Part shown: positions 1 through 64,000 of the stretch, in pieces
Position numbering within the stretch: position 1 is the stretch's first letter
Layout of the letters: each line of letters starts with the position of its first letter
From: Promethearchaeia archaeon
GTDB taxonomy: Archaea; Asgardarchaeota; Lokiarchaeia; Sigyniarchaeales; SOKP01
DNA: 64,000 nucleotides
Direction of reading: 5' to 3'
NCBI GenBank assembly: GCA_046483985.1
Contig: JAWOCD010000092.1
Location: 1 to 64,000, forward strand
The notes under the pieces: generated by a model
Told to the model about the DNA's origin: nothing
What the model saw: only the letters and a program-made list of their open reading frames with translations
Databases searched by the model: none
Translations under genes and position numbers: made by a program

Positions 1-291
1 AAAAAATGATCGATAATTTGCATCCAGTTTCCGTAATGTCATTTGTAGAACCTTAGAATACACCCATTTGTATTCCGGATATTTATCCTTAATTTTTGGT
101 AATCTGTTTTGTTGCTGTGTGTATGTTATGTATTTTCTTTCCTGCTTTGGTTTTTTCTTTTGTTTTTTCCAAGTGTTGATACGATCCGAAAGTGCAAAAT
201 TATATATCAAACGGCATTTTTCCGATAAATCCCAAAGTACTTGTAATTGTTCTTCCGTAGGATATATCCGAATTTTTTGACTTAATTGCAC
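1..291 (-). CDS. tnpB: RNA-guided endonuclease TnpB, N-terminal part (runs off window)
   Basis: Manual translation from GTG at 291: MQLSQKIRIYPTEEQLQVLWDLSEKCRLIYNFAL...YPEYKWVYSKVLQMTLRKLDANYRSFF, the typical TnpB N-terminus. Not in the ORF track because it is open at the edge. Confidence 0.9.
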   Translation of the reverse strand, partial: MQLSQKIRIYPTEEQLQVLWDLSEKCRLIYNFALSDRINTWKKQKKKPKQERKYITYTQQQNRLPKIKDKYPEYKWVYSKVLQMTLRKLDANYRSFF

Positions 292-298
292 TTTCTAT

Positions 299-505
299 TC
301 ACCTTATAATGTGTATGTGATCAAGATCGGTTTCTTGATTAAGAATTTTAATCTCATTTTTTTCCGCTAACGATATATTAATTTCTTTTAATCTATTGAT
401 TATTTCATCGGTATCGAATATCTTTCTTCGAGATTTTACACAACAGATGTAATGGTAGTTTAATGAATACACCGAATGAGCACCTTTATCAAGTTCGTAT
501 CCCAT
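299..505 (-). pseudogene. tnpA: Truncated Y1 (HUH) transposase TnpA
   Basis: HSVYSLNYHYICCVKSRRKIF...DLDHIHI then stop. Ends right after the HUH motif and lacks the C-terminal helix with the catalytic Tyr. Confidence 0.85.
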
Positions 506-658
506 TCTATTCACTTGGTTACTAAGATAATATCAAAAACCAAATATAAAAATGTTTGTATAATATACGAAATTCATCCCCTCCCTAAAGGGATGGGGAC
601 TTCTTTCGCAGATCGTTAAAAATTTGATGATGTTAGTGCCTAAAATGAAGAAACAGTA

Positions 659-715
659 TTGAAGTCTCCCCGCCCTAAAGGACGGGGATTCCTACGAGTC
701 CACTAAGCGTTAGCC
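659..715 (-). mobile_element. Solo IS200/IS605 right-end remnant
   Basis: Minus strand reads GAAT-CCCCGTCC-TTTA-GGGCGGGG-AGACT-TCAA (guide motif GAAT, hairpin, TCAA end). Homologous to 42257-42312. Confidence 0.75.
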
Positions 716-1342
716 TCAAAACCAATCCATCGGGTCTAAAAAGGCAAATACATCGCCCAACCAGTAATAAAACTCAAACCAATATTGATATGTGAAACCT
801 AAATATAAAATGGCAAATGCAAGTCCAAAGATAAAGCCAAAGATAACATCGCTCGGGAAATGCACCCCCAACGTAAGGCGTGTACCGGCAATAAGGATAT
901 CGAAGATAATAACTGCTATCAGCAGAATCCAACTATTAAACGCAAACGCAAAAAGAATACCGAAGAACAAGAAGAACGTCACATGCCCAGAAGGAAAGCC
1001 TCTAGTTTTATCAATCATTTCATCATGGCTTTTCACCCCATATTGTTCAAGAATTTCAAACGGACGCTGTCGTTTAATGACACCATATCGGATGATGATA
1101 TAAATCGCAAAGGATTGATCAAATCCCCCAGTCATCAGGATAAATAAATAATAATCCTTGGTAATATATCCATAAATACCTAATGCGAACCAGAGTAGTC
1201 CCCAAAAATAGATATTCCCAAAGAAACTTATGATCTTCGCAAATTTCTTGTTTTTTCGGGAAAAATCACTTTCATAGAGGACTAAAAAAATTTTATGATC
1301 CCATTTTTTAATTCTTTGGACCGTAGACAATATAGATCCCAT
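716..1342 (-). CDS. PAP2-family membrane phosphatase
   Basis: KRQRP, FPSGH and RLTLGVHFPSDV motifs; multiple TM segments. Confidence 0.9.
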   Translation of the reverse strand: MGSILSTVQRIKKWDHKIFLVLYESDFSRKNKKFAKIISFFGNIYFWGLLWFALGIYGYITKDYYLFILMTGGFDQSFAIYIIIRYGVIKRQRPFEILEQYGVKSHDEMIDKTRGFPSGHVTFFLFFGILFAFAFNSWILLIAVIIFDILIAGTRLTLGVHFPSDVIFGFIFGLAFAILYLGFTYQYWFEFYYWLGDVFAFLDPMDWF

Positions 1343-1431
1343 AAAATAAAAAACTTTAATCTTTTTTATAACTTTTTATTAAAAGAGTGTTTAAGTAAAA
1401 ATAAAGTTATAACTGCCAAGAATCAATAAAC

Positions 1432-3024
1432 ATGATCACTGTAGATGAATGGCTCGGGACAAAAAAAGGAACGGATCGATTAAGAAAGCACCTTTTCCGA
1501 GTCTACGGGAAAGATTATAAGAATGTTAAGGATAAGCTTATCTTTATTCAATCATTGCTAAGATTACACAGGAAAACTTATGGAAATCTGCCCACGCTAA
1601 TAATTCGGGTTCCAGGGCGAAGTAATCTAATGGGTCGACATATTGATCATCAATATGGTATGCTTAATCTAGTGGCAATAGACAAGGAAATAATATTCGT
1701 CGCCTCCCCTCAAAATCTCCCAGAAATCCACGTTCAGAATGAGAATGCCCAAAAGTTTCCGTCAATGCAATTCTCAACACAGATCGGGCAAAAGTTTTTA
1801 CAACTTCCTTGGAAACATATAATAGAGAATCAAGATTTACTCAATACATTCAGAGAAACTCCAGGTTCTTGGGTAAATTATTTAAAAGGAGCATATTATA
1901 AGACGGGGCATCATTTTAAGAAGAAGAGCTTGAAGGGTGCAAATATCACAGTTGGGGGGACTATTCCCCTTGCAGCGGGATTAAGCAGTTCCTCGGCGAT
2001 TACATTAGGAATGATAAAAGTCCTCCTAGAACTGAATAAATTTAACATTTCGCAAAAGAATCTAATCTCTTTAGCGAGAGATGCTGAATGGTTTGTAGGA
2101 ACACGTGGCGGAAACGGAGATCATGCTGCACTACTTTATGCCGAAAAAGATAAAATCATTCAATACTCTCCGAGAGAAAAACAGATCCTCAATAGGGGTC
2201 ACTTCCCCAATGATTACGTGTTAATTGTATGCGTAAGCCATATTCCCGCAGAAAAATCAGGAAAAAAGCGTGATATCTTTAATTCACGCGTGCTTGCATA
2301 TCAGGTGGGGCTTCTTTTATTTAAGGAGCAATTTCCACGCCTTGAAGAGAAAATCAAACAAATCGATGACTTACGACCTGCAAATCTGGACATAGCCGAT
2401 GGAGAATTATTAGAAATGTTGTTAAGCATTCCCCATTCAGTCGAATATTCCAAATTACCACAAATTTTAGAAAAGTACTGGGAAAGGTTAATGAAACGCT
2501 TTCATTTTGCGGACCCCCCTCAGCATTTGAAAATACGCGATGTGCTTATCTACGGTATTGCAGAATGCAAGAGAAGTATCCGTTTTTTGAAATTGATCTT
2601 GAAACACAAATTGAAATCCGCTGGAGAATTAATGAATATCTCTCATAACGGAGATAGGGTTATAAAGTTTAATAAGCATATGGAGCCTTGCAACTATAAA
2701 ATATCTTATTCGCAGGCATATGTAAGGAAATTACTTACAACTGCAAAAATGGAAAAAGAACAGTTGCAATTCGAATATCTTCCCGGCAGATATCGGTGCA
2801 GTATCAAGGAGATTGATTATCTGGTGGATATCTGCACACAGAGCGAGGGTGTACTAGGGGCACAAATATCGGGCGGGGGATTGGGAGGAAGCTGTATGGC
2901 GCTGGTTCATAAGGATTATAGCACCACAGTGAGGAAAAGCATAGAAAGGCAATATAGGGAGCATTTCCATCAGAATTGTAGGACCTATGAATGTATTCCC
3001 GTGGATGGAGTCTCTCTTTTTTAA
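1432..3024 (+). CDS. Galactokinase-like GHMP sugar kinase
   Basis: PGRSNLMGRHIDH, PLAAGLSSSS and GAQISGGGLGGSC motifs. Confidence 0.85.
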   Translation: MITVDEWLGTKKGTDRLRKHLFRVYGKDYKNVKDKLIFIQSLLRLHRKTYGNLPTLIIRVPGRSNLMGRHIDHQYGMLNLVAIDKEIIFVASPQNLPEIHVQNENAQKFPSMQFSTQIGQKFLQLPWKHIIENQDLLNTFRETPGSWVNYLKGAYYKTGHHFKKKSLKGANITVGGTIPLAAGLSSSSAITLGMIKVLLELNKFNISQKNLISLARDAEWFVGTRGGNGDHAALLYAEKDKIIQYSPREKQILNRGHFPNDYVLIVCVSHIPAEKSGKKRDIFNSRVLAYQVGLLLFKEQFPRLEEKIKQIDDLRPANLDIADGELLEMLLSIPHSVEYSKLPQILEKYWERLMKRFHFADPPQHLKIRDVLIYGIAECKRSIRFLKLILKHKLKSAGELMNISHNGDRVIKFNKHMEPCNYKISYSQAYVRKLLTTAKMEKEQLQFEYLPGRYRCSIKEIDYLVDICTQSEGVLGAQISGGGLGGSCMALVHKDYSTTVRKSIERQYREHFHQNCRTYECIPVDGVSLF

Positions 3025-3071
3025 GAGTTCTTGCAATTTACCGGGTTTGCACTTTCATATTCAAAATTTAT

Positions 3072-3223
3072 CAAAAAAGCAAAAGAAAACTCCATCCTTT
3101 AGGGAGGAGATGAATTTTGCGTTTAAATCACTAAATAGGTTAAGACCATATTTTTAAATAGGTCAATATCTAACTTATAATTATACAATGCTTCGGACTA
3201 ATACCTTAGAATTGAATCCTACA
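3072..3223 (+). mobile_element. IS1341-type left-end remnant with first 12 codons of tnpB
   Basis: Preceded by TTTAT; left-end hairpin region TCCATCC-TTTA-GGGAGGAG; ATG at 3188 gives MLRTNTLELNPT. Near-identical to 4608-4743. Confidence 0.75.
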
Positions 3224-3251
3224 TATTTTTATATTTGATGGATAGGAAATT

Positions 3252-3890
3252 ATGGGAAAAAAAGAGCAGACGAACAATTCTGAGATTGATCTGTCATTAT
3301 ATGATTTTAAATGTCAGAAATGCGGAAATTGTTGCAGAGCAGGACTAGACGTCTATATTCAAAGAGAAGATATTGAAAAATGGGAAAAAAGAGAAAGAAC
3401 GGATTTGCTTAAATATCTACAAATCGATGCGGAATCGATATCTGAAGAAGGATTGGGTGGATATCATATTGAAGATAATAACGCCGTATTAGAACTGAAG
3501 GACAAGTATTCCGGTAAGAAGTTAGAAAAAACACTGAAAAAACTCATCTCTTTTATTGAAAATAATCATCATTATGCCGGCATTGGCAATTTACCCCTTC
3601 CTATTTATAGTATAGTGCCAGGTAAAGAAAAAAGACCCATTTTTATTCCCAAAAGTTTTCAAGTGATTAAAAAGGGAATAAAACGTGGGATAGAATATAA
3701 AATTTTCAAACCTCTCTCTGGTGAATGTCCATTTCTAAAAGATAATCTCTGCTCCATTCAGCAGATTAAGCCCATAGTATGCGAGTTATTCCCCTATGAT
3801 GAGGAGGGAAATCTTGATGTGGGTGAATTTCGCCTATCGCTCTGTAAAGGATTAAGAAAAAAGCAGAAACTTGACAAGAATAAGAATTAA
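3252..3890 (+). CDS. YkgJ-family (CxxCxxCC) Zn/Fe-chelating protein
   Basis: CQKCGNCC, CPFL...CSIQQIKPIVCELFP. Confidence 0.85.
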   Translation: MGKKEQTNNSEIDLSLYDFKCQKCGNCCRAGLDVYIQREDIEKWEKRERTDLLKYLQIDAESISEEGLGGYHIEDNNAVLELKDKYSGKKLEKTLKKLISFIENNHHYAGIGNLPLPIYSIVPGKEKRPIFIPKSFQVIKKGIKRGIEYKIFKPLSGECPFLKDNLCSIQQIKPIVCELFPYDEEGNLDVGEFRLSLCKGLRKKQKLDKNKN

Positions 3891-4012
3891 TGCAATTTTG
3901 TTCAAAGTTTTGAATATGAGGATTTGTTGGATCTACATAGACTTTTAAATGAAAGTTGTTTATATGATAATAACAAATGGTAAATTATTTTAAAAATGAG
4001 GTGAAAAATAAT

Positions 4013-4079
4013 ATGAGTAATGAAAATCAACAAATATCGGAAAATGAAATGAGTAATGAAAATCAACAAATATCGGAAA
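4013..4079 (+). repeat. 36-bp-period in-frame tandem duplication (MSNENQQISE x2)
   Basis: ATGAGTAATGAAAATCAACAAATATCGGAAA at 4013 and again at 4049. Confidence 0.9.
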
Positions 4080-4573
4080 CAGAATTACGAAAAGTGGCAA
4101 AAAGAAGGGTTCAATTCAGAAAGTCCGTGAGCGTTCATTTTGCTCTGTTTTTAATTGTAAATTTGCTCTTGGTCGTAATAAACTATCTTTCAATTGAAGG
4201 GGATATCAATCTTCAAAACTTTTGGGTTTTATATCCAATATTTGGATGGCTTATCGGCGTAATGATACATTTAACGGCATATTTTCTGTATATTAATGAA
4301 GTAAAGCCGCTTGCAAAACGTATTCTTATCTTTCATATCGTTGCATATATATTTACTAATATACTCTTGATTATTGTCAACTTGATTACTAATCCGGCAA
4401 TATTCTGGGTGCTTTTCCCACTAATCTTCTGGGGTGCGGGGCTTGTAGTCCACATAGTGATTTATTTTCTATATCTCCAAGAAGGAGCAGAAAAAGGAGT
4501 AGAAGGAAAATCCAGAAAGGAAAAGGCTATTGAAAGGGAAATGCAACGTATTAAATCGAAAGGTAAAGAATAA
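4013..4573 (+). CDS. 2TM-domain membrane protein (two 2TM repeats)
   Basis: Repeated H..(LF/AY)..N.LL..IN...W...P..GW/WG....H pattern, C-terminal IEREM. Start uncertain (3977/4013/4049). Confidence 0.8.
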   Translation: MSNENQQISENEMSNENQQISETELRKVAKRRVQFRKSVSVHFALFLIVNLLLVVINYLSIEGDINLQNFWVLYPIFGWLIGVMIHLTAYFLYINEVKPLAKRILIFHIVAYIFTNILLIIVNLITNPAIFWVLFPLIFWGAGLVVHIVIYFLYLQEGAEKGVEGKSRKEKAIEREMQRIKSKGKE

Positions 4574-4607
4574 AGACCGAAAAACTAATCTTTTTTATTT
4601 TTTTTAT

Positions 4608-4875
4608 AAAAAGCAAAAGAAAACACCATCCTTTAGGAAGGAGATGAATTTTGCGTTTGAATCACTAAATATTATAAGACCATATTTTTAAATAGGTCAA
4701 TATCTAACTTATAATTATACAATGCTTCGGACTAATACCTTAGGATTAATATATTCGTAATTATAAAAAGAAGCAAAACCTTAATTTAAGGTTATAAAAC
4801 CAACCTATATTGTCTAATGTACTGATCATGCATTAGAGATTATGAATCTCACGGTTTTAGACGTGAGAAGTTTAA
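4608..4875 (+). mobile_element. Miniature non-autonomous IS200/IS605 derivative (left end, tnpB start, right end/omegaRNA region)
   Basis: TTTAT target, left-end hairpin, ATG CTT CGG ACT AAT ACC, then right end GAAT-CTCACG-GTTTTAGA-CGTGAG-AAGT-TTAA. Confidence 0.8.
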
Positions 4876-4934
4876 TAATATCTATATTGGAACGTATCTT
4901 TAAAAATATAATACACAACAAGGTAAAAAGAAAA

Positions 4935-5507
4935 ATGAATGAAATAAACACACATTTTAGTGAGGAAGCTTTAAGAGAGATCGCAGCCAAAAAAGTCACA
5001 TATCGGCGGTCGGTCCAAATTCACTGGGCTTTATTTGTTTTAGTAAATATTTTGCTTTTCACAGTTAATTTTTTCAGCATAAGTGAGATAAGTATTGTAA
5101 CTGCTCAAATTGGGAAATTTAAGTTCCCAATAATGCAGCTATGGGCATTTTTTCCACTCTTTGGATGGTTCATTGGGATTGCCATGCATTCTGTGGCATA
5201 TATTTGTTATGCAACTGGAGTTTATCCCATGGCGAAGCGGGGAGTCTTATTCCATGCTACCGCATATCTTTCCGTTACCCTTCTATTAGTAATGATTAAT
5301 CTTATATTCCCCCCCCATGAGCTTTGGTGGGTCTTTTATCCGGGGTTTTTCTGGCTAATTGCCGTTATTATTCACTTCGTTATCTATATGATCTATTATC
5401 GGGGGGATATCTCCGAGACGGGAAAATATAGAAGCAGGAAAGAAAGAGCTATAGAAAAGGAGATGAAAAAAATACGCAGAAAAATGAAAAAGAGTAAAAC
5501 GGAATAA
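4935..5507 (+). CDS. 2TM-domain membrane protein (paralogue of 4013-4573)
   Basis: Same repeat pattern and SRKERAIEKEM tail. Start moved from 4842 (inside the IS end) to ATG 4935. Confidence 0.8.
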   Translation: MNEINTHFSEEALREIAAKKVTYRRSVQIHWALFVLVNILLFTVNFFSISEISIVTAQIGKFKFPIMQLWAFFPLFGWFIGIAMHSVAYICYATGVYPMAKRGVLFHATAYLSVTLLLVMINLIFPPHELWWVFYPGFFWLIAVIIHFVIYMIYYRGDISETGKYRSRKERAIEKEMKKIRRKMKKSKTE

Positions 5508-5520
5508 GGAGGAAAATTAC

Positions 5521-6168
5521 ATGTGGCTGACAAAATTCTTGGATATGGAAGATGATATAAAGGAGCTTGCTAAAAAAGCTGCATCTGATGTTAAGGTAGA
5601 AATATTTGAAAAGATGAAATCAAAGCTAACGCCCTTGGAATTTACCATCCTGGAAAGCATTTATAATAGTGAAAAAGTATCTGGTTATGATTTAATTAAA
5701 AATCTGAATGAGCATTTCGCTGGAACCTGGAAAGCTAAATCGGGCACAGTCTACCCTATTTTATCCAAACTGAAAAAAGGAGGATTTTTAAAGACCGAAA
5801 AAGTAAAAAGTCCCGTCGGTCCCATAAAAAGCCTCTATAGTCTCACAAAAACGGGAAAGGAACTTGTACAGAAAAAGGTGAACCAGAATTTTACAGATCA
5901 ACTGGGATTTTTAAAGAATTTTTTAATCGAATTGACCACAATCTATATTGAGTCAGAGGAGGACTCAGAAGAACAAAGGCGTGAGAAGATCCATGAAATA
6001 TTCAAGACCCTTGACAATTTGATAGAGGAGATTAAAAAAAAAATTCCAGAAAATTTCGAATTCAAAAGGAGATGTACCGAATGCGGAGCGGAAATCACAA
6101 GATTTGACAGTCAATTTTGTCCCGTTTGCGGAGCGGAAATTGAGACTGAGACCAACCACAACGAATAG
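5521..6168 (+). CDS. PadR-family transcriptional regulator with C-terminal zinc ribbon
   Basis: SGYDLIKNL...GTVYPILSKL...YSLTKTG; CTECG...FCPVCG. Confidence 0.9.
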   Translation: MWLTKFLDMEDDIKELAKKAASDVKVEIFEKMKSKLTPLEFTILESIYNSEKVSGYDLIKNLNEHFAGTWKAKSGTVYPILSKLKKGGFLKTEKVKSPVGPIKSLYSLTKTGKELVQKKVNQNFTDQLGFLKNFLIELTTIYIESEEDSEEQRREKIHEIFKTLDNLIEEIKKKIPENFEFKRRCTECGAEITRFDSQFCPVCGAEIETETNHNE

Positions 6169-6259
6169 AGTCTCTTATATAAAATATAAATTAAATTCGC
6201 AAAAGCTTTTCTTTTTTCAATCTATATCTTAACAACAGAGCGATTCTTTTTTTTAGATT

Positions 6260-7756
6260 TTAATGTGCGAAATGAAGGGTGGGACGGTCTGGCTTTTCAT
6301 TAAAAATATTACTAAAACAGTTACAACATGGGATGCCGATATCTAATTCAATTCCTTTATGCGTTTTTAAGTACATACTTTTGAGGAGGTTTTCTCTTAG
6401 GTCCTTTTTGCGTTCGTCATAATAAAAGGAGAGCAGATAATTTTTATGATTTGTAGTTCCACAGACCGGACAAGTGCTGTAATGAATCAGAAATCGTTGC
6501 ACCTCTTCCAGATCAGAAAATTTACCTTCTATATTTTTACAGAATACAAAACAATCCTCGCAAGGAATGCCAAAAAACTTATCTGGTTCTTGGTTTAAAT
6601 CTTCCAGACATGATGCTTCTTGCATCCGTTCTATTAAAATCGATTTAAACTTTCGATATCTTCGTCGGAAATAAAATTTCGCTACAATTGGAGTATCATC
6701 GTAGGGGTCCCCACAGATTGGGCAATGGTCATAAAACCGCTTAAAGTCATGGAATTTCCGTATATCTTCAGTTTCCAGTTTTTTGATACAAATTTGCAAG
6801 CACGCACTTTTCACCCGTTCAAATGTCTGATGAGTTAAGAAGTAGTGGGTTCTATCTGCAGAATCCTTATACTCATGCAGTTCATCTTCAATCTCGTTTT
6901 CCCTAAAGAATTTCAAAATTTGCCGTTTTGCCTTGTAATAGAACTGCCGGTGGAGCTTTTGATAAGATTCGGTGTTATATTGAAAAAATTCTTCAAAATG
7001 TTTTTTGTTATGGATACAATAATTCACTAACTCCGATAAATTATATTCATATTGATAATCCATCTTAATCTTACGCAATTCATTAAAAATCTTCACTTTT
7101 TCCATATTTGGGGTATATGAACCGTTCAAGAAGCTTTTAAGTTTTTTCATGCGTCTATTATAGAATACATCTAAGAACCCCATATTACCCGGAAGGGGTT
7201 CCACCCATAATTCATCACAAATCAAAATAAAATTTACTCTGGGTACTTCAGGACCAACGTAATTAAATAATTGATACGAAAATTCGTTTTGCTGCTCATT
7301 ATATCCGTTCAGATAGTATCTTTTCCCTTGTTCTATGAGCGAGGTATCCAATTTCATGACTTGAATTAACGCCATTACAATTTCATAGCAGAAACTTTCA
7401 AAAACATACCTTTTTATTGCCCCATACAATAAGCTACGCCAGCGTGCGAACCCTGACTCAAACATTTTTGAAAGGAAAAAAAGCAATGTTTGATTGTGAA
7501 AATTGTATTCAAACATATCAGTACAGTAATACCCGAATTGACGGTAATGGCGATGGTTGCCACCAATATAAAACTTAATTCCGCTTATAACTTGATTGAG
7601 CCGCTTAATTGCCGGATCCTCAAACTTCTCTAAAATTGTTTTTATCATCTCTGGATTTATAAGATTATTTGTATCCACATAAAATTTACATCTGTTAAAT
7701 TGAAATTTGGTATTTTGCGTTGTAGATTCAGGATGATTACTTTTTGTCGGACTCAT
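6260..7756 (-). CDS. Hypothetical protein with two C-terminal CPxC...GIPCxxC Zn-binding modules
   Basis: 498-aa ORF; HCPICG/GIPCEDC and TCPVCG/GIPCCNC. Confidence 0.7.
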   Translation of the reverse strand: MSPTKSNHPESTTQNTKFQFNRCKFYVDTNNLINPEMIKTILEKFEDPAIKRLNQVISGIKFYIGGNHRHYRQFGYYCTDMFEYNFHNQTLLFFLSKMFESGFARWRSLLYGAIKRYVFESFCYEIVMALIQVMKLDTSLIEQGKRYYLNGYNEQQNEFSYQLFNYVGPEVPRVNFILICDELWVEPLPGNMGFLDVFYNRRMKKLKSFLNGSYTPNMEKVKIFNELRKIKMDYQYEYNLSELVNYCIHNKKHFEEFFQYNTESYQKLHRQFYYKAKRQILKFFRENEIEDELHEYKDSADRTHYFLTHQTFERVKSACLQICIKKLETEDIRKFHDFKRFYDHCPICGDPYDDTPIVAKFYFRRRYRKFKSILIERMQEASCLEDLNQEPDKFFGIPCEDCFVFCKNIEGKFSDLEEVQRFLIHYSTCPVCGTTNHKNYLLSFYYDERKKDLRENLLKSMYLKTHKGIELDIGIPCCNCFSNIFNEKPDRPTLHFAH

Positions 7757-7925
7757 TGATTACCAAACCCATAGATTTTTTACTTGATTTACAAGACAAT
7801 ATAGACTTAAAAAATTAACGATTATCGTTCCAATATGGATGCTTTTTAAAAAAATTACGCAGAGAGTTGCAGTTGATCGTTAAATCTCAAGAAATAATAA
7901 AGGGATTTAATAAAGAATAGTTTAT

Positions 7926-8618
7926 CTAGCTATATCGCTGCTTGTAGCGTTCCAAGGACATCGGTTTTAAATAGGACGCATCAACCAGATTAATAATAGA
8001 ATCAGTAATAGACTTATTGTCATACTTGAGGTTTTTTTTGGCCTTAGAAAATAGTTCCCCCAAAAAAATGGCTCCTTTTGTATCATGCGCCATATCCTCG
8101 GCAAGATTCCAGATCTTCTTTGTACCTCGTGTCATTTTTTTGCCAGTGGGGAACCCCAATTTATGTGGAAGACTCAGATTTAATTTAAACACCTCATTAA
8201 TTAATCCATCGACACTTTCCCGCGTGGCGGACTCTTGCCGAAAAATTTGAATATTCCCCTTAAATTTTGAATAGAGGTATTTAATTTCTTTAGCATATCG
8301 ATTTTCGAATTTAATTGAAAAAGAGTGAAGTGCCTCTCTAGTAAATCGGGTTGGCTTTTCGTTAATTATAAGAGTAACCCATACCATTTTTCCTGCTCGG
8401 GTAACAAGATATTTCCCTTCTAATGTTGCTTGTTCGATTTCTCCTTCCGCCGCTGGCATATCTAATTCTTCAAACTGAATCGCTCGTCGGAATAGTTCAA
8501 TAAGTTTCGGATCCAATTCAACCCCTGGAGCTGTTTGATAATAGATAATTCCTTCGCTCTCTTGGTGGGTGATCAATATATATTCGATGGAGAGAGCAAC
8601 CGAAAAATATTCACTCAT
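7926..8618 (-). CDS. Asgard longin-like domain protein with C-terminal winged-helix-like region
   Basis: IEYILITHQESEGIIYYQ...LDPKLI...VWVTLII...FSIKFENRY resembles Asgard longin domains (judged by eye). Confidence 0.6.
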   Translation of the reverse strand: MSEYFSVALSIEYILITHQESEGIIYYQTAPGVELDPKLIELFRRAIQFEELDMPAAEGEIEQATLEGKYLVTRAGKMVWVTLIINEKPTRFTREALHSFSIKFENRYAKEIKYLYSKFKGNIQIFRQESATRESVDGLINEVFKLNLSLPHKLGFPTGKKMTRGTKKIWNLAEDMAHDTKGAIFLGELFSKAKKNLKYDNKSITDSIINLVDASYLKPMSLERYKQRYS

Positions 8619-8857
8619 TTTCTATTTTATTCTCAAATTAGTAGTTCCTATGATTATTGTAATATAATTGACTTTATTTATTTTTTTTGTTCTATCCTAT
8701 GCGTTTGTTGGAATTTTGGGAAAAGAAGATGGTTAATTTGAAATAAAGGAGATTTATCAAATATCTTGAAGCGGCATTTCGGGGAGCCTCCAAAAAATTT
8801 GTCCTTAAATCAAATATATCTTCTCGAAGAAAAATGAGAATAGAAAGGAAAGAAGTG

Positions 8858-9005
8858 TGGAGGGGATGGGATTCGAACCCACGAAGGTTTTTACTTCTTC
8901 CAGAGACTGGAAAGAATCTATACCACTGGATCTTAAGTCCAGCACCTATAATCGGTCTTGACCCATATCAAGGAACGACCTTTGACCAGACTCGGTAACC
9001 CCTCC
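8858..9005 (-). tRNA. tRNA-Leu(UAA) with two non-canonical introns (D-loop, 8948-8981; variable arm, 8889-8917)
   Basis: GGAGGGG/CCCCTCC acceptor, CTGGA-CTTAAGA-TCCAG anticodon arm, GGTTCGAATCC T-arm. Removing 34-nt and 29-nt BHB-flanked inserts gives an 85-nt class II tRNA. Confidence 0.9.
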
Positions 9006-9366
9006 CCTTAATGAACATTAGTCGCTAAAAGTTCAAGGTTTAGCAAGAGAGGGTAAAATTATATTTTTAAATCAATTATAGATAATAGTCTAAATATAGA
9101 TAAAAATTTAAGTTTTACCATTAAAGCGGTTTGAATTCCAATTTAAAGCATTCTTAGTAAACTATTCTTGAAAAAGGCTAAGTGAAAAAAATAGATTTTA
9201 AAAGATTAGAAGAGAACGCCTTGAGTATTCCAAAATTAATGGCTATTCTATATAAAGGTCATCTTTTTATGAAAAAAGATATTACATTTATTTAGCAATA
9301 AAATCATTTGAGATAATGGCTCTTTTCATTTTATTAGTTTCGTATAAGAAAAGGAGGATGTAGTAT

Positions 9367-9870
9367 ATGAACCAATCTGAAAACGATAGCGAATTACCTA
9401 AACATCGTGTGAAAGCGGTTATCATTGCCTCGGAAAATGGGATACCCTTAGTTTCGGTAAAAGTGGATGATCAAATCAATGAATCTCTAATAGCACCCTT
9501 TTTTAGCGCTTTGAGGAGATTCTCTGAAGAAAATTTAGATGCGCTTAATGAAACACTCATTAAAGGGGGAAAATTGGAAACGTTAGTTGTAAGAAAATAT
9601 GGATTATTCCTCATTGCTCTCATGGACAAGCATATGAAAAAGATAAAAATTGGAAAAGAAGCAGAACAAGCTTTAGATTTATTCTATAAAATGTATAAGC
9701 AAGAAATCGACAACTTGGATGAAACTTGCCTTGATTTAGAAGGTTTTAAAAAATTCGAAGTCTTGCTCAAGCGGCAAATCAAGCAATATTATAAGAAAAT
9801 CGATGGAGGAGAGGGTTTTTTTTCGCGTCTTATGAACTTTTTTAGAAAGAATAAAGATGAATTAAGGTAA
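9367..9870 (+). CDS. Longin/roadblock-like domain protein
   Basis: VIIASENGIPLVS...LIAPFFSALRRFS...LDLFYKMY pattern typical of Asgard longin/roadblock proteins. Confidence 0.65.
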   Translation: MNQSENDSELPKHRVKAVIIASENGIPLVSVKVDDQINESLIAPFFSALRRFSEENLDALNETLIKGGKLETLVVRKYGLFLIALMDKHMKKIKIGKEAEQALDLFYKMYKQEIDNLDETCLDLEGFKKFEVLLKRQIKQYYKKIDGGEGFFSRLMNFFRKNKDELR

Positions 9871-10150
9871 TTTTGTCTAAGAAACGGAAAATTGCATTAT
9901 CTTTTAAGCTAAACTCGGGTCTCTAATCCGTCCCCTCACTAATTACATCTAGATTCATTAAATAATGAAATCTTCCATTATCATGAATCTTCAAAAGAAA
10001 AAGAGAAATAATTTTTTTTCTTTTATTTTTGCTATATCATGCAATTTCATAATTACAGAGACTTAGGAAAAAGAAATAAAAACTTAAATAATTAAAACAT
10101 ATTAAACTTATAAAATAATATAAAAAAATAATTTTTCGAGGTTAATTGTA

Positions 10151-10528
10151 ATTCCCCAAGGAATATTAATTATTAAATGGGATAACGAGATCGGCCCAAT
10201 CAACCAAGGATTTTATCCTGAAACTCTTAAAATAACGAATAATCTTTTAACGCAGATATATGGTTCCCATCGATATCAATCCCTCAAACCTGGATTTGCT
10301 TCCCTCTCTCTGAAAAATAGCAAAGTCGTGTCCTTTTTTTCTGGAGTAGGAGAAGATCATATCTCAGTTGAAAACTACGTCGTTGCGTTATTATTAAGGC
10401 GGGATGAAAAGCCGCACAAATACAGAGATATCTTAAAAGAAATCGCAGCAGAAATTTTAGAAAAGATTCCTTCTGACGATTATGAAGAGATTTTACCAGA
10501 TTTATACGAAAAATTGGCGAAGGTCTGA
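10151..10528 (+). CDS. uDENN/longin-like small protein, probable ATT start
   Basis: Frame open from a stop at 10121: (I/M)PQGILIIKWDNEIGPINQGFYP... continuing into the 10328 ORF. GAGGT lies 8 nt upstream of ATT 10151. Confidence 0.65.
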   Translation: MPQGILIIKWDNEIGPINQGFYPETLKITNNLLTQIYGSHRYQSLKPGFASLSLKNSKVVSFFSGVGEDHISVENYVVALLLRRDEKPHKYRDILKEIAAEILEKIPSDDYEEILPDLYEKLAKV

Positions 10529-10668
10529 AATAATCTTTCTTTTTTCTTATTTTTTCATTTCAGTCTGTTAGCACCCTCCCAATATCTCCTAGTCCAAAAT
10601 AAAATTGATGTGTGGAATTGGAGTCTATTTTTCATATATAAAAAGAGATACTAAAGAAAATAAGTTAA

Positions 10669-11898
10669 TTACTCGTGTTCTTGTTCCTTTTCTTCAGAGG
10701 TTTCGGCTCCCTTGAGTATGATTTTTTCAACGTCATTAAACTCTACAAGGTTATTATCTTCTAATTTATTTACATATTTTTTCACTAAAACCATGGGTGA
10801 TCCTATCGCATTTCGTAAGTCATCGAGGGAAATTGCTTCTACTTCTTTAATTATCAAAAATGTCTTAAATAACGGTTCCTTTTCCATAAGGGTTGTAAGC
10901 TTATCAAAGTACGTGATTTTTTCAATATTGTCTTCCTTAAATTGCTCTAATTCCTCAATTCTTTGCTTTAATTCTTTTATGGTTTGTCGGGCTTCAATCT
11001 TTTCATCGTTTAAATCTTCTATCTTAGTAATAAGTTCTTCGTGTTTTTCTTTGATTTCTTGGAAGCGAGTTGCCAGATCCTTGGCCTTGGAGCGTGTTTC
11101 AGTCGATTCCAATTTACTGTCTAACAATACAGAATCAAGTTCATTAATTTGAGACTCTAATTCTGCACTTTCTTCAGCATGTTTTTTTTTTAAGTTTTCA
11201 ATCTCTTTCTTATGTTCTTCTTTCAGTTTTTCGATCTTCTGCAGATTTCGATCTTGAATTTCCTCTAGTTCTTTTCTGTGTTCTTCTTTTAATTCTCCGA
11301 TTTTATCAATTTTTTCCATTTTAATCTTTTCAATTTTCTGGACGTATTCATCAATCTTACTCTGGTATTCTGTGGCTTGTTTGTTTTCCAGTTCTTCAAC
11401 AACCTCTACGCGCTCTCTTTGCAGTTTTTTGTTAAATTCTTCTAAATTTTGAATCTTCTTTTCCAATGTTTTGACTTTTTCTGTTTTTATCTTTAGATCT
11501 GACTTATTTTTAGCCAGATTTGATTTGAGCTCTCCAATGGTATCGTAAGCCTCTTCCAACTTTTTTTCCGTTGGTTTGAATCTATTTTTTGTTAACTCCA
11601 ATTCCTTTTCAGCTTGGGCTAATTTCCCTTTCAGTTGTTTAATAGTTGACTCATTCTCGTCCCGGACAACTTGAAAGGTTCCGATCATTTCCCGTAATTC
11701 TTGTACATCGTCTGGGATCTCTTCATATTGTTCGAGTTCACTACCTTGTTCTTCTATAATTTGTTTTTGATCGGCGATGATCTTCTTGTACTTTTCGACA
11801 GCCTCCTTAAGTCGATCAATCTTGGACTCTAAGGCGGCCACCTTACTCTCATGCTGGTCCACATCGTCAATTAGACTCTTAATATCTTCTTTTCCCAT
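10669..11898 (-). CDS. Long coiled-coil protein with C-terminal winged-helix-like domain
   Basis: About 330 aa of E/K-rich heptads; C-terminal ISLDDLRNAIG...VKKYVNKLEDNNLV. Confidence 0.7.
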   Translation of the reverse strand: MGKEDIKSLIDDVDQHESKVAALESKIDRLKEAVEKYKKIIADQKQIIEEQGSELEQYEEIPDDVQELREMIGTFQVVRDENESTIKQLKGKLAQAEKELELTKNRFKPTEKKLEEAYDTIGELKSNLAKNKSDLKIKTEKVKTLEKKIQNLEEFNKKLQRERVEVVEELENKQATEYQSKIDEYVQKIEKIKMEKIDKIGELKEEHRKELEEIQDRNLQKIEKLKEEHKKEIENLKKKHAEESAELESQINELDSVLLDSKLESTETRSKAKDLATRFQEIKEKHEELITKIEDLNDEKIEARQTIKELKQRIEELEQFKEDNIEKITYFDKLTTLMEKEPLFKTFLIIKEVEAISLDDLRNAIGSPMVLVKKYVNKLEDNNLVEFNDVEKIILKGAETSEEKEQEHE

Positions 11899-12054
11899 TT
11901 TAATCTTAAACTCTGTTAATTCTAATCCATAATTGTATATAATTGATTAATTTATTTTTTAATAATTTAATTCAATAATAGTGCTTTATTATATAATTTT
12001 TATTTATTTTTGGAACTGACGTAAGAATTTATTTCATTTTATATTTTTAAAATT

Positions 12055-12648
12055 ATGTGTGTCAAAAAAGAATTTATATTTTTCTATACCAACTATTTAG
12101 AAGCGTACATTACGATTTTCTTTACAAGGAAGGACAAGTTTCCAATCCCCGAACCTAATATAACCTTAAACCGTATCAAATTTTTCAAAAAAAAGAAAGC
12201 ATTATTACAATATGGCAAAGATCATAATATCCGATATAAAAAGATTGAAGCATTTAAGAAAAATCATCCAGTTCAAATCCTTTATAATTTGCTACATTCT
12301 TATTTTTCAGGCGAGAGGATAAATTTGTCTAGCAAGATGGATGAATCAAATCTCGATTTAGCGATTAATGAGCAATATTCCACACCCTTCCAAAAAAGAG
12401 TCATTTACTATTTAAAAAATAATATAGGTTATGGAACATTAATTTCTTATTCTGATATTGGAGAGGAAATTAATTCAAAAGCCTATCAGGCAATTGGTTC
12501 CGTTATAAAGCGCAATCCCTATCCTTTAATTATCCCTTGCCATAGAGTAGTGCGAAAAAATGGAGAGATCGGGGGGTTTATAGGAAAAACAGGAGAAGGT
12601 TGGCAAGTGGAGATTAAAAAAAGATTAATATCCTTAGAAAAAAACTAA
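12055..12648 (+). CDS. ogt: Methylated-DNA--protein-cysteine methyltransferase
   Basis: TPFQKRV, GYGTLISYSDI, NPYPLIIPCHRVV active site. Confidence 0.92.
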   Translation: MCVKKEFIFFYTNYLEAYITIFFTRKDKFPIPEPNITLNRIKFFKKKKALLQYGKDHNIRYKKIEAFKKNHPVQILYNLLHSYFSGERINLSSKMDESNLDLAINEQYSTPFQKRVIYYLKNNIGYGTLISYSDIGEEINSKAYQAIGSVIKRNPYPLIIPCHRVVRKNGEIGGFIGKTGEGWQVEIKKRLISLEKN

Positions 12649-12676
12649 TTAACCAAAAAAGATTATTTAATCACAT

Positions 12677-13867
12677 ATGAGATATGCCGATAGAATGGAA
12701 CGACTGGGGACTGAAACCGCTTTTGAAGTCCTCGAGCGCATTCAAGAATTTCCCGAAGAACGAAGGAAAAATGTGATCTCCTTTGCAATTGGGGAGCCAG
12801 ATTTTGATACGCCCGAGCATATTAAACAAGCGGGTATAGAGGCTATTAAAGAAGATTATACTCATTATAGTCCCTCGGCGGGAATTGCAAAATTGCGTGA
12901 ATCCGTGGCAGATTTTGCCTCGGAAACTAAGGGGATCAATATCAAACCCAAAAATATAGTTATACTTCCCAGTGCGAAATTTATTGTGGATCTAGCTATT
13001 TTGAGCTGTACCAATCCAGGGGATGAGATAATCTATCCTAACCCAGGATATCCAATTTATGAAAGTTTAATTAATGTCCATGATTGTGTTCCAAAAGCCG
13101 CACGCTTACATGAGTCCGAGGAGTGGAACTACAATATAGATGAATTACGAAATATGATTACTGATAAAACGAAACTGATTATTATAAATAGCCCACAAAA
13201 CCCCACTGGAGCTGTATTGAACCAACAAAATCTGGAAGCACTGGCAGAAATTGCGTTAAAAAATGATCTCTGGATATTATCCGATGAGATCTATTCCAAC
13301 ATTGTATACGACAATTATGAATTCACCTCAATAGCAGCTCATCCCGATATGCAAGATCGGACAATTATATTAGACGGGTTTAGTAAATATTTTGCGATGA
13401 CTGGATGGCGATTGGGATATGCAATTGTAAATGAAGATTTGGCTGAATATTTTAGCCGGTGGGCTACAAATACCATTTCATGCACTGCAACATTTACCCA
13501 GATGGCAGGTGTAGCGGGAATGACCGAGGATAAAAATCCATCTGAATCAATGGTCAATGAGTTTGAAAGACGGCGAGATTTAATCATGGAACGTATCAAT
13601 AAAATTGATGAATTATCTGCGATCAAGCCAGCAGGAGCCTTTTATATATTTGTAAATGTAACTGAGGCTTGCGAGAAATTAGGTTTAAACGATTCGATTG
13701 AATTTCAAGGTTATCTATTGGAAAAAGCCGATGTTGCGATTCTCTCTCGGAAATATTTTGGACATAAACCACCAGAGGAAAAGAACGATTTCGTCCGATT
13801 CTCCTACTGTATTGCTTATGATGAAATTGAGGAAGGATTATCCCGAATAGAAGAATTATTAATATAA
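12677..13867 (+). CDS. Class I/II PLP-dependent (aspartate-type) aminotransferase
   Basis: IGEPDF, INSPQNPTG, SDEIY, GFSKYFAMTGWRLGY. Confidence 0.93.
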   Translation: MRYADRMERLGTETAFEVLERIQEFPEERRKNVISFAIGEPDFDTPEHIKQAGIEAIKEDYTHYSPSAGIAKLRESVADFASETKGINIKPKNIVILPSAKFIVDLAILSCTNPGDEIIYPNPGYPIYESLINVHDCVPKAARLHESEEWNYNIDELRNMITDKTKLIIINSPQNPTGAVLNQQNLEALAEIALKNDLWILSDEIYSNIVYDNYEFTSIAAHPDMQDRTIILDGFSKYFAMTGWRLGYAIVNEDLAEYFSRWATNTISCTATFTQMAGVAGMTEDKNPSESMVNEFERRRDLIMERINKIDELSAIKPAGAFYIFVNVTEACEKLGLNDSIEFQGYLLEKADVAILSRKYFGHKPPEEKNDFVRFSYCIAYDEIEEGLSRIEELLI

Positions 13868-13932
13868 AACCTACCTGTAAAGACTAGTTGAAATAACTCT
13901 GGACAAATTTGACCCTATTTGTGAAATGTCTT

Positions 13933-14961
13933 TCATTGGAAAGTAAATTTAGTTCCAACACTTACATCAAAAGCCTTAATATTCGGTAAATCTTCTTTTT
14001 TCAACTGATCCAGAAAAGTATGTCCCGTGCAATGAATGGGAAATAAATAAAGATTCCCGTTATATTCTTGAAAATCTTTTAAATAAGTGATCGTTTCGTT
14101 AATACGTTTTTCAGAGGCGCTGGTCATATGGAAACCTCCGATAATATGAGTAATGGGTTCATCTGAAATTGAATCGACGTAGTCCAAAGTGTTCATAAGC
14201 CCGGAATGACAGCACCCATTTAAAACCACAGTGTTATCTGGAAACTCGAAAATTAAACATCTATCGTCAGGAATTTCATCTTCCACGAGTTTATCACCCT
14301 TCAATAAATAATAAGATTGAAAATCCTCAACTTCATGGGTCCGTGGTATTTTTCCACTTGCGCTGATGGTAACAAAATTATTCTTTATAATGGGATACAC
14401 CTCTTTGGTATGTATAAGTTTTCCTTCTAACTCCTCTAACTTTTCTTGATCGATTGGCTCTTGATTTACGATTTTCGAGGTGGATAAAAGGGGGAGAATT
14501 TCTTGACGTGTTTTTCCCGCCAGATCTTTTAGACTTACCTCATCTGACCTGATAAAAAAACGTTCATATTGATCATAAGAATGAGAAATCACCTTAGTTT
14601 CGGTATTTATCCTCTCCAAAATCTTATACAAGCCTCCAGTATGATCATAATGCCAGTGAGAAAGCACAATTGCCGCAACATTATAAAAATTATAAGCTCT
14701 CACATCAAGATTATGCAAGTAAGTAAGATTGGATCCTCCCGTATCAAAAACAATCTGAGTATCAAGATCCCAACTCCATTCATCGTTTGGATCTTCTACG
14801 TTATAGATATTGATTAAAAAACCCAGTCCATGTTCTGCCAATGACTGAGTAGCAAAAAGTTTGTTCAAATCTAAAAAACTGAGATCTTCTTTCTTTCGAA
14901 ATTGCTGAAAAGGTTCCACTTTATTGTTTGATAATAAAATTATGTCAATTTTCTTTTGCAT
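13933..14961 (-). CDS. MBL-fold metallohydrolase (MJ0301-like group)
   Basis: AEHGL, FDTG, SHWHYDHTGG, GCCHSG, GGFH, HCTG. Confidence 0.85.
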   Translation of the reverse strand: MQKKIDIILLSNNKVEPFQQFRKKEDLSFLDLNKLFATQSLAEHGLGFLINIYNVEDPNDEWSWDLDTQIVFDTGGSNLTYLHNLDVRAYNFYNVAAIVLSHWHYDHTGGLYKILERINTETKVISHSYDQYERFFIRSDEVSLKDLAGKTRQEILPLLSTSKIVNQEPIDQEKLEELEGKLIHTKEVYPIIKNNFVTISASGKIPRTHEVEDFQSYYLLKGDKLVEDEIPDDRCLIFEFPDNTVVLNGCCHSGLMNTLDYVDSISDEPITHIIGGFHMTSASEKRINETITYLKDFQEYNGNLYLFPIHCTGHTFLDQLKKEDLPNIKAFDVSVGTKFTFQ

Positions 14962-15016
14962 AATTATTCAAATGCTCTCTGGCTTAATAATACCTATGTT
15001 TTTTAACTACTATTAA

Positions 15017-15345
15017 TTGAACCACTCACGCCTTAAAGCATAAGATTCGTACTTCCTAATGCGTAATACACACACTAGGCAATACGAGATGGTTCTCCAC
15101 CCCGAAATAATCGTCTCCAAGGGACGGTGAACTTGATTATAATTTTTAAGGATTTTTATGGTTCCCATTATATTTCAATCATTTCGATATCTGCATTCCC
15201 TACATTTGAATATTTTATCGTTCAGTTTTACTTTAGATTGACACTTTGGATAAGTCGATGAAGTATGGGACCTTTCCAATGCGGTTAATGCGGTTCTCGA
15301 GCTAAAATTAGGGCAAAATCCATCCTCGCCCTAAAGGACGGATTG
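15017..15345 (-). mobile_element. Internally deleted IS200/IS605 element with degraded tnpB 3' end
   Basis: Left-end hairpin region TCCGTCC-TTTA-GGGCGAGGATGGATTTTGC; remnant HTSSTYPKCQSKVKLNDKIFKCRECRYRND*NIMGTIKILKNY (Zn ribbon plus RuvC-III); right end GAAT-CTTATGC-TTTAAG-GCGTGAG-TGGT-TCAA. Confidence 0.8.
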
Positions 15346-15440
15346 AAATAGGTTATTTGTTGGAATGATTTTCAGGACATGTGAAAATTACAGAAATAGG
15401 CTTATTGGATGTCTCCATATCATCCGGGTATCCGAAGAGA

Positions 15441-16286
15441 TTAAGAATCCTTAATTTTTTTAATTTGTTGTTGGGATAGCGAGTTTTCTTTTAGATCGAC
15501 ATAATTTAGATCTCCAAACATATGAAAATTGCGTAATTCGTCGATCCTGTTATGGCTTAAATTCAGCCGTTTAAGACTTCTTAAATAAGAGATATCCCCA
15601 ACATTATTAATTTTATTATGGCTCAAATCTAATTTTATTAAATTTTCCAAGTATCCAAGATTCTCTATCGTCCTAATTTTATTAAAGCTGAGATCGAGAA
15701 TTTTTAGAGTTATAAGATTATCTAAACCTTCAATTTTGGTTATTGAATTATAAGATAAATTAAGGTGGACTATACTAAACAAATCTTCCAAATGTCTAAT
15801 CTTTTTAATTTTATTAAATCCAAGTTCTAAGGCTTCAAGTTTCCTCATATTCTCTAATCCTTCAATTTTTTTGATTTTATTCTCGTTTAGATTTACTATT
15901 TTAAGCCATCTATGCGTGGGCAATGCGGAAATCGTTTTAATCTGATTATTCTGTAGATATAATTTTTCCAAAATAGGAAGGTCGGTTAATCCTCTAATTT
16001 TTTTTATACAATTATGGTCTAAATGTAGAAGTTCCAAATTATCTAAATTTTTAAGATTTTCAATCTTTCTAATCCTATTATAATTCAAATACAAACGTTT
16101 TAAATTGCTTAGATGTGAAAGATTTTTAATATGTTTAATTTTATTTGAGCTTAAATCCAATACGACAAGGTTATCAAGGTCCTCTAATCCTTTTATCTCA
16201 AGAATGTCCTTTATGCCTCGGTGAGAAAGGTCTAATGTTCCTTCTTTTACCGGGATTTTTTTTCCCTTTAATTTAACATAACTCAT
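15441..16286 (-). CDS. Leucine-rich repeat protein (SDS22-like)
   Basis: About 11 LxxLxLxxNxIxxIxxL repeats. Confidence 0.92.
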   Translation of the reverse strand: MSYVKLKGKKIPVKEGTLDLSHRGIKDILEIKGLEDLDNLVVLDLSSNKIKHIKNLSHLSNLKRLYLNYNRIRKIENLKNLDNLELLHLDHNCIKKIRGLTDLPILEKLYLQNNQIKTISALPTHRWLKIVNLNENKIKKIEGLENMRKLEALELGFNKIKKIRHLEDLFSIVHLNLSYNSITKIEGLDNLITLKILDLSFNKIRTIENLGYLENLIKLDLSHNKINNVGDISYLRSLKRLNLSHNRIDELRNFHMFGDLNYVDLKENSLSQQQIKKIKDS

Positions 16287-16338
16287 AGATTCTATAAAAT
16301 TCCGTGAGTATTTAAAGTTTTATTATAATAGATTAAAG

Positions 16339-17181
16339 ATGATGGAAAAGCAAAAAGATGTAGACTTTCAAAATGTAATTGTTGTTTGTCCTATTTGTAA
16401 ATCAAAGAAAGAGATAAAAATTCCCCAATCAATTGTAAAAAAGAAGGCACATATGACTACAATTTCTATTGAGAAGGGATTAGTATGCAAACATCCTTTT
16501 CAAGCTTTTATCGATAAGAATTTTAAGGTTAGGGGATATCAAAGAGTTGACTTTGAATTAAAAATCCGTGAAAAATCGAAACAACATGTAATGAAAAATG
16601 ATAAAACTCTTTTTAAGAATCTATGGTTGGATGGTAATTATCTTAGGTATGATTCAAAAGAGGGGTTTAATTGGATTTATCTGGAAAATAGAAATACAAG
16701 ACCCCAAAATAAGATCAGAATGCCTAAACGTTTAACTCAAGGAACATCCCCAAAGACTAAAAATGGTTGGTCTTTAAAAAAGAGTAACGAGCATTCCTCT
16801 TCAAAAAAGGATTTGTTCCAAGATGGGGCATCATATTATCAAGAACTGGTAAAACGAAGAAAGCAGAGAAAGGGCAAGAAATTGCATAAGACAATAACTC
16901 TTCAGGAGAAGAAAAAAATGGAAAAAAAAGTCAGTGGGAAAAGAAAAAGTCAATTATTTGCGGACTTCATTAAGGATATTTATCGGAAGGAGCAACACGA
17001 ATTAATACTTCAAAAATATGATAAAAAAGATAACCATGAATATGGTGAACATAGGCATGACCAGTTACTAGATAAGTTAAAAGATATAATTAATATAGAC
17101 ACCAAAAAATATAAAAGGTTTATAGATTTCAAAGAACACTGGAAAAAATCGAAAGAAAAGGAAGTAGAAAAGATTCTTTGA
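16339..17181 (+). CDS. Hypothetical protein with N-terminal CPxC...CxH Zn-binding domain and Lys-rich tail
   Basis: CPICK...VCKHPFQAFIDKNFKVRGYQ. Confidence 0.65.
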   Translation: MMEKQKDVDFQNVIVVCPICKSKKEIKIPQSIVKKKAHMTTISIEKGLVCKHPFQAFIDKNFKVRGYQRVDFELKIREKSKQHVMKNDKTLFKNLWLDGNYLRYDSKEGFNWIYLENRNTRPQNKIRMPKRLTQGTSPKTKNGWSLKKSNEHSSSKKDLFQDGASYYQELVKRRKQRKGKKLHKTITLQEKKKMEKKVSGKRKSQLFADFIKDIYRKEQHELILQKYDKKDNHEYGEHRHDQLLDKLKDIINIDTKKYKRFIDFKEHWKKSKEKEVEKIL

Positions 17182-17255
17182 TACATCGAGTATGATAACG
17201 TTTTCTTGAAATAAATTAAATCCTACTTGACTCAAAGGATGAGGCAAAAATAATT

Positions 17256-17972
17256 CTATTTTAAACCAAATTGCGTTACGCCTCTCGTGATTAGCCCCAA
17301 TCCAATTATTTTAAAAACCATAAAAAAGAAAAACATAATGACATGAGCTTGTGGGCCAAAAAGCCCCCTAAAAAAGCCCACCACACCTTCATTGATGAGG
17401 AGAGCAGCAACCCCATAAAAAATAAACCCAAATGTAATATATAAGGCGGTTTTTCTCAGTCCTGGTGTTCTAATCGCAATATAGATGAACATAAGTGGTA
17501 TCAGTACCGTCCCAATCTGGGCGAAGATAAGTAAAACAGAGGCGATATCAAAATCTGCTTTTGAATTGATTGGAAAGAATAAAATAATGAGGGCGCCAGC
17601 AGCAACAATGAAAGTAAAAATACCCTTAAATTTGAAATTAAATACTGTACGATCAATGATATATAATACATAAGCTATGCCTATAGAGGAAAAGAGGGCA
17701 CCTAATTTCCAGTAAATATAGTTGGGAAATATATAATATACGCTATCATCGAATTCCGTAAGAAAAAAATCGAAATACATAAAAAAGAATCTCGATATAA
17801 ATAAAAAGATTATCAAGATAAAGATGGAAAAAAGAAAATCAAATTGAAACTTGCCGGTTTCTTTTTTCCGTTCATACACATTTTTACCAAGGTAAGTAAT
17901 GAGTATAAATTTAGCAATGAGAATAACTATGGTTAACGCAAAAAAAATTTGGAATGTATTTAATTCTACCAT
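17256..17972 (-). CDS. Multi-pass (about 7 TM) membrane protein
   Basis: Seven hydrophobic segments in 238 aa. Confidence 0.7.
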   Translation of the reverse strand: MVELNTFQIFFALTIVILIAKFILITYLGKNVYERKKETGKFQFDFLFSIFILIIFLFISRFFFMYFDFFLTEFDDSVYYIFPNYIYWKLGALFSSIGIAYVLYIIDRTVFNFKFKGIFTFIVAAGALIILFFPINSKADFDIASVLLIFAQIGTVLIPLMFIYIAIRTPGLRKTALYITFGFIFYGVAALLINEGVVGFFRGLFGPQAHVIMFFFFMVFKIIGLGLITRGVTQFGLK

Positions 17973-18033
17973 AATAAATTTATTTAGGATAAGAAAATAT
18001 AAAATATTTTGGAAAAGTTAAAAAAAGAATAAG

Positions 18034-18306
18034 TTAATCCAACTCGACTAGCTCATAGAGACTATCATCATTAGGTGTTTTTTTCTCTATTATTTTTCTG
18101 CGTTTTCCATTTACCACAAAGCGTAATCCTTCTTCTTGAGCCTTGACAATCGACTCCAACAATCGAATTGTAGTAGGAAGGCTAATTGAGTCATCGCATT
18201 TCTTCTTGAGTACTTCTCTGACGTTTGTTGCATTATAAATTATATTAAGGTTCAATTTGTGGTAAAGATCAACCATTCGTGTAATCCAATCTCGTTTCCT
18301 TGCCAT
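18034..18306 (-). CDS. Small hypothetical protein (possibly DNA-binding)
   Basis: 90-aa basic ORF with ATG, in an otherwise empty region with an upstream TATA-like TTTAAATA. Confidence 0.55.
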   Translation of the reverse strand: MARKRDWITRMVDLYHKLNLNIIYNATNVREVLKKKCDDSISLPTTIRLLESIVKAQEEGLRFVVNGKRRKIIEKKTPNDDSLYELVELD

Positions 18307-18530
18307 CTATATAAATATATGAAGTTTTGTATTTAAATATTTTATTATCATTCCGATATTTCTAACTATGTTTAGAATTTCTTTTAGTTAGATGGTGAAA
18401 TTTCTAATGGATCCAGCGACTTTTTTTAAAAGAGGCTAGATTTTTTTAATAATATTTATATATTTCGTTTAGTATAATTTAATTGAATATAAGAGAATTA
18501 ATCAAAATCAATTAATAAAGGCTGATAATA

Positions 18531-20603
18531 TTGGCGTTTGAAAATAATATTAAAAGTATTGTGCATCCAATGGCTTTTCCGGGTCCAAGATTAGGGAATA
18601 GCACCATGCTCGGAGAGGCTCCTGAAAAATACCTTCTTGATTCAATAAAATTTCTAAAGAGTTTGGATTATTTCACAGGAATTGAAGTAACGCATGTAAA
18701 AGATCCAGAGATTAAGAAGAAGTTTATAAATGCTATTAAATCGTTTAAATATATCACTTATACGGCAGAACCTATCCAATTAATCAACGAAGATAACCTA
18801 ATAGCCTCCACAGATATTAGTTCCATAGATGAATTGGAACGAAAAAATGCAGTTAATCGATTAAAGCGGTATATTAATGAGGCATATGAATATGGGGCAA
18901 AACAATTTACTTTTTTGAGTGGAGAAGACCCTGGCACAGAAAATGGCTTAAAAGATCGAAAAACTGCCACTCATTCATTAATAAAATCAATTGATGAATT
19001 ATGTAGATATAACAAGGAAATAGCAAAATCTAAAAGCAAAAAACCTCTGAAGATGAGTTTAGAAACCTTCGATAGATTGGATGAGCCAAATTGTAAAAAT
19101 CAATTAATGGGTCCCTCTGATGAGGCTCGTTCATTAACTATTGAGATAAGAGACACCTATAATCACGAAGAATTCGGATTATTATACGATCTATCTCATA
19201 TGTTCTTAATAGGAGATGGATACGATCATGAAATCGTTGATGTCATTCGGTCCATTGGACCGTTCTTAAACTGGGTACATATCGCGAATAGTGTAACCGA
19301 TAAGGAAGACCCTAATTATGGTGATACACATGTTTCTGTCGATTATCCCAATGGAACGGTAAATCCAGAGGTACTAAATAAGTTCTTGGAAGTTTTAAAT
19401 GATATTAATTATACTAAAGGAATAAGTTTCGAATATCAACCGCGTGGTCGACAATTAAGTGAATCTGTAGTAAAGATGGCTATGGCGAGATTCGAAGAGG
19501 CCCGGCAACAGATTAATGTCAATTATGCATTAGGTGCGTACAGATTTAAGACCAGAAGATTTCTACCTGAAAAAATTTTCTATATGATTACGAACCAAAA
19601 GAAAGCTAATATGAAATCCGTCTTAGACTTAGAATACAAAAATAGGCAAAAGCGAGAACAGCCTTGGGGAGATAATCTGGTTCTCATTGCGGCAGACCAT
19701 CCCGCTCGGAGGATCACTAACGTGGGATCCGACGAATTGGCTATGGGAGATCGACAACAATACCTTGGAAGAATCGTCAGATGTCTAATGAGTGATGCTA
19801 TCGATGGAGTGATGACTACTCCAGATGTGATGGATGATTTGTTTATCCTCAATTATCTTTTTAAAGAACAAGGAGGAAAAAGCTTTTTAGATAACAAAAT
19901 ATTGCTTGGTTGTACGAACAGGAGCGGACTCTACGGGTCCCAATATGAAATGGACGATATGATCACCGCATATACCATCGAAGATATCGATCGATATGGG
20001 TTAGACGGAGCAAAAATGATGTTTCGGCTGGATCTAGAAACAAAGCAAGCCCGTTACAGTCAGAGAACAATTAAGCGCTGTGCTAATATGGTTCGAAAAT
20101 GCAATTATTATGATATCCCGGCATTTATTGAACCTCTCCCAGTAGAAAGACAGAGAGATGGATCTTATAATGTAATAATGGACTCAGGGGAATTAATTAA
20201 GACGATCGGCGTTGCAACCGCTTTAGGTGGTAATTCTTCCAACATTTGGTTAAAAATCCCTTATGTAGAGAATTACGAATACGTTGTTCGATCCACTTCC
20301 AACCCCATCTTAATGCTTGGAGGGGCAAGTACAGGTAATCCAACTGATATTTTGGTAAATTTTGAGAAAGGACTTGGAGCAGGAAAGAATGTGTTTGGAT
20401 GTCTTTTGGGACGTAATCTCCTTTACCCAGGTCATGATGATCCTCTTGCGGTAAGTATGGCAATTTCCAAAATCATCCATGAAAATGTAAGCACAGAAGA
20501 AGCCGTAAAAACCCTTGCTCAAAATCGGGGAAGAGAAATGGATTACTTAACTTCTAAAATTATGGGAGTTTCACTAACGAGCAAAGATCTTGGTTGGCTC
20601 TAA
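18531..20603 (+). CDS. Fusion of xylose-isomerase/AP-endonuclease-2 TIM barrel and Cgl0159-like class I aldolase
   Basis: N-half: LETFDR, YDLSH, WVHIAN..YGDTH, ISFEY. C-half: AADHPAR, NRSGLYG..EMDD, GAKMM, WLKIP, MLGG, GRNLLYP. Confidence 0.75.
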   Translation: MAFENNIKSIVHPMAFPGPRLGNSTMLGEAPEKYLLDSIKFLKSLDYFTGIEVTHVKDPEIKKKFINAIKSFKYITYTAEPIQLINEDNLIASTDISSIDELERKNAVNRLKRYINEAYEYGAKQFTFLSGEDPGTENGLKDRKTATHSLIKSIDELCRYNKEIAKSKSKKPLKMSLETFDRLDEPNCKNQLMGPSDEARSLTIEIRDTYNHEEFGLLYDLSHMFLIGDGYDHEIVDVIRSIGPFLNWVHIANSVTDKEDPNYGDTHVSVDYPNGTVNPEVLNKFLEVLNDINYTKGISFEYQPRGRQLSESVVKMAMARFEEARQQINVNYALGAYRFKTRRFLPEKIFYMITNQKKANMKSVLDLEYKNRQKREQPWGDNLVLIAADHPARRITNVGSDELAMGDRQQYLGRIVRCLMSDAIDGVMTTPDVMDDLFILNYLFKEQGGKSFLDNKILLGCTNRSGLYGSQYEMDDMITAYTIEDIDRYGLDGAKMMFRLDLETKQARYSQRTIKRCANMVRKCNYYDIPAFIEPLPVERQRDGSYNVIMDSGELIKTIGVATALGGNSSNIWLKIPYVENYEYVVRSTSNPILMLGGASTGNPTDILVNFEKGLGAGKNVFGCLLGRNLLYPGHDDPLAVSMAISKIIHENVSTEEAVKTLAQNRGREMDYLTSKIMGVSLTSKDLGWL

Positions 20604-20834
20604 TGACAGTCAGAAAAAATCTGGAGATGTCGGGATAAGGCGACAAATCCCTTAAAGATCGCGGTAAATAGAAAGTTCATTAAAAGGGTCTGAGTTTACT
20701 TTTTATTTTAAATTCTTCTTTTTTCTATATACTATAAAGATTGAACTTTTACTATATCTGATATTATCATTTTGTAGAAAATCTTTATATTTAATTTAGG
20801 GTTTTTAACTGAATAAGCAAAGAAAGTAAGATGT

Positions 20835-22493
20835 ATGATGAAAATGAATAAAAATGACGAATTATTTTCAGGCACTGGAATTGAATCAATTGGGTTTTAT
20901 GCTCCACGGCATTTTATAGACCTCGAGGAACTCGCGGTAAAGAGAGGTGTAGACCCTGACAAGTTCAAAATAGGTCTGATGTTAAATGAGATGAGAATCC
21001 CTCAATTAGATGAAGATATCATCGCAATGGGAACAAAAGCCGGTCATTATGCCCTAATGCGAGGTAATATCAATCCGAATGATATCGATGCAGTATTTGT
21101 AGGGACGGAAACAATGACTTACGCGGTAAAATCGGTTTCGACCATTTTTTCGCAACTTTTAGGAATTTCTGACAACTCAATTACCCAAGATGTCACCAAT
21201 GCTTGTGCGTCCGGGACATTAGCAATTCTTAATGCTATTGCGTTAGTTGATAGGGAAATCATCAATAAAGCTTTAGTTATATGTGCGGATATAAGTTCCT
21301 ATGAATTAAAAAGTCCGAGTGAACCTACTCAAGGAGCTGGGGCAATTGCATTAGTTATTTCAAAGAGTCCTCGAATTGCAAGATTTAGTAAAAAATTTGG
21401 GAAAGTTTCCGGAAATGTTACAGATTTCTTCCGAGTACCCAGCGAAAAGAACGCCCAAGTATTTGGAAAATATTCTGTAAAGTCATATCTGAATTTTCAA
21501 CTTAAAGCCTATGACGATCTTATGGAAAACCAAATAGGGGAAGAGTTTTATAGCAATTACTATACCTTCCACGCCCCTTTCTCTAAACTACCTGTCAAAT
21601 GTATGCAACAAATCATCGAAAATAGATGGATAAAAGACATTAAGACCTTGTTTGATACAGAGTTAAAGGATTTAACTCTCAATTTTTTCCAAAAATTTCA
21701 AGGGTTCTTTCAAAATATCCTTCAGAAAACATTTACGCTGCCAGAATACATTTATCTTAAATTAAAGGAAAGTGGTCTTTCTTCCCAGAAAATGGAAGGC
21801 CTTTCCCGATGGATACAAAATCACTTTCAAAAGAAGTTACTCCCTCAATTACGGGTACCTTCTCATTTCGGAAACATGTATAGTGCTTCAGTATGGGCAC
21901 AAATTCTGTATATTTTGGAACAATTTGCCAAACCTGAAGAAACCATCTATTTTGGGAGTTACGGTTCGGGAGCGACGTGCATATCTGGGTTATTGAAAGT
22001 CCAAAAGGGAGTTCACGAAGTTTTGAACAAAGGACCAAGAATGTCTGAGTTTATTGAGGATAGAAAGGTTAAATTAAGCATAGAAGAATATGAACAAATA
22101 AAGAAGGGGAGTTTAAGTCCTGAAATTGCCATCGGAAAAATAAAGGAACACGCTCAAAACGAGGATCGTGGATTCACCCTTCATTTTTGCGATAAAGGGT
22201 GCATCATTCCCCCCATTGAGGGGCTAAATCACTGTCCACGTGGTCATGAAGGATTTCATACCAAGTTCTTTCCTCTTTATGCCACACTTGAATCCAAACC
22301 AATTGTACGCGTTGTTGAGGATATGAGCTTCTTGAATGAAGATTATATTAGAGTCAATCCCCAAGCCCATAAAGGATCCACTTTGGAATATGAGGTCAGG
22401 CGAATCGGAGTCATGAATGAAGATAAAGAGCATAATATGCACGGCATCTTGAATTGGGTGCCGACATACAACCTAACAAATAAAATCTACTAA
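20835..22493 (+). CDS. mvaS: Hydroxymethylglutaryl-CoA synthase with internal insertion and C-terminal DUF35-like (Zn ribbon/OB) domain
   Basis: VGTET, NACASGT (catalytic Cys), EPTQGAGA, FHAPFSKL, GNMYSAS, SYGSG; C-terminal CDKGC...CPRGH. Confidence 0.85.
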   Translation: MMKMNKNDELFSGTGIESIGFYAPRHFIDLEELAVKRGVDPDKFKIGLMLNEMRIPQLDEDIIAMGTKAGHYALMRGNINPNDIDAVFVGTETMTYAVKSVSTIFSQLLGISDNSITQDVTNACASGTLAILNAIALVDREIINKALVICADISSYELKSPSEPTQGAGAIALVISKSPRIARFSKKFGKVSGNVTDFFRVPSEKNAQVFGKYSVKSYLNFQLKAYDDLMENQIGEEFYSNYYTFHAPFSKLPVKCMQQIIENRWIKDIKTLFDTELKDLTLNFFQKFQGFFQNILQKTFTLPEYIYLKLKESGLSSQKMEGLSRWIQNHFQKKLLPQLRVPSHFGNMYSASVWAQILYILEQFAKPEETIYFGSYGSGATCISGLLKVQKGVHEVLNKGPRMSEFIEDRKVKLSIEEYEQIKKGSLSPEIAIGKIKEHAQNEDRGFTLHFCDKGCIIPPIEGLNHCPRGHEGFHTKFFPLYATLESKPIVRVVEDMSFLNEDYIRVNPQAHKGSTLEYEVRRIGVMNEDKEHNMHGILNWVPTYNLTNKIY

Positions 22494-22565
22494 AGCGGAT
22501 CTTAGAAGTTTAGACCTCCATTTAAATTCTATTTTTATTCTATTAAAACAAAATTATTAAAGAAT

Positions 22566-23294
22566 GTGTCCTTAAAAGAGGATATGAGAAAAGAAGATTT
22601 GGTTAAACACATAGAATCTCGATTTTCAGACCGACTTAAAAACACGAAGTCCTCCAAGAATCCACATAAACAAATAACCGAGCAAGATCAAATAAAAACG
22701 GGAACAACGACTGTGGGGATAACGTGTAAGGACGCGGTTATCCTTGGTACTGACAAGCGGGCTTCCATGCAATACTTTGTGTCCTCGAAAAGGGCCAAAA
22801 AACTTCATAAAATTCAAGAGCACTTGTATATGACAATAGCTGGGTCGGTAGCTGACGCGCAGAATTTAGTAGATGTTCTCCGTGCCGAAACCAGCCTTTA
22901 TCAATATGAAAAAGAAAAAAAAGTCCGCATCGAGGCTGCTGGGAAAATTTTGGCTAATATATTATTTCAGAATAAAATGACTCCCTATCAAGTAGGGCTC
23001 ATTCTTGGTGGTGTAACAGAAAAAGAAGGAGCCAAACTTTTAAATATTGGAGCATACGGCTCAATTCTACCAGATAAATACTGTGCAGTAGGAAGTGGAC
23101 AAAATTTCTCTTATGGTGTGCTTGAAGCCAAATATAAGGATGATTTATCTATTGAAGAAGGTAAAAATATTGTAATTAGAGCGGTGAAATCATCAATCGT
23201 CCGAGATATGGCATCCGGAAACGGAATCGATATCGCTGTCGTTAAGAAAGATAGTCCAGCGGAACGAGAATTTATTTCCATTAAAGAAAAATAA
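22566..23294 (+). CDS. psmB: Proteasome subunit beta
   Basis: Propeptide then KTG/TTTVG, DKRAS, AGSVADAQ, GSG, RDMASG. Confidence 0.95.
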   Translation: MSLKEDMRKEDLVKHIESRFSDRLKNTKSSKNPHKQITEQDQIKTGTTTVGITCKDAVILGTDKRASMQYFVSSKRAKKLHKIQEHLYMTIAGSVADAQNLVDVLRAETSLYQYEKEKKVRIEAAGKILANILFQNKMTPYQVGLILGGVTEKEGAKLLNIGAYGSILPDKYCAVGSGQNFSYGVLEAKYKDDLSIEEGKNIVIRAVKSSIVRDMASGNGIDIAVVKKDSPAEREFISIKEK

Positions 23295-23448
23295 CTATTC
23301 TTATTTTCTGTCAATTTCACTTTTCTTGTTATTTTCATTCTTTAATTCTTAAAGAAAAACTTTAAATGAAAAGAATGTCGTAATCTTTAATAGACTTATT
23401 TACTTCAGAGAATTAAGATTATACATTAGAATTATGTGATTATAACAG

Positions 23449-24174
23449 ATGAGTTATCGATTAGTAGCAGATTTAAGCCATTCTCAGCGTATCGAAGACT
23501 TCCCCGATTTTGAACTAGGAGAATCTGATTATATTGTAGAGTACATTGAGAAGAGCGAAGGTCCTCTGACCTTTGAACAAATTGATGATTACGATATCTT
23601 ATTTATGGGAAACATTGACCATAAAGAGGGAAGAAAAGCCGATAAATTTACCCCTGAAGAATTAAAGGCAATAAAACGTTTTGTCGGTGAAGGAGGGGGG
23701 TTATTCCTTACAATAGGTGATGGGGGGGATAAGGATATCCCGATGAAAGACGGTTCAGTCCGTGTACTCTATAATGTGACAGGGGTGCGTCGGTTCTGGA
23801 ATGGGAAAATTGTGGAAACCTCTTCAAACTTTCACGTAAAAAAGCATAATCTTTCAATTACGGAATTCTATGCCCATCCGATCGTTGAGGGGATCACAGA
23901 ACTTATTTTACCCAATACCACATTTTTTACCCTAACTGACGATGCTAATGACATCATCAGAACATCAGATAAGGCTAAATTTGAATATTATGACGATGAT
24001 GAAGTGGTCGATATCGGGTCTGTGCCAATCTGTGCCGCATCGAAGTTTCATCGGGGCAGAACTGTCACTGTAGGGTCTGCAAACTTCCTCCTTGACAATG
24101 AATACGGAATTGACGCGGGCGATAATCTCCATTTTTTAGAAAATATAATTAAATGGTTGATGTTTGAGATATAA
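23449..24174 (+). CDS. DUF4350/GIFT (GldG/IFT52-like) class I glutamine-amidotransferase-fold protein
   Basis: DLSHSQ, FTPEELKAIKRFVGEGGGL, HPIVEGI, GRTVTVGS, DNLHFLENIIKWL. Confidence 0.65.
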   Translation: MSYRLVADLSHSQRIEDFPDFELGESDYIVEYIEKSEGPLTFEQIDDYDILFMGNIDHKEGRKADKFTPEELKAIKRFVGEGGGLFLTIGDGGDKDIPMKDGSVRVLYNVTGVRRFWNGKIVETSSNFHVKKHNLSITEFYAHPIVEGITELILPNTTFFTLTDDANDIIRTSDKAKFEYYDDDEVVDIGSVPICAASKFHRGRTVTVGSANFLLDNEYGIDAGDNLHFLENIIKWLMFEI

Positions 24175-24241
24175 CTTATAGATAGAAGGATCTCTCTGCC
24201 AATATCTATCTTTTTATTTTTGAGCTTCTTACCACTTTATA

Positions 24242-25354
24242 ATGGTGTTTCGTATTTTTAGACCAGACTCAAAATCAGTTTGGAATAATGAAGAAATTAG
24301 AGAGCGTTTTTCTCGATACCGGAGCATTATTGATGATGAGAAAATAGCTCGTTATCTCATTGCAAAAACCGTTAAGTGCTCTTTGGAAGGGCAAGAACCT
24401 TTACCACAACTAGAAAAACAACTAAAAGAAAAATCAGCAGTAATTGAGGAACTAGTAGAAAAACCAGCAAGTAAGATTGAAAAGCGCGAAGTAGAGGAAC
24501 AAAATTTTCTTGCCCTTGCTGCAAAGATTGCCTCTCGTTATCTTGAAAATTGCATTTTCTGCGAACGACAATGTAAAGTGAACCGAATAGATGGAGAAAA
24601 AGGATTTTGCTTGATTGGAGAGGATAGTTACGTTTCCTCCAGTTTTTTACATATGGGCGAGGAAGCTCCGCTTATTCCGAGTGGCACGATCTTTTTTCAA
24701 GGATGTAATCTTGGATGCGTATTCTGTCAAAATTTTGAAATCTCCCAAGCTTGGAAAGGAAAACGAAAGCTTGAGGATATAGCCCGGAAGGTGACGGAAA
24801 AGGAATTGGCTAAATTAGGAGATAATCTTGCACAAAAAAATGCATTGAATATCAATTATGTAGGAGGAGATCCCATTCCCAACATTCATACCATTGTGGG
24901 CAGCCTGAATTACCAAACGGCTAATATCTCTCAACTATGGAATTCGAATTTTTTTCTGACGGATAAATCCTTATCACTATTAATCAATCTTATGGACTTT
25001 TGGCTTCCAGATTTTAAATACGGAAATAATGATTGTGGCGTTAAATATTCAGGGGTGAAGCGCTATTTCGATATTATCAGCCACAATCTTAAAAGAATTC
25101 ACGATGAGGGGAGCGGTGAAATTATTATTCGGCACTTAGTAATGCCTAATCATATTGAATGTTGTTCTCTACCAATCTTAGATTTCATCGCAAACGAGGT
25201 GCCCAATTGCGTGGTGAATATCATGGGACAATACCACCCGGCATATCATGCAAATAAATACTCAGAGATTAACCAGCGACCGACTTCAGAAGAAATGGTA
25301 AAAGTGAAAAATTACGCTGACAATCTTGGCATTCTCTACCGACCCGTTTCCTAA
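24242..25354 (+). CDS. pflX: Radical SAM protein, PflX family
   Basis: CIFCERQCKVNR, HMGEE..LIPSGTIFF, CNLGCVFCQN, PDFKYGN, RHLVMP, MGQY.P. Confidence 0.88.
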   Translation: MVFRIFRPDSKSVWNNEEIRERFSRYRSIIDDEKIARYLIAKTVKCSLEGQEPLPQLEKQLKEKSAVIEELVEKPASKIEKREVEEQNFLALAAKIASRYLENCIFCERQCKVNRIDGEKGFCLIGEDSYVSSSFLHMGEEAPLIPSGTIFFQGCNLGCVFCQNFEISQAWKGKRKLEDIARKVTEKELAKLGDNLAQKNALNINYVGGDPIPNIHTIVGSLNYQTANISQLWNSNFFLTDKSLSLLINLMDFWLPDFKYGNNDCGVKYSGVKRYFDIISHNLKRIHDEGSGEIIIRHLVMPNHIECCSLPILDFIANEVPNCVVNIMGQYHPAYHANKYSEINQRPTSEEMVKVKNYADNLGILYRPVS

Positions 25355-25559
25355 ATATGTCGGAGAAATGTTGGTTGGAATAAGGACTCAAAAATTAAGA
25401 TATCCCAAATGGAATTCAAAAGCTGATAATCATTATATTTATCAATGGAATTCTCAACCTAGATTCAAAAAATTATTATTTTTATTTACATTATATCTTA
25501 TATCAATTTTATTGATAATATTGATAAATATCATCTAACATTAATTGATTTGGAAGAAA

Positions 25560-26702
25560 ATGACTTTAAATTTAAAAGATATTAAAGGAATAGGAACAAA
25601 AACCATAAAAAATTTAGAAGAACACGGAATAGACTCAGTGGAGAAACTGGCGGATTTAGATCTAGAAGATCTAACGGATATTAAAGGGATAAAAAAGGAA
25701 TCAGCCAAGAAATTCCAAGAAAACGCGAAGGAATTAATAAAAGAAAAGCAAGAACAAGAAAAAGAGGCTGAACAAGAAGGAGAAGAGGAAATTGACGAAG
25801 AGAAGCAAAAAAGACTTGAAGAAGAAAGAAGAAAGTTAGAAGAGAAAAAAGAGAGGTTAAAGGAAAAACCCGTTGAGGAAGGTGATTTTATCTTAGTAAA
25901 AATCACAGGAAAGACTAGGAAAGGACAAGTGTTTCGAGTATCAAGCGAGGAGGATGCTAAGAAGGCTGGAATCTATGAGGAGAAAAAAGCTCAGCAGGGT
26001 CAATATACCCCCGAGTTTGTGATAGTTGGAAAAGAAGGGTTTGTAAATGAAGGATTAATAGAAACTATAGAAAATATGAATTATTTTGAGAAAAAATCAG
26101 TCAGAATCCCTCCAGCAAAAGCATTCGGTAAACGAGACCCAAAAAAACTGGAACGTATGGGAATACGAAAGTACCGAAGGGTAAATGACGGAAAAAGTCC
26201 AGAAATCGGACAAGAATTTGTAAAAAAGACTCAACAAGGTGCTCAAAGAGGCACAGTACGTCGAATTACCCAAGGAAAAGTTTTGATTGATTACAATCAC
26301 CCTCTTGCCGGTCAACCTATTGACTATAATATTCAAATAGTTGATAAACTCGAGGATTTTGAGGAGAAAATTAAACATGTTATCATGAATAAAAACATCC
26401 CAGAAAAAGCCATCGATGATTTTGAGATTGATTACAATGAAGAAGATAAAAGCCTCACTCTGAAGATCCCACGAATGCTCTTGTTTCAGAATCTGACCTA
26501 TGTGAAATTTGGAATTGCAAGGGACCTACAAAAACATATGAGTGATAAGATTGAAATCGTACGATTTGTCGAGGTTTATGAGAAACCGCCAGAACAACCA
26601 AACACGCAGCAAGCAGTTATGGATAAAGTGAAGCAATTTGAATCTGAAGAAGAGGAAGAACCAAAAAAGACCGAAAATGAAGAAGAAAAATCAGAAGAAT
26701 AA
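25560..26702 (+). CDS. slyD: Archaeal long-type FKBP peptidyl-prolyl isomerase with N-terminal helix-hairpin-helix domain
   Basis: IKGIG and IKGIK HhH motifs, acidic linker, IPPAKAFGKR, IDYNHPLAG. Confidence 0.85.
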   Translation: MTLNLKDIKGIGTKTIKNLEEHGIDSVEKLADLDLEDLTDIKGIKKESAKKFQENAKELIKEKQEQEKEAEQEGEEEIDEEKQKRLEEERRKLEEKKERLKEKPVEEGDFILVKITGKTRKGQVFRVSSEEDAKKAGIYEEKKAQQGQYTPEFVIVGKEGFVNEGLIETIENMNYFEKKSVRIPPAKAFGKRDPKKLERMGIRKYRRVNDGKSPEIGQEFVKKTQQGAQRGTVRRITQGKVLIDYNHPLAGQPIDYNIQIVDKLEDFEEKIKHVIMNKNIPEKAIDDFEIDYNEEDKSLTLKIPRMLLFQNLTYVKFGIARDLQKHMSDKIEIVRFVEVYEKPPEQPNTQQAVMDKVKQFESEEEEEPKKTENEEEKSEE

Positions 26703-26791
26703 ATTTCTCTTTTAACTTATCTTTTACCAAATTTTTTCTATTTCTTTACTTTAAGTCATCAAAATGGGAATAATGACCCTAAGTTTAAAAA

Positions 26792-27490
26792 TTATGTTTC
26801 TTTACCGAACTCTCCCCAGAAATCTTTAAAAACCAGAACTTTCCGTTTTTCTAACCTTGTAAGGGCTTCTGGATATTTTTTAATTTCATTGCCACGCAAT
26901 CCTAGTGCTTTTAATGATTTTAAATTTCCTATCGATTGAGGAAGAGTCGAAAGATAATTATCCGTTAGATCTAGTCTTTCGAGTGATTTTAGGTTCCCAA
27001 TTGATTTTGGAATAGTTCTAAGTTCATTAGATCTTAGATTTAGACATTTGAGTGATTTCAATTTCAATATAGGTTTTGGAAAGGCCTTAATTTTATTGCC
27101 CATAAGCATAAAAGATTTAAGTGACCTTAAGTTGGTAAACGATTCGGGAAGTGTCCTAATGCTATTATTCATTAAATCCAGTAATTCAAGTGCTGTTAGT
27201 TTGCCAATAGAACTCGGGAGTGTGGTTAGATCATTTTCCTCCAAATGGAGTTTTTCCAGGGCTTGGAGGGTGCTGATCGACTCTGGAAGAATTTTCAAGT
27301 TGCACTTAAAAAGTCCTAGAGCAGAAACCCTCTGATTCGTTACTACGAATCCCATTTTTGTATTATGCTTTATTTTCTCTACTTTGGATAGTTCTTTACC
27401 TGTTAGCATTTCCAGTTCTTTGAGCACATTTACTTCTTGCTGAGCAAGTTCTGCTCCCCGAAATGATACAATATCGATTTGTTCATTCAC
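26792..27490 (-). CDS. Leucine-rich repeat protein
   Basis: LPxSIGxLxxLxxLxLxxN repeats. Native start probably GTG 27490; the upstream 55 codons come mostly from an IS remnant. Confidence 0.85.
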   Translation of the reverse strand: MNEQIDIVSFRGAELAQQEVNVLKELEMLTGKELSKVEKIKHNTKMGFVVTNQRVSALGLFKCNLKILPESISTLQALEKLHLEENDLTTLPSSIGKLTALELLDLMNNSIRTLPESFTNLRSLKSFMLMGNKIKAFPKPILKLKSLKCLNLRSNELRTIPKSIGNLKSLERLDLTDNYLSTLPQSIGNLKSLKALGLRGNEIKKYPEALTRLEKRKVLVFKDFWGEFGKET

Positions 27491-27513
27491 TTTTATTTTC
27501 ACTCTATATATGT

Positions 27514-27738
27514 TTGAACTACCACGCCCTAAAGGGCGATGGATTCGTAATTCATCGAGAATCGCCGACACAGATAACATCGGTCTTACATCCCCTCCAA
27601 ACGCCAGCTCCACAGTCCCTGGGGTTATATGATGAACTTGGTTATCGTCCATCAATTACATTATAGTAGCGCTCCTTTATAAATATATATGCGAATCAAC
27701 ACCACCCTAAAGGAGGGATGCTTTCTCGCACTCTAGTG
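27514..27738 (-). mobile_element. Miniature IS200/IS605 derivative with apparently complete omegaRNA-like right end
   Basis: TTAC target, AAAG plus left-end hairpin (ATCCCTCC-TTTA-GGGTGGTG), TnpB C-tail TPGTVELAFGGDVRP, right end GAAT-CCATCGCCC-TTTA-GGGCGTGG-TAGT-TCAA. Confidence 0.85.
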
Positions 27739-27760
27739 GTAAATTTAATTAGGGGGTTAT

Positions 27761-29092
27761 TTAGACTTCGATTTCTTCTCGCAAATTTTCCGGAAGAGAT
27801 TCCTCGGTTATGAGAAAGAAGGGGATGGACAATATAAAGAATATTGGAACGAATGCAAAAATCCAATTAATGCCAAATGTATCGGCTATTAGTCCTCCGA
27901 GTAATGCTCCTGGCACTTGGCTGACGGTGTTAATAATATTTAACAATCCAATAAATTGGCCTTTTTTCCCGGCAGGAAGTAAATCTTGCTGCCACGAATT
28001 TAATGGGATCAAGAGACATGTGGTAGCAAACATTACTAAGATCACGGAGATGATTAGGAATGAAGTACTAACAATATTATCCGGTGTTAGGAACGGAACC
28101 ATAAAAAACCCAACACATGAGAGAAGAATGATTGGTGTGATAAATACCTTTCGGCCGTATTTATCCGAACCCTTCCCCATTAGTAAACTTCCCCCTAATA
28201 CAGCCGGAGCAATAAATATAATAGCCAAGACCAATTCAATGGTCTCTAATCCCAAACTAAACACATAATTAAAAAGATATGGAGTGATAATTCGCGTGCC
28301 TGTATTAAATATGGTCATTGCGATAATGATCTTGAAAAACTCTTTATTCTTAACTAATTCTTCATACTGAAAACTCTCCTTAATGTCTGCAACAAAACCC
28401 TTCGGCGGAGGAAGCTCGGATGGTCTCTTTTCATCAAGAAAAATAAATCCAATAACTGTGACGATAATTATCGAGAGCCCTCCGTACATCAGTACAAAAA
28501 TATGGCCTTGTTGGTTGATTATAGTCTCTCCCCCCGCCTTGCTACCAAATAACTCGTTAACGACCAGAGTAAGGGCCACTGTTGATAGGGTAGCAAAGAG
28601 AGAAAAAATTGAAACAATTGCATTTGCCCTTCCCCGACGATTGATTTTGATGAGATCGGGGATTAGTGGTCTTGTTGCTCCGTAAAACATATTGGAAAAA
28701 ATACCAATAATAATGGCATCCAAGACAAAACACCACCAATAATTGGGAGAAAAGGGGTAAACACACATTGCCGTCCCGGCAATTACACCCCCAAAAATCA
28801 TATACGGTCGTCTTCTTCCTAATTTACTTCGACAGTTATCAGAGAGGGTGCCAAAGACTAAAACAAATATCAATCCAAAAATGGCACTAACGGAAACCAT
28901 AAACCCAATATAAATGTAAGGTAGTTCTAGAACGTGATCAATATAGGTATTAAAAAACGAACCTTCATAAAACCCAAAAACTGTAGCCCCTGCACCCAAT
29001 AACCCAATCAGAATGATTTGAAACGAGATAAATCCCTTTTCGGATTCATCTCCTAAATTAGTGTCTCTTTCTTCTCCGTCAACTTCGTTCAT
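27761..29092 (-). CDS. MFS transporter (GPH/sugar-type)
   Basis: GTLSDNCRSKLGRRRPY, SDKYGRK; 12 TM segments. Confidence 0.9.
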   Translation of the reverse strand: MNEVDGEERDTNLGDESEKGFISFQIILIGLLGAGATVFGFYEGSFFNTYIDHVLELPYIYIGFMVSVSAIFGLIFVLVFGTLSDNCRSKLGRRRPYMIFGGVIAGTAMCVYPFSPNYWWCFVLDAIIIGIFSNMFYGATRPLIPDLIKINRRGRANAIVSIFSLFATLSTVALTLVVNELFGSKAGGETIINQQGHIFVLMYGGLSIIIVTVIGFIFLDEKRPSELPPPKGFVADIKESFQYEELVKNKEFFKIIIAMTIFNTGTRIITPYLFNYVFSLGLETIELVLAIIFIAPAVLGGSLLMGKGSDKYGRKVFITPIILLSCVGFFMVPFLTPDNIVSTSFLIISVILVMFATTCLLIPLNSWQQDLLPAGKKGQFIGLLNIINTVSQVPGALLGGLIADTFGINWIFAFVPIFFILSIPFFLITEESLPENLREEIEV

Positions 29093-29148
29093 AATTATTA
29101 AGATTATTAAGATTAAAAGAATTAAAAAATTTGAGATTGATAAAAAAA

Positions 29149-30060
29149 ATGAATAAATTCAAAGTGCTTTTCTCCTTTGAAAAAAGAAAGGGAATAGTTG
29201 AAGAGATTTTTCCGCTCCTTCAATCGAGGCTAAAAGATGTTGAAATCGTCTACCATAACCCTAAAGATGATGTGCTCGCTTTAAACAAGATAGGGGAGAA
29301 ATATGGAGACTTTAATCTCTTTGTTGTTAAAGTCGCCTCAGAAAGCTCTATCGATTTACTTCATTTCGCAGAATTATATAATATCCCTTGTTTGCATGAT
29401 ATAAAATCAGTGTTAATTTGTAAAAACAAGGTTGCTTTAGACCATCACATACGAAAGATAATTTCAAACCTCACTTTCGAGAATAATTTTCGGATCCCGC
29501 TTTCTTGGACGCGCTCCTTATTGGAAAAACAAAGTTTTAAAACTTGGGTTAAACAGAGATTTCCCGTGATACTTAAAAGCCATTATCAGAGTAATGTAAA
29601 TATACGATTTAATTATTTAGTGCGAAATATGCAAGAAGTAGATGATTTCTATAAGACATATAAAGAATTTATCTACTATGATGTTTATATCCAAGAATTT
29701 ATTGAATGCGATGGAATGGATAGAAAAATTTATGTGATGGGAGATGAGGTATTTGGGGTTAAAAGAAGAAATCCCATTTATATTTTTATGGAAGAAAATG
29801 TAGAATCCTTGAATGTGGAAGAAATTGAGAGAGAACAATTTATACCCTCACCTCAAATCCAAAAGCTAGCGCGAACTTTTGCAGAAAAATTGGACATTAA
29901 AATCTTTGGATTCGATCTTATTACCCCTCAAGACAAAGAAGAGTATTACCTCATAGATCTTAATGATTTTCCTGGTTTTTCGGGAATTGAAAAGAATTCC
30001 CAATATTTATTGGATTTTTTCACTAATTTCATCCGAATACAGATGGATACCGATAATTGA
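29149..30060 (+). CDS. ATP-grasp protein (RimK/ITPK1-like)
   Basis: FPVILK, IQEFIECDGMDRKIYVMGD, IFGFDLI, YYLIDLNDFPGF. Confidence 0.8.
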   Translation: MNKFKVLFSFEKRKGIVEEIFPLLQSRLKDVEIVYHNPKDDVLALNKIGEKYGDFNLFVVKVASESSIDLLHFAELYNIPCLHDIKSVLICKNKVALDHHIRKIISNLTFENNFRIPLSWTRSLLEKQSFKTWVKQRFPVILKSHYQSNVNIRFNYLVRNMQEVDDFYKTYKEFIYYDVYIQEFIECDGMDRKIYVMGDEVFGVKRRNPIYIFMEENVESLNVEEIEREQFIPSPQIQKLARTFAEKLDIKIFGFDLITPQDKEEYYLIDLNDFPGFSGIEKNSQYLLDFFTNFIRIQMDTDN

Positions 30061-30137
30061 TTCCTCCTTATAAACCACTTAATAATTTTTAAATTTTAAA
30101 AAATACATTTAAATTTACAAATTTTTACTATCTAAGT

Positions 30138-30371
30138 ATGAGGTATATGGATTCTTTAGAAGAAGAACTACTCTGGTTTGAAGAAGAATTCCAAGCTTTA
30201 TTTGAAAATAAGAATAATAACTTCTCAAGTAATGATAAGAAAACAGCCTCCCGTATTCTGAACAAATTAAATAGAAAATTTAAATGCGCTCCGGACAAGA
30301 AAACTAAAGTATGCTTAAGGGGTACTCTGACGAAGCTAAAAAAGAAGTATCCCAATCTGATCAGAGATTAA
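30138..30371 (+). CDS. Small helical hypothetical protein
   Basis: 77-aa ORF with ATG and plausible composition. Confidence 0.5.
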   Translation: MRYMDSLEEELLWFEEEFQALFENKNNNFSSNDKKTASRILNKLNRKFKCAPDKKTKVCLRGTLTKLKKKYPNLIRD

Positions 30372-30392
30372 TTTTTAGTCTATTTTTAGTTC

Positions 30393-30560
30393 TTGAACTA
30401 CTCATATTCTCTAATGCGTGATCAGTACATTAGACAATATAGGTTGGTTCTCCAACCGTAAATTAAGGTTCTACTCCGTTCTATAATTATGAAGTATATC
30501 AAGACATTAGTCCGAAGTATTGTCTTATTTTAAAGGATGGAATTTGCTTTTGTTTTTTTG
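30393..30560 (-). mobile_element. Degraded copy of the 4608-4875 miniature IS200/IS605 element
   Basis: TTTAT-CAAAAAAACAAAAG left end; shares AACCAACCTATATTGTCTAATGTACTGATCA(C/T)GCATTAGAGA; both terminal hairpins partly deleted; ends TCAA. Confidence 0.8.
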
Positions 30561-30579
30561 ATAAATAGTACTTTTAGTC

Positions 30580-31434
30580 TTATGTGGTTCCCAGCATAAA
30601 AGGGACAATTACTGCAAAAGGAAACATCCCGTAAATAATACAAAAATAGGTAAATTTCATTTTTTTTGCGAGTTTTAATAGTAAATCAATAGATATGTAA
30701 CCAAATATTGCGCTAATTAAAGTTAGAGATAATAATAAAAAAATATCTAAAGATCCAACTATTGATTGTTCGTTAAATAGGATCTCTATCCCAATTGAAC
30801 CAAGGACCGCTGGAACGGACATCAAGAAACTTAATTTTAGGGCATTATCCTCTTTATAATCGTTTAAGAGAATGGAAGAAACCGTAATCCCCGAGCGAGA
30901 AATTCCAGAAAGAACTGAAAATCCTTGAAATAACCCTGCTAGGAAACTATCTTTTGTAATTTCGTTTTGTTCCATGGATCCAATTTGTTTTATTCCGTAT
31001 TTCTTCTTAATATTTAATAAAATAATGCCCGTAATAATTAACAGCCCAGAAATAATAAGGGTGATAAGGTCGCCCGATAACGCAGTAAACTCCTCGATCA
31101 CATGGACTTTAAACAGAAAATAAACTGGCACGGCAACCACGGCAGTTCCGATAGCGGCAAAAATCAACCAATTCCTATTTTTTATATCAATCTCTTCCAC
31201 GTCAAATTTCTGCGGGATGAAGGATTTTATCATATTGAGAAATTCCTGATAGAATTTTAGAAGTATGGCAATAATAGTACCCAAGTGAAGAAAGATGGCT
31301 AAACTAAACGCATCTTGGGGCGGGATATCAAAGAACTCCATGGAAATAATCATCACTTGCCCAGAAGAGGAAATAGGAAGACTTTCGATAAGACCCTGCA
31401 GAATAGCTATAATAATATATTCAATCATTTTCAA
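30580..31434 (-). CDS. uppP: Undecaprenyl-diphosphate phosphatase (BacA family)
   Basis: QGLIESLPISSSGQ, HLGT, SGISRSGIT, SFLMSVP. Confidence 0.88.
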   Translation of the reverse strand: MKMIEYIIIAILQGLIESLPISSSGQVMIISMEFFDIPPQDAFSLAIFLHLGTIIAILLKFYQEFLNMIKSFIPQKFDVEEIDIKNRNWLIFAAIGTAVVAVPVYFLFKVHVIEEFTALSGDLITLIISGLLIITGIILLNIKKKYGIKQIGSMEQNEITKDSFLAGLFQGFSVLSGISRSGITVSSILLNDYKEDNALKLSFLMSVPAVLGSIGIEILFNEQSIVGSLDIFLLLSLTLISAIFGYISIDLLLKLAKKMKFTYFCIIYGMFPFAVIVPFMLGTT

Positions 31435-31508
31435 TACTTTTCATCTATGAATATGGCATATAAATTTATAAATTACCATCTAAAAAGAGAAAAAAAATAG
31501 AAGAGAAA

Positions 31509-32186
31509 TTAAAAAGTAATATCTTTAATTTTTACGAATTTGACTCCGCTTTCTGTCATAGTCTTAAGGGCTCTGGATAAGTTTCCCGGGGGATCATCAA
31601 TTGCCTTCGAGAGATACGGAAGAAAACAGACATTAAATTCAAACTCTCGGCCATCAATGGCCGAGGCAAAGCAGCAATAATCTAAGGCTAAGCCGCAAAT
31701 GAAAATCCGATCGATATCTAAATCTTTTAAATATCCACGAAGACCAGTCTCTGTTTTTTTATCATTTTCTAAAAAGGCAGAATAGGAATCAACCCTTGGA
31801 TGATATCCCTTTCGAATGATGGCATTGCCTAAAGTGTTATCAAGATCATCGTGAATTTGTGCGCCGCGAGTACCTTGGACACAATGATCTGGCCAGAGAA
31901 CTGGTCCAATCCCTTCTGCGTCATAATCGTCTCCAGGCTCCTTATCCGGGTAACTGCTTGCAAAAGACATATGATCTTCAGGATGCCAATCTTGGGTTAA
32001 AACAATATGATAATCATTATTTTTAAATTTCTTACCCAATTTGTTAATATCATCAATGATCTCATCCCCTCCTTCAACTGCTAAAGCTCCTCCTGGAACA
32101 AAATCATATTGCATATCAACTATCAATAATGCATCTGCTTCTGTGATGTGCACATCCTTTTCAAATTTTAGATCTTCAATATTCAT
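31509..32186 (-). CDS. pncA: Nicotinamidase/pyrazinamidase
   Basis: VDMQYDFVPGGALAV, TQDWHP, WPDHCVQG, DSYSAF, GLALDYC. Confidence 0.93.
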   Translation of the reverse strand: MNIEDLKFEKDVHITEADALLIVDMQYDFVPGGALAVEGGDEIIDDINKLGKKFKNNDYHIVLTQDWHPEDHMSFASSYPDKEPGDDYDAEGIGPVLWPDHCVQGTRGAQIHDDLDNTLGNAIIRKGYHPRVDSYSAFLENDKKTETGLRGYLKDLDIDRIFICGLALDYCCFASAIDGREFEFNVCFLPYLSKAIDDPPGNLSRALKTMTESGVKFVKIKDITF

Positions 32187-32397
32187 AAGGATTCATTATA
32201 TAATTGATTTTAATTCAAATAAAAACGTTTCTCTCATATTTCATTAAATATAAGCCAATAGCATATAGAAAAATATCCCTTTTCTTATAAAAAAGTTTAA
32301 TTTATATTAATATATCTCCAACTCTCAATTTTCTGAATAGTTTTTATTTGAATGACTTTTTTGTGAATAATATTCTAATAATACAATTTATCTTCCT

Positions 32398-33513
32398 ATG
32401 GCTTCGAGTTTAACGCTCACAATTTTGGGTATATTCGTTGTTTATCTCTGCTACCTGCAAATCGAAGTAATAAAACATTCCAGAGATAAAAATGAAAGGA
32501 ATTACTCCAAAATTTTACTCATCTTATTCATTCTTGCAAATTTCTGGTTCTATATTAATGTTAAAATATCTTATCCTTTAGATATCGCGCTCCTTCTGGG
32601 ATATTCCTTAATGATCGCATTTTTTAAGGTATATAATCTTTTGAGCAAATATATCTTCAACAGTGAAACTGAAATGGGCAAAATCGATGAAGAGTTTCAG
32701 AAAAATAAGGGGAATTTACACGAATTTCTCCGTAAGTTCTTCCACTTTTTTGTTTTTGGAGGGAGCCTCCTCTATATAGTAATTTATAATACCGTCTCGG
32801 TTGATGTTATCAGTAATGACCAAAGCCAAAATCAACTAATTGGGAATTATGTCTTTTGGGACAATCTCCCAATTTTACGAGAACTAAACTTTAATTTTCG
32901 ATTTGACCCATTATTCTATCAATTCTCCGCAATGCAGACTGCAATGATTACTCTCTTTATGATAGCTCTTCCCCTTGTGATCATAGTAGAGAGATATCGC
33001 TTAGATCCTCAAAAGGAGATTCCTTTTCATATCCTTTTTATAAAATCCTTACGTCCAGATGAGAAACATAACGCTGCCCATTATTATTTCTTTACCTTCG
33101 GCATCTTTTTGGCTGCAGCATTTCTACCAGTTGCATATGTATTTGGGATCCTCTGTATCCTTTGTTTTGGAGATACGTTTGCAGGGCTTGTGGGAAAACG
33201 ATGTCAACGGATGAGACATAAAATACCATGGGAATCAGAAAAATGTTTTGAAGGAAGTATTGCCGGATTCTTAGCAACATTCTTCACATCGATATTTTTT
33301 GTGGGATGGGTGATGGGAGTTGTTTTAAGTTTAGTCTTTATTCTCATTGATATAATCACTCCTTATACCTTGAAAGTTTCGGATAATTTTGCATATCCTC
33401 TCATTTCAATCGGAATTATAGTAATTGTTTTATTAGTCGGGTTTCAAGCACCTACCATGTTTGGAGAAGTAGTTGAAGGATTAAATAAGTGGTATGCAAA
33501 TAATCTGGGATAA
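32398..33513 (+). CDS. Polyprenol/dolichol/phytol kinase family (CTP-dependent) membrane protein
   Basis: EFLRKFFH, FGDTFAGLVGK, KCFEGSIAG, SDNFAYP. Confidence 0.8.
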   Translation: MASSLTLTILGIFVVYLCYLQIEVIKHSRDKNERNYSKILLILFILANFWFYINVKISYPLDIALLLGYSLMIAFFKVYNLLSKYIFNSETEMGKIDEEFQKNKGNLHEFLRKFFHFFVFGGSLLYIVIYNTVSVDVISNDQSQNQLIGNYVFWDNLPILRELNFNFRFDPLFYQFSAMQTAMITLFMIALPLVIIVERYRLDPQKEIPFHILFIKSLRPDEKHNAAHYYFFTFGIFLAAAFLPVAYVFGILCILCFGDTFAGLVGKRCQRMRHKIPWESEKCFEGSIAGFLATFFTSIFFVGWVMGVVLSLVFILIDIITPYTLKVSDNFAYPLISIGIIVIVLLVGFQAPTMFGEVVEGLNKWYANNLG

Positions 33514-33619
33514 ATTCAAATTTTCTGGTAAATTCATTCATTCTTCTTTTAAAGGGAGTTATTTATTTTTTTTTAATTTAGGTAAAATTTAATTTGGAGT
33601 ACGCCCTACTTCCTATTAG

Positions 33620-34075
33620 ATGGGTAACAATACAGAAAATACGGAGCATAAAAAGTCTTATACCAAAAAGTTAATAGGTAAGACCGTGGTTCTTATTGCA
33701 TATGCAATCCTTCTGCTATTTCTATACACCGTATTAATGCAGTTTAGCGAAAATCTTTTCATTGTCTTACTTATCTTAGCATTTATATTATTAACATTGT
33801 TAGGTCCCTTGTTGAAACCGAAAAAGGGGCAACAAAGGCTCTACAAGAAGATGTTTCCCAAAGAAAAGAGGAAAAAAAGAGATGCACGAAGAAAAAGACG
33901 AAAGATTCATGAGATTGAGGCGTATCATAAAGATAAACAACAAAAAGTTAAAGCCAACAGTTTAAACTACAAATATCGAAAACCTCTCATTAGAAGATGC
34001 TTCAAATGTAACATGATCCTTCCAAGTTATGTGAAAAAGTGTCCCAATTGTGGTACACCAGTGAAGAAATTTTAA
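33620..34075 (+). CDS. Two-TM membrane protein with basic linker and C-terminal zinc ribbon
   Basis: Two hydrophobic helices; CFKC...CPNCG. Confidence 0.75.
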   Translation: MGNNTENTEHKKSYTKKLIGKTVVLIAYAILLLFLYTVLMQFSENLFIVLLILAFILLTLLGPLLKPKKGQQRLYKKMFPKEKRKKRDARRKRRKIHEIEAYHKDKQQKVKANSLNYKYRKPLIRRCFKCNMILPSYVKKCPNCGTPVKKF

Positions 34076-34101
34076 AACGATGGTAAATTATTAAAAGATA
34101 T

Positions 34102-34175
34102 GCACTCGTAGTATAGAGGTAGAATCTCAGGTTCCCATCCTGAGGACCCGGGTTCAAATCCCGGCGGGTGCACCA
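34102..34175 (+). tRNA. tRNA-Gly(CCC), CCA encoded
   Basis: GCACTCG/CGGGTGC acceptor, TCAGG-TTCCCAT-CCTGA anticodon arm, GGTTCAAATCC T-arm, ACCA end. Confidence 0.93.
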
Positions 34176-34184
34176 TTCTCTTTT

Positions 34185-36371
34185 TTACCAAGATAAGCCT
34201 TTGATAAATTTTAAATCAGAGATAATTCGTTTCGCCTCTTGTGATGGAACTTCCCGAAAGGTATAAAATTCGTTTTGCCAGAATGCTTTTCCAGAGGTAA
34301 AAGAGCGTAGATCCTCCGCAAAATTGATGGAATTTCGCACTGGCAAGAAGATTTCAATAGTAGTTTGATATTCATTTTCTTGATCAATTTTATTAATTTT
34401 TGCTTGATGTTTGGAAAATACAGAAGTCGCCTTTTTTACATACTCCGATGGTAATTGAATGACTGTACGATAAATTGGCTCCAAAAGAATAAGTTCGGCA
34501 TCCTTTAAGGCTCGTTTAATTGCATCATAGAAGAGAGTCGAAAGCTCGGTAAATAAGGTCTCTTCATCGATTGAATATAATGTTAAATCCAGTATGGTAA
34601 TTTTTATGCTCGTTAGTCGCTCACCGCATAAAGGTCCATTCAAATGGATTTTTTCAATAATTTCCAAGATTTCCTTTCTATGTTCTTTGCTTACTTCTGA
34701 GTCCGAAAGGTTAATGAGAATATTTTGATCCGAGTCAATATTCCAAAGATGGGCAATTTCAACCTCCGATAAAGAAGTATTCCCCTTCAAATATGATTTA
34801 CGCCGTTTTTTTGCCTTGGTCTTCTGTAAATCCTCATCTCGTAATGTTTTGATAACCTTATCGTTTAGGCGTTCCACTTTTAGTTTTAATACATTCTGCT
34901 CTTCCGAGGAATATGAGGAAATCACAGAAGAACTATGTCTGCAGGATTCCTTAAACACAGCGCGAGGTTCAGACATCGAAATTTCAACGCCCCGCTTTTC
35001 AATTTCATGAGCCGTGACTTCAAGATGGAGCGGACCCATTCCAGAAAGAAGATATTGTCCAGTATCTTCATTAATTTCAAATTTGAGATTGGGATCTTCA
35101 ATTAATAAATTTTCGATGATTTCCTTCATCTCGTCAATTTGGCGTAGGTATTCTGGTTCGATTGACACAGTAACTACGGGGGTGGATACATATTTTACAT
35201 TTTCGAAAGGAAGCATGCTATCGTCCATTCCCGTCTCAACGAGTGTTTCTCCGCTTTTCACTTTTTTTAACGCTTCAAGTGCTACAATATTCCCCACGGG
35301 AATTCTATCGACATGCTCTCTTCGTTGTCCCATAAAAATGGCAAGCTTTCGAATTCGCTCAATTTTATTTTCCCGCATTAGCAAAATCTCTTTTTTTTTG
35401 GTGCAAGTTCCAGAGAAAATCCTGCCAGTGGCAACTAAACCATGATTATCAACTTGAACTTTACTCAAACAAATAATTAGAGGACCATTAGGGTCACATT
35501 TTCTCATAGCTTTTCCTATGTTAGAATTAATTGGTCCATCCCAAATTTTTTTGATTCGGTATTCTTGCGCCACATTGGGATTTGGAAGATGTTGAACTAC
35601 CATTCCCAAAACAGCATCGGTGATAGATAAATATATTGGCAAATCGCCGTAAGGGTCTGCAGTGTTTTCGTCTTCATATCGTCTACGAATATCTTCGAAT
35701 TTTAAATCGCTTTTTTGCATTGTTTTATAAGTAAAACCCCATCTATGAAGGGCAGAACCAAATGCCACGTTTCCTTCGGTAATTGCTACTTTCCAATCTT
35801 TATCGTAGGGGGGTTCAGCAAATCTTTCGATTAGGGTATTGAAATCCTTAATAATCCTGGAAAATTTTTCTTTTATTTCTTCATCATTTAATTTGAGTTC
35901 TCGTATTAGACGATCCACTTTATTTATATAGAGAATAGGTTTCACACCCTCTTGGAGAGCTTGCTTTATCACCGTTTCCGATTGCGAGATAATCTCTTCC
36001 ACTGCATCCACTACAACTATAACCCCGTCAATTAGGCGAAGAGCTCGTGTGACCTTACCACTAAAGTCTAAATGCCCTGGCGTATCAACAAGATTTATTA
36101 AAAAAGGTTTCGTTTCTTTTAAACTCTTTTCATAGTAAAGCGATATATTTGCGGATTTCATTGTTATGCCACGTTTTTGCTCTTCCTCTAAAAAGTCTAG
36201 TGCTCTGGCCTCTCCAGCAAGATCGGGGGAAAGAAGACCCGCTTCGCTTAGTAATGAATCTGAGAGTGTTGTCTTCCCATGGTCTATATGACCTACAAAA
36301 CCAATATTGCGGATTTGTTCCCGGTTCTCCATTATCTTTAATATTTCGGAGATTTCTTTATGACGTGGCAT
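34185..36371 (-). CDS. fusA: Elongation factor 2 paralogue (aEF-2p-like; no diphthamide motif)
   Basis: GHIDHGKT, RGIT, DTPGH, NKVD, GMGPLHLE, GPLCGE, LLEP. Domain IV loop reads LYSIDEETLFTE instead of the LHED..HRG consensus. Confidence 0.88.
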   Translation of the reverse strand: MPRHKEISEILKIMENREQIRNIGFVGHIDHGKTTLSDSLLSEAGLLSPDLAGEARALDFLEEEQKRGITMKSANISLYYEKSLKETKPFLINLVDTPGHLDFSGKVTRALRLIDGVIVVVDAVEEIISQSETVIKQALQEGVKPILYINKVDRLIRELKLNDEEIKEKFSRIIKDFNTLIERFAEPPYDKDWKVAITEGNVAFGSALHRWGFTYKTMQKSDLKFEDIRRRYEDENTADPYGDLPIYLSITDAVLGMVVQHLPNPNVAQEYRIKKIWDGPINSNIGKAMRKCDPNGPLIICLSKVQVDNHGLVATGRIFSGTCTKKKEILLMRENKIERIRKLAIFMGQRREHVDRIPVGNIVALEALKKVKSGETLVETGMDDSMLPFENVKYVSTPVVTVSIEPEYLRQIDEMKEIIENLLIEDPNLKFEINEDTGQYLLSGMGPLHLEVTAHEIEKRGVEISMSEPRAVFKESCRHSSSVISSYSSEEQNVLKLKVERLNDKVIKTLRDEDLQKTKAKKRRKSYLKGNTSLSEVEIAHLWNIDSDQNILINLSDSEVSKEHRKEILEIIEKIHLNGPLCGERLTSIKITILDLTLYSIDEETLFTELSTLFYDAIKRALKDAELILLEPIYRTVIQLPSEYVKKATSVFSKHQAKINKIDQENEYQTTIEIFLPVRNSINFAEDLRSFTSGKAFWQNEFYTFREVPSQEAKRIISDLKFIKGLSW

Positions 36372-36459
36372 TTTCTTGAATTTGCTACCATTACTTATCT
36401 TTAAGTATACTTTCTTCATTCTTATGCCTTAAAATTTACTACGGGCAAATTTTAAGGGT

Positions 36460-36570
36460 GGGAAATGACCCCCTCATTACTCAAGATCCTCCTCATTGGA
36501 TCAACTCACACTCGGTAAGCTTTCTCCTCAGTTGGGTCAGACTTTTCATCGGGAAAAATAATCATTTCCC
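36460..36570 (-). ncRNA. Candidate structured non-coding RNA
   Basis: GC-richer island with terminal GGGAAAUGA/UCAUUUCCC, UGACCC/GGGUCA, AGCUUAC/GUGAGUU (G-U pairs favour minus strand) and GAUCC/GGAUC helices. Confidence 0.45.
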
Positions 36571-36761
36571 AATAAATATTAAAGTAAAATTACAAATTAA
36601 TTTTAACAATTTTAAATTTTAACTTATCTCAATCCTAATAATGACTTTTAAGTTTGAAAGACAATAATGTCAAAAAAGAGTTTCATATAAAGTCTTATCG
36701 AATGAAGTTAAAATGACTCTCTTCTGGAAATAGGGTCAAAGTTAATAATAATAATTTTTTT

Positions 36762-37403
36762 TTATAAATCAATCTTACCTTTAACTTTAACAATCCTGCC
36801 GTCTATTTCTAAACGATCATCGCAGAATAATTCAATCGATTTCGGAAAAATTTTGTGCTCCCATTTTAATATTCGAGAACCCAATGAATCTTCTGTATCA
36901 TCAGCATAGACTCTTACGCATTTTTGAATAATAATAGGCCCGTGATCTTTATGTTCATCCACAAAATGTACAGTTGCACCAGAAACTTTTACGCCATATT
37001 CCAGAGCGTCTCGATGTGCATGCATTCCCTTAAAACTCGGTAAAAGTGCCGGATGAATGTTCATAACTTTTCCTTGAAAATGTCTAATAAACTCTTTGCT
37101 CACTAACCTCATATAACCAACCAGTACGATTAATTCACAGTCATAACTGTCTAGGACCTCGATTATCTTCTGGTCAAACTCTTCTCGAGTGCCCTTATGT
37201 TTATCGGATTCAATTAACTCATAAGGGATATTATGTTTTTTGGCACGTTCCATGCAATAAGCTCCCGGTTTATTACAAATTAATACCTCCACTGTAGCCT
37301 TTTCTTTTAGAATACCAGATTCAGTCGCCTCTACAATTGCTTCAAAATTAGAGCCACTCCCACTTGCAATTGCCCCAATTTTCAGTAACTTTTTCTCCGT
37401 CAT
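36762..37403 (-). CDS. purN: Phosphoribosylglycinamide formyltransferase
   Basis: ASGSGSNF, GYMR, NIHPALLPSF, SGATVHFVD..DHGPII. Confidence 0.95.
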   Translation of the reverse strand: MTEKKLLKIGAIASGSGSNFEAIVEATESGILKEKATVEVLICNKPGAYCMERAKKHNIPYELIESDKHKGTREEFDQKIIEVLDSYDCELIVLVGYMRLVSKEFIRHFQGKVMNIHPALLPSFKGMHAHRDALEYGVKVSGATVHFVDEHKDHGPIIIQKCVRVYADDTEDSLGSRILKWEHKIFPKSIELFCDDRLEIDGRIVKVKGKIDL

Positions 37404-37897
37404 AATAATGACTACCAACCATAAGTAAAAAAATTTACGTGTTTTCACTAAAACTCTTATTTAAGTACTAAATAAAAGCCCATAAGCCCTTCTCGGCCTC
37501 CAACGGTAAATCCTAAGAAGGAATAAAATTGTTCACGAATAAATTATTAATAGAAAAACAATAAGTTTATTGATAATCAAATAAACCAAAGAAAAACGTA
37601 TACATATAATCAATAAATTTTTAAACGATAAAAGAATTAATCTACATAGAAATTTAGAAATATTTTATTTCTACTAGTTCTCTTATATTCAATTATAAGA
37701 GAAAAGAGTTCTATTTGTATAAAATTGATTCATGAATAATGAAAAAATATTTCATTGAATACAAAATTTCATAATTAAATTGACATTACAGAGAATTTTA
37801 CAAGAATAAACGAAATTAACTAATCCATTCTCAATTTCTGAATGGATTAAAATCTAAAAAATTATAGATGAAATTAAAGAATTGAGCATAAGAACAT

Positions 37898-39808
37898 ATG
37901 AGTTTTAAAAAAGAATTAAATAGCATAAAACAAGAAATCCTTGATTATTTTCCGCCAGAGATTAAAGTAAACAAAATAGAATTTGAAGGACCAGAAATTG
38001 CAGTATATTCAGAGAATTCCAACTTAGATTTTGTCGAAGATTCTAATTTGTTGAAGAGTTTAGCGAAAAAGATGAGAAAAAGAGTCGTGATCAGGTGGAA
38101 TGTAGAAAAAAGAAAGGATCCAGCAGAAACAAGAGAATATATCAAAAACTTAATCGGAGAAGAGGCAGGCATTTCGGATATTGAATTTGATCATAATCGT
38201 GGGGAAGTAATTATCGAATCCGAGAAGCCTGGCTTAGTCATTGGTAAAAAAGGGGTAAATCTGAAAGAAATTAGAGCCAACACCTATTGGCAACCTAAGA
38301 CCATAAGAACTCCCCCGTTAAGTTCCAGAACCATTCAATTAATCCGAGGTATGTTGAGCAAGGAAAGAAAAACACAAAAAGAGATCTTATTACGGATAGG
38401 AAAGAGAATCCATAGACCTGTCGTATATAACGATCTATCAATCCGAATGACGGCATTAGGAGGATTCAGGGAAGTGGGGCGTTCTTGTATCTTGCTTCAA
38501 ACTAAAGATAGTAATATCATGTTGGATTGTGGTTTAAATGTGGGGAATCCTTACGAGAAATTCCCTTTTTTTTCTGTTCCAGAATTTTCTGTCAGAAATT
38601 TAGACGCTGTGGTTGTAACTCACGCCCATTTGGATCACTGCGGTCTTGTTCCATTTCTTTATAAATACGGATACCGGGGTCCGGTGTACACTACCCTGCC
38701 CACACGAAACCTATCAACCATGCTACAGCTCGATTATATTCAAATCTGCGAAAAAGAAGGAACGCCTGGACCTTATTCAAAGGGAGATGTAAAAAAAACA
38801 GTTCTTCACACTATCCCTCTCTCCTGGGGAAAAGTTACAGATATTGCACCCGATGTCAAATTAACACTCCATAATTCAGGTCATATCTTGGGGTCCTCCA
38901 TTGTCCATCTTCATTTTGGAAAAGGGGGATATAATTTTGTCTATAGCGGAGATTTCAAATATCAAAAAACCCGATTATTGGAAAAAGCAAATGTCAAATT
39001 CCCACGGGTAGAGAGTTTGCTTATTGAATCTACTTACGGGGGACCACAAGATAGGATTCCAAGCCGTCATGATTCTGAAAAAGAATTAAGACAAATTATC
39101 AACCATACCGTTAAAAATGGAGGAAAAGTTTTAATTCCAGTGCTTGCAGTAGGGAGAGCTCAAGAAATAATAATCGTTTTGGAGGAATTCCTCTCTCGAG
39201 GGTTAATCGAGGAGGTCCCCATCTTTTTAGATGGTTTAATTTCAGAGGCAACGGCGATACATACCGCGAATCCCGATTTCCTTAGTTCGGACTTAAGAGA
39301 AAAAATCCTCCATCAAGGAAAAAATCCATTTCTGTCGGAGTTTTTCACAACCGTCGGTTCACATGAAGAACGGATGGATATTTTACAAGGTGGACCCGCT
39401 GTAATATTAGCAACCAGTGGAATGTTAATTGGAGGACCATCCGTGCAGTATTTGAAGGGTTTAGCACAAGACAAAAAAAGTTCGCTAATTTTTGTATCCT
39501 ATCAAGTTTCTGGAACTCTTGGAAATAGAATTCAGAGAGGATTCAGAGAATTTCAATACGTTGACAATAAAGGGAGAACTCAATTGGTTAAGTTAAACCT
39601 TAAGACATTTACATTAGAAGGTTTTAGCGGTCATTCGTCTCGAAGTCAAATTTCACAGTTTTTACGTAGAATTCAACCGCGTCCGAAACTTGTTATTACA
39701 AACCACGGAGAAGAATCAAAATGTGTGAGTTTATCCACAATGGTGCACAAAAAACTACATAAAGCCACAAGAACTCCGCGTAATACTGAGACGGTTTTAC
39801 TTAAATAG
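37898..39808 (+). CDS. fttA: Beta-CASP ribonuclease aCPSF1 / transcription termination factor FttA
   Basis: N-terminal KH domains (PGLVIGKKG), GGFREVGRSC, HAHLDH, GHILGS, ESTYG, GFSGHS, HGE. Confidence 0.95.
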   Translation: MSFKKELNSIKQEILDYFPPEIKVNKIEFEGPEIAVYSENSNLDFVEDSNLLKSLAKKMRKRVVIRWNVEKRKDPAETREYIKNLIGEEAGISDIEFDHNRGEVIIESEKPGLVIGKKGVNLKEIRANTYWQPKTIRTPPLSSRTIQLIRGMLSKERKTQKEILLRIGKRIHRPVVYNDLSIRMTALGGFREVGRSCILLQTKDSNIMLDCGLNVGNPYEKFPFFSVPEFSVRNLDAVVVTHAHLDHCGLVPFLYKYGYRGPVYTTLPTRNLSTMLQLDYIQICEKEGTPGPYSKGDVKKTVLHTIPLSWGKVTDIAPDVKLTLHNSGHILGSSIVHLHFGKGGYNFVYSGDFKYQKTRLLEKANVKFPRVESLLIESTYGGPQDRIPSRHDSEKELRQIINHTVKNGGKVLIPVLAVGRAQEIIIVLEEFLSRGLIEEVPIFLDGLISEATAIHTANPDFLSSDLREKILHQGKNPFLSEFFTTVGSHEERMDILQGGPAVILATSGMLIGGPSVQYLKGLAQDKKSSLIFVSYQVSGTLGNRIQRGFREFQYVDNKGRTQLVKLNLKTFTLEGFSGHSSRSQISQFLRRIQPRPKLVITNHGEESKCVSLSTMVHKKLHKATRTPRNTETVLLK

Positions 39809-39939
39809 ATATTCCCTTCCTTTTCCTTTAATAGAGCTAATATCCCACTTAGGAAAAATTAATTTTTTTAACTAACAATTATTTAATAATGTAAATAATT
39901 TCTTCAAACTCATAAAAAACTAAATGAAAGTGGGAGTTC

Positions 39940-40881
39940 TTGTCCGATAAAAAAATTAATTTAAAAGAAAAAAAGGTTACAATTGCCCGACGCATAGTAC
40001 AAACTATCGCATTTCTCTTAATTAATTATGTGATCATTGAGTTAATCTTTTCTATAAATCTGAAAGGATTTGAAGGATTTATAAAGATTTTACCGATTTT
40101 AAATTCACCGCGTAATCCATTATCGGACGGAGCTGGAATGCTGGAATACATTTATTATTTCTTTATCGAGGGAGTATTTCCCTTTTTCATTAGTGGAGCG
40201 TTAATTCTCATCCTTCTATTTACCAATCGTTTTTTCTGTGGATGGGTTTGTCCGATTGGATTTATCCAAGATCTTCTATGCAAGATTCCCAAGGAAACTA
40301 AACGGGTTAGCATAGAAAACCATAATTCCTTAGTTAAATTAAAATATTTAATAGTAATTCTTATCACAATTATTATTGTCCCTCTGGGCGTTACCAAACT
40401 TACGGATTTAGTCTTCTATTTTCAATATAAGCAAAATCTCGGTCAAATGGCACAAAAACCATTGGGATATTTTTCATTGTCGGAATTTATTTTTGTCTTT
40501 TTACCCGACCTCTTTGGGCAAATTTGGGAAGCTGCAGAGCTTAGTCCGCTTTTTTCTGATTGGTTCATTTTTCTTTATTTCGCATTTTATATAATCGTAT
40601 TAATAATTACTGTTTATTATCCGCGCGCCTATTGTCGATATATTTGTCCTTTCGGAGGTGTCGCTTCTGCAGTGAGTGATTATTCATTTGTAACACTCTC
40701 CAGAAGTCCCGTAAAATGTGTTGGTAGGAAAAAATGCGGTGTGTGCGAGCGAGTCTGTCCTAAACAAATACGAATTCTAGATGAACCCTTCGAGTTCTTT
40801 ACAGGATCTGGTGAATGTAATATGTGTTTAGAATGCTTAGAGAGTTGTCCGTACGATGCAATTAAAATTAAGATGAAATAA
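39940..40881 (+). CDS. Membrane 4Fe-4S binding protein (NapH/NosR-like)
   Basis: RFFCGWVCPIG, RAYCRYICPFG, two ferredoxin-type Cys clusters. Confidence 0.88.
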   Translation: MSDKKINLKEKKVTIARRIVQTIAFLLINYVIIELIFSINLKGFEGFIKILPILNSPRNPLSDGAGMLEYIYYFFIEGVFPFFISGALILILLFTNRFFCGWVCPIGFIQDLLCKIPKETKRVSIENHNSLVKLKYLIVILITIIIVPLGVTKLTDLVFYFQYKQNLGQMAQKPLGYFSLSEFIFVFLPDLFGQIWEAAELSPLFSDWFIFLYFAFYIIVLIITVYYPRAYCRYICPFGGVASAVSDYSFVTLSRSPVKCVGRKKCGVCERVCPKQIRILDEPFEFFTGSGECNMCLECLESCPYDAIKIKMK

Positions 40882-41046
40882 GAACTTTACCCTTTGAATT
40901 TCGAACGTTATTATGTTAATTTTAAGCCTATTGGGCACCTATATCAGCAAAAAAATAAATAAAAGATTAACCTTAAATTGGGATTTTTTAATATATACAA
41001 ATAAGAGATTATAATTGTCAATAAATAAAGAAAAAGATAATTCGTC

Positions 41047-42252
41047 ATGGATGAAAGGCGGCTCAAAAAAATTAGCAATAGATTAAATCGAGATTCAGAA
41101 CTCGGTAAACTCGCAATCAAGAATTCTGACGCGGTAAGATATTATGAAGAAGAGAATAAGAAAAAATATCGAGATACGCGACCTCCTTTTTTTCGTGATG
41201 TAGATAGGATTGTTCATTCAAAGGCTTATTCACGCTACATTGACAAGACTCAAGTTTTTTATGAGATAAACAATGCGAATATCACACATCGATCATTGCA
41301 TGTAATTCTGGTTTCACGAATCAGCCGGCATATTGGTCGTATACTAAAGCTCAATACAGACCTTATAGAGGCAATTTCACTCGGACATGATGTGGGGCAT
41401 TCTCCCTACGGGCACTTAGGTGAAGACATTTTAAGTGATATTAGTGCAGAAGAAGATATTGGAAGATTTCATCATAATGCACAAGGAATACGTTGGTTAT
41501 TATATTTAGAGAAGAGATTCCCCAAAGAACCAGCTCAAGGACTCAATCTCACTTTACAGGTGTTAGACGGAATCCTATGCCATGATGGTGAGATTAATGA
41601 ACGTGTTCTAAAGCCAGAGGAAATAAATGGAAAGAAATGGGATGACTTTTTTGACGAATATAATAACTGTTTTAGGGAAGACGAAATGGATGTCATCCCG
41701 ATGTCTTATGAAGGAATTGTTGTTCGGTTTGCCGACACCATCAGTTATATTGGAAGAGATATTGAAGATGCCATTCTCTTAAAACTGATTGATCGAGAGG
41801 AAATTCCAGAGTTTTGTCAAGACGCATTAGGTGATACCAACAGAAAAATCATTGACACATTAGTCATGGATCTGATTGATTATAGTATGGATCATAGAGA
41901 AGTAGGATATAGCCAAGAGATATTTGAAGCTCTGAAAAAGCTTAAGGAATTTAATTATGAGCGAATTTACAAGCGACGAGATCTTTACATCAGAGAGGGT
42001 TGCGATAAACCGTTCCATGAAGAATTAAAGGAAAAATTTCAAGTTATTTATAATCAATCATTGAAAGACCTTCGGGAGGAAAATTTTCAAGCACCCGTCT
42101 TTGTTGATCATATTGAATATATTGATGATAAAAGCTATTCTACCTATTATTATCCTCTAAAAAGGACGGGAAAACTTGCACTTCTTGTTCGAGATTATAT
42201 TGCAGGGATGTCTGATAACTATTTTATGGAGATTTACAATCGATATAAATAG
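41047..42252 (+). CDS. dGTP triphosphohydrolase-like HD-domain protein
   Basis: RDVDRIVHSKAYSRYIDKTQVF, HRSLH, GHDVGHSPYGHLGE, ADTISY, DYIAGMSD. Confidence 0.9.
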   Translation: MDERRLKKISNRLNRDSELGKLAIKNSDAVRYYEEENKKKYRDTRPPFFRDVDRIVHSKAYSRYIDKTQVFYEINNANITHRSLHVILVSRISRHIGRILKLNTDLIEAISLGHDVGHSPYGHLGEDILSDISAEEDIGRFHHNAQGIRWLLYLEKRFPKEPAQGLNLTLQVLDGILCHDGEINERVLKPEEINGKKWDDFFDEYNNCFREDEMDVIPMSYEGIVVRFADTISYIGRDIEDAILLKLIDREEIPEFCQDALGDTNRKIIDTLVMDLIDYSMDHREVGYSQEIFEALKKLKEFNYERIYKRRDLYIREGCDKPFHEELKEKFQVIYNQSLKDLREENFQAPVFVDHIEYIDDKSYSTYYYPLKRTGKLALLVRDYIAGMSDNYFMEIYNRYK

Positions 42253-42256
42253 AGAT

Positions 42257-42312
42257 CTGAAGCCCCCCTCCCTAAAGGAAAAAGAATCCTACGAGATCAC
42301 TAAGTATTCCGC
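42257..42312 (-). mobile_element. Degraded IS200/IS605 right-end remnant
   Basis: Aligns with 659-715 (CCCTAAAGGA...TCCTACGAG..CACTAAG) with a damaged hairpin. Confidence 0.65.
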
Positions 42313-42645
42313 TATAAGTTAAAAATCTAGATGGAGTTCTTTTTTTGGGGAACAAAAAAAGAAGAAATTGCTGTAGATAAAAGTGTGGATTATCTAGAGA
42401 AGGATAGAAATAAGTTTTTTCAGTTTTCACGGGGTAAATTTTTTTTGACTTCGATCATCTTTTTGGGGTTCCATTACTTTATGTTTTTAAAGAATGAAAT
42501 ATAATAACCGAAGTTATATTTTTTATCCTCTCTAGTATAATCCATGATATTAATAGAAGGCTAACTATTTAAATGCTTTTGATATAGGAATCTTTTATAT
42601 AAGTCCCACAACTATTAAGGGGAACATATGTTTTTGTCAATTTTC

Positions 42646-42682
42646 AAGAATTTCGGAAAGAATTTCGGAAAGAATTTCGGAA
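42646..42682. repeat. 12-bp tandem repeat x3 (AAGAATTTCGGA)
   Basis: Three perfect adjacent copies. Confidence 0.9.
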
Positions 42683-42823
42683 TTAATGAACAACTCATGC
42701 CTAAAGGGTTTTTAATAAAATGATAGTGAGCATATTTAGAAATTTTTTAAAATTAGAATATGTTATATATAGATAGGAAAAACTAGTTTTTCATCATATT
42801 TCTTTTACATAATAAATATATAA

Positions 42824-42925
42824 AGCCCAGTAGTGTAGCGGTCAATCATTCGGGGCCCTGAAGGATTTCTTTTTGAAGAGGTCTGGCGAGACCCTGAAAC
42901 CACGGTTCGAATCCGTGCTGGGCTA
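42824..42925 (+). tRNA. tRNA-Gln(CUG) with canonical 37/38 intron (42862-42890)
   Basis: AGCCCAG/CTGGGCT acceptor (A1-U72, typical of archaeal Gln), 29-nt intron with BHB-like geometry, GGTTCGAATCC. Mature length 73 nt. Confidence 0.88.
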
Positions 42926-42964
42926 CTTCTTTTATTCCTCTTGAATAAATCAAGCAAAATAAAC

Positions 42965-43393
42965 TTAATTAATAATCATATATCGAAAATTTCCAATCTC
43001 TGTTAAGCTGTTAATTTCTACTACAACTTCATGAAACAATGGAAGCGGGCCCTCATAAACTAAAAAGATAATCAAATTTGGGTTTGAAAAATGTTGGGAT
43101 TTGCTCACAATATTTTTCTTATATTTCAGTTCAATACTATTCAGACGCTTCTGGAATTTTTTAGTATTAGGGGCAACAAGAACCATATTTCCAGTGATAT
43201 TCTCTTTCGGAATGAACAATCCAGATTTAGTTTCGTTTAGCGTATCGGAGATTTCCGCGCTCGACATAAGCCTCATCAACGCATCTCTTACCAACTTTGA
43301 CCTATTATCATATTTATTTTTGGTTACAAGTTTATTAATGAATCGCTCAATGCTTTTGCTAATAGAAAAACTTACGACTGGGATAAATACCAC
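42965..43393 (-). CDS. CopG/NikR-like ribbon-helix-helix regulator with C-terminal ACT-like domain
   Basis: PVVSFSIS...YDNRSKLVRDAL; C-terminal ACT-like pattern without the NikR HxH/C metal ligands. Confidence 0.75.
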   Translation of the reverse strand: MVFIPVVSFSISKSIERFINKLVTKNKYDNRSKLVRDALMRLMSSAEISDTLNETKSGLFIPKENITGNMVLVAPNTKKFQKRLNSIELKYKKNIVSKSQHFSNPNLIIFLVYEGPLPLFHEVVVEINSLTEIGNFRYMIIN

Positions 43394-43495
43394 CTTATGA
43401 AATTAGTATATTCTATATTATTAGTTGGAAGAAGTTAATATTTATACTTTACTCAATTATAATATAGTTTATTAACCTTTCCCTAAAAGATTTAT

Positions 43496-43592
43496 GGAGG
43501 GTTCCGAATCCGTTCTCTTTTCGTAAGTTGAACGGTTATGCGCCATTAAACGCTCTCATTCGGGAGAGCAAAATAGGTTTTGCACCCTTTTT
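43496..43592 (+). ncRNA. Candidate structured (possibly pseudoknotted) non-coding RNA
   Basis: GGAGGGU/ACCCUUU closing helix; CCGUUC/GAACGG, CUCUC/GAGAG and GCAAAA/UUUUGC hairpins; TTTATTAA about 25 nt upstream and T-tract at the 3' end. Confidence 0.55.
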
Positions 43593-43670
43593 GCATTTTC
43601 CAAGAATTTAATTCCTAAGATCTTTTAAAATTAATGATAAATTTTCAATAAAATGAGTCTAGGTAAAAAA

Positions 43671-46064
43671 TTATAACTTTATTGTCCGTTTGATGACATC
43701 CCTAAAGTTTTCAACATCGTTAACGAGTTTATCCGCATCCTCTTCGCTGATCTTCTCTTCCTTCTCGTATTTATTCAAACGGGTAAGCCAAAATTCGATC
43801 CGGTCTAAGACAGGGTTCTCATCTCCAAGCACCTTGCGAAGTCGAATAAAAGTGTCGTGCAATTTATTTCGAATATTCTGTGCTTTCCAATGTAGCATAC
43901 AATAATCACTGACCTCTGCTAGATTTTGGGTAATTGCCATGATATCAATAGTTTTTTCTCTCTCTTCGCTTTTAATGTGTCTGATGATATTTATTTGTTC
44001 AAATAAAACTTCAATAACCTTAGCCAAAAATCCTGTTAATTGGCCAGGATTGTTGCACCATACTCTCACTTCTAAGGATTGGTTATTCTCAGAAACTAAA
44101 ATTCGAGTAATAATTCGTCCACCAGACACTTTGGCTTCACTACAATACCATGCTTCTCCTTCATATGCTCCAGAGGAATCAGTCCCTTCATAGGAGGAAA
44201 CTGAACTAGTTTCAAAATTCTTAAGTGCTCTAATTGCTGCTCGGAATGCTAACCGAGGGTCTAAGTCCGCGATCATAAAGGCTCGAGCATCGTTTGGGAG
44301 GCTTTGAATTGCAAGCTGACAATCCTCAATAGAGCTAAGAGAAGTGCAGACAAGCGGGCACTTAATTTGAACTTCTTTATTACGAATTATTATGGTACGT
44401 TTCTTTCCCTTGGCGTTTTTATAGATCACTGTCCCCCCAATGTTAGATATACCACATTCTTTGGGTTCCAAATAAAAATCTACTCCATGGGATGTTTTTG
44501 CTTCAATAACTGGAATATTAATGAGGTATTCTTTCGATTTAAAGCTTGATGGGACGTCTAATATTACTTTCACGTTATTAATGGCCATTTTACTATGATT
44601 TTTCACTACCACTTTAAAGCGAATTTGACCGCCAACAAAATCGTATTCTCGAAGAACTTCTACTTTGTCCTTATCGTCATGTTCTTCGGGTTCTTCAAAT
44701 ATTTCCTTCTCTTGATCAGATGGGGGTTGCCCTCGTGAACTCGCAGATGGAGCATGAACTCGTTCTGCAACAAATATACGGTTTTGCATATCGATATATC
44801 CATCAATATCCCCTCTTCCAATCATAATAGCAAGATGCTCCTCAATACTGGATTTGGTAATCCCCAATTTATTTGATAATTCTCGTAAAGGCATTTTTCT
44901 GTAGGCTCGAGAGATCTCTCTGATCTTATTTTCCAAATAGGCTTCTGTCATAAATTCCCGTCTTTGAGTGAACAATCCTTTAATTTTCTCGCTCTTAATC
45001 ATCGCATGTAAATTCTTTCTTGCCAATTCTGGTGCAATTTTCAATTTTTCTGCTAATTTTGATAATTTGAATAACCCGGCTTGCTGTGCATAATTTTGGA
45101 TCTCTTGTTTAATTTTAGATTCAGTGATTAATTCATTTCCCATGTCAGCAAAAAAGGCATCAATTTCGTTAGTTCTCATTAAGTTCGTGCAAAAATTTTT
45201 CGTTAAATCCACAGGTATCTGGAAAATGTTTGCAAGTTCTTTGAGTGTTGCTTTTCCTTTTTCATTTATCTCAGAAATAAGAGTATTTGTAATATACTCT
45301 TGAGTATAATAATGCTTTTTATCTTTAGAAAAGGAGCCTTTAATTTTATAGCGTCTTATTAGATTATATACCAATTTTAGAGCATTATCTGAATTCATAT
45401 CGAGCATCATTGCAAGGTCTTGAACCTTAATTTTTCCCTTATCTTGAAATTTTGAGAGTAATTTCTCCCTCATCTCTTCTGAAATATAGTAGAACATTTG
45501 ATTGGAGGAATCAATGATTCCGTATATCCTTTCCTCTTCAATATATTTCTGAATAAATCTCACCATTTGTGATTCTGAAATATTGAATGAATTCATTATA
45601 GTTGAGAAATTTGTGATGGATGACCGTTCTAATAGGTCTAAAAAACATTTTGGGCAAACCTCTTTCCCCTCCAAATGTTTTAATTTTTTCCCACATAGCT
45701 TATAACTTTCAATTAAATTATAACGCTGGGCTTCTCGGGATAGTTTTTCTCTTGAAGGAAAAAACAACCCAGGTGTCTTTAAATAAGAATTCCAACCGCA
45801 TTTTGGATTACTACATGCTAAATAGTAATGTCCTGACGTTAAGCGCTCTTCCATTAGAAGGGATTCACATTCCGGACATTTTGAATCTCGTATGATAGGG
45901 CAACGGTAATTATGTTCGGCAGCTTTTGCTCTTGAAAAAGTATAATTATGTCTTTTACATAAAAATCGCTCAGTCGTTGCCATATGATCTACACAAAAGC
46001 TGGATTTGCAACGTTCACAAGTAAATTCTATATCTTCCGATTCACAGAATAAACATTTCTCCAT
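43671..46064 (-). CDS. Multidomain protein: N-terminal Zn fingers (AN1-like), tandem winged-helix/PCI-like repeats, C-terminal Ig-like plus platform-like domain
   Basis: CLFC..CERCKSSFCVDH; about five repeats of GxxxLxxLA..L......I.G.(F/I); VVVKNHS..INNVKVILDVP...FYLEPKECG. Confidence 0.65.
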   Translation of the reverse strand: MEKCLFCESEDIEFTCERCKSSFCVDHMATTERFLCKRHNYTFSRAKAAEHNYRCPIIRDSKCPECESLLMEERLTSGHYYLACSNPKCGWNSYLKTPGLFFPSREKLSREAQRYNLIESYKLCGKKLKHLEGKEVCPKCFLDLLERSSITNFSTIMNSFNISESQMVRFIQKYIEEERIYGIIDSSNQMFYYISEEMREKLLSKFQDKGKIKVQDLAMMLDMNSDNALKLVYNLIRRYKIKGSFSKDKKHYYTQEYITNTLISEINEKGKATLKELANIFQIPVDLTKNFCTNLMRTNEIDAFFADMGNELITESKIKQEIQNYAQQAGLFKLSKLAEKLKIAPELARKNLHAMIKSEKIKGLFTQRREFMTEAYLENKIREISRAYRKMPLRELSNKLGITKSSIEEHLAIMIGRGDIDGYIDMQNRIFVAERVHAPSASSRGQPPSDQEKEIFEEPEEHDDKDKVEVLREYDFVGGQIRFKVVVKNHSKMAINNVKVILDVPSSFKSKEYLINIPVIEAKTSHGVDFYLEPKECGISNIGGTVIYKNAKGKKRTIIIRNKEVQIKCPLVCTSLSSIEDCQLAIQSLPNDARAFMIADLDPRLAFRAAIRALKNFETSSVSSYEGTDSSGAYEGEAWYCSEAKVSGGRIITRILVSENNQSLEVRVWCNNPGQLTGFLAKVIEVLFEQINIIRHIKSEEREKTIDIMAITQNLAEVSDYCMLHWKAQNIRNKLHDTFIRLRKVLGDENPVLDRIEFWLTRLNKYEKEEKISEEDADKLVNDVENFRDVIKRTIKL

Positions 46065-46219
46065 TTATTAACACCTATCTTATTCTAAATTTTAAGGAAT
46101 AATAATCCTTTTAATAATATTATAGAAATTAAATTATAAAATTTTATATAGACCATTTTTTAATGGAAATTCTTATTGATTAAAAGATAATCTGAATTTT
46201 TATTTGTTGCTATTATTTT

Positions 46220-46927
46220 TCAAATATTACTCACATTAAATAACTCTATTCTCAAGAAACTTAAAATCATAATGATAATGTTAAAGATTATAATTATTAA
46301 GAGCATTAGAAAGTATAATTTATTTCTCCTTTGTTCTTTTTTTTCACCTCGAAGTACTTTACTTGTTCCTTGCTTTGCCAATGCTAAAGGAAATAATCCA
46401 ATAAATGTGCCGAGTGAAAAATAAAATACTGTAATTATTCCCTCTAAAGACCCATAGCTTAAAGCACATGTGAAGCTCTGAGAATAAATAAACAATTCAA
46501 ATACGCAAGGAGGATAACCAGCTAACATACCAAAGAAAAAAGGTGTTCTCTTTTTCTCCCAATTTAATTTTATTAATTCATCTTTATAGTAATTATGGGG
46601 AGCATAATCTCTTCGCATAATAAAAAAAAGAAGAAAAACTGCCGCAAACGTTGAAGAAAATGCACCAAAGAAATTGATTACATAAGGTTTTGGGATAGAT
46701 CCCAACAACCGGGGAATAAAAGTTAAAATTACAGTAATAAAAGCAATACTCATATTTGCTCCAATTAAACCTAAACCATACAGTATTAAGATTAATAAAC
46801 TATTTTTTACATTCTTAGAAATTCCAAAACTCCAAAAGAAAAAAATAGCCTTATCTTCACATGGCATCAAGGTATGAAGGATACCAATCACAAAAGCGGG
46901 AAAAAGAACAATGAAGTATTCTTGCAT
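46220..46927 (-). CDS. NiCoT/UreH/DsbD_2-like membrane protein
   Basis: GILHTLMPCEDK, GMLAGYPPC, YFSLGT; 6 TM segments. Confidence 0.65.
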   Translation of the reverse strand: MQEYFIVLFPAFVIGILHTLMPCEDKAIFFFWSFGISKNVKNSLLILILYGLGLIGANMSIAFITVILTFIPRLLGSIPKPYVINFFGAFSSTFAAVFLLFFIMRRDYAPHNYYKDELIKLNWEKKRTPFFFGMLAGYPPCVFELFIYSQSFTCALSYGSLEGIITVFYFSLGTFIGLFPLALAKQGTSKVLRGEKKEQRRNKLYFLMLLIIIIFNIIIMILSFLRIELFNVSNI

Positions 46928-46994
46928 TTTTTGGATTTAAGGAAAAATTCAATCCATGTTATGTTTTAATTAATTAAAGATAAGAGATTATTAA

Positions 46995-47711
46995 TTATTT
47001 TTGAATTATATCAAAAGGAAGTTGTTTTTCGTAAAAAGCTTTCCCAATTATAACTCCTTGAAGATCTTTAATGTTGTTGAGCGTTTCGATATCGCGTTCA
47101 TTGCGTACCCCTCCTGCTGCATAAACGGGTATGTTCACCGTTTTTACCATTTTTTTTATGTTCGGAATATCCGGGCCAGTAAAAGCTCCGTCAGCTTCAA
47201 CACTTGAAAATAAAATAGCCCCCGCTCCTTTTTTTTCGATCTTCTTTCCAAATGTAAAGGGATTCAAATCAGTCTCTTTTGTCCAACCATGCGTAGCGAT
47301 TTTTCCAGATTTATAATCCAATGCCACAATAACATGCTCAGAGCCCATTCTTTCTGATAATACTTGAATTTTATCTGGATTTTTAACTGCCATTGTACCT
47401 ATAATGACCTTATCTGCCCCGATTTTTACCAACTCTACTGCCGCGTCTATAGACCTGATCCCTCCTCCGATCTGTACCTTTGCACCAGATCGATCTGCTT
47501 TTTGAATCATCTGCTTCAGTAATTGTTTGTTCTTATCAGATCCCCAGGCTCCGTCTAAATCTACAAAATGCAATCGATTTGCCCCTTTTTCAATCCAAAA
47601 ATCTAAAGCCCCAAGGGGGTCTTCGAAATATATCTTCTCTGTGCCTTTTTTTCCTTTAAAAAGGCGAACGCACCGATTATCTTGAATATCAATGGCAGGA
47701 ATTATTTCCAT
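46995..47711 (-). CDS. hisA: ProFAR isomerase (HisA)
   Basis: IIPAIDI...CVRL, HFVDLDGA, QIGGGIR, AAGGV, IIGKAFY. Confidence 0.95.
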   Translation of the reverse strand: MEIIPAIDIQDNRCVRLFKGKKGTEKIYFEDPLGALDFWIEKGANRLHFVDLDGAWGSDKNKQLLKQMIQKADRSGAKVQIGGGIRSIDAAVELVKIGADKVIIGTMAVKNPDKIQVLSERMGSEHVIVALDYKSGKIATHGWTKETDLNPFTFGKKIEKKGAGAILFSSVEADGAFTGPDIPNIKKMVKTVNIPVYAAGGVRNERDIETLNNIKDLQGVIIGKAFYEKQLPFDIIQK

Positions 47712-47723
47712 TCTTAAGCATCA

Positions 47724-49007
47724 CTATTCCTTGGCATCATTTTTGTAGGTTTTATTCTTTCTATTTACACCAAATTTACCAATTCCTATAAGAATTACTA
47801 TTAAAAAAAATGTTGTTGTACAATGAAACGGAAAAACAGGATAAATAATAAACCATATCCCCATAAATGCTAAATCCAAGAAGTTTAAAAAGAAAAAAGC
47901 GGGTTTAAAATAATTAGAAGAGATTTTTGAATTATGGGGTAATGTTAAAATCAAAATAATCAATAGGGGTAAAAAAGTGACAAGATGGTGGTTCCAAGAA
48001 TCAAAATAAGATAACAATAATACAATCAACCCTAATAAATATCCGAAGATTAATCTGTTCTTTCCAAAGTCACCAAATATATAAATTAAAAAAGCAATGC
48101 CCCCAACTACAAAAAGTATAGTAAGGAGGATAAGAAGAGAAGAATTAAATACGCCAAAAAGTAATAATACATTAATCACATTTCGAGTGATACTAAAAGA
48201 ATGGTTCATTTCCACTAATGATGCTCTTGTGAGATTCATTCTGAGAAAGCCTTCCCAGAGTTCTGGAATAAGAATAAATAGAATTAAATTAGATAAAAGG
48301 GGAACAAGCGAGCCAAGAATGCGAATTAGACTAGTCTTTATATTAATGTTACATTTCTTATTCCCCGAATTAAGCTTTATTACAGCGAGAAAGGGAACAA
48401 TAAAAATTAGTGTAGGTTTAATAACAAAACTTGCCCCCAAGGTTAATGCTCCTTTTAGATTCCAGAGCATATCATCATACTTCAAGAAGATATAAAGTGA
48501 AAGCAGCATTAAAGTTGTAACGAATAAATTAATTTGCCCTAATACATAATTAAACATCTGAGGCAACCCCATCAGGAAAAGAGAGATATATAAAATGAGT
48601 TGATCCCTCCGCTGTTCTTTATCTTGTTTTTTTACATACAAAATTATTTTATACATAAGAAGAACTGTGAGATAATTTAAGAATAGATTAGTAATATGAA
48701 AAACTATAAATCCCAATTCAAACCCTAAAAGATAATAGGGAATAAAAAAAACTGCAGCGAGTGGAAAATAACGGAACTGCCAGAGATAATGCTCTAAGTT
48801 ATAGAGTTCGGTTATATTCTCTAAAAATAACCCCCCCGCTCTATAGTAGACAATAAAATCATTGTTCTTTCGAAAGAATAGAAAAAGAAGAGTAATAGAG
48901 AGGAAAAAATAAAAAAGATGCACCAAAATTGCTGATTTAACGCTTTTTTTCTGCCATAAATTAGAGAAGATATGAGAGAGATTGGTGATCTTTTCTTTTA
49001 TTTTCAT
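47724..49007 (-). CDS. GT87/DUF2029-type GT-C membrane glycosyltransferase
   Basis: DFIVYY.AG, FRYFP, LGQINL, IKP, SWNHH. Confidence 0.82.
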   Translation of the reverse strand: MKIKEKITNLSHIFSNLWQKKSVKSAILVHLFYFFLSITLLFLFFRKNNDFIVYYRAGGLFLENITELYNLEHYLWQFRYFPLAAVFFIPYYLLGFELGFIVFHITNLFLNYLTVLLMYKIILYVKKQDKEQRRDQLILYISLFLMGLPQMFNYVLGQINLFVTTLMLLSLYIFLKYDDMLWNLKGALTLGASFVIKPTLIFIVPFLAVIKLNSGNKKCNINIKTSLIRILGSLVPLLSNLILFILIPELWEGFLRMNLTRASLVEMNHSFSITRNVINVLLLFGVFNSSLLILLTILFVVGGIAFLIYIFGDFGKNRLIFGYLLGLIVLLLSYFDSWNHHLVTFLPLLIILILTLPHNSKISSNYFKPAFFFLNFLDLAFMGIWFIIYPVFPFHCTTTFFLIVILIGIGKFGVNRKNKTYKNDAKE

Positions 49008-49077
49008 TTTATCATCAATAAATATTTAATCTATCTTGTAAGATTTTTAAATAAAACAAAAAAATTAAACTTTTGAA

Positions 49078-50526
49078 ATGAGAAAAATGGCATTCATCAA
49101 TAGAAAGCAGAAGGAAAAAACGACGTTTGGAGTAATCGTAGGAAATCGAGATGTGTTCCCGACTCAGCTTGCGAAGGAAGGGCGAGAAGATATTATTCGA
49201 GTCCTTGAAGATCTAAATTATAAATACATCATATTAGATGAGGGAGCAACAGAGTTCGGAGTGGTGGAAACTTATCAAGATTCAAAAACTTGTGCAGAAC
49301 TTTTCAAGGAACATCAAGAAGAAATTGAAGGGATATTAGTTATATTGCCCAATTTCGGGGATGAAAAAGGGATATCTGATACTATTCGCTTAGCAAATTT
49401 AGATGTGCCTGTATTAATACAAGCTACATCCGATAAGATCGGGGAAATGGATAGAGTACATCGACGGGATGCTTTTTGCGGAAAAATCTCAGTTACCAGT
49501 GCTCTTCGGCAATACGATATCCCTTTTACGCTGACATCTCGTCATACATGTGATATCAATTCAGAAATCTTTAAAAAGGATATACAACGATTTGAAAAAG
49601 TATGTAAAATTGTAAATAAACTCAAAAATGCAAGATTAGGGCAGATTGGAACCCGGCCAGATGCATTTGAAACAGTAAGATACAGCGAGAAGATTTTGGA
49701 AAGAAATGGTATTACGGTTGAACCAATTGATCTTTCCGAAATTTTTGGACGCATTCGCGCCTTGGATGAAGATGATCCGAGAATTGAAGAGAAAACCACC
49801 TTTATTAAAGATTATACCAATACTCAAGAATTTCCAGAGGAAGGAGTACTCAAATTGGCAAAATTGGGAGTTGTTGTGGAAGAATGGGTAATCGAAAAAG
49901 AGTTAGATGGTTTTGCATTCCAATGTTGGCCCTCCCTTCAAGATAATTATGGTGTTGTGCCGTGCGCCGTTATGAGTATATTTAGCGAGGGGTTAGTTCC
50001 GGCAGCTTGCGAGGTTGATATTTCTGGATTATTATCGATGTTAATTCTACAACTCGCTTCTGATTCACCCTCCGCAATTTTAGATTGGAACAATAACTAT
50101 GGAGATGACCCTAATAAGATGGTTTTATTCCATTGTTCTAATCTTCCTAACTCCTTTTTTAAAGATACTAAAATGACAGTTCACCCAATTATCTCAACTC
50201 AAAAAGGAGAAGAGGTTACTTTCGGTGCTATTCAAGGGCGAATAAAGGAGGAACCGTGTACACTACTCAGAACGGATACAGAGGATTTCACCGGCGAGAT
50301 GAAAGTCTTACTTTCGAAGGGAAAATACACAGATGATGAGTTAAACACTTTTGGTGGGTATGGGGTTGTTGAGATTCCAGACCTCCAAGATCTTATGAAA
50401 AAACTGTGTAGAGGAGGATTTGCCCATCATGTGGCGGCAACACTTAATGAAGTCGGAGATATCGTGTATGAAGCACTCAATACGTATTTAGGTTGGGATA
50501 TCGAATTCCATAATCCAGAAGCCTAA
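49078..50526 (+). CDS. L-fucose/L-arabinose isomerase family protein
   Basis: NFGDE, RRDAFCGKIS, QCW, ACEVD, FHCSN, GFAHHVA. Confidence 0.88.
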   Translation: MRKMAFINRKQKEKTTFGVIVGNRDVFPTQLAKEGREDIIRVLEDLNYKYIILDEGATEFGVVETYQDSKTCAELFKEHQEEIEGILVILPNFGDEKGISDTIRLANLDVPVLIQATSDKIGEMDRVHRRDAFCGKISVTSALRQYDIPFTLTSRHTCDINSEIFKKDIQRFEKVCKIVNKLKNARLGQIGTRPDAFETVRYSEKILERNGITVEPIDLSEIFGRIRALDEDDPRIEEKTTFIKDYTNTQEFPEEGVLKLAKLGVVVEEWVIEKELDGFAFQCWPSLQDNYGVVPCAVMSIFSEGLVPAACEVDISGLLSMLILQLASDSPSAILDWNNNYGDDPNKMVLFHCSNLPNSFFKDTKMTVHPIISTQKGEEVTFGAIQGRIKEEPCTLLRTDTEDFTGEMKVLLSKGKYTDDELNTFGGYGVVEIPDLQDLMKKLCRGGFAHHVAATLNEVGDIVYEALNTYLGWDIEFHNPEA

Positions 50527-50533
50527 TTTTTTT

Positions 50534-51634
50534 TTACTTTTTTCTTTTTATTTTTATTCTCTTTTCAAAAAATCCCGAGTCAATAATTTTTTGTTTCTCA
50601 TCGCTCATTTCGACGAAGAACTCAAACGGCAAGTGGACAAGTGCATCATTTTTATGTCGTTTCTGGAAGTCTAAGACGCGTTTTTTAGTAAGATAAATTG
50701 AATACTGGGAGACGTCTGTCCCTATCCATCGCCGATTTAATTTTTCTGCGGTATATATAGTAGTTCCAGAGCCACAAAAGAAGTCTGCGATTAGATCTTG
50801 TTCATTTGAGCCCAATTTCAAAATGCGTTCCAATAGTTTATGGTGTTTTTGAGTTGGATATCCCGTCCATTGACGGGAAGCAGGTTGCATACACGGGATT
50901 TTCCAGACGTCATCTAACTTTTTATCTTTCACGAACCGATATTTAACATGTCCATCTTTATCCTTTATGTTTTTTAAAACGCCGTCTACCATTTTTCTTT
51001 TTAGTTGCTTTTTTGGTTTTTCCCGGGGAATCCGAACTTCGTTTAATTCATAATCTTGTGTTTTCGAATATAGGAGTATATCATCATGGGCACGCGGTAA
51101 ATTCGATTTACTCGCAGAATATTTATTATAATAATACCAGATAATAGTGTTAATAAAATTATCCCTCCCGAAGATCTCGTCCATAATTAGCTTGGCATAG
51201 TGACTTGCGTGCCAATCCAAATGAATGAACATTAGCCCTGAGTCCTTTAGGAGCTTTTTCATAAGGAATAAACGTTCATATAACATCTGTAAATAAGAGT
51301 CGAGATTTTGGTGCCATTTGTCTTGATACGCCTCATCTATATAGGTCTTCTTTCCATTCTCTATTTTCAATTCATAATTCACACCAGAATAAAAAGGAGG
51401 ATCTATATAAATCAGATCAATTTTTTCCTCACATTCCTGTAAAAGAAAACGCAATACTTCAAAATTATTCCCCCAAAATAATTTATTCTTCCATTTGGTA
51501 GGAAATAGTTGAGTTTGTTTCCTCTTTTGCGTGATTTGATATTTTTTTACTTTTTTAATCTGGCAAGAATACCCAGAGTTCAAATCATCCAAATTATTTT
51601 GCAAGTCCTTCTTATCCCAGTTTAAATTGACCAT
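50534..51634 (-). CDS. Orphan N6-adenine/N4-cytosine DNA methyltransferase (beta class)
   Basis: IYIDPPF before YPTQK and DFFCGSGTT; no adjacent restriction endonuclease. Confidence 0.9.
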   Translation of the reverse strand: MVNLNWDKKDLQNNLDDLNSGYSCQIKKVKKYQITQKRKQTQLFPTKWKNKLFWGNNFEVLRFLLQECEEKIDLIYIDPPFYSGVNYELKIENGKKTYIDEAYQDKWHQNLDSYLQMLYERLFLMKKLLKDSGLMFIHLDWHASHYAKLIMDEIFGRDNFINTIIWYYYNKYSASKSNLPRAHDDILLYSKTQDYELNEVRIPREKPKKQLKRKMVDGVLKNIKDKDGHVKYRFVKDKKLDDVWKIPCMQPASRQWTGYPTQKHHKLLERILKLGSNEQDLIADFFCGSGTTIYTAEKLNRRWIGTDVSQYSIYLTKKRVLDFQKRHKNDALVHLPFEFFVEMSDEKQKIIDSGFFEKRIKIKRKK

Positions 51635-51677
51635 CTTATCTATGTTATGTTTAGAACTTAGACTATTTAAATTCTCT

Positions 51678-52934
51678 TTACCAATAATTTTTCGAATTTA
51701 CTAAAAAGCCCTTAGAATCAAATTTTAATGATTCAGGATCTGAAGAAAAGCTTAAAGTATCCTTTTCCCTAACTTCTTCAAAAAAAGCCTCTGAAACAAG
51801 CATTTTATTTAGTTTAAGAGTATTCTTAATCCAAACCATCTTTAGACCTTTTATGTAATTTTTTCCCTTCAATTTCACAATAGATTCCATTACAGCTCGA
51901 TCTGAGTCTAAAAAAACCGGAAGTTTAGGGGAGTCCGTTCTGAAGGCGGTTAAAGCATTCATATATGTTTGCTCAAAATCAATTTTGTTAACCAATCGTT
52001 TCGTAGTAAAGTCCGCTAAACCAATACCTTGAGCATTTCCATGTGTTTGTTCTGTAAGATCTCGTACAAATAGCCATAGAACTTTATTGGGAGAATTGGG
52101 TTTTCTGCCTGTTATCATGGAATTCATTCCTGTTCCAAATATTTCCTTTCCCATTTCATCCACGATTAATAATTCAATCTCTCGAAATGGAAGATGTGCC
52201 ATAAGGTGTTTAGATTTCTTAAAAAGATCTGGTTCCTTAGTTGCAAACTCATGAGGAGCAAGAGCAATAATATCGGCAATTCCGTGATTTGCATTTTGAA
52301 TAATTCCTAAACCACACCGTATGGGAGCATTTTCCAACACTTGTTCTCGAATTGAATTAACTATCGTAGACCAAGAATATTGGTTGATTAACCGATGATA
52401 TAATTGTGCTCCCTTATGTTTTCCTAAACCAATTAAAGCCATTTTGCTTAAACCGCTTTCAACCTTGCCAACAAACTTAGAATGGGATTTAACGCTATTG
52501 ACGAGAATAATATGGTCTGCTCCAGCAGCATATTGATCTATGTATATCGGAGTTCCAAATTCACTTGTCCCGATTATTTCTACTTCCATTGTAGTTCTAA
52601 TCGGACATCCAATCGATTCTTCCGTGATTCCATAATCTGCTAAAATTCGGCGTTGACCCACTGCAGTACCTCCTCCATGGCTTCCCATTGCTGGAAAAAT
52701 AAATGGACGGGCATTTAATCTTTTAATATAATCGACAATTGTTTTTAAAATTAGGGCTTGATGTTTGATTCCACGGGAACTTCCCGTAATGGCAACTTGT
52801 TGATGGGAATGAATCGTCTCTTTTAAGCCACATTTGGTGAGTTCTGATTGAACCGAATGCTCAATTTTTTCCAAGGTGGGAGAATTAAATTTTTGGTGAA
52901 TGCACCGAATGTTGGGAAGAGATAGAGGATTCAT
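51678..52934 (-). CDS. LarA-N/DUF362-like (lactate racemase domain) protein
   Basis: GSSRGI, PAMGSHGGGT, ESGLSKM..IGLGK, GKEIFGTGM, GNAQGIGLAD. Confidence 0.8.
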   Translation of the reverse strand: MNPLSLPNIRCIHQKFNSPTLEKIEHSVQSELTKCGLKETIHSHQQVAITGSSRGIKHQALILKTIVDYIKRLNARPFIFPAMGSHGGGTAVGQRRILADYGITEESIGCPIRTTMEVEIIGTSEFGTPIYIDQYAAGADHIILVNSVKSHSKFVGKVESGLSKMALIGLGKHKGAQLYHRLINQYSWSTIVNSIREQVLENAPIRCGLGIIQNANHGIADIIALAPHEFATKEPDLFKKSKHLMAHLPFREIELLIVDEMGKEIFGTGMNSMITGRKPNSPNKVLWLFVRDLTEQTHGNAQGIGLADFTTKRLVNKIDFEQTYMNALTAFRTDSPKLPVFLDSDRAVMESIVKLKGKNYIKGLKMVWIKNTLKLNKMLVSEAFFEEVREKDTLSFSSDPESLKFDSKGFLVNSKNYW

Positions 52935-52936
52935 AA

Positions 52937-54760
52937 TTACATATCAATAAGATCATTTAAATCTAATTCGGTTAATTTCTGATCAGTGGGAATCCCATTT
53001 GAACTCCAACCCATAATATCATAATATTGATCTAAAAGAGCATCCAATTCCACTTTCTGACCCTTGGAGGGTCCTTTTGGCATAGGTTCTTCGAGAAAGC
53101 GCTTGGGTAATGTGTCATCTTTTCTATCCAATCCCAATTTGACATTATACATACGTTCCAAATTAATAATGCGTTCTGCCGCCCTATTAAGATAATCTAC
53201 ATCCACTTGCATCCCAGTCACCGCCGAGTATGCTTCAGCTTGATCAGCAAGAGTAAATCCAGCTCTCATAGTGGAACATAAAGCAATCGAGTCAACCACC
53301 GCCATACTGAACTGATGCTCCCGTTCTAACTGTCCTTTACCTTTTATTTCAAATCGATTACCCATCGCAAGTTCATTCCCAAATGTGGTTGCTAACATAT
53401 GATGCGCCCCTTTGGGGGATGTTGCATAGGTAAGAGCCATTGCCTTTGCCCCGCGAGGGTCATAGACAGGAAATGATTGGCCTTTCGAATGAATGGCCAA
53501 TTCTTCAGTTCCCAGCTTTTCAGCGGCAGCAGCTACTCCTTCTGCTAAAATATCACCTAATCCCTCTCGGTGGCAGATCTGAGTAAGCAAGGTAAGCAAT
53601 GCTTTTTTATTACCAAATTCTAATTTTAGCCCTCCAGTATCTTTATCGGTGATTTTACCTTTCTCGTAAGCTTCCATTGCCATAGACACGCAAGCTCCTC
53701 CATTGATGGTATCGAATCCACATCTATCACAGATATCTGTTGCCTTTAATAAAGTTTCCCAGTCGCTTATCCCACAATTTGAACCTAACATACCAATAGT
53801 CTCGAATTCTGGCCCCTCCATGAGATATTTCTTTCCCTCTTGAGTCGTAATTGCTGTTCGTTTTCCGCATGCTATGGGACATCCAAAACATGAAGCATCT
53901 CCCACTACAATCTGTTCCCTCATAATTTCTGCTTCTAATTTATCTCCGTCCTCAAAAAAACCTTCTTGGAAGTTACGAGTCACCCAGAAGCCCGCACCAT
54001 TGATCCGCTCAACAAGTTCAGGAGTGCCATATTGACGTCGAACCTTTCCGCCTCCAGAATTTCGTAAATTGTTAATTAATCGTTTTGATAATTCGACTAC
54101 TTTATCTGGTTTGGCAACACGAACATCTTGGGTTCCTCGTATGGCAATTGCTTTAAGATTCTTTGAACCCATAACCGCTCCACTTCCTCCTCGACCAAAC
54201 TCTCGATACCTAGAAGATGTAATACAAGCGTAGCGAACTAACTTTTCTCCTGCGGGTCCTATACACGCAGTTTTGATGGATTTATCTCCCCCCAACTCAT
54301 CTCTTATTTTTTCCTCAGCACTGGGAATATTATCACCCCAAATCTTATTTGCTGGGAGAATTTGAATATCTTCATCATCAATCCATAAAAACACAGGCTG
54401 TGTTGCCTTTTCCTCAATTATTAATCCATCATATCCCGCAAATTTCAAGGCAGGTCCATAATGCCCTCCACATAATGAATAAGAATAAGTATGGGTAAGG
54501 GGAGATTTAAAACTTAAGCAGAATTTATTATTACCCGGTATAAGAGTGCCTGCAAGCGGGCCATTCATAAATATGAGCTTATTCTGCAAACTTAGACCCC
54601 CTACCTTTGGGGGTACCTCCCGAAAAAGATAGTATGCACCTAAACCTCGTCCGCCTAAAAAATTTTCATATAAATCGGGCTGAATTGCTTCCACAACTGT
54701 TTCTTGAGTTGATAAATTTACACGCAATAATTTACCAGTCATTCCTTTGTAGGGAGTCAT
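52937..54760 (-). CDS. aor: Aldehyde:ferredoxin oxidoreductase (tungsten AOR family)
   Basis: GGRGLG, KSPLT, GPAGE, GAVMGSKNLKAI, CFGCPIAC, GPEFET, DTLPKRF. Start placed at ATG 54760. Confidence 0.93.
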   Translation of the reverse strand: MTPYKGMTGKLLRVNLSTQETVVEAIQPDLYENFLGGRGLGAYYLFREVPPKVGGLSLQNKLIFMNGPLAGTLIPGNNKFCLSFKSPLTHTYSYSLCGGHYGPALKFAGYDGLIIEEKATQPVFLWIDDEDIQILPANKIWGDNIPSAEEKIRDELGGDKSIKTACIGPAGEKLVRYACITSSRYREFGRGGSGAVMGSKNLKAIAIRGTQDVRVAKPDKVVELSKRLINNLRNSGGGKVRRQYGTPELVERINGAGFWVTRNFQEGFFEDGDKLEAEIMREQIVVGDASCFGCPIACGKRTAITTQEGKKYLMEGPEFETIGMLGSNCGISDWETLLKATDICDRCGFDTINGGACVSMAMEAYEKGKITDKDTGGLKLEFGNKKALLTLLTQICHREGLGDILAEGVAAAAEKLGTEELAIHSKGQSFPVYDPRGAKAMALTYATSPKGAHHMLATTFGNELAMGNRFEIKGKGQLEREHQFSMAVVDSIALCSTMRAGFTLADQAEAYSAVTGMQVDVDYLNRAAERIINLERMYNVKLGLDRKDDTLPKRFLEEPMPKGPSKGQKVELDALLDQYYDIMGWSSNGIPTDQKLTELDLNDLIDM

Positions 54761-54761
54761 C

Positions 54762-55250
54762 TTATTTCTCAACCTCATGAGACATTTTTTTTGCTAATTC
54801 ATCGGTATAAACAGATTTATATATATTTGCAGCTTTCCCTGGTTCTAAATACTGAATTGCATGTTCCGGACAATTTTCTACACACTCCGGTGATCCACCA
54901 CAGAGATCACATATTAAAATATGATTTTCAGTAGGATATATAGAAGGAGCTGCATATGGACATTCCTCGATACATTTACGGCAGCCTATACAGTTCTCTT
55001 TCTTAACTCGAATAGATCCCTTTTTTTTATCATGAACCAACGCATCAAACTCGCACGCTTGAATACATGGTGCATCAGAACATTGATGACAATATACAGC
55101 GAAATCCATTTGGGCGGCATCGTCACGAAAGATTCGAATACGCGATTTTGCGGGGTTTGTTATCCCAAAATGAGCCATAGAACAGATCTGTTCGCATATC
55201 CGGCATCCTATACACTTTTTTGGTTCAAATACTAAGACTTTTTGAGTCAT
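54762..55250 (-). CDS. 4Fe-4S dicluster protein (AOR electron-transfer subunit)
   Basis: Four ferredoxin-type Cys clusters; directly upstream of aor. Confidence 0.92.
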   Translation of the reverse strand: MTQKVLVFEPKKCIGCRICEQICSMAHFGITNPAKSRIRIFRDDAAQMDFAVYCHQCSDAPCIQACEFDALVHDKKKGSIRVKKENCIGCRKCIEECPYAAPSIYPTENHILICDLCGGSPECVENCPEHAIQYLEPGKAANIYKSVYTDELAKKMSHEVEK

Positions 55251-55503
55251 TTAAATCAATATGGCAATTATAATTAATTCAAATGAATAAATAATACGAG
55301 GTATTTAAAATATAGGAAGTTTTAAAAAAATAAAAAGTATACTTGATTTTAGCAGAAACCTAAAATGATTATAGAAAGTAAATAACAAAAATTTAAAAAG
55401 GAAATCAAGATCTTCTTTACTAGATTAATATTGGAATTAAATTATAATAATGACCAAAGAAAATTTTCTATCCTTTAATTTTTTATAAGGAGGGTCTAAC
55501 TGA

Positions 55504-57054
55504 ATACAATCCATAAATGATGCTGAGGAGTTAAAAAAAAAACGGCAAGAAGTAGAAAAAGAATATAGATCCTTCCTAGAAAATTTTGAGGGTATTGCCT
55601 TCAAGGGTTATAAAGATTCTTCAGTAGACTTTCTAACGGGGAATGTAGAAGAAATTACGGGATATACAGAGGAAGATTTTCTTTCAAGAGAAATCAGCTT
55701 CCCCCAGTTGATTGTACCAGAAGATCGTAATCGGGTCCAAGAAGATATTAATAAATTTATGTCATCCTCAAGGAAAACTGATAAACGAGAATTTAGAATT
55801 CGTGATAAATATGGGGATATTCACCACATTCGTGAGCGGGTTAGTAAAAAATATGAAAAAGAACAACAAAAGAAATATGTATATGGGACAATCCAAGATA
55901 TCACCCAATATACAGAAGTCAAAAGAGAATTGGAAACGCATAAGAAATATTTGCAAAGATTAGTTGATGAGAAAACTAAAGATTTAAAAATTAAAAATCA
56001 GGCACTCGATGCCTCATTGAATGCAATTGCTATTACAGATATGGAGGGAGATATAACCTATGTTAATTCGGCTTTTTTAAGTCTATGGGGATACCAAAAT
56101 AAGGAAGAAGTAATTGGAAAATCCGGAATTGAATTTTGGGGTAACAAAGAGAAGACTATAAGCGTATTTAGGAAGACCCTTAAGGAAGGAAAGTATAAAG
56201 GAGATTTTTTGGCTCTCAAGAAAGATGGAACCAAAATGTCAGTGGATTTAAAAACAAGCTTAATTTTAGACGATGAGGGAAAAAAGATGGGGATAGTCGG
56301 TTCATTTAATGACATTACAAAACATATAAAAATGCAACAAAAGCTGAAAAAGGAAAAAAATCATTCTGAATTTTATAAAGATTTGCTTGCCCATGACATG
56401 GGAAATATCCTCAATAATATAAAATCCTCTTTAGATCTTATGGAGTTATATAAAAATAAATCCAAAAACGGGAAGAAAACAGAAGAATTCATGGAAATCC
56501 TCCAAAAACAAGTAAAAAGAGGGATAAATCTTATTAGAAACGTAAGAAAACTTTCTGAAATTGAACAACAGGGACAGAAGATACAAGATATTAATGTGGT
56601 CGAAATCCTTCAAGAGGTAATTGAGAATATCCCAAGACAATTTCATGGCAAAAATGTTGAAATTCAAACTAACATACCCGACAAGGATTTAATGGTCAAG
56701 GGGGGCACCTTACTGATAGAAGCCTTTGAGAATATTTTAAATAACGGAATTGTACACAATGACAAGGAAAAAATAAAACTCTGGGTTGAGGTATCAGAAG
56801 TGCAGAGAAATCAAGAAAAATTCGTAAAAATGGAATTCAAGGACAATGGAAGGGGGATAAATGATCAAAGAAAAGAATATATTTTTCAAAAGAATTACAA
56901 ACAAGCCAAAAGGAAAGGAGGAATGGGCATAGGATTATCCTTGGTAAGAAGAATTGTGGAAGGATCTGGAGGGGAAATCGCTATTGAGAATCGAGTCAAT
57001 GATACCATCCAGAAAGGAAGTAATTTCATTCTTCTTCTAAAAAAGAGTAACTAA
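55504..57054 (+). CDS. PAS-domain sensor histidine kinase (probable ATA start)
   Basis: Frame open from 55504 (YRSFLENFEGIAF...VEEITGYTEEDF, first PAS); second PAS; LAHDMGN H-box; N, DNGRGI and GMGIGL boxes. Confidence 0.85.
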   Translation: MQSINDAEELKKKRQEVEKEYRSFLENFEGIAFKGYKDSSVDFLTGNVEEITGYTEEDFLSREISFPQLIVPEDRNRVQEDINKFMSSSRKTDKREFRIRDKYGDIHHIRERVSKKYEKEQQKKYVYGTIQDITQYTEVKRELETHKKYLQRLVDEKTKDLKIKNQALDASLNAIAITDMEGDITYVNSAFLSLWGYQNKEEVIGKSGIEFWGNKEKTISVFRKTLKEGKYKGDFLALKKDGTKMSVDLKTSLILDDEGKKMGIVGSFNDITKHIKMQQKLKKEKNHSEFYKDLLAHDMGNILNNIKSSLDLMELYKNKSKNGKKTEEFMEILQKQVKRGINLIRNVRKLSEIEQQGQKIQDINVVEILQEVIENIPRQFHGKNVEIQTNIPDKDLMVKGGTLLIEAFENILNNGIVHNDKEKIKLWVEVSEVQRNQEKFVKMEFKDNGRGINDQRKEYIFQKNYKQAKRKGGMGIGLSLVRRIVEGSGGEIAIENRVNDTIQKGSNFILLLKKSN

Positions 57055-57312
57055 AAGCCAATTTTCACTCATGAAATAAAATTCCCGACATTCATTAGTC
57101 AATTTCTCTAAAAATTCTAGTTCTTGCGATATTTCCGCTTTTAGAATTTTAAAAATTATCGTTTATTGTAATCGCCTACCTTGTTATTTTATTATTTTCT
57201 TCATAGATTCTGAGACCAATTCCTTGGTGATTAAATGATTTATGTTTGGTATTAAGGGAATAATAAGTAAAATTTAATAGGATCTAAAATTGGAAATAGA
57301 AACACAATATTT

Positions 57313-57870
57313 TTGTCGGTGATGGAAGAAATGAGTAATGATAAAACCACCAAAGAGAGTATAAAAAAGGAACTATTTCTTGAAAATTTTGAAGAACTTT
57401 CACTTAAAATCGAGCAATTGACTGATGAGGTCACTCAAATCAAGCACAAACTGGATAAGAAGAATAAAATTAACCGCTCATTTGGGTTAAAGGCTTTACG
57501 GAACTCTGAACCATTAGAATTTGTGAGGGATGTCCCTGGAATTGGGAGTCCCACTAAAAATTATTATTTATCTTTTCGGGCAATTACCGAACAATGGAAA
57601 GGGCGGAAAAATGATATATTGATTACCATTAGACAAGAAGATAAACAGTCTCAAAAGGATATTAAAGCATTGGGAATTCGAATGCCGATCAAAGATATAA
57701 AAAATATCAGAATATTAACCCGAGAAATCATCTCGTTATTATACGTGGCATGTCAACTGAAGGGTATTGAAATTAATGAGTTTCTACGGGAAATTCTTCA
57801 GCAAATCAACGAAGAAGGGGAGAGTATGGTTAGGGAGATAAAGAATAAGATGAATTTTGGGGGGTATTAG
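57313..57870 (+). CDS. Hypothetical protein (N-terminal coiled coil)
   Basis: 185-aa ORF with normal composition. Confidence 0.65.
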   Translation: MSVMEEMSNDKTTKESIKKELFLENFEELSLKIEQLTDEVTQIKHKLDKKNKINRSFGLKALRNSEPLEFVRDVPGIGSPTKNYYLSFRAITEQWKGRKNDILITIRQEDKQSQKDIKALGIRMPIKDIKNIRILTREIISLLYVACQLKGIEINEFLREILQQINEEGESMVREIKNKMNFGGY

Positions 57871-57978
57871 ATTTTTGGAGCTTTTCATGCAATACTAAAT
57901 TTCAAAATTAAGAAATTTCTCAATTTTTAAAAATTATAATCATATTCATTTATTATTGAGATTCAATAAATTAAAAAA

Positions 57979-58371
57979 ATGCAAGGCACCTATATCCTTG
58001 TTTTATTCGCAAAGAAAAGTTTTACGAAGACTATCGGTGCTCTCGGAGATGTAGTTTTTAAAAGAGGTTTCTACTGCTATGTGGGATCGGCAATGGCCAA
58101 AAGGGGGTCAGCTACCTTGGAAAATAGATTGAGGCGACATGTAAGAGCGACAAATGAAAAGGGAATCCACTGGCATATTGATTATCTGCTGACTAATAAA
58201 TACATTATAGTCTATAAGATTTTTGTTATCCCCAATCCAGAGAGATTAGAATGTAGGATTGCTGAAGAATTAAGAGAAAAGGCAAAAGGATTTGTAAAGA
58301 ATTTTGGTTCTTCTGATTGTGCGTGTCCGTCCCATCTCCTCTATTTTCAAAAGTTACCTATCTTGAGATAA
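57979..58371 (+). CDS. GIY-YIG/Uri superfamily nuclease (DUF123)
   Basis: GTYIL, YCYVGSA, HWHIDYL, FGSSDC.C.SHL. Confidence 0.9.
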   Translation: MQGTYILVLFAKKSFTKTIGALGDVVFKRGFYCYVGSAMAKRGSATLENRLRRHVRATNEKGIHWHIDYLLTNKYIIVYKIFVIPNPERLECRIAEELREKAKGFVKNFGSSDCACPSHLLYFQKLPILR

Positions 58372-58424
58372 TGTATATAATTCATTATCAGATCTTTTTT
58401 CTTAAATATAATATTCTATAATCC

Positions 58425-59156
58425 ATGCCTTCCATTGGTCATGCTATTCTTGGCGGTGCGCTTGCTTTGATTTTGTATACGATAACCAATTCTGAGCACT
58501 GGAAAAGTGAAAAGCGTTTCAATGAGCGAATGGTTGTTCTAGTTGCATTTAACAGTTTTATCGGTCCCGATATATTTACTATGTTTTATGCTTTTAATCT
58601 GGACCCCAGCGTCATTCCGATCAGACCATTTGTGCATTCGGTAATCGGTTGGGTTATCTGGAGCGGTGGGATCATGTGGTTATGGTATTATATCATCAAT
58701 TACAAGGCAAAAGGAGAAGAAAGAATTTCTTTCCTGGCGACATTTGTACTATTAGTTGCCGCAGGGGAAGCGCACTTTTTCTTGGATTTTTTCGATAACG
58801 GAGTTGATTTAATCGGGTTTGGGGGGTTCCATCTGCATTTAACCTTGCAAGAGAATTTCCTCATCGCATTCGACTATCCGTACGGTCCGCTACACACCCT
58901 CTTTCCGTGGTTCTCGATGACGGAGTTATTTTTCATCGGCTTAGGCTTTATGATCCTTCTGATCTATTCCCTTTTTCATTGGAAACTAAGATATACCTAT
59001 TTTATCGCCATAATCTTCTTGACAACCTTAGTCATCCTCTATCTGCTGTTTGGTTCCTACATTGTGAGCTTTGAGAATGATTTCGGCATTATAATCCTTT
59101 TCGGGGGCTTTTTATTGGTCCCCATCTATCTCATGGTGGCTGCAATAGAACTGTAA
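58425..59156 (+). CDS. Membrane protein, YdjM-like metal-dependent hydrolase
   Basis: MPSIGH, GPD, HS, HFFLD motifs. Confidence 0.65.
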   Translation: MPSIGHAILGGALALILYTITNSEHWKSEKRFNERMVVLVAFNSFIGPDIFTMFYAFNLDPSVIPIRPFVHSVIGWVIWSGGIMWLWYYIINYKAKGEERISFLATFVLLVAAGEAHFFLDFFDNGVDLIGFGGFHLHLTLQENFLIAFDYPYGPLHTLFPWFSMTELFFIGLGFMILLIYSLFHWKLRYTYFIAIIFLTTLVILYLLFGSYIVSFENDFGIIILFGGFLLVPIYLMVAAIEL

Positions 59157-59166
59157 ATTTCATCTC

Positions 59167-59667
59167 TTAAAGAAGGAGAATAACAACGGTCCAGAGAATA
59201 ACGATCGTAATGATCTCGGTGATAACTCCCTTCTTTTCCTCATTTAGGTTGGGAAGCCACGAGAACGGAGGGACCTTTTCGCGGATAATATTGACCGCCC
59301 GATGAAAAAAAAACGGTTGTTTCTCGTTTTCATCTGCTAAATACGGGCGATAAATCCCCCAATCCCAAAAATCGACCAAATTCGCAAAGATCCCTCCCAA
59401 TAGAAAGAAGAGGAACTTTCCAATGACGATCCCCCAGATGATCAAAGCCACTAAGAGGGTTGGCGTGATAAGATGCCATACGACCCAGAATTTATCATCC
59501 TTATGCGGTTCGGGGGTGTGATAGGTAAATTTTGCCAATGCATCAATGAGAAAATGAGAAAGAAAAGCAAACACCATGGTAAAGATGATATCCAATGGGA
59601 AGATAAAGTACATGAAACATAAAAGCTGCACGAGAATCCCCGTCAACACATGCGTAATTGCTTCCAT
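59167..59667 (-). CDS. Membrane protein (HxxxD motifs)
   Basis: THVLTG, SHFLIDA, 4 TM segments. Confidence 0.65.
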   Translation of the reverse strand: MEAITHVLTGILVQLLCFMYFIFPLDIIFTMVFAFLSHFLIDALAKFTYHTPEPHKDDKFWVVWHLITPTLLVALIIWGIVIGKFLFFLLGGIFANLVDFWDWGIYRPYLADENEKQPFFFHRAVNIIREKVPPFSWLPNLNEEKKGVITEIITIVILWTVVILLL

Positions 59668-59786
59668 ATTTTTTTTGCAAATCCAAATTGGTTAAATCAA
59701 ATTAATATTAATTGTAAATATACCGAAAGACATAAAAATTTTGTACGAAAATCGAGCAATCTTCGGGACAAAAAAAGAAATAGAAA

Positions 59787-62541
59787 TTAATTTTGAAATC
59801 TTCTTCTCCTAAAAGACTTTCGCATAAGAACGACCACGGCGAGGAGTGCAAAGCCCATGATAAAAAGACAGTCATATCCGGAAATCTCAGCGGGTCCCCC
59901 CTCCCTTGCCTTAACTGTTATTTCAATCCATATCGATTGTGTTCTCCCGTTGGTATCATTCACCGATATCATGAGCCCGTAGGTTTTCACTTGCAAGACG
60001 GTGGCGTTGGTAATCACACCGTCCTCGTTGATTTGAAACTCATTTAAATTCACCCAATATTGGTCTATTCCGACATTATCAGTGGCATTTACATCGTACC
60101 GGAAGGGTTCTCCGAACATAATCGTTTGATCTTCGGGAATAGGGTCAAATATGGGATTTTCCCCATCTTCTTGCACGGAAATGTCGATCGAGGCCGAAAT
60201 TTCATTTCCGCTGGTATCATTCACATGAATGACCAATGTATATACCATCCATTTGGGAAGAGCTGTTATATTGGTAATAACGCCCTCATTGTCAATGTGG
60301 AAGGTATCCTCTAAATTAATCCAATATTGATCTATTGCCAAATTATCTGAAGCGTTCACATCGTAGCGAAAAGATTGACCAACATATACAATTTGATTTG
60401 TAAGTGGCTCCTCCCAGAAGGGATCAGCATTTTCTAATACAGTAATTGTAATTGTAGTAATATTATGACTTATCCCATCCGATGCATTTAACACAAGAAC
60501 ATAATTGCCTACGGCTAATAAGGTATCATTTGTTAATAAGCCGCTGGAATCTATGGTGAAATCTGAACCATTTACATCATAGAGCACGGGCTGAAAATCC
60601 GTTGCGTTTAAATCATAATTAAGGGGCTCTCCTAACTCAAGATCTTGATCTTCGGGCATTGGGTCCCATTGAGGTGCTTGTGTATTTTCCACGAGAATCG
60701 AAATTTCTGTAATATTGTCATTAGTCCCATCCGATGCATTTAACACAAGAACATAATTGCCTACGGCTAATAAGGTATCATTTGTTAATAAGCCGCTGGA
60801 ATCTATGGTGAAATCCGTCCCATTTACATCATAGAGCACGGGCTGAAAATCCGTTGCGTTTAAATCATAATTAAGGGGCTCTCCTAACTCAAGATCTTGA
60901 TCTTCGGGCATTGGGTCCCATTGAGGTGCGACCGTATCTTCTATGGTTTTTTTACACATGGGATATTCATCATAAGTGTTTATAGTGCCGTTGATTTTAT
61001 AAGGGATGTCCCAAACAACGCTGTTATTAGTAGCATCGGGGTGACGTTCCGTGTAATCGTCCCAGTAATTTCCAATTATCCCATTATCCCAGTTATTTTC
61101 ATCGGCATCAGAACAATAGGCTTGATATTGACTATTCTCAGCAACAATATTTTTCCACATGGTATTGTTGCTTGAAGAATCCAAGTAAATTCCGGTATCC
61201 CCGTTGTTGGAACAATTATTCTCCGAAATAAGTGTGTTGTTGCTTGATTTTAAAGATATTCCATATTTATCATTATTTGAGCAATCATTTCCCAAAACCG
61301 TGTTATTCTTTGAGGAATCCAAGTAAATTCCTTCTCCGTCGTTATTTTGTAAGTTTTTTATATTCGAGCAGTTATTGTCCAAAATAAACGTATGGTTGCT
61401 TGAAGATAAGTAGATACCATATTTATCATTATTTGAGCAATCGTTTTCCAAAACCGTGTTATTACCCATCCAAGCCAACCCCGTAGCGGTTCTTAGAGCA
61501 GTTATTAGCTGAAATGGTATTATAAAAACTTGGAGAATATAAGAAAATCCCATAAACATTGTTATTTGAACAGTTGTTGCCCGAAATAAGTGTACCATTG
61601 CTTGAAGATAGGTGAATACCATCATCACCATTATTTGAGCAGTTATTGCCTAAGATCGTGTTATTATTTGAAGAGTCCAAATGAAGACCATCACCATTGT
61701 AAGAACAATTATTACCTAAAACGGTGTTATTAATTGCGGAATCCAAAATAATTCCATTAAGATCGTTGTGTGAGCAGTTATTTCTAAAGATCGTATTATT
61801 GCTTGAAGATACTAGCCCAATTCCAGCATATGAATTATTGGAACAATTATTCCAAGAAATGGTGTTATTGATGGAGCTGTCTAATGAGATGCCCCAATCA
61901 TTTTCCGAACAAGTGTTGTTTATAATTTCATTATTATTGCTCGAGGAACACAACTCAATTCCCGGATCATCTTCATTTTTTGAGCAATTATTCCGCACGA
62001 TGGAATTATTGCACGACGACCCTACCAGATAGATTCCACTCCCACTATTGTTAAAGCACACATTACTTGAGATCATATTATTGCTTGAAGACGAAAGTAA
62101 AATTCCATAAGCGTTAATCATCAAAGTGTTGTTCATAATGTTGACATTTTTACAGTTGTAAAAATGCATTCCATTATTAGAATTTGCCGACCCGTTTTCG
62201 ACCGTACAGTTCCGAATGATGAGGTATGCATCAGTATTTCGAATGTAGATACCGTGAGCATCGGAAGCATTAATCACATAGTCTTCAATAACATAGGGAT
62301 CGTCATATGTGCCATTCCCTGTCGTATAGGATGATTCATTCAATTGGTCATTTCCGTCAATAGAAATCGGAGAGATGACTTCAGAGGTAGTCGGACTAGT
62401 AGGCGAGTCATCCGTCAAATTCTCTGACGGTGCTAAACGGATGAAATTGCCTCCGAGCAAGGGAAAAACTGAAGAAAAAGTCATGCAGAAGAAGAACAGA
62501 ATCGGAAAAAGTTTCTCAAATTTTTTCAAGTAAATCCTCAT
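59787..62541 (-). pseudogene. Frameshifted surface protein: signal peptide, NosD/parallel beta-helix repeats, cadherin/Ig-like repeats, Loki-CTERM-like anchor
   Basis: ORF 61462-62541 (signal peptide, GTYDDPYVIE, NNTIxxNNCS repeats) continues in another frame at about 61466 (GNNTVLENDCS) to ISGY-TM-RRRR. Confidence 0.75.
60473..60929. repeat. Near-perfect intragenic direct repeat, 252-bp period (60473-60677 and 60725-60929)
   Basis: Both encode APQWDPMPEDQDLELGEP...LNASDG; only a few substitutions. Confidence 0.92.
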
Positions 62542-62783
62542 TCATAAAATGGATTTAATTTTTTTAATACATAGATGAGGTAGAGATAGTTTAAAAATCT
62601 TGATCTAATCCGTGCTGCTGCTAAATACGAATCTGAATGGATGCGGCGAGAAAATTAGAGGAGATTCCCAATTTTAATATATATTTCTCAGAACGGAGAA
62701 AGAAGGATTGACCGGAAAATGGTCCAAAAATTTTTTAAGAGCACTTTCTCTAATTTCCAAAAATTAGAGAAATTACAAAAATC

Positions 62784-62873
62784 TCAGGAAACCCGTTTAG
62801 AGAGCCGCTCCGTACGATTTAGAAAGGATGTCATATTATAAACCCCGGTTAATACATGCATGATGGCTTCCAT
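62784..62873 (-). pseudogene. 5' remnant duplicate of the 59167-59667 gene
   Basis: MEAIMHVLTGV versus MEAITHVLTGI; both preceded by GATTTGCA. Confidence 0.6.
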
Positions 62874-63150
62874 GATATATGCAAATCTTAGTTATATTTT
62901 AAGTTGAATTCTATCAACAGTGTGTAATTTGATATATATCTAGACAAACTTGGACATTATTTAAACCTATTTATTATTTGCATAACTTAGCGCGTTAAAT
63001 CTCACTTTCATAAGAGATTATTCTCAAAATTTCTAATGACACTCCTCACAAAGAAATATTTAATTATATAGGAATTAGATAGTTATATAATATAGGTAAA
63101 ATTTCAATTATTTATACAAAAGAGATATATAAAATTTAGAGTGATATGAA

Positions 63151-64000
63151 ATGGGAATGTTAGATGGAAAAGTAGCAATCGTTACGGGAGCTGGAAGAGG
63201 ATTAGGTAAACAAGAGGCGTTAGCAATGGCGAGAGAAGGGTGTAATTTAGTTATCAATGATCTCGGGGCTTCCTTTGACGGAACTGGGAAAGAAACAAAG
63301 GTTGCCGATGAGGTCGCACAAGAATGTAGAGACCTCGGAGTTGAAGCCGTAGGAAATTACGATTCCGTGACAGATTTTGATAAAACAAAAGAAATGATTG
63401 ATCAAGCTGTAGAAGAATTCGGACACTTAGATATTATAATGAATAATGCCGGAATCCTTCGAGATAGGATGAGTTATAATATGAGCGAAGAGGAATTTGA
63501 TGCTGTAATTGATGTACATTTAAAAGGTACATTTAATTTGTGCAGACACGGTGGAGCTTATTTTCGAAATCAAGTGAAAGAAGGAAACAAAAAAAAGAAA
63601 TTTGGGCGAATCATTAATACTGCAAGCGATGCTGGACTTTTAGGAAATGTGGGTCAAGTGAACTACGGCGCTGCAAAAGCGGGAATCGCCGCAATGACCC
63701 TAATCTTATCGCAAGAATTAAAGAAATATGCAACTGTGAACTGCATAGTGCCAATGGCTCGGACTCGATTGACCACCGACGCAACCCCGAAATTTGCTGC
63801 TGTTATGAAAAAGAAGACAGAAGAAGGGTTTGATATTTTTAATCCAGCAAACATGGCACCACTCGTGGTGTTTTTGAGCTCTAAAAAGGCAAAAAGAATT
63901 TCGGGAGAGGTTTTTCGATTAGTTGGCGATAAGTTATGGGTGTTACGTGGATGGCACTCTGTCAACAAAATAGAAAATGATGGCAAACCCTTTACTCCAC
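63151..64000 (+). CDS. Short-chain dehydrogenase/reductase (3-hydroxyacyl-CoA dehydrogenase-like), runs off window
   Basis: Manual translation: MGMLDGKVAIVTGAGRGLG...NNAGILRD...VHLKG...NYGAAK. Confidence 0.92.
   Translation, partial: MGMLDGKVAIVTGAGRGLGKQEALAMAREGCNLVINDLGASFDGTGKETKVADEVAQECRDLGVEAVGNYDSVTDFDKTKEMIDQAVEEFGHLDIIMNNAGILRDRMSYNMSEEEFDAVIDVHLKGTFNLCRHGGAYFRNQVKEGNKKKKFGRIINTASDAGLLGNVGQVNYGAAKAGIAAMTLILSQELKKYATVNCIVPMARTRLTTDATPKFAAVMKKKTEEGFDIFNPANMAPLVVFLSSKKAKRISGEVFRLVGDKLWVLRGWHSVNKIENDGKPFTP

Follow-up and report, generated by a model that had tools for sequence, protein, structure and literature searches.

Results

Eight transposon pieces in the first 42 kb

The window, a stretch of 64,000 nucleotides from a Promethearchaeota (Asgard) genome (C59:1-64000), carries eight pieces of insertion sequence in its first 42 kb (Table 1). 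The first-pass annotation had reported eight related intergenic pieces, six of them with a right end, and had taken them for IS200/IS605 derivatives. All eight were found, and their borders differ from the reported ones by no more than a few bases if the 5-nt target motif is counted separately. Each is a true repeat in the 4.06-Mb genome (29-88 BLAST matches per piece at E≤1e-3; the sequence at 27514-27738, for instance, is 92% identical to a copy on contig C18 over 222 nt, E 3e-88), and all belong to IS200/IS605 families, an assignment supported by Y1_Tnp and TnpB domains. All eight lie between open reading frames, six have a right end, and the reported signature of GAAT, hairpin and TCAA was recovered as a GAAT-hairpin-...TTCAA layout.

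Table 1. Transposon-derived pieces in the window, with positions, strand and main characteristics
Feature	Position	Strand	Characteristics
Family 1 element, left part	1..620	-	IS608-like layout; truncated at contig start
Family 1 right-end tip, solo	659..714	-	last 56-58 bp; reference positions 1856-1913
Family 2 miniature, left half	3067..3213	+	TTTAT target motif and left-end hairpin; without right end
Family 2 miniature, complete, 273 bp	4603..4875	+	both ends present
Degraded tnpB-only element, internal deletion	15017..15345	-	family 2-related right end
Family 3 miniature, complete, 230 bp	27514..27743	-	both ends present
Family 2 derivative, two internal deletions	30393..30566	-	middle hairpin and GTAGTTCAA tip kept
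Degenerate family-1-like right-end tip	42257..42312	-	79% identity to 659-715

Three of the pieces belong to or resemble family 1. The first is cut short because the window begins at the first base of its contig. It runs from a TTTAA target motif at 620-616 through the left end with its hairpin (615 to ~541) and a tnpA gene that lacks 194 bp (Y1_Tnp match at 293-475) to a tnpB start, GTG at 291, which is followed by 97-98 codons, 99% identical to the copy on contig C97, before the sequence leaves the contig. Window positions 1-291 thereby encode the N-terminal HTH part of the family 1 TnpB. Its left end lies 38 nt downstream of the solo right-end tip. That tip carries the terminal hairpin, TTCAA and, of a long-range helix, the 3' strand; the 5' strand of this main helix is missing from it. 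It adjoins a PAP2 gene (716-1342) at the stop codon. The degenerate tip sits directly 3' of a stop codon, that of the gene at 41047-42252; its hairpin arms are no longer complementary and it ends in TTCAG. An intron-bearing tRNA that ARAGORN missed lies at 42824-42925.

The complete family 2 miniature consists of TTTAT, the left end, an A/T-rich TATA-like stretch and a right half of ~100 nt with three hairpins. Its last 108 nt depart from the family consensus at 13 positions. Six of these are highly conserved columns, and the changes affect the GGAG of the GGAGAACC motif and the terminal TTCAA, which has become TTTAA. The half copy at 3067..3213 is 94% identical to positions 4601-4747, and in the derivative at 30393..30566 the left hairpin lacks its 3' half and the right terminal hairpin is gone entirely. 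The degraded element at 15017..15345 retains a left-end hairpin that is truncated at its 5' side and has lost its tip (~15290-15345), a remnant of the tnpB Zn-ribbon with an in-frame TGA (15151-15282), and a right end (~15110 to 15017) related to that of family 2.

The complete family 3 miniature reads TTTAC, left end, a conserved TTTATAAA box, a right half of ~135 nt and TTCAA at 27514. It lies 35 nt upstream of a gene for an LRR protein on the same strand, and 5 of its 29 tested base pairs are unpaired. The flank that had been quoted as its guide was given correctly.

When element ends were counted by the same criterion throughout, this 42 kb had 8 of them, where the genome averages 2.8 over that length. 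It ranks among the top 2.5% of stretches of this size, the densest of which has 9. The stretch is dense in elements, and it is not unique.

Element families across the genome

We recognised ~290 element ends in 4 Mb. Alignment of 143 left and 149 right ends revealed the traits of IS200/IS605 elements: the two ends differ, each holds a subterminal hairpin, inverted terminal repeats are lacking, and the elements sit 3' of a short constant motif between unrelated flanks, with no duplication of the target. TTTAA, TTTAT or TTTAC is conserved before the left ends and TTCAA at the right ends.

Family 1 is a tnpA-tnpB element of ~1.87 kb. Its coverage map has variable breakpoints, copies at 95-100% identity and one near-complete copy only. 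Many copies have exact tips in common and differ in their internal breakpoints, which points to independent deletions. Family 2 comprises 10 full copies of ~273 bp and family 3 comprises 24 full copies of ~230 bp, both with additional fragments and with 70-92% identity within the copy sets. Their length leaves no transposase, both near-terminal palindromes are present, the copies are dispersed and their internal sequence is common to them, as in palindrome-associated transposable elements (PATEs) and MITEs. Besides the left end, both families kept a TATA-like box and a terminal 100-135 nt that comprise the tnpB 3' end and the right end. Families 2 and 3 are PATE/MITE-like miniatures, each derived by one core deletion of a tnpB element.

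A tnpB-bearing parent of family 3 was not found in the relative G003, where the five best matches to the right half adjoin unrelated host genes and no tnpB. An exact guide match between contigs C94 and C115 was considered as an empty donor site and rejected, as it is only a duplicated segment of 100 bp.

State of the tnpA and tnpB genes

The Y1 (HUH) transposase TnpA (PF01797) has 15 matches in the genome, including the one in the window, and every assembled copy is broken by frameshifts, stops or deletions. There are 26 matches to the Zn-ribbon and 5 to RuvC; of these, the family 1 gene at C97:3-1229 alone is open over its length, and family 1 supplies the only TnpB in the assembly with a whole RuvC domain. 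The C97 protein matches PF12323, PF01385 and PF07282 (HTH, RuvC and Zn-ribbon), and the alignment of family 1 TnpB with ISDra2 TnpB extends from end to end (residues 8-400, E 5e-20). The Asp residues of RuvC-I and RuvC-III are present, and the Glu of RuvC-II is replaced by Gly (VGDLN). The gene is multi-copy and patchy among relatives.

A strong Zn-ribbon match at C33:12006-12371 was rejected as an intact tnpB, being a C-terminal stub beside a helicase gene. An intact cognate tnpB for families 2 and 3 was sought and not found in the assembly, which is fragmented. Many family 1 copies lie at contig ends; thus unassembled repeats could conceal intact tnpA or tnpB genes, or the cognate of families 2 and 3.

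Structure and decay of the right halves

Family 2 and 15017-15345 have right halves that align with what follows the Zn-ribbon in tnpB remnants, and the right half of family 3 reads as a TnpB C-terminal tail. Within the window, this part derived from the tnpB 3' end is kept only in 4603-4875, 15017-15345 and 27514-27743. An RNAalifold structure built from the gappy family 3 alignment was rejected as unusable, so that helices were set by hand and counted with controls; a fifth candidate helix (ATTC/GAAT) was discarded as inconsistent between subfamilies. Two internal hairpins show compensatory changes between subfamilies, with 75% of cells paired compared with 35-50% when the partners were slid, and with a covariation score of 0.232 (shuffled mean 0.145) that was equalled in 0 of 500 shuffles. 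The origin of the right halves in the tnpB 3' end, taken together with these compensatory changes, indicates that families 2 and 3 once encoded omegaRNA scaffolds. Additionally, the TTTATAAA box lies ~25-30 nt before the family 3 scaffold, and in the family 3 consensus both this box and the scaffold hairpins belong to the better preserved parts. Thus, master copies may have been selected for making an RNA.

The first-pass annotation had regarded the more complete miniatures as capable of producing omegaRNAs that act as guides in trans. Our data agree in that the two complete miniatures and 15017-15345 keep the right part derived from the tnpB 3' end; a working set of trans guides is unsupported.

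After insertion, the copies decay neutrally. In 23 copies scored against the hand-defined structure, private substitutions amounted to 0.66 per stem column and 0.57 per non-stem column, and 31 of the 38 that fell in stems break pairing. Left ends match right ends in frequency and in conservation: 143 left and 149 right ends were counted, and pairwise identity is 0.79 in the left end, 0.75 in the right-half scaffold and 0.82 in the right tip. Rfam searches, both at the gathering threshold and at E≤1, returned only tRNAs and noise at the pieces, and no matching family.

Discussion

The pieces are most probably ordinary remnants of selfish DNA, that is, non-autonomous and decaying derivatives of IS200/IS605 (IS608-like) elements in an Asgard genome. 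A Y1 TnpA would have moved the miniatures in trans by recognising their subterminal hairpins, and insertion would have proceeded 3' of a TTTAH motif through single-strand peel-and-paste. The omegaRNA-type structure of the right half was presumably inherited from the parent elements, and it may have aided the persistence of master copies through TnpB homing. The copies in the window would now be drifting, their cognate tnpB genes dead and the assembled tnpA genes all broken.

An alternative that we regard as unlikely is trans maintenance, in which 4603-4875, 27514-27743 and perhaps 15017-15345 would give omegaRNAs from their own TATA-like box, and a TnpB loaded with them (an unassembled cognate or that of family 1) would cut the site left empty by excision, so that recombination restores the miniature. 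The descent of the right halves from tnpB 3' ends, with their compensatory changes, is consistent with this mechanism, as are the conserved box before the scaffold and the one near-intact TnpB, to which contig ends may add more; the idea has also been stated for PATEs by Meers et al. (PMC10055086). The family 1 TnpB might also use the RNAs of families 2 and 3. However, a covariance model of the family 1 omegaRNA, which finds ~25 strong copies elsewhere in the genome, has no significant match to any piece in the window: it scores 9.9 bits at 659-796 (E 2.5) and 9.1 bits at 15017-15139 (E 4), and has no match at 4603-4875, 27514-27743 or 30393-30566. Trans maintenance is further opposed by the lack of an intact family 2 or 3 cognate in the assembly, by private mutations that break stems at the neutral rate, and by the window's complete family 2 copy, which is without the conserved GGAG motif and the TTCAA tip. 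Additionally, no assembled tnpA is intact, so there would be little excision to counteract.

The broader proposal, a working repertoire of trans-acting guides, failed every available test on sequence. A seed-and-count search of the genome for target-adjacent motif (TAM) plus guide matches gave no excess for the flank guides over control 18-mers (2950 matches compared with 3633), also when TTTA was present (51 compared with 55); there was likewise no excess for the window's guides, nor in viral contigs. We find it improbable that families 2 and 3 are orphan cassettes of promoter and omegaRNA that are still transcribed and that serve, in trans, the one surviving TnpB, that of family 1, or a cognate missing from the assembly.

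A similarly small chance is given to incidental effects in cis only, in which the miniatures would act as portable promoters or 5' leaders of the downstream gene, with TnpB not involved. TATA-like boxes do occur within families 2 and 3, and 27514-27743 is co-oriented with the LRR gene, into which an open frame passes from 27655 through the right end. This in-frame continuity, however, occurs in one copy only, the LRR domains start after an ATG at 27478, and right ends across the genome have no orientation bias toward gene starts, which 63 of 116 face (54%), compared with 1059 of 1855 random intergenic points (57%).

It is very improbable that dispersed right ends guide a TnpB-like protein to host promoters or leaders for TldR-type repression. 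The right ends at 4875, 15017 and 27514 do point toward the next gene, whose start is 35-60 nt away, and Gly does replace the RuvC-II Glu in family 1 TnpB. Against this, right ends face gene starts at the random rate given above, a guide made from the flank can match its own locus only, no second TAM-flanked targets were found, and the gene belongs to a mobile element with many copies, unlike a gene fixed in single copy. A TldR-like reading of the substitution was rejected, as the RuvC-I and RuvC-III Asp are kept and Glu-to-Gly marks a known rearranged, presumably active class (PMC10691335).

As remnants of selfish DNA, the eight pieces are an already described kind of element, and the maintenance version of the trans-guide idea is not new. 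Their importance beyond annotation is small: an Asgard-type genome carries PATE-like descendants of TnpB transposons, a trait in common with haloarchaea and Geobacillus, and its assembly breaks at these elements. Should the orphan cassettes prove to be expressed and loaded, they would provide a natural case of one TnpB serving many guide templates, which is predicted and not demonstrated in archaea, and a single nuclease would guard dozens of gene-less elements. Additionally, the family 1 TnpB, with its well conserved omegaRNA region, is a reasonable candidate for biochemistry of the class with a rearranged RuvC-II.

One close likeness is to the PATEs of Haloquadratum walsbyi and other haloarchaea (Dyall-Smith et al. 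2011, PMC3119063). Like these, the miniatures are gene-less, have near-terminal palindromes without inverted terminal repeats or target duplication, and arose by core deletion of IS605-type elements. Both systems contain homogeneous and heterogeneous families, stubs that consist of termini only, mobile elements inserted beside other mobile elements, and tnpA and tnpB copies that are mostly pseudogenes. They differ in that ours have an Asgard-type host and other sequence families.

PATE omegaRNAs served by TnpB in trans have already been proposed, and the PATE-like elements of Geobacillus stearothermophilus occur with intact TnpA and TnpB and expressed omegaRNAs (Meers et al. 2023, PMC10055086). 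Those elements, like ours, are gene-less, reduced to a left end and a right end, and found near tnpB elements with similar ends. In contrast, families 2 and 3 have only a dead cognate tnpB here, and the assembled tnpA genes are all broken.

IS608 of Helicobacter pylori shares with our elements co-oriented tnpA and tnpB genes, insertion 3' of a short T-rich motif that ends in TTAC-like bases, an AAAG-type word before the left hairpin, GAAT before the right hairpin and a right end that closes in TCAA. Our elements differ from it in their 5-nt target motif (TTTAA, TTTAT or TTTAC) and in a TnpB class with rearranged RuvC-II. As in the ISDra2 TnpB-omegaRNA complex (PDB 8EXA, 8H1J), the guide-RNA region of family 1 overlaps the tnpB 3' end and stops at the right-end boundary. 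Family 1 departs from ISDra2 in a scaffold of unrelated sequence and in the Gly that stands for Glu in RuvC-II (VGDLN), the replacement found in the RIIr-5-type clades of Altae-Tran et al. 2023.

Repeat families in the window and the genome

The eight IS200/IS605-related pieces are real repeats, each with 29-88 BLAST matches in the genome, and the first-pass annotation had placed them to within a few bases. All eight are intergenic, as it also held, lying between ORFs (8/8), and the adjoining genes include those for a PAP2 phosphatase, a 2TM protein, a metallo-beta-lactamase-fold protein and an LRR protein. The assembly comprises 4.06 Mb in 128 contigs at 35% G+C (the window being contig C59 up to 64 kb), and this MAG is broken up at exactly these repeats. 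Flank alignments show the IS608 pattern at the ends, with an AAAG-type word before the left hairpin and GAAT before the right hairpin; TTTAA, TTTAT or TTTAC directly precedes left ends, and TTCAA is found at right ends.

The full family 1 element measures ~1.87 kb and carries co-oriented tnpA and tnpB. Mapped on a composite reference made from C97 and C116, its left fragments share a common start base and its right fragments a common end base; inner breakpoints vary between copies, at 95-100% identity. Only the C97 copy is near-complete, and many others end at contig ends; because the window copy at 1-620 is truncated by the contig edge, its missing tnpB sequence need not reflect a deletion. 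Genome-wide, none of 15 assembled Y1 transposase (tnpA) matches is intact, each having a frameshift, stop or deletion. Either the family is now immobile or an intact tnpA copy is unassembled.

Families 2 (~273 bp, 10 full copies plus fragments) and 3 (~230 bp, 24 full copies) carry no genes. Within each, all copies have one common internal layout at 70-92% identity: these families spread as miniatures. The family 2 pieces match one another inside the window, and family-3-like right halves are present in another genus, there too without tnpB.

Repeat-derived features of the window and broken transposase genes in the genome
Feature	Location	Strand	Remarks
Family 1 left part	window 1-620	-	left end, tnpA minus 194 bp, first 98 tnpB codons (99% identity)
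Family 1 right-end tip	window 659-714	-	last 56-58 bp only; abuts PAP2 gene stop codon
Family 2, left half only	window 3067-3213	+	
Family 2, complete copy	window 4603-4875	+	
tnpB-remnant element	window 15017-15345	-	Zn-ribbon remnant with stop codon, family-2-related right end, tipless left hairpin
Family 3, complete copy	window 27514-27743	-	
Family 2 derivative	window 30393-30566	-	half of left hairpin and entire right hairpin lost
Degenerate family 1 relative	window 42257-42312	-	79% identity
Broken Y1 transposase match	window 293-475		
Broken Y1 transposase match	C67:11112-11414		lesion before catalytic Tyr region
Broken Y1 transposase match	C66:70294-70656		
Broken Y1 transposase match	C97:1242-1610		

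Several further features were recorded. A right end is followed within 100 nt by another element's left end on the same strand in 11 cases, representing ~7 independent loci, versus 0.26 expected (window 657-620; C126:109756, C69:11925, C45:82027, C17:88919); new insertions apparently fall a short distance downstream of right ends already in place. Outside the window, C125:1-115 and C127:1-170, both contig starts, hold a tandem array of 54-bp period, its unit a right-end tip (ending TTCAGG) fused directly to a family-3-type left end; the arrays resemble repeated circle junctions. At window 15017-15060 (-), two C-to-T changes from consensus in the 5' arm of the right-end hairpin would preserve G-U pairing in RNA, not pairing in DNA, a single case without statistics. 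An open frame at 26792-27655 (-) runs from inside the family 3 miniature through its right end, stop-free, into the LRR-protein gene, a continuity that is probably chance because LRR domains start only past the ATG at 27478. Diverged tandem and dispersed direct repeats at 60078-62106 (units of 45-246 nt, 60-93% identical) are probably a repeat-protein gene unrelated to the miniatures. A tRNA gene with an intron of ~30 nt lies at 42824-42925 (+), found by E-value search (Rfam tRNA, 43.3 bits), absent from the Rfam gathering-mode listing and not called by ARAGORN.

The surviving TnpB and its predicted guide RNA

Among 26 Zn-ribbon and 5 RuvC-domain matches in the genome, only C97:3-1229 (-; locus L031) is a tnpB open over its length. 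Its product has all three TnpB domains, aligns with ISDra2 TnpB and, unlike every other TnpB in the assembly, has a complete RuvC domain; its closest kin are in Promethearchaeota (Asgard) MAGs, and intact orthologues are patchily present among relatives. The RuvC-II motif reads VGDLN in place of the usual xEDLN (Glu to Gly), and IGDL is likewise read in the tnpB remnants of the second family. By its sequence, this TnpB fits the known RuvC-II-rearranged clades of Altae-Tran et al. 2023 (PMC10691335), a class that is presumably active.

The family 1 omegaRNA region (the TnpB guide RNA, encoded by the tnpB 3' end and right end) is conserved in six orthologous elements, and within it a 9-bp long-range helix pairs TTTTCTACGA with TCGTAGGAA. 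A covariance model of this region recovers ~25 strong copies genome-wide, of which 16 score above 120 bits. At the window pieces its best scores are 9.9 bits (E 2.5) and 9.1 bits (E 4), none significant, and 4603-4875, 27514-27743 and 30393-30566 give no match.

Elsewhere in the genome, tnpB-less right-end fragments of family 1, 130-185 bp long (C126:109757-109935, C2:51305-51459, C23:10488-10627, C94:135-276), keep the entire 146-nt omegaRNA-type region and score 106-131 bits with the same model. If the surviving TnpB works with RNAs in trans, these fragments rather than the window copies would be the candidate sources.

Ancestral template and present decay

The view that the miniatures keep a guide-RNA template stands in part, for the complete family 2 and 3 copies and for 15017-15345, and falls for 659-714, where only the 3' strand of the long-range helix is present. 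The right halves of family 2 and of 15017-15345 align to DNA after the Zn-ribbon in tnpB remnants elsewhere, and the family 3 right half translates to a TnpB-like C-terminal tail. Comparison of 23 family 3 copies reveals compensatory changes from subfamily to subfamily in two internal hairpins distinct from the terminal TnpA hairpin (CG 10 vs UA 9; UA 9 vs CG 8; AU 15 vs GC 6). Over the full structure, pairing occupies 75% of cells versus 35-50% with slid partners, and none of 500 shuffles attained the covariation score of 0.232; both margins are flattered by a structure derived from the same sequences. Additionally, a conserved TTTATAAA box lies ~25-30 nt upstream of the family 3 scaffold. 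The tnpB-tail homology, compensatory changes and box indicate that families 2 and 3 descend from elements encoding omegaRNA-type structures.

The first-pass annotation went on to propose that the more complete miniatures could supply omegaRNAs loading TnpB in trans, and every test run of such a working repertoire came out negative for this window. Right ends are not in excess (143 left versus 149 right ends genome-wide), nor are they better conserved: family 3 pairwise identity is 0.79 at the left end, 0.75 in the middle, 0.75 in the right-half scaffold and 0.82 at the right tip. In the decay test, which covers family 3 with a hand-defined structure, private (one-copy) substitutions number 0.66 per stem column versus 0.57 per non-stem column; of the 38 in stems, 31 destroy a pair. 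Of 29 pairs tested, 5 are unpaired in the window family 3 copy (for 2 of the 29, no copy forms the pair), and its family 2 counterpart shows 13 departures from consensus over its final 108 nt, with the conserved GGAG word and TTCAA tip both affected. The window copies show no sign of constraint at present.

Targets were equally lacking. The 148 flank 18-mers, at up to three mismatches, gave 2950 matches versus 3633 for controls taken 45 nt further out, and 51 versus 55 preceded by TTTA, with no excess in either. The window's own guides had no near-exact second site flanked by a TAM (the TTTA-type motif preceding a TnpB target), and the 20-mers past 27514 and 4875 had no exact match in a viral contig collection. 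Of 116 right ends, 63 point toward a gene start, versus 1059 of 1855 random intergenic points, on crude gene calls (ATG-started ORFs of at least 110 aa).

Origin and relation to known elements

The best-supported account is ordinary transposon insertion, core loss, amplification and decay. Elements would have entered 3' of TTTAH by TnpA-mediated single-strand transposition, to judge from the family's known biology and end anatomy. Cores were lost by deletion, as the variable breakpoints show, and two deletion derivatives retaining both ends were amplified, as the shared layouts of families 2 and 3 show. All copies now decay, as shown for family 3, and the omegaRNA structure would be a parental legacy. 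Through TnpB homing, that structure may have favoured the persistence of master miniatures, an idea put forward by Meers et al. for palindrome-associated transposable elements (PATEs; PMC10055086).

The window elements belong to the same PATE/MITE-like class as those described from Haloquadratum (2011, PMC3119063) and Geobacillus (2023, PMC10055086), and trans use of TnpB by PATE omegaRNAs is already in print (Meers et al., PMC10055086). Families 1-3 are themselves new; the class to which they belong is already known.

Follow-up and report, generated by a model that had tools for sequence, protein, structure and literature searches.

The locus lies in a window of 64,000 nucleotides, which is the whole stretch of DNA that was analysed, from a draft genome assembly (G000) of 4.06 Mb in 128 contigs that is 97% complete. 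Read along the minus strand, the stop codon of an MFS transporter gene (27761) is followed by 18 nt, a TTAC tetranucleotide (27742–27739), an element of 225 bp, a spacer of 23 nt and a gene encoding an LRR protein. Once the element is subtracted, the spacer between the MFS and LRR genes amounts to 45 nt. The features are as follows:

27761–29092, minus strand: MFS transporter gene, upstream of the LRR gene and co-directional with it
27739–27742, minus strand: TTAC target tetranucleotide, in the TAM position directly 5' of the left end of the element
27514–27738, minus strand: gene-less IS200/IS605 miniature, PATE-like, 225 bp, with its left end at 27738 and its right end at 27514; boundaries common to about 20 copies
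27700–27720, minus strand: left-end subterminal hairpin, placed by alignment to other copies and weakened in this copy
27676–27683, minus strand: TATA box TTTATAAA, 23 nt before the ATG, kept in about 16 of 20 copies
27650–27652, minus strand: ATG opening a relic frame, present in 16 of 20 full copies
27514–27652, minus strand: omegaRNA-type scaffold of 139 nt, comprising the relic of the final ~45 codons of tnpB together with the right end
27522–27542, minus strand: right-end subterminal hairpin, followed by GGTAGTTCAA, in the tail of which lies the ancestral tnpB stop codon TAG
27491–27513, minus strand: 23-nt spacer, at once the omegaRNA guide position and the 5' leader of the LRR gene; it holds the SD-like GAGTGA and an in-frame GTG at 27502–27500
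26792–27490, minus strand: LRR gene of 232 codons with its native GTG start at 27490–27488 and Pfam matches to LRR_8 and LRR_14

The sequence-only reading had described a 225-bp element 23 nt upstream of the LRR start, and both its coordinates and its boundaries were borne out. The same was true of a TATA-like TTTATAAA and an ATG whose frame stays open through the right end into the LRR ORF. In the list of ORFs, 26792–27655 on the minus strand is free of stop codons, giving 287 aa from a TTG or 286 aa from the ATG, and 54 codons lie between the element ATG and the GTG at 27490. The description of both ends as intact held for the boundaries, with the qualification that 18 positions (8%) of this copy depart from the consensus of its subfamily. 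Ten of these fall in the left end and include changes that weaken the hairpin there. The TATA box and the ATG are identical to the consensus.

Searches of the same genome returned 43 matches to the element (98 pieces by more sensitive BLAST). About 20 copies are full-length, several dozen others are fragments, and they are 68–92% identical to the element. Alignment of the 20 full copies with their flanks showed that the two flanks of each copy are unrelated, with no target duplication. The 5' flank was TTAC in 15 copies and a one-base variant of it in the other five, and the right end was (G)TTCAA in 18 of the 20, the LRR-side copy being closed by TCAA with GGTAGTTCAA; insertion 3' of a fixed motif was thus combined with a fixed right-end tetranucleotide. 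The copies carry a left-end hairpin, a TATA box, ~140 structured nt and a right-end hairpin. Imperfect subterminal palindromes are conserved at both ends, terminal inverted repeats are lacking, and the right-end helix contains compensatory changes. Within its 225 bp, the element has no transposase ORF and only a relic frame of 46 codons. Homologous miniatures were also found in other genera of the same family of organisms, and a search of the phage collection with the element gave no match.

The ends are related to those of transposase-bearing elements. A resident autonomous IS with tnpA and a tnpB of 409 aa is present on C97 and C74 and in many near-identical copies at contig ends; both its left and right hairpins are homologous to those of the element, and it also ends in TCAA. 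Y1_Tnp matches are present in the genome, the majority of them broken by stop codons. By its sequence features the element is a non-autonomous, gene-less miniature of the PATE type derived from IS200/IS605, and its position beside the LRR gene is that of an ordinary PATE insertion. A Y1 TnpA recognising the shared hairpins and the TTAC/TCAA sites presumably mobilised it in trans, and it would have inserted 3' of TTAC within the 45-nt spacer between the co-directional MFS and LRR genes. An empty-site allele was not found: in four relatives no LRR gene comes after the MFS orthologues, the compared genomes being from other genera, and a metagenome scan with the LRR protein returned only relatives of 29–32% identity.

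The IS608/IS605 group has the same design of TTAC and TCAA sites with hairpins. TTAC and TCAA are the cleavage sites of IS608, which reportedly (work of Ton-Hoang, Barabas, Dyda and Chandler) inserts 3' of TTAC, has TCAA at its right end and imperfect subterminal hairpins at both ends, and carries tnpB towards the right end. Unlike that group, the element has neither tnpA nor tnpB and carries archaeal promoter signals. PATEs have been described from Haloquadratum walsbyi (PMC3119063) and PATE-like elements from Geobacillus stearothermophilus (PMC10055086). Like these, the element is short, lacks a transposase gene, terminal inverted repeats and a target duplication, and has subterminal palindromes of the IS605 type (PMC3119063; PMC10055086). 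In PATEs the deletion of the core can leave part of the C-terminal region of tnpB (HqIRS71), as it has here, and often an omegaRNA that would need TnpB in trans. In contrast to the PATEs of Haloquadratum and Geobacillus, the present family occurs in Asgard archaea of the Promethearchaeota and Helarchaeota, has retained a TATA box together with, probably, the start codon of tnpB in frame with the tnpB tail, which amounts to a self-promoted scaffold, and includes a copy, the LRR-side one, that happens to read into a host gene.

The resident IS also lies within the window itself. In the region 1–720, a minus-strand copy (1–616) is cut by the contig start; it has its left end at ~560–625, a tnpA that breaks off after ~60 codons, and codons 1–98 of tnpB. 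A solo right-end remnant of the resident IS family adjoins it at ~659–718. At two contig ends (C13:38223–38456 and C97:58748–59188), a miniature that extends from its left end over most of the scaffold is fused to tnpA, the first 43 tnpA codons standing inverted in place of the right-end hairpin; these joints probably reflect rearrangement between adjacent elements. Remnants such as those at C24:23857–23891, C45:44461, C107:60606 and C99:47681 represent at least three unrelated families that have the last ~35–40 nt in common (the right-end hairpin and GGTAGTTCAA) and different scaffolds upstream. Judged from these sequences, the tip of the right end seems to serve several tnpB lineages as a common TnpA substrate.

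Full-length parents of the element were sought with a pattern made from two invariant scaffold blocks, applied to one genome per prokaryote species. It matched 36 stretches, all in MAGs of Promethearchaeota or Helarchaeota and most of them miniatures of the same design. In L057, L062, L063, L067, L069 and L087, the scaffold is the 3' end of an ORF of 391–423 aa, and the scaffold of the element aligns with the last ~140 nt of these full-length tnpB elements. Coordinates of parent ORFs are L057:1108–2370, L062:1547–2815 (minus strand) and L063:1168–2424. Pfam searches with three of the ORFs found HTH_OrfB_IS605, OrfB_IS605 and a Cas12f1-like TNB domain in each, and the ORFs were therefore assigned to TnpB. 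The parent ORF covers the entire ~140-nt scaffold and the right-end hairpin and stops at the TAG in GGTAGTTCAA, only 5 nt from the transposon tip, a difference from the IS608/IS605 group. The last ~45 codons of the parent tnpB are so constrained three times over, as protein, as RNA and as a DNA hairpin recognised by TnpA.

Comparison with these parents gave the ATG of the element a probable origin. The tail of the parent protein (...AVGTTVNAFGEDVRL...MNYES...W*) and the ATG frame of the element (...TPGTVELAFGGDVRP...) are the same frame on homologous DNA until an indel in the hairpin loop. The TATA box stands 25–26 nt before the tnpB start in the parents and 23 nt before the ATG in the element, and in miniatures of other genera a TATA box precedes an ATG or the scaffold start by the same spacing. 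The start of the parents, ATG AAT AGA GCG, is matched by ATG AAT in the aligned G022 miniatures, this 5' alignment being only moderately convincing. From these correspondences, we infer that the ATG is probably the retained tnpB start codon and that TTTATAAA is probably the ancestral tnpB promoter. The element is thus best read as a tnpB with an internal in-frame deletion of ~370 codons. Such a deletion, in an element with tnpB only or with tnpA and tnpB, would have produced the miniature by keeping the left end, the TATA box of tnpB and probably its leaderless start codon, the last ~45 codons with the scaffold, and the right end. The ATG was also considered as a tnpA start and this was rejected, as tnpA of the resident IS begins MGYELDKG behind a different leader and the parents point to tnpB. 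Within its own genome, matches to the left end only or to the right end only proved to be solo ends or other remnant families, and a full tnpB with the scaffold of the element was never among them.

The scaffold is of the omegaRNA type, being encoded by the 3' end of tnpB plus the right end with the guide position immediately 3' of the right end. A hand-derived structure was evaluated by counting pairs over 35 sequences, miniatures and parents together, with slid-partner and shuffle controls. Over the 25 proposed pairs, 88% of cells paired (29–43% in the slid controls), compensatory changes occurred in 15, and none of 500 shuffles reached the score; covariation of this kind fits structure in single-stranded DNA and in RNA equally. 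On the copies alone RNAalifold gave a weak consensus, the fold of the single sequence was no better than that of shuffles (z = −0.1), and Rfam at E ≤ 1 over 25000–30000 gave only a chance match to a miRNA family. TnpB omegaRNAs, or right-end RNAs, and sense-overlapping transcripts of archaeal tnpB genes of the IS1341 type have been described (PMC4615843; PMC12558985). The RNA predicted here resembles these in being a structured RNA of ~140 nt from the 3' end of tnpB and the right end, with a guide taken from the flank; it differs in that its gene is uncoupled from tnpB and the assembly holds no cognate TnpB.

When the parent TnpBs were used as tblastn queries, the draft assembly yielded only tail fragments (aa ~350–419), one of them at a contig edge (C31:1–171). 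The sole intact TnpB in the assembly is 28% identical to the parents and has a different scaffold ahead of the right-end hairpin that both have in common. Because the assembly of 128 contigs breaks at repeats, a cognate copy of tnpB could be missing from it. The predicted guide does cover the LRR leader, as had been claimed, in that the spacer occupies the guide position; this is an automatic consequence of where the element inserted and implies no regulation. According to the homing logic of TnpB, a guide adjoining the right end aims at the rejoined empty site (PMC10055086). By this analogy, the target of the element's guide would be the empty site (TTAC plus flank) rather than the occupied locus, in which TCAA precedes the flank.

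The open frame that leaves the element has an identifiable cause. In 15 of the 20 full copies, the frame from the ATG closes before the element ends: a 1-nt indel brings an early stop, or the frame reaches a TAG in the loop of the right-end hairpin or the ancestral TAG. It reads out in the remaining five, namely the LRR-side copy and those at C18:44049, C69:11909, C87:14567 and C16:6513, all of which have 4 nt more in a hairpin loop. This indel shifts the reading into the +1 frame, so that the MNYES stretch becomes ...DELRIH... and GG TAG TT is read as GGT AGT TCA, and in this way the ancestral TAG in GGTAGTTCAA is bypassed. The other four read-out copies meet a stop codon 10–28 codons into the flank. 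Only the LRR-side copy meets a gene in frame, through a stop-free spacer whose 23 nt (2 mod 3) are in phase.

How often such a join would arise by chance was estimated from all sense TTAC sites upstream of genes in the genome, using crude longest-ORF gene calls. A stop-free in-frame join is expected at 21% of the TTAC sites 0–19 nt from a start, at 11% of those at 20–39 nt and at 4% of those at 40–59 nt. Four read-out copies stand before a co-directional gene, at distances of 23, 46, 98 and 113 nt. Over these four copies, the chance of a fusion is about 16% and ~0.17 fusions are expected; the one fusion observed is unremarkable and within chance expectation. The sequence-only reading had itself cautioned that an open frame of this length may arise by chance, and the caution applies to part of the frame: the 46 codons inside the element are inherited from tnpB and are not random, and chance enters only with the join across the 23-nt spacer. 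Most likely, then, the open frame is the vestigial frame of the TnpB tail, joined to the LRR gene by chance.

The LRR gene itself has retained the signals of an independent start. Its 232-codon frame is intact and encodes tandem LRR units (Pfam LRR_8, E = 4e-29; LRR_14, E = 2e-25) together with a conserved N-terminal FRG...LP module of the Asgard LRR_8 type that aligns with homologues. The paralogue at C10:2178 starts MNEIKEFRG, and its leader AAGGAGAAAATAAAAA, followed by ATG AAT GAA, aligns with the LRR leader TAGAGTGAAAATAAAA, followed by GTG AAT GAA. The closest short homologue (P0019; 198 aa, 50% identity) starts MVNFRG, which aligns to ...IVSFRG. The choice of the GTG at 27490 as the native start, made in the sequence-only reading, is hence backed by the paralogue and by homologues. 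An SD-like GAGTGA stands 10 nt before this GTG and, since SD-like words are enriched 4- to 15-fold before starts in this genome, it is a credible ribosome-binding site. The paralogue differs in having an ATG start and AAGGAGA as its SD-like word. Upstream of the element ATG there is nothing SD-like, and this ATG lies within a 7-bp hairpin of the scaffold. The 54-residue extension was covered by none of 299 database homologues, and the exact 286-aa product was absent from the protein collection searched.

On the strength of these sequence signals, translation of the LRR protein most likely still begins at the GTG of the gene itself (27490), behind the SD-like leader, and any long isoform would be a by-product. 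Our preferred explanation, which we hold to be probable, is a PATE miniature with a relic TnpB frame that became joined in frame by chance to an LRR gene still translated from its own GTG and free of control by TnpB. The proposal that the element supplies the N-terminus was not supported, because the gene keeps its own start and SD-like motif and has no need of an N-terminus from the element, and because no homologue carries the extension. Several points count against the preferred explanation, among them that the TATA box and ATG of the element have remained at consensus while its left end has decayed, and that the LRR gene starts with GTG where its paralogue has ATG.

The source of the LRR transcript is a separate matter. 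The 45-nt spacer before insertion suggests co-transcription of the MFS and LRR genes or a promoter in the 3' end of the MFS gene; the insertion pushed any promoter of the latter kind 225 bp further from the LRR gene. No run of five or more T occurs in the element or the spacer, nor between the ATG and the LRR gene, so both read-through from the MFS gene and read-out from the TATA box of the element are possible. The mRNA would then come from MFS read-through, from the promoter of the element, or from both. Because the TATA box lies 23 nt before the ATG, a spacing like that of tnpB in the parents, a leaderless transcript that starts near the ATG and reads into the LRR gene is plausible. The 232-codon frame is intact although the element has diverged by ~8%, so expression of the gene from some promoter has probably continued. 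The promoter of the element would be the nearest candidate for this, and a contribution of the element to LRR transcription is possible.

From here it is a short step to a more far-reaching alternative, in which the leaderless tnpB promoter and start codon were co-opted after landing, so that the LRR gene would be transcribed mainly from the element and part of the mRNA translated as a 286-aa isoform with a transposon-derived N-terminus. We regard this as unlikely. Archaea translate leaderless mRNA well. The spacing of TATA box and ATG fits such an mRNA, so a long isoform could be made, which counts against the preferred explanation. The version of co-option in which the 286-aa protein with its 54-residue element-encoded N-terminus is the main or a functional product is likewise unlikely. 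It is favoured by the spacing of the TATA box before an open frame, by the lack of T runs from the ATG to the LRR gene, by the unchanged promoter and ATG, and by some LRR homologues that bear other N-terminal domains before the same FRG...LP module, an indication that an N-terminal addition can be tolerated. Against this, one half of the extension is relic TnpB tail and the other frameshifted scaffold, no homologue matches it, its AUG would be held in the 7-bp scaffold hairpin, the native start and SD-like leader have been kept, and a single fusion lies within chance. Were it true, the locus would be a natural case of a relic TnpB element donating a promoter and a start codon to an Asgard host gene.

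The insertion might instead have cut the LRR gene off from its promoter, leaving it unexpressed and decaying, in which case the long ORF would be nothing but two adjoining open frames. Insertion 23 nt before the start would suit such an effect, as would the GTG where the paralogue has ATG; moreover, an LRR orthologue was not found in relatives or metagenomes, which makes the gene lineage-specific and possibly dispensable. A dead frame of 232 codons would, however, be expected to gain stop codons in an AT-rich genome, and here the frame is intact, with all LRR units scoring well in Pfam, despite the ~8% divergence of the element. Silencing therefore appears quite improbable as an account of the locus.

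Least credible, and in our judgement very improbable, is the reading in which the LRR mRNA doubles as an omegaRNA precursor whose binding or processing by TnpB controls LRR expression, for although the scaffold is a bona fide homologue of the tnpB 3' end with conserved structure, a transcript from the element promoter would hold scaffold, guide and LRR gene on one RNA, and omegaRNAs of PATEs have been proposed to act in trans (PMC10055086), the 97% complete assembly holds no cognate TnpB, its sole intact TnpB belongs with an unrelated scaffold upstream of the shared right-end hairpin, and the same arrangement stands beside unrelated genes at ~10 other copies, with nothing specific to the LRR gene and no enrichment beside LRR genes. 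The TnpB-dependent control put forward in the sequence-only reading is not expected because of that missing cognate TnpB, and we consider TnpB-controlled expression of the LRR gene unlikely.

A genome-wide test for enrichment of such elements next to LRR genes had been suggested as well. We catalogued 279 IS200/IS605-derived loci with ten end and remnant queries and related them to crude longest-ORF gene calls. A remnant lies within 150 bp upstream of 4.3% of all called genes and of 2 of 20 LRR genes (the gene at 26792–27490 and that at C9:20696–21682), a difference that is not significant. At C9:20696–21682, the IS200/IS605 remnant lies ~108 bp upstream of the start. The second LRR gene of the window (15441–16286, minus strand) does adjoin an IS remnant (15017–15345), as had been noted, but at its 3' end past the stop codon and not on the promoter side. 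Of the 20 full copies, 11–12 have a gene start facing their right end and 10 have one facing their left end, an orientation bias that is not significant, and this near-equal facing gives no sign that the survival of copies depends on an outward promoter. An apparent bias in the young subfamily (~9 of 11 in sense before a gene) disappeared when the whole family was counted and starts facing the left end were included; such a bias would be expected anyway from the strand-specific insertion of IS200/IS605 elements. On C64, the right end of a copy (19991) lies 9 nt before the called start of a co-directional gene for 394 aa (C64:18798–19982), for which transcription would need to begin in the element or pass across it, unless the start of the gene was mis-called.

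The apparent fusion of an omegaRNA with an mRNA is a consequence of the TnpB frame of this transposon family overlapping the entire scaffold. If their promoter is active, these elements scatter outward-reading promoters over the genome, although there is no sign of its use at the LRR gene. Gene callers are prone to merge relic frames with downstream genes and thus to place false N-termini on host proteins; every copy of the read-out subfamily that stands in sense before a gene in this genome carries that risk. Through the overlap of frame and scaffold, derivatives formed by deletion come with a promoter, a start codon and a long outward-pointing open frame, and the full-length parents, a link that is new, give the Asgard PATE family a defined origin.
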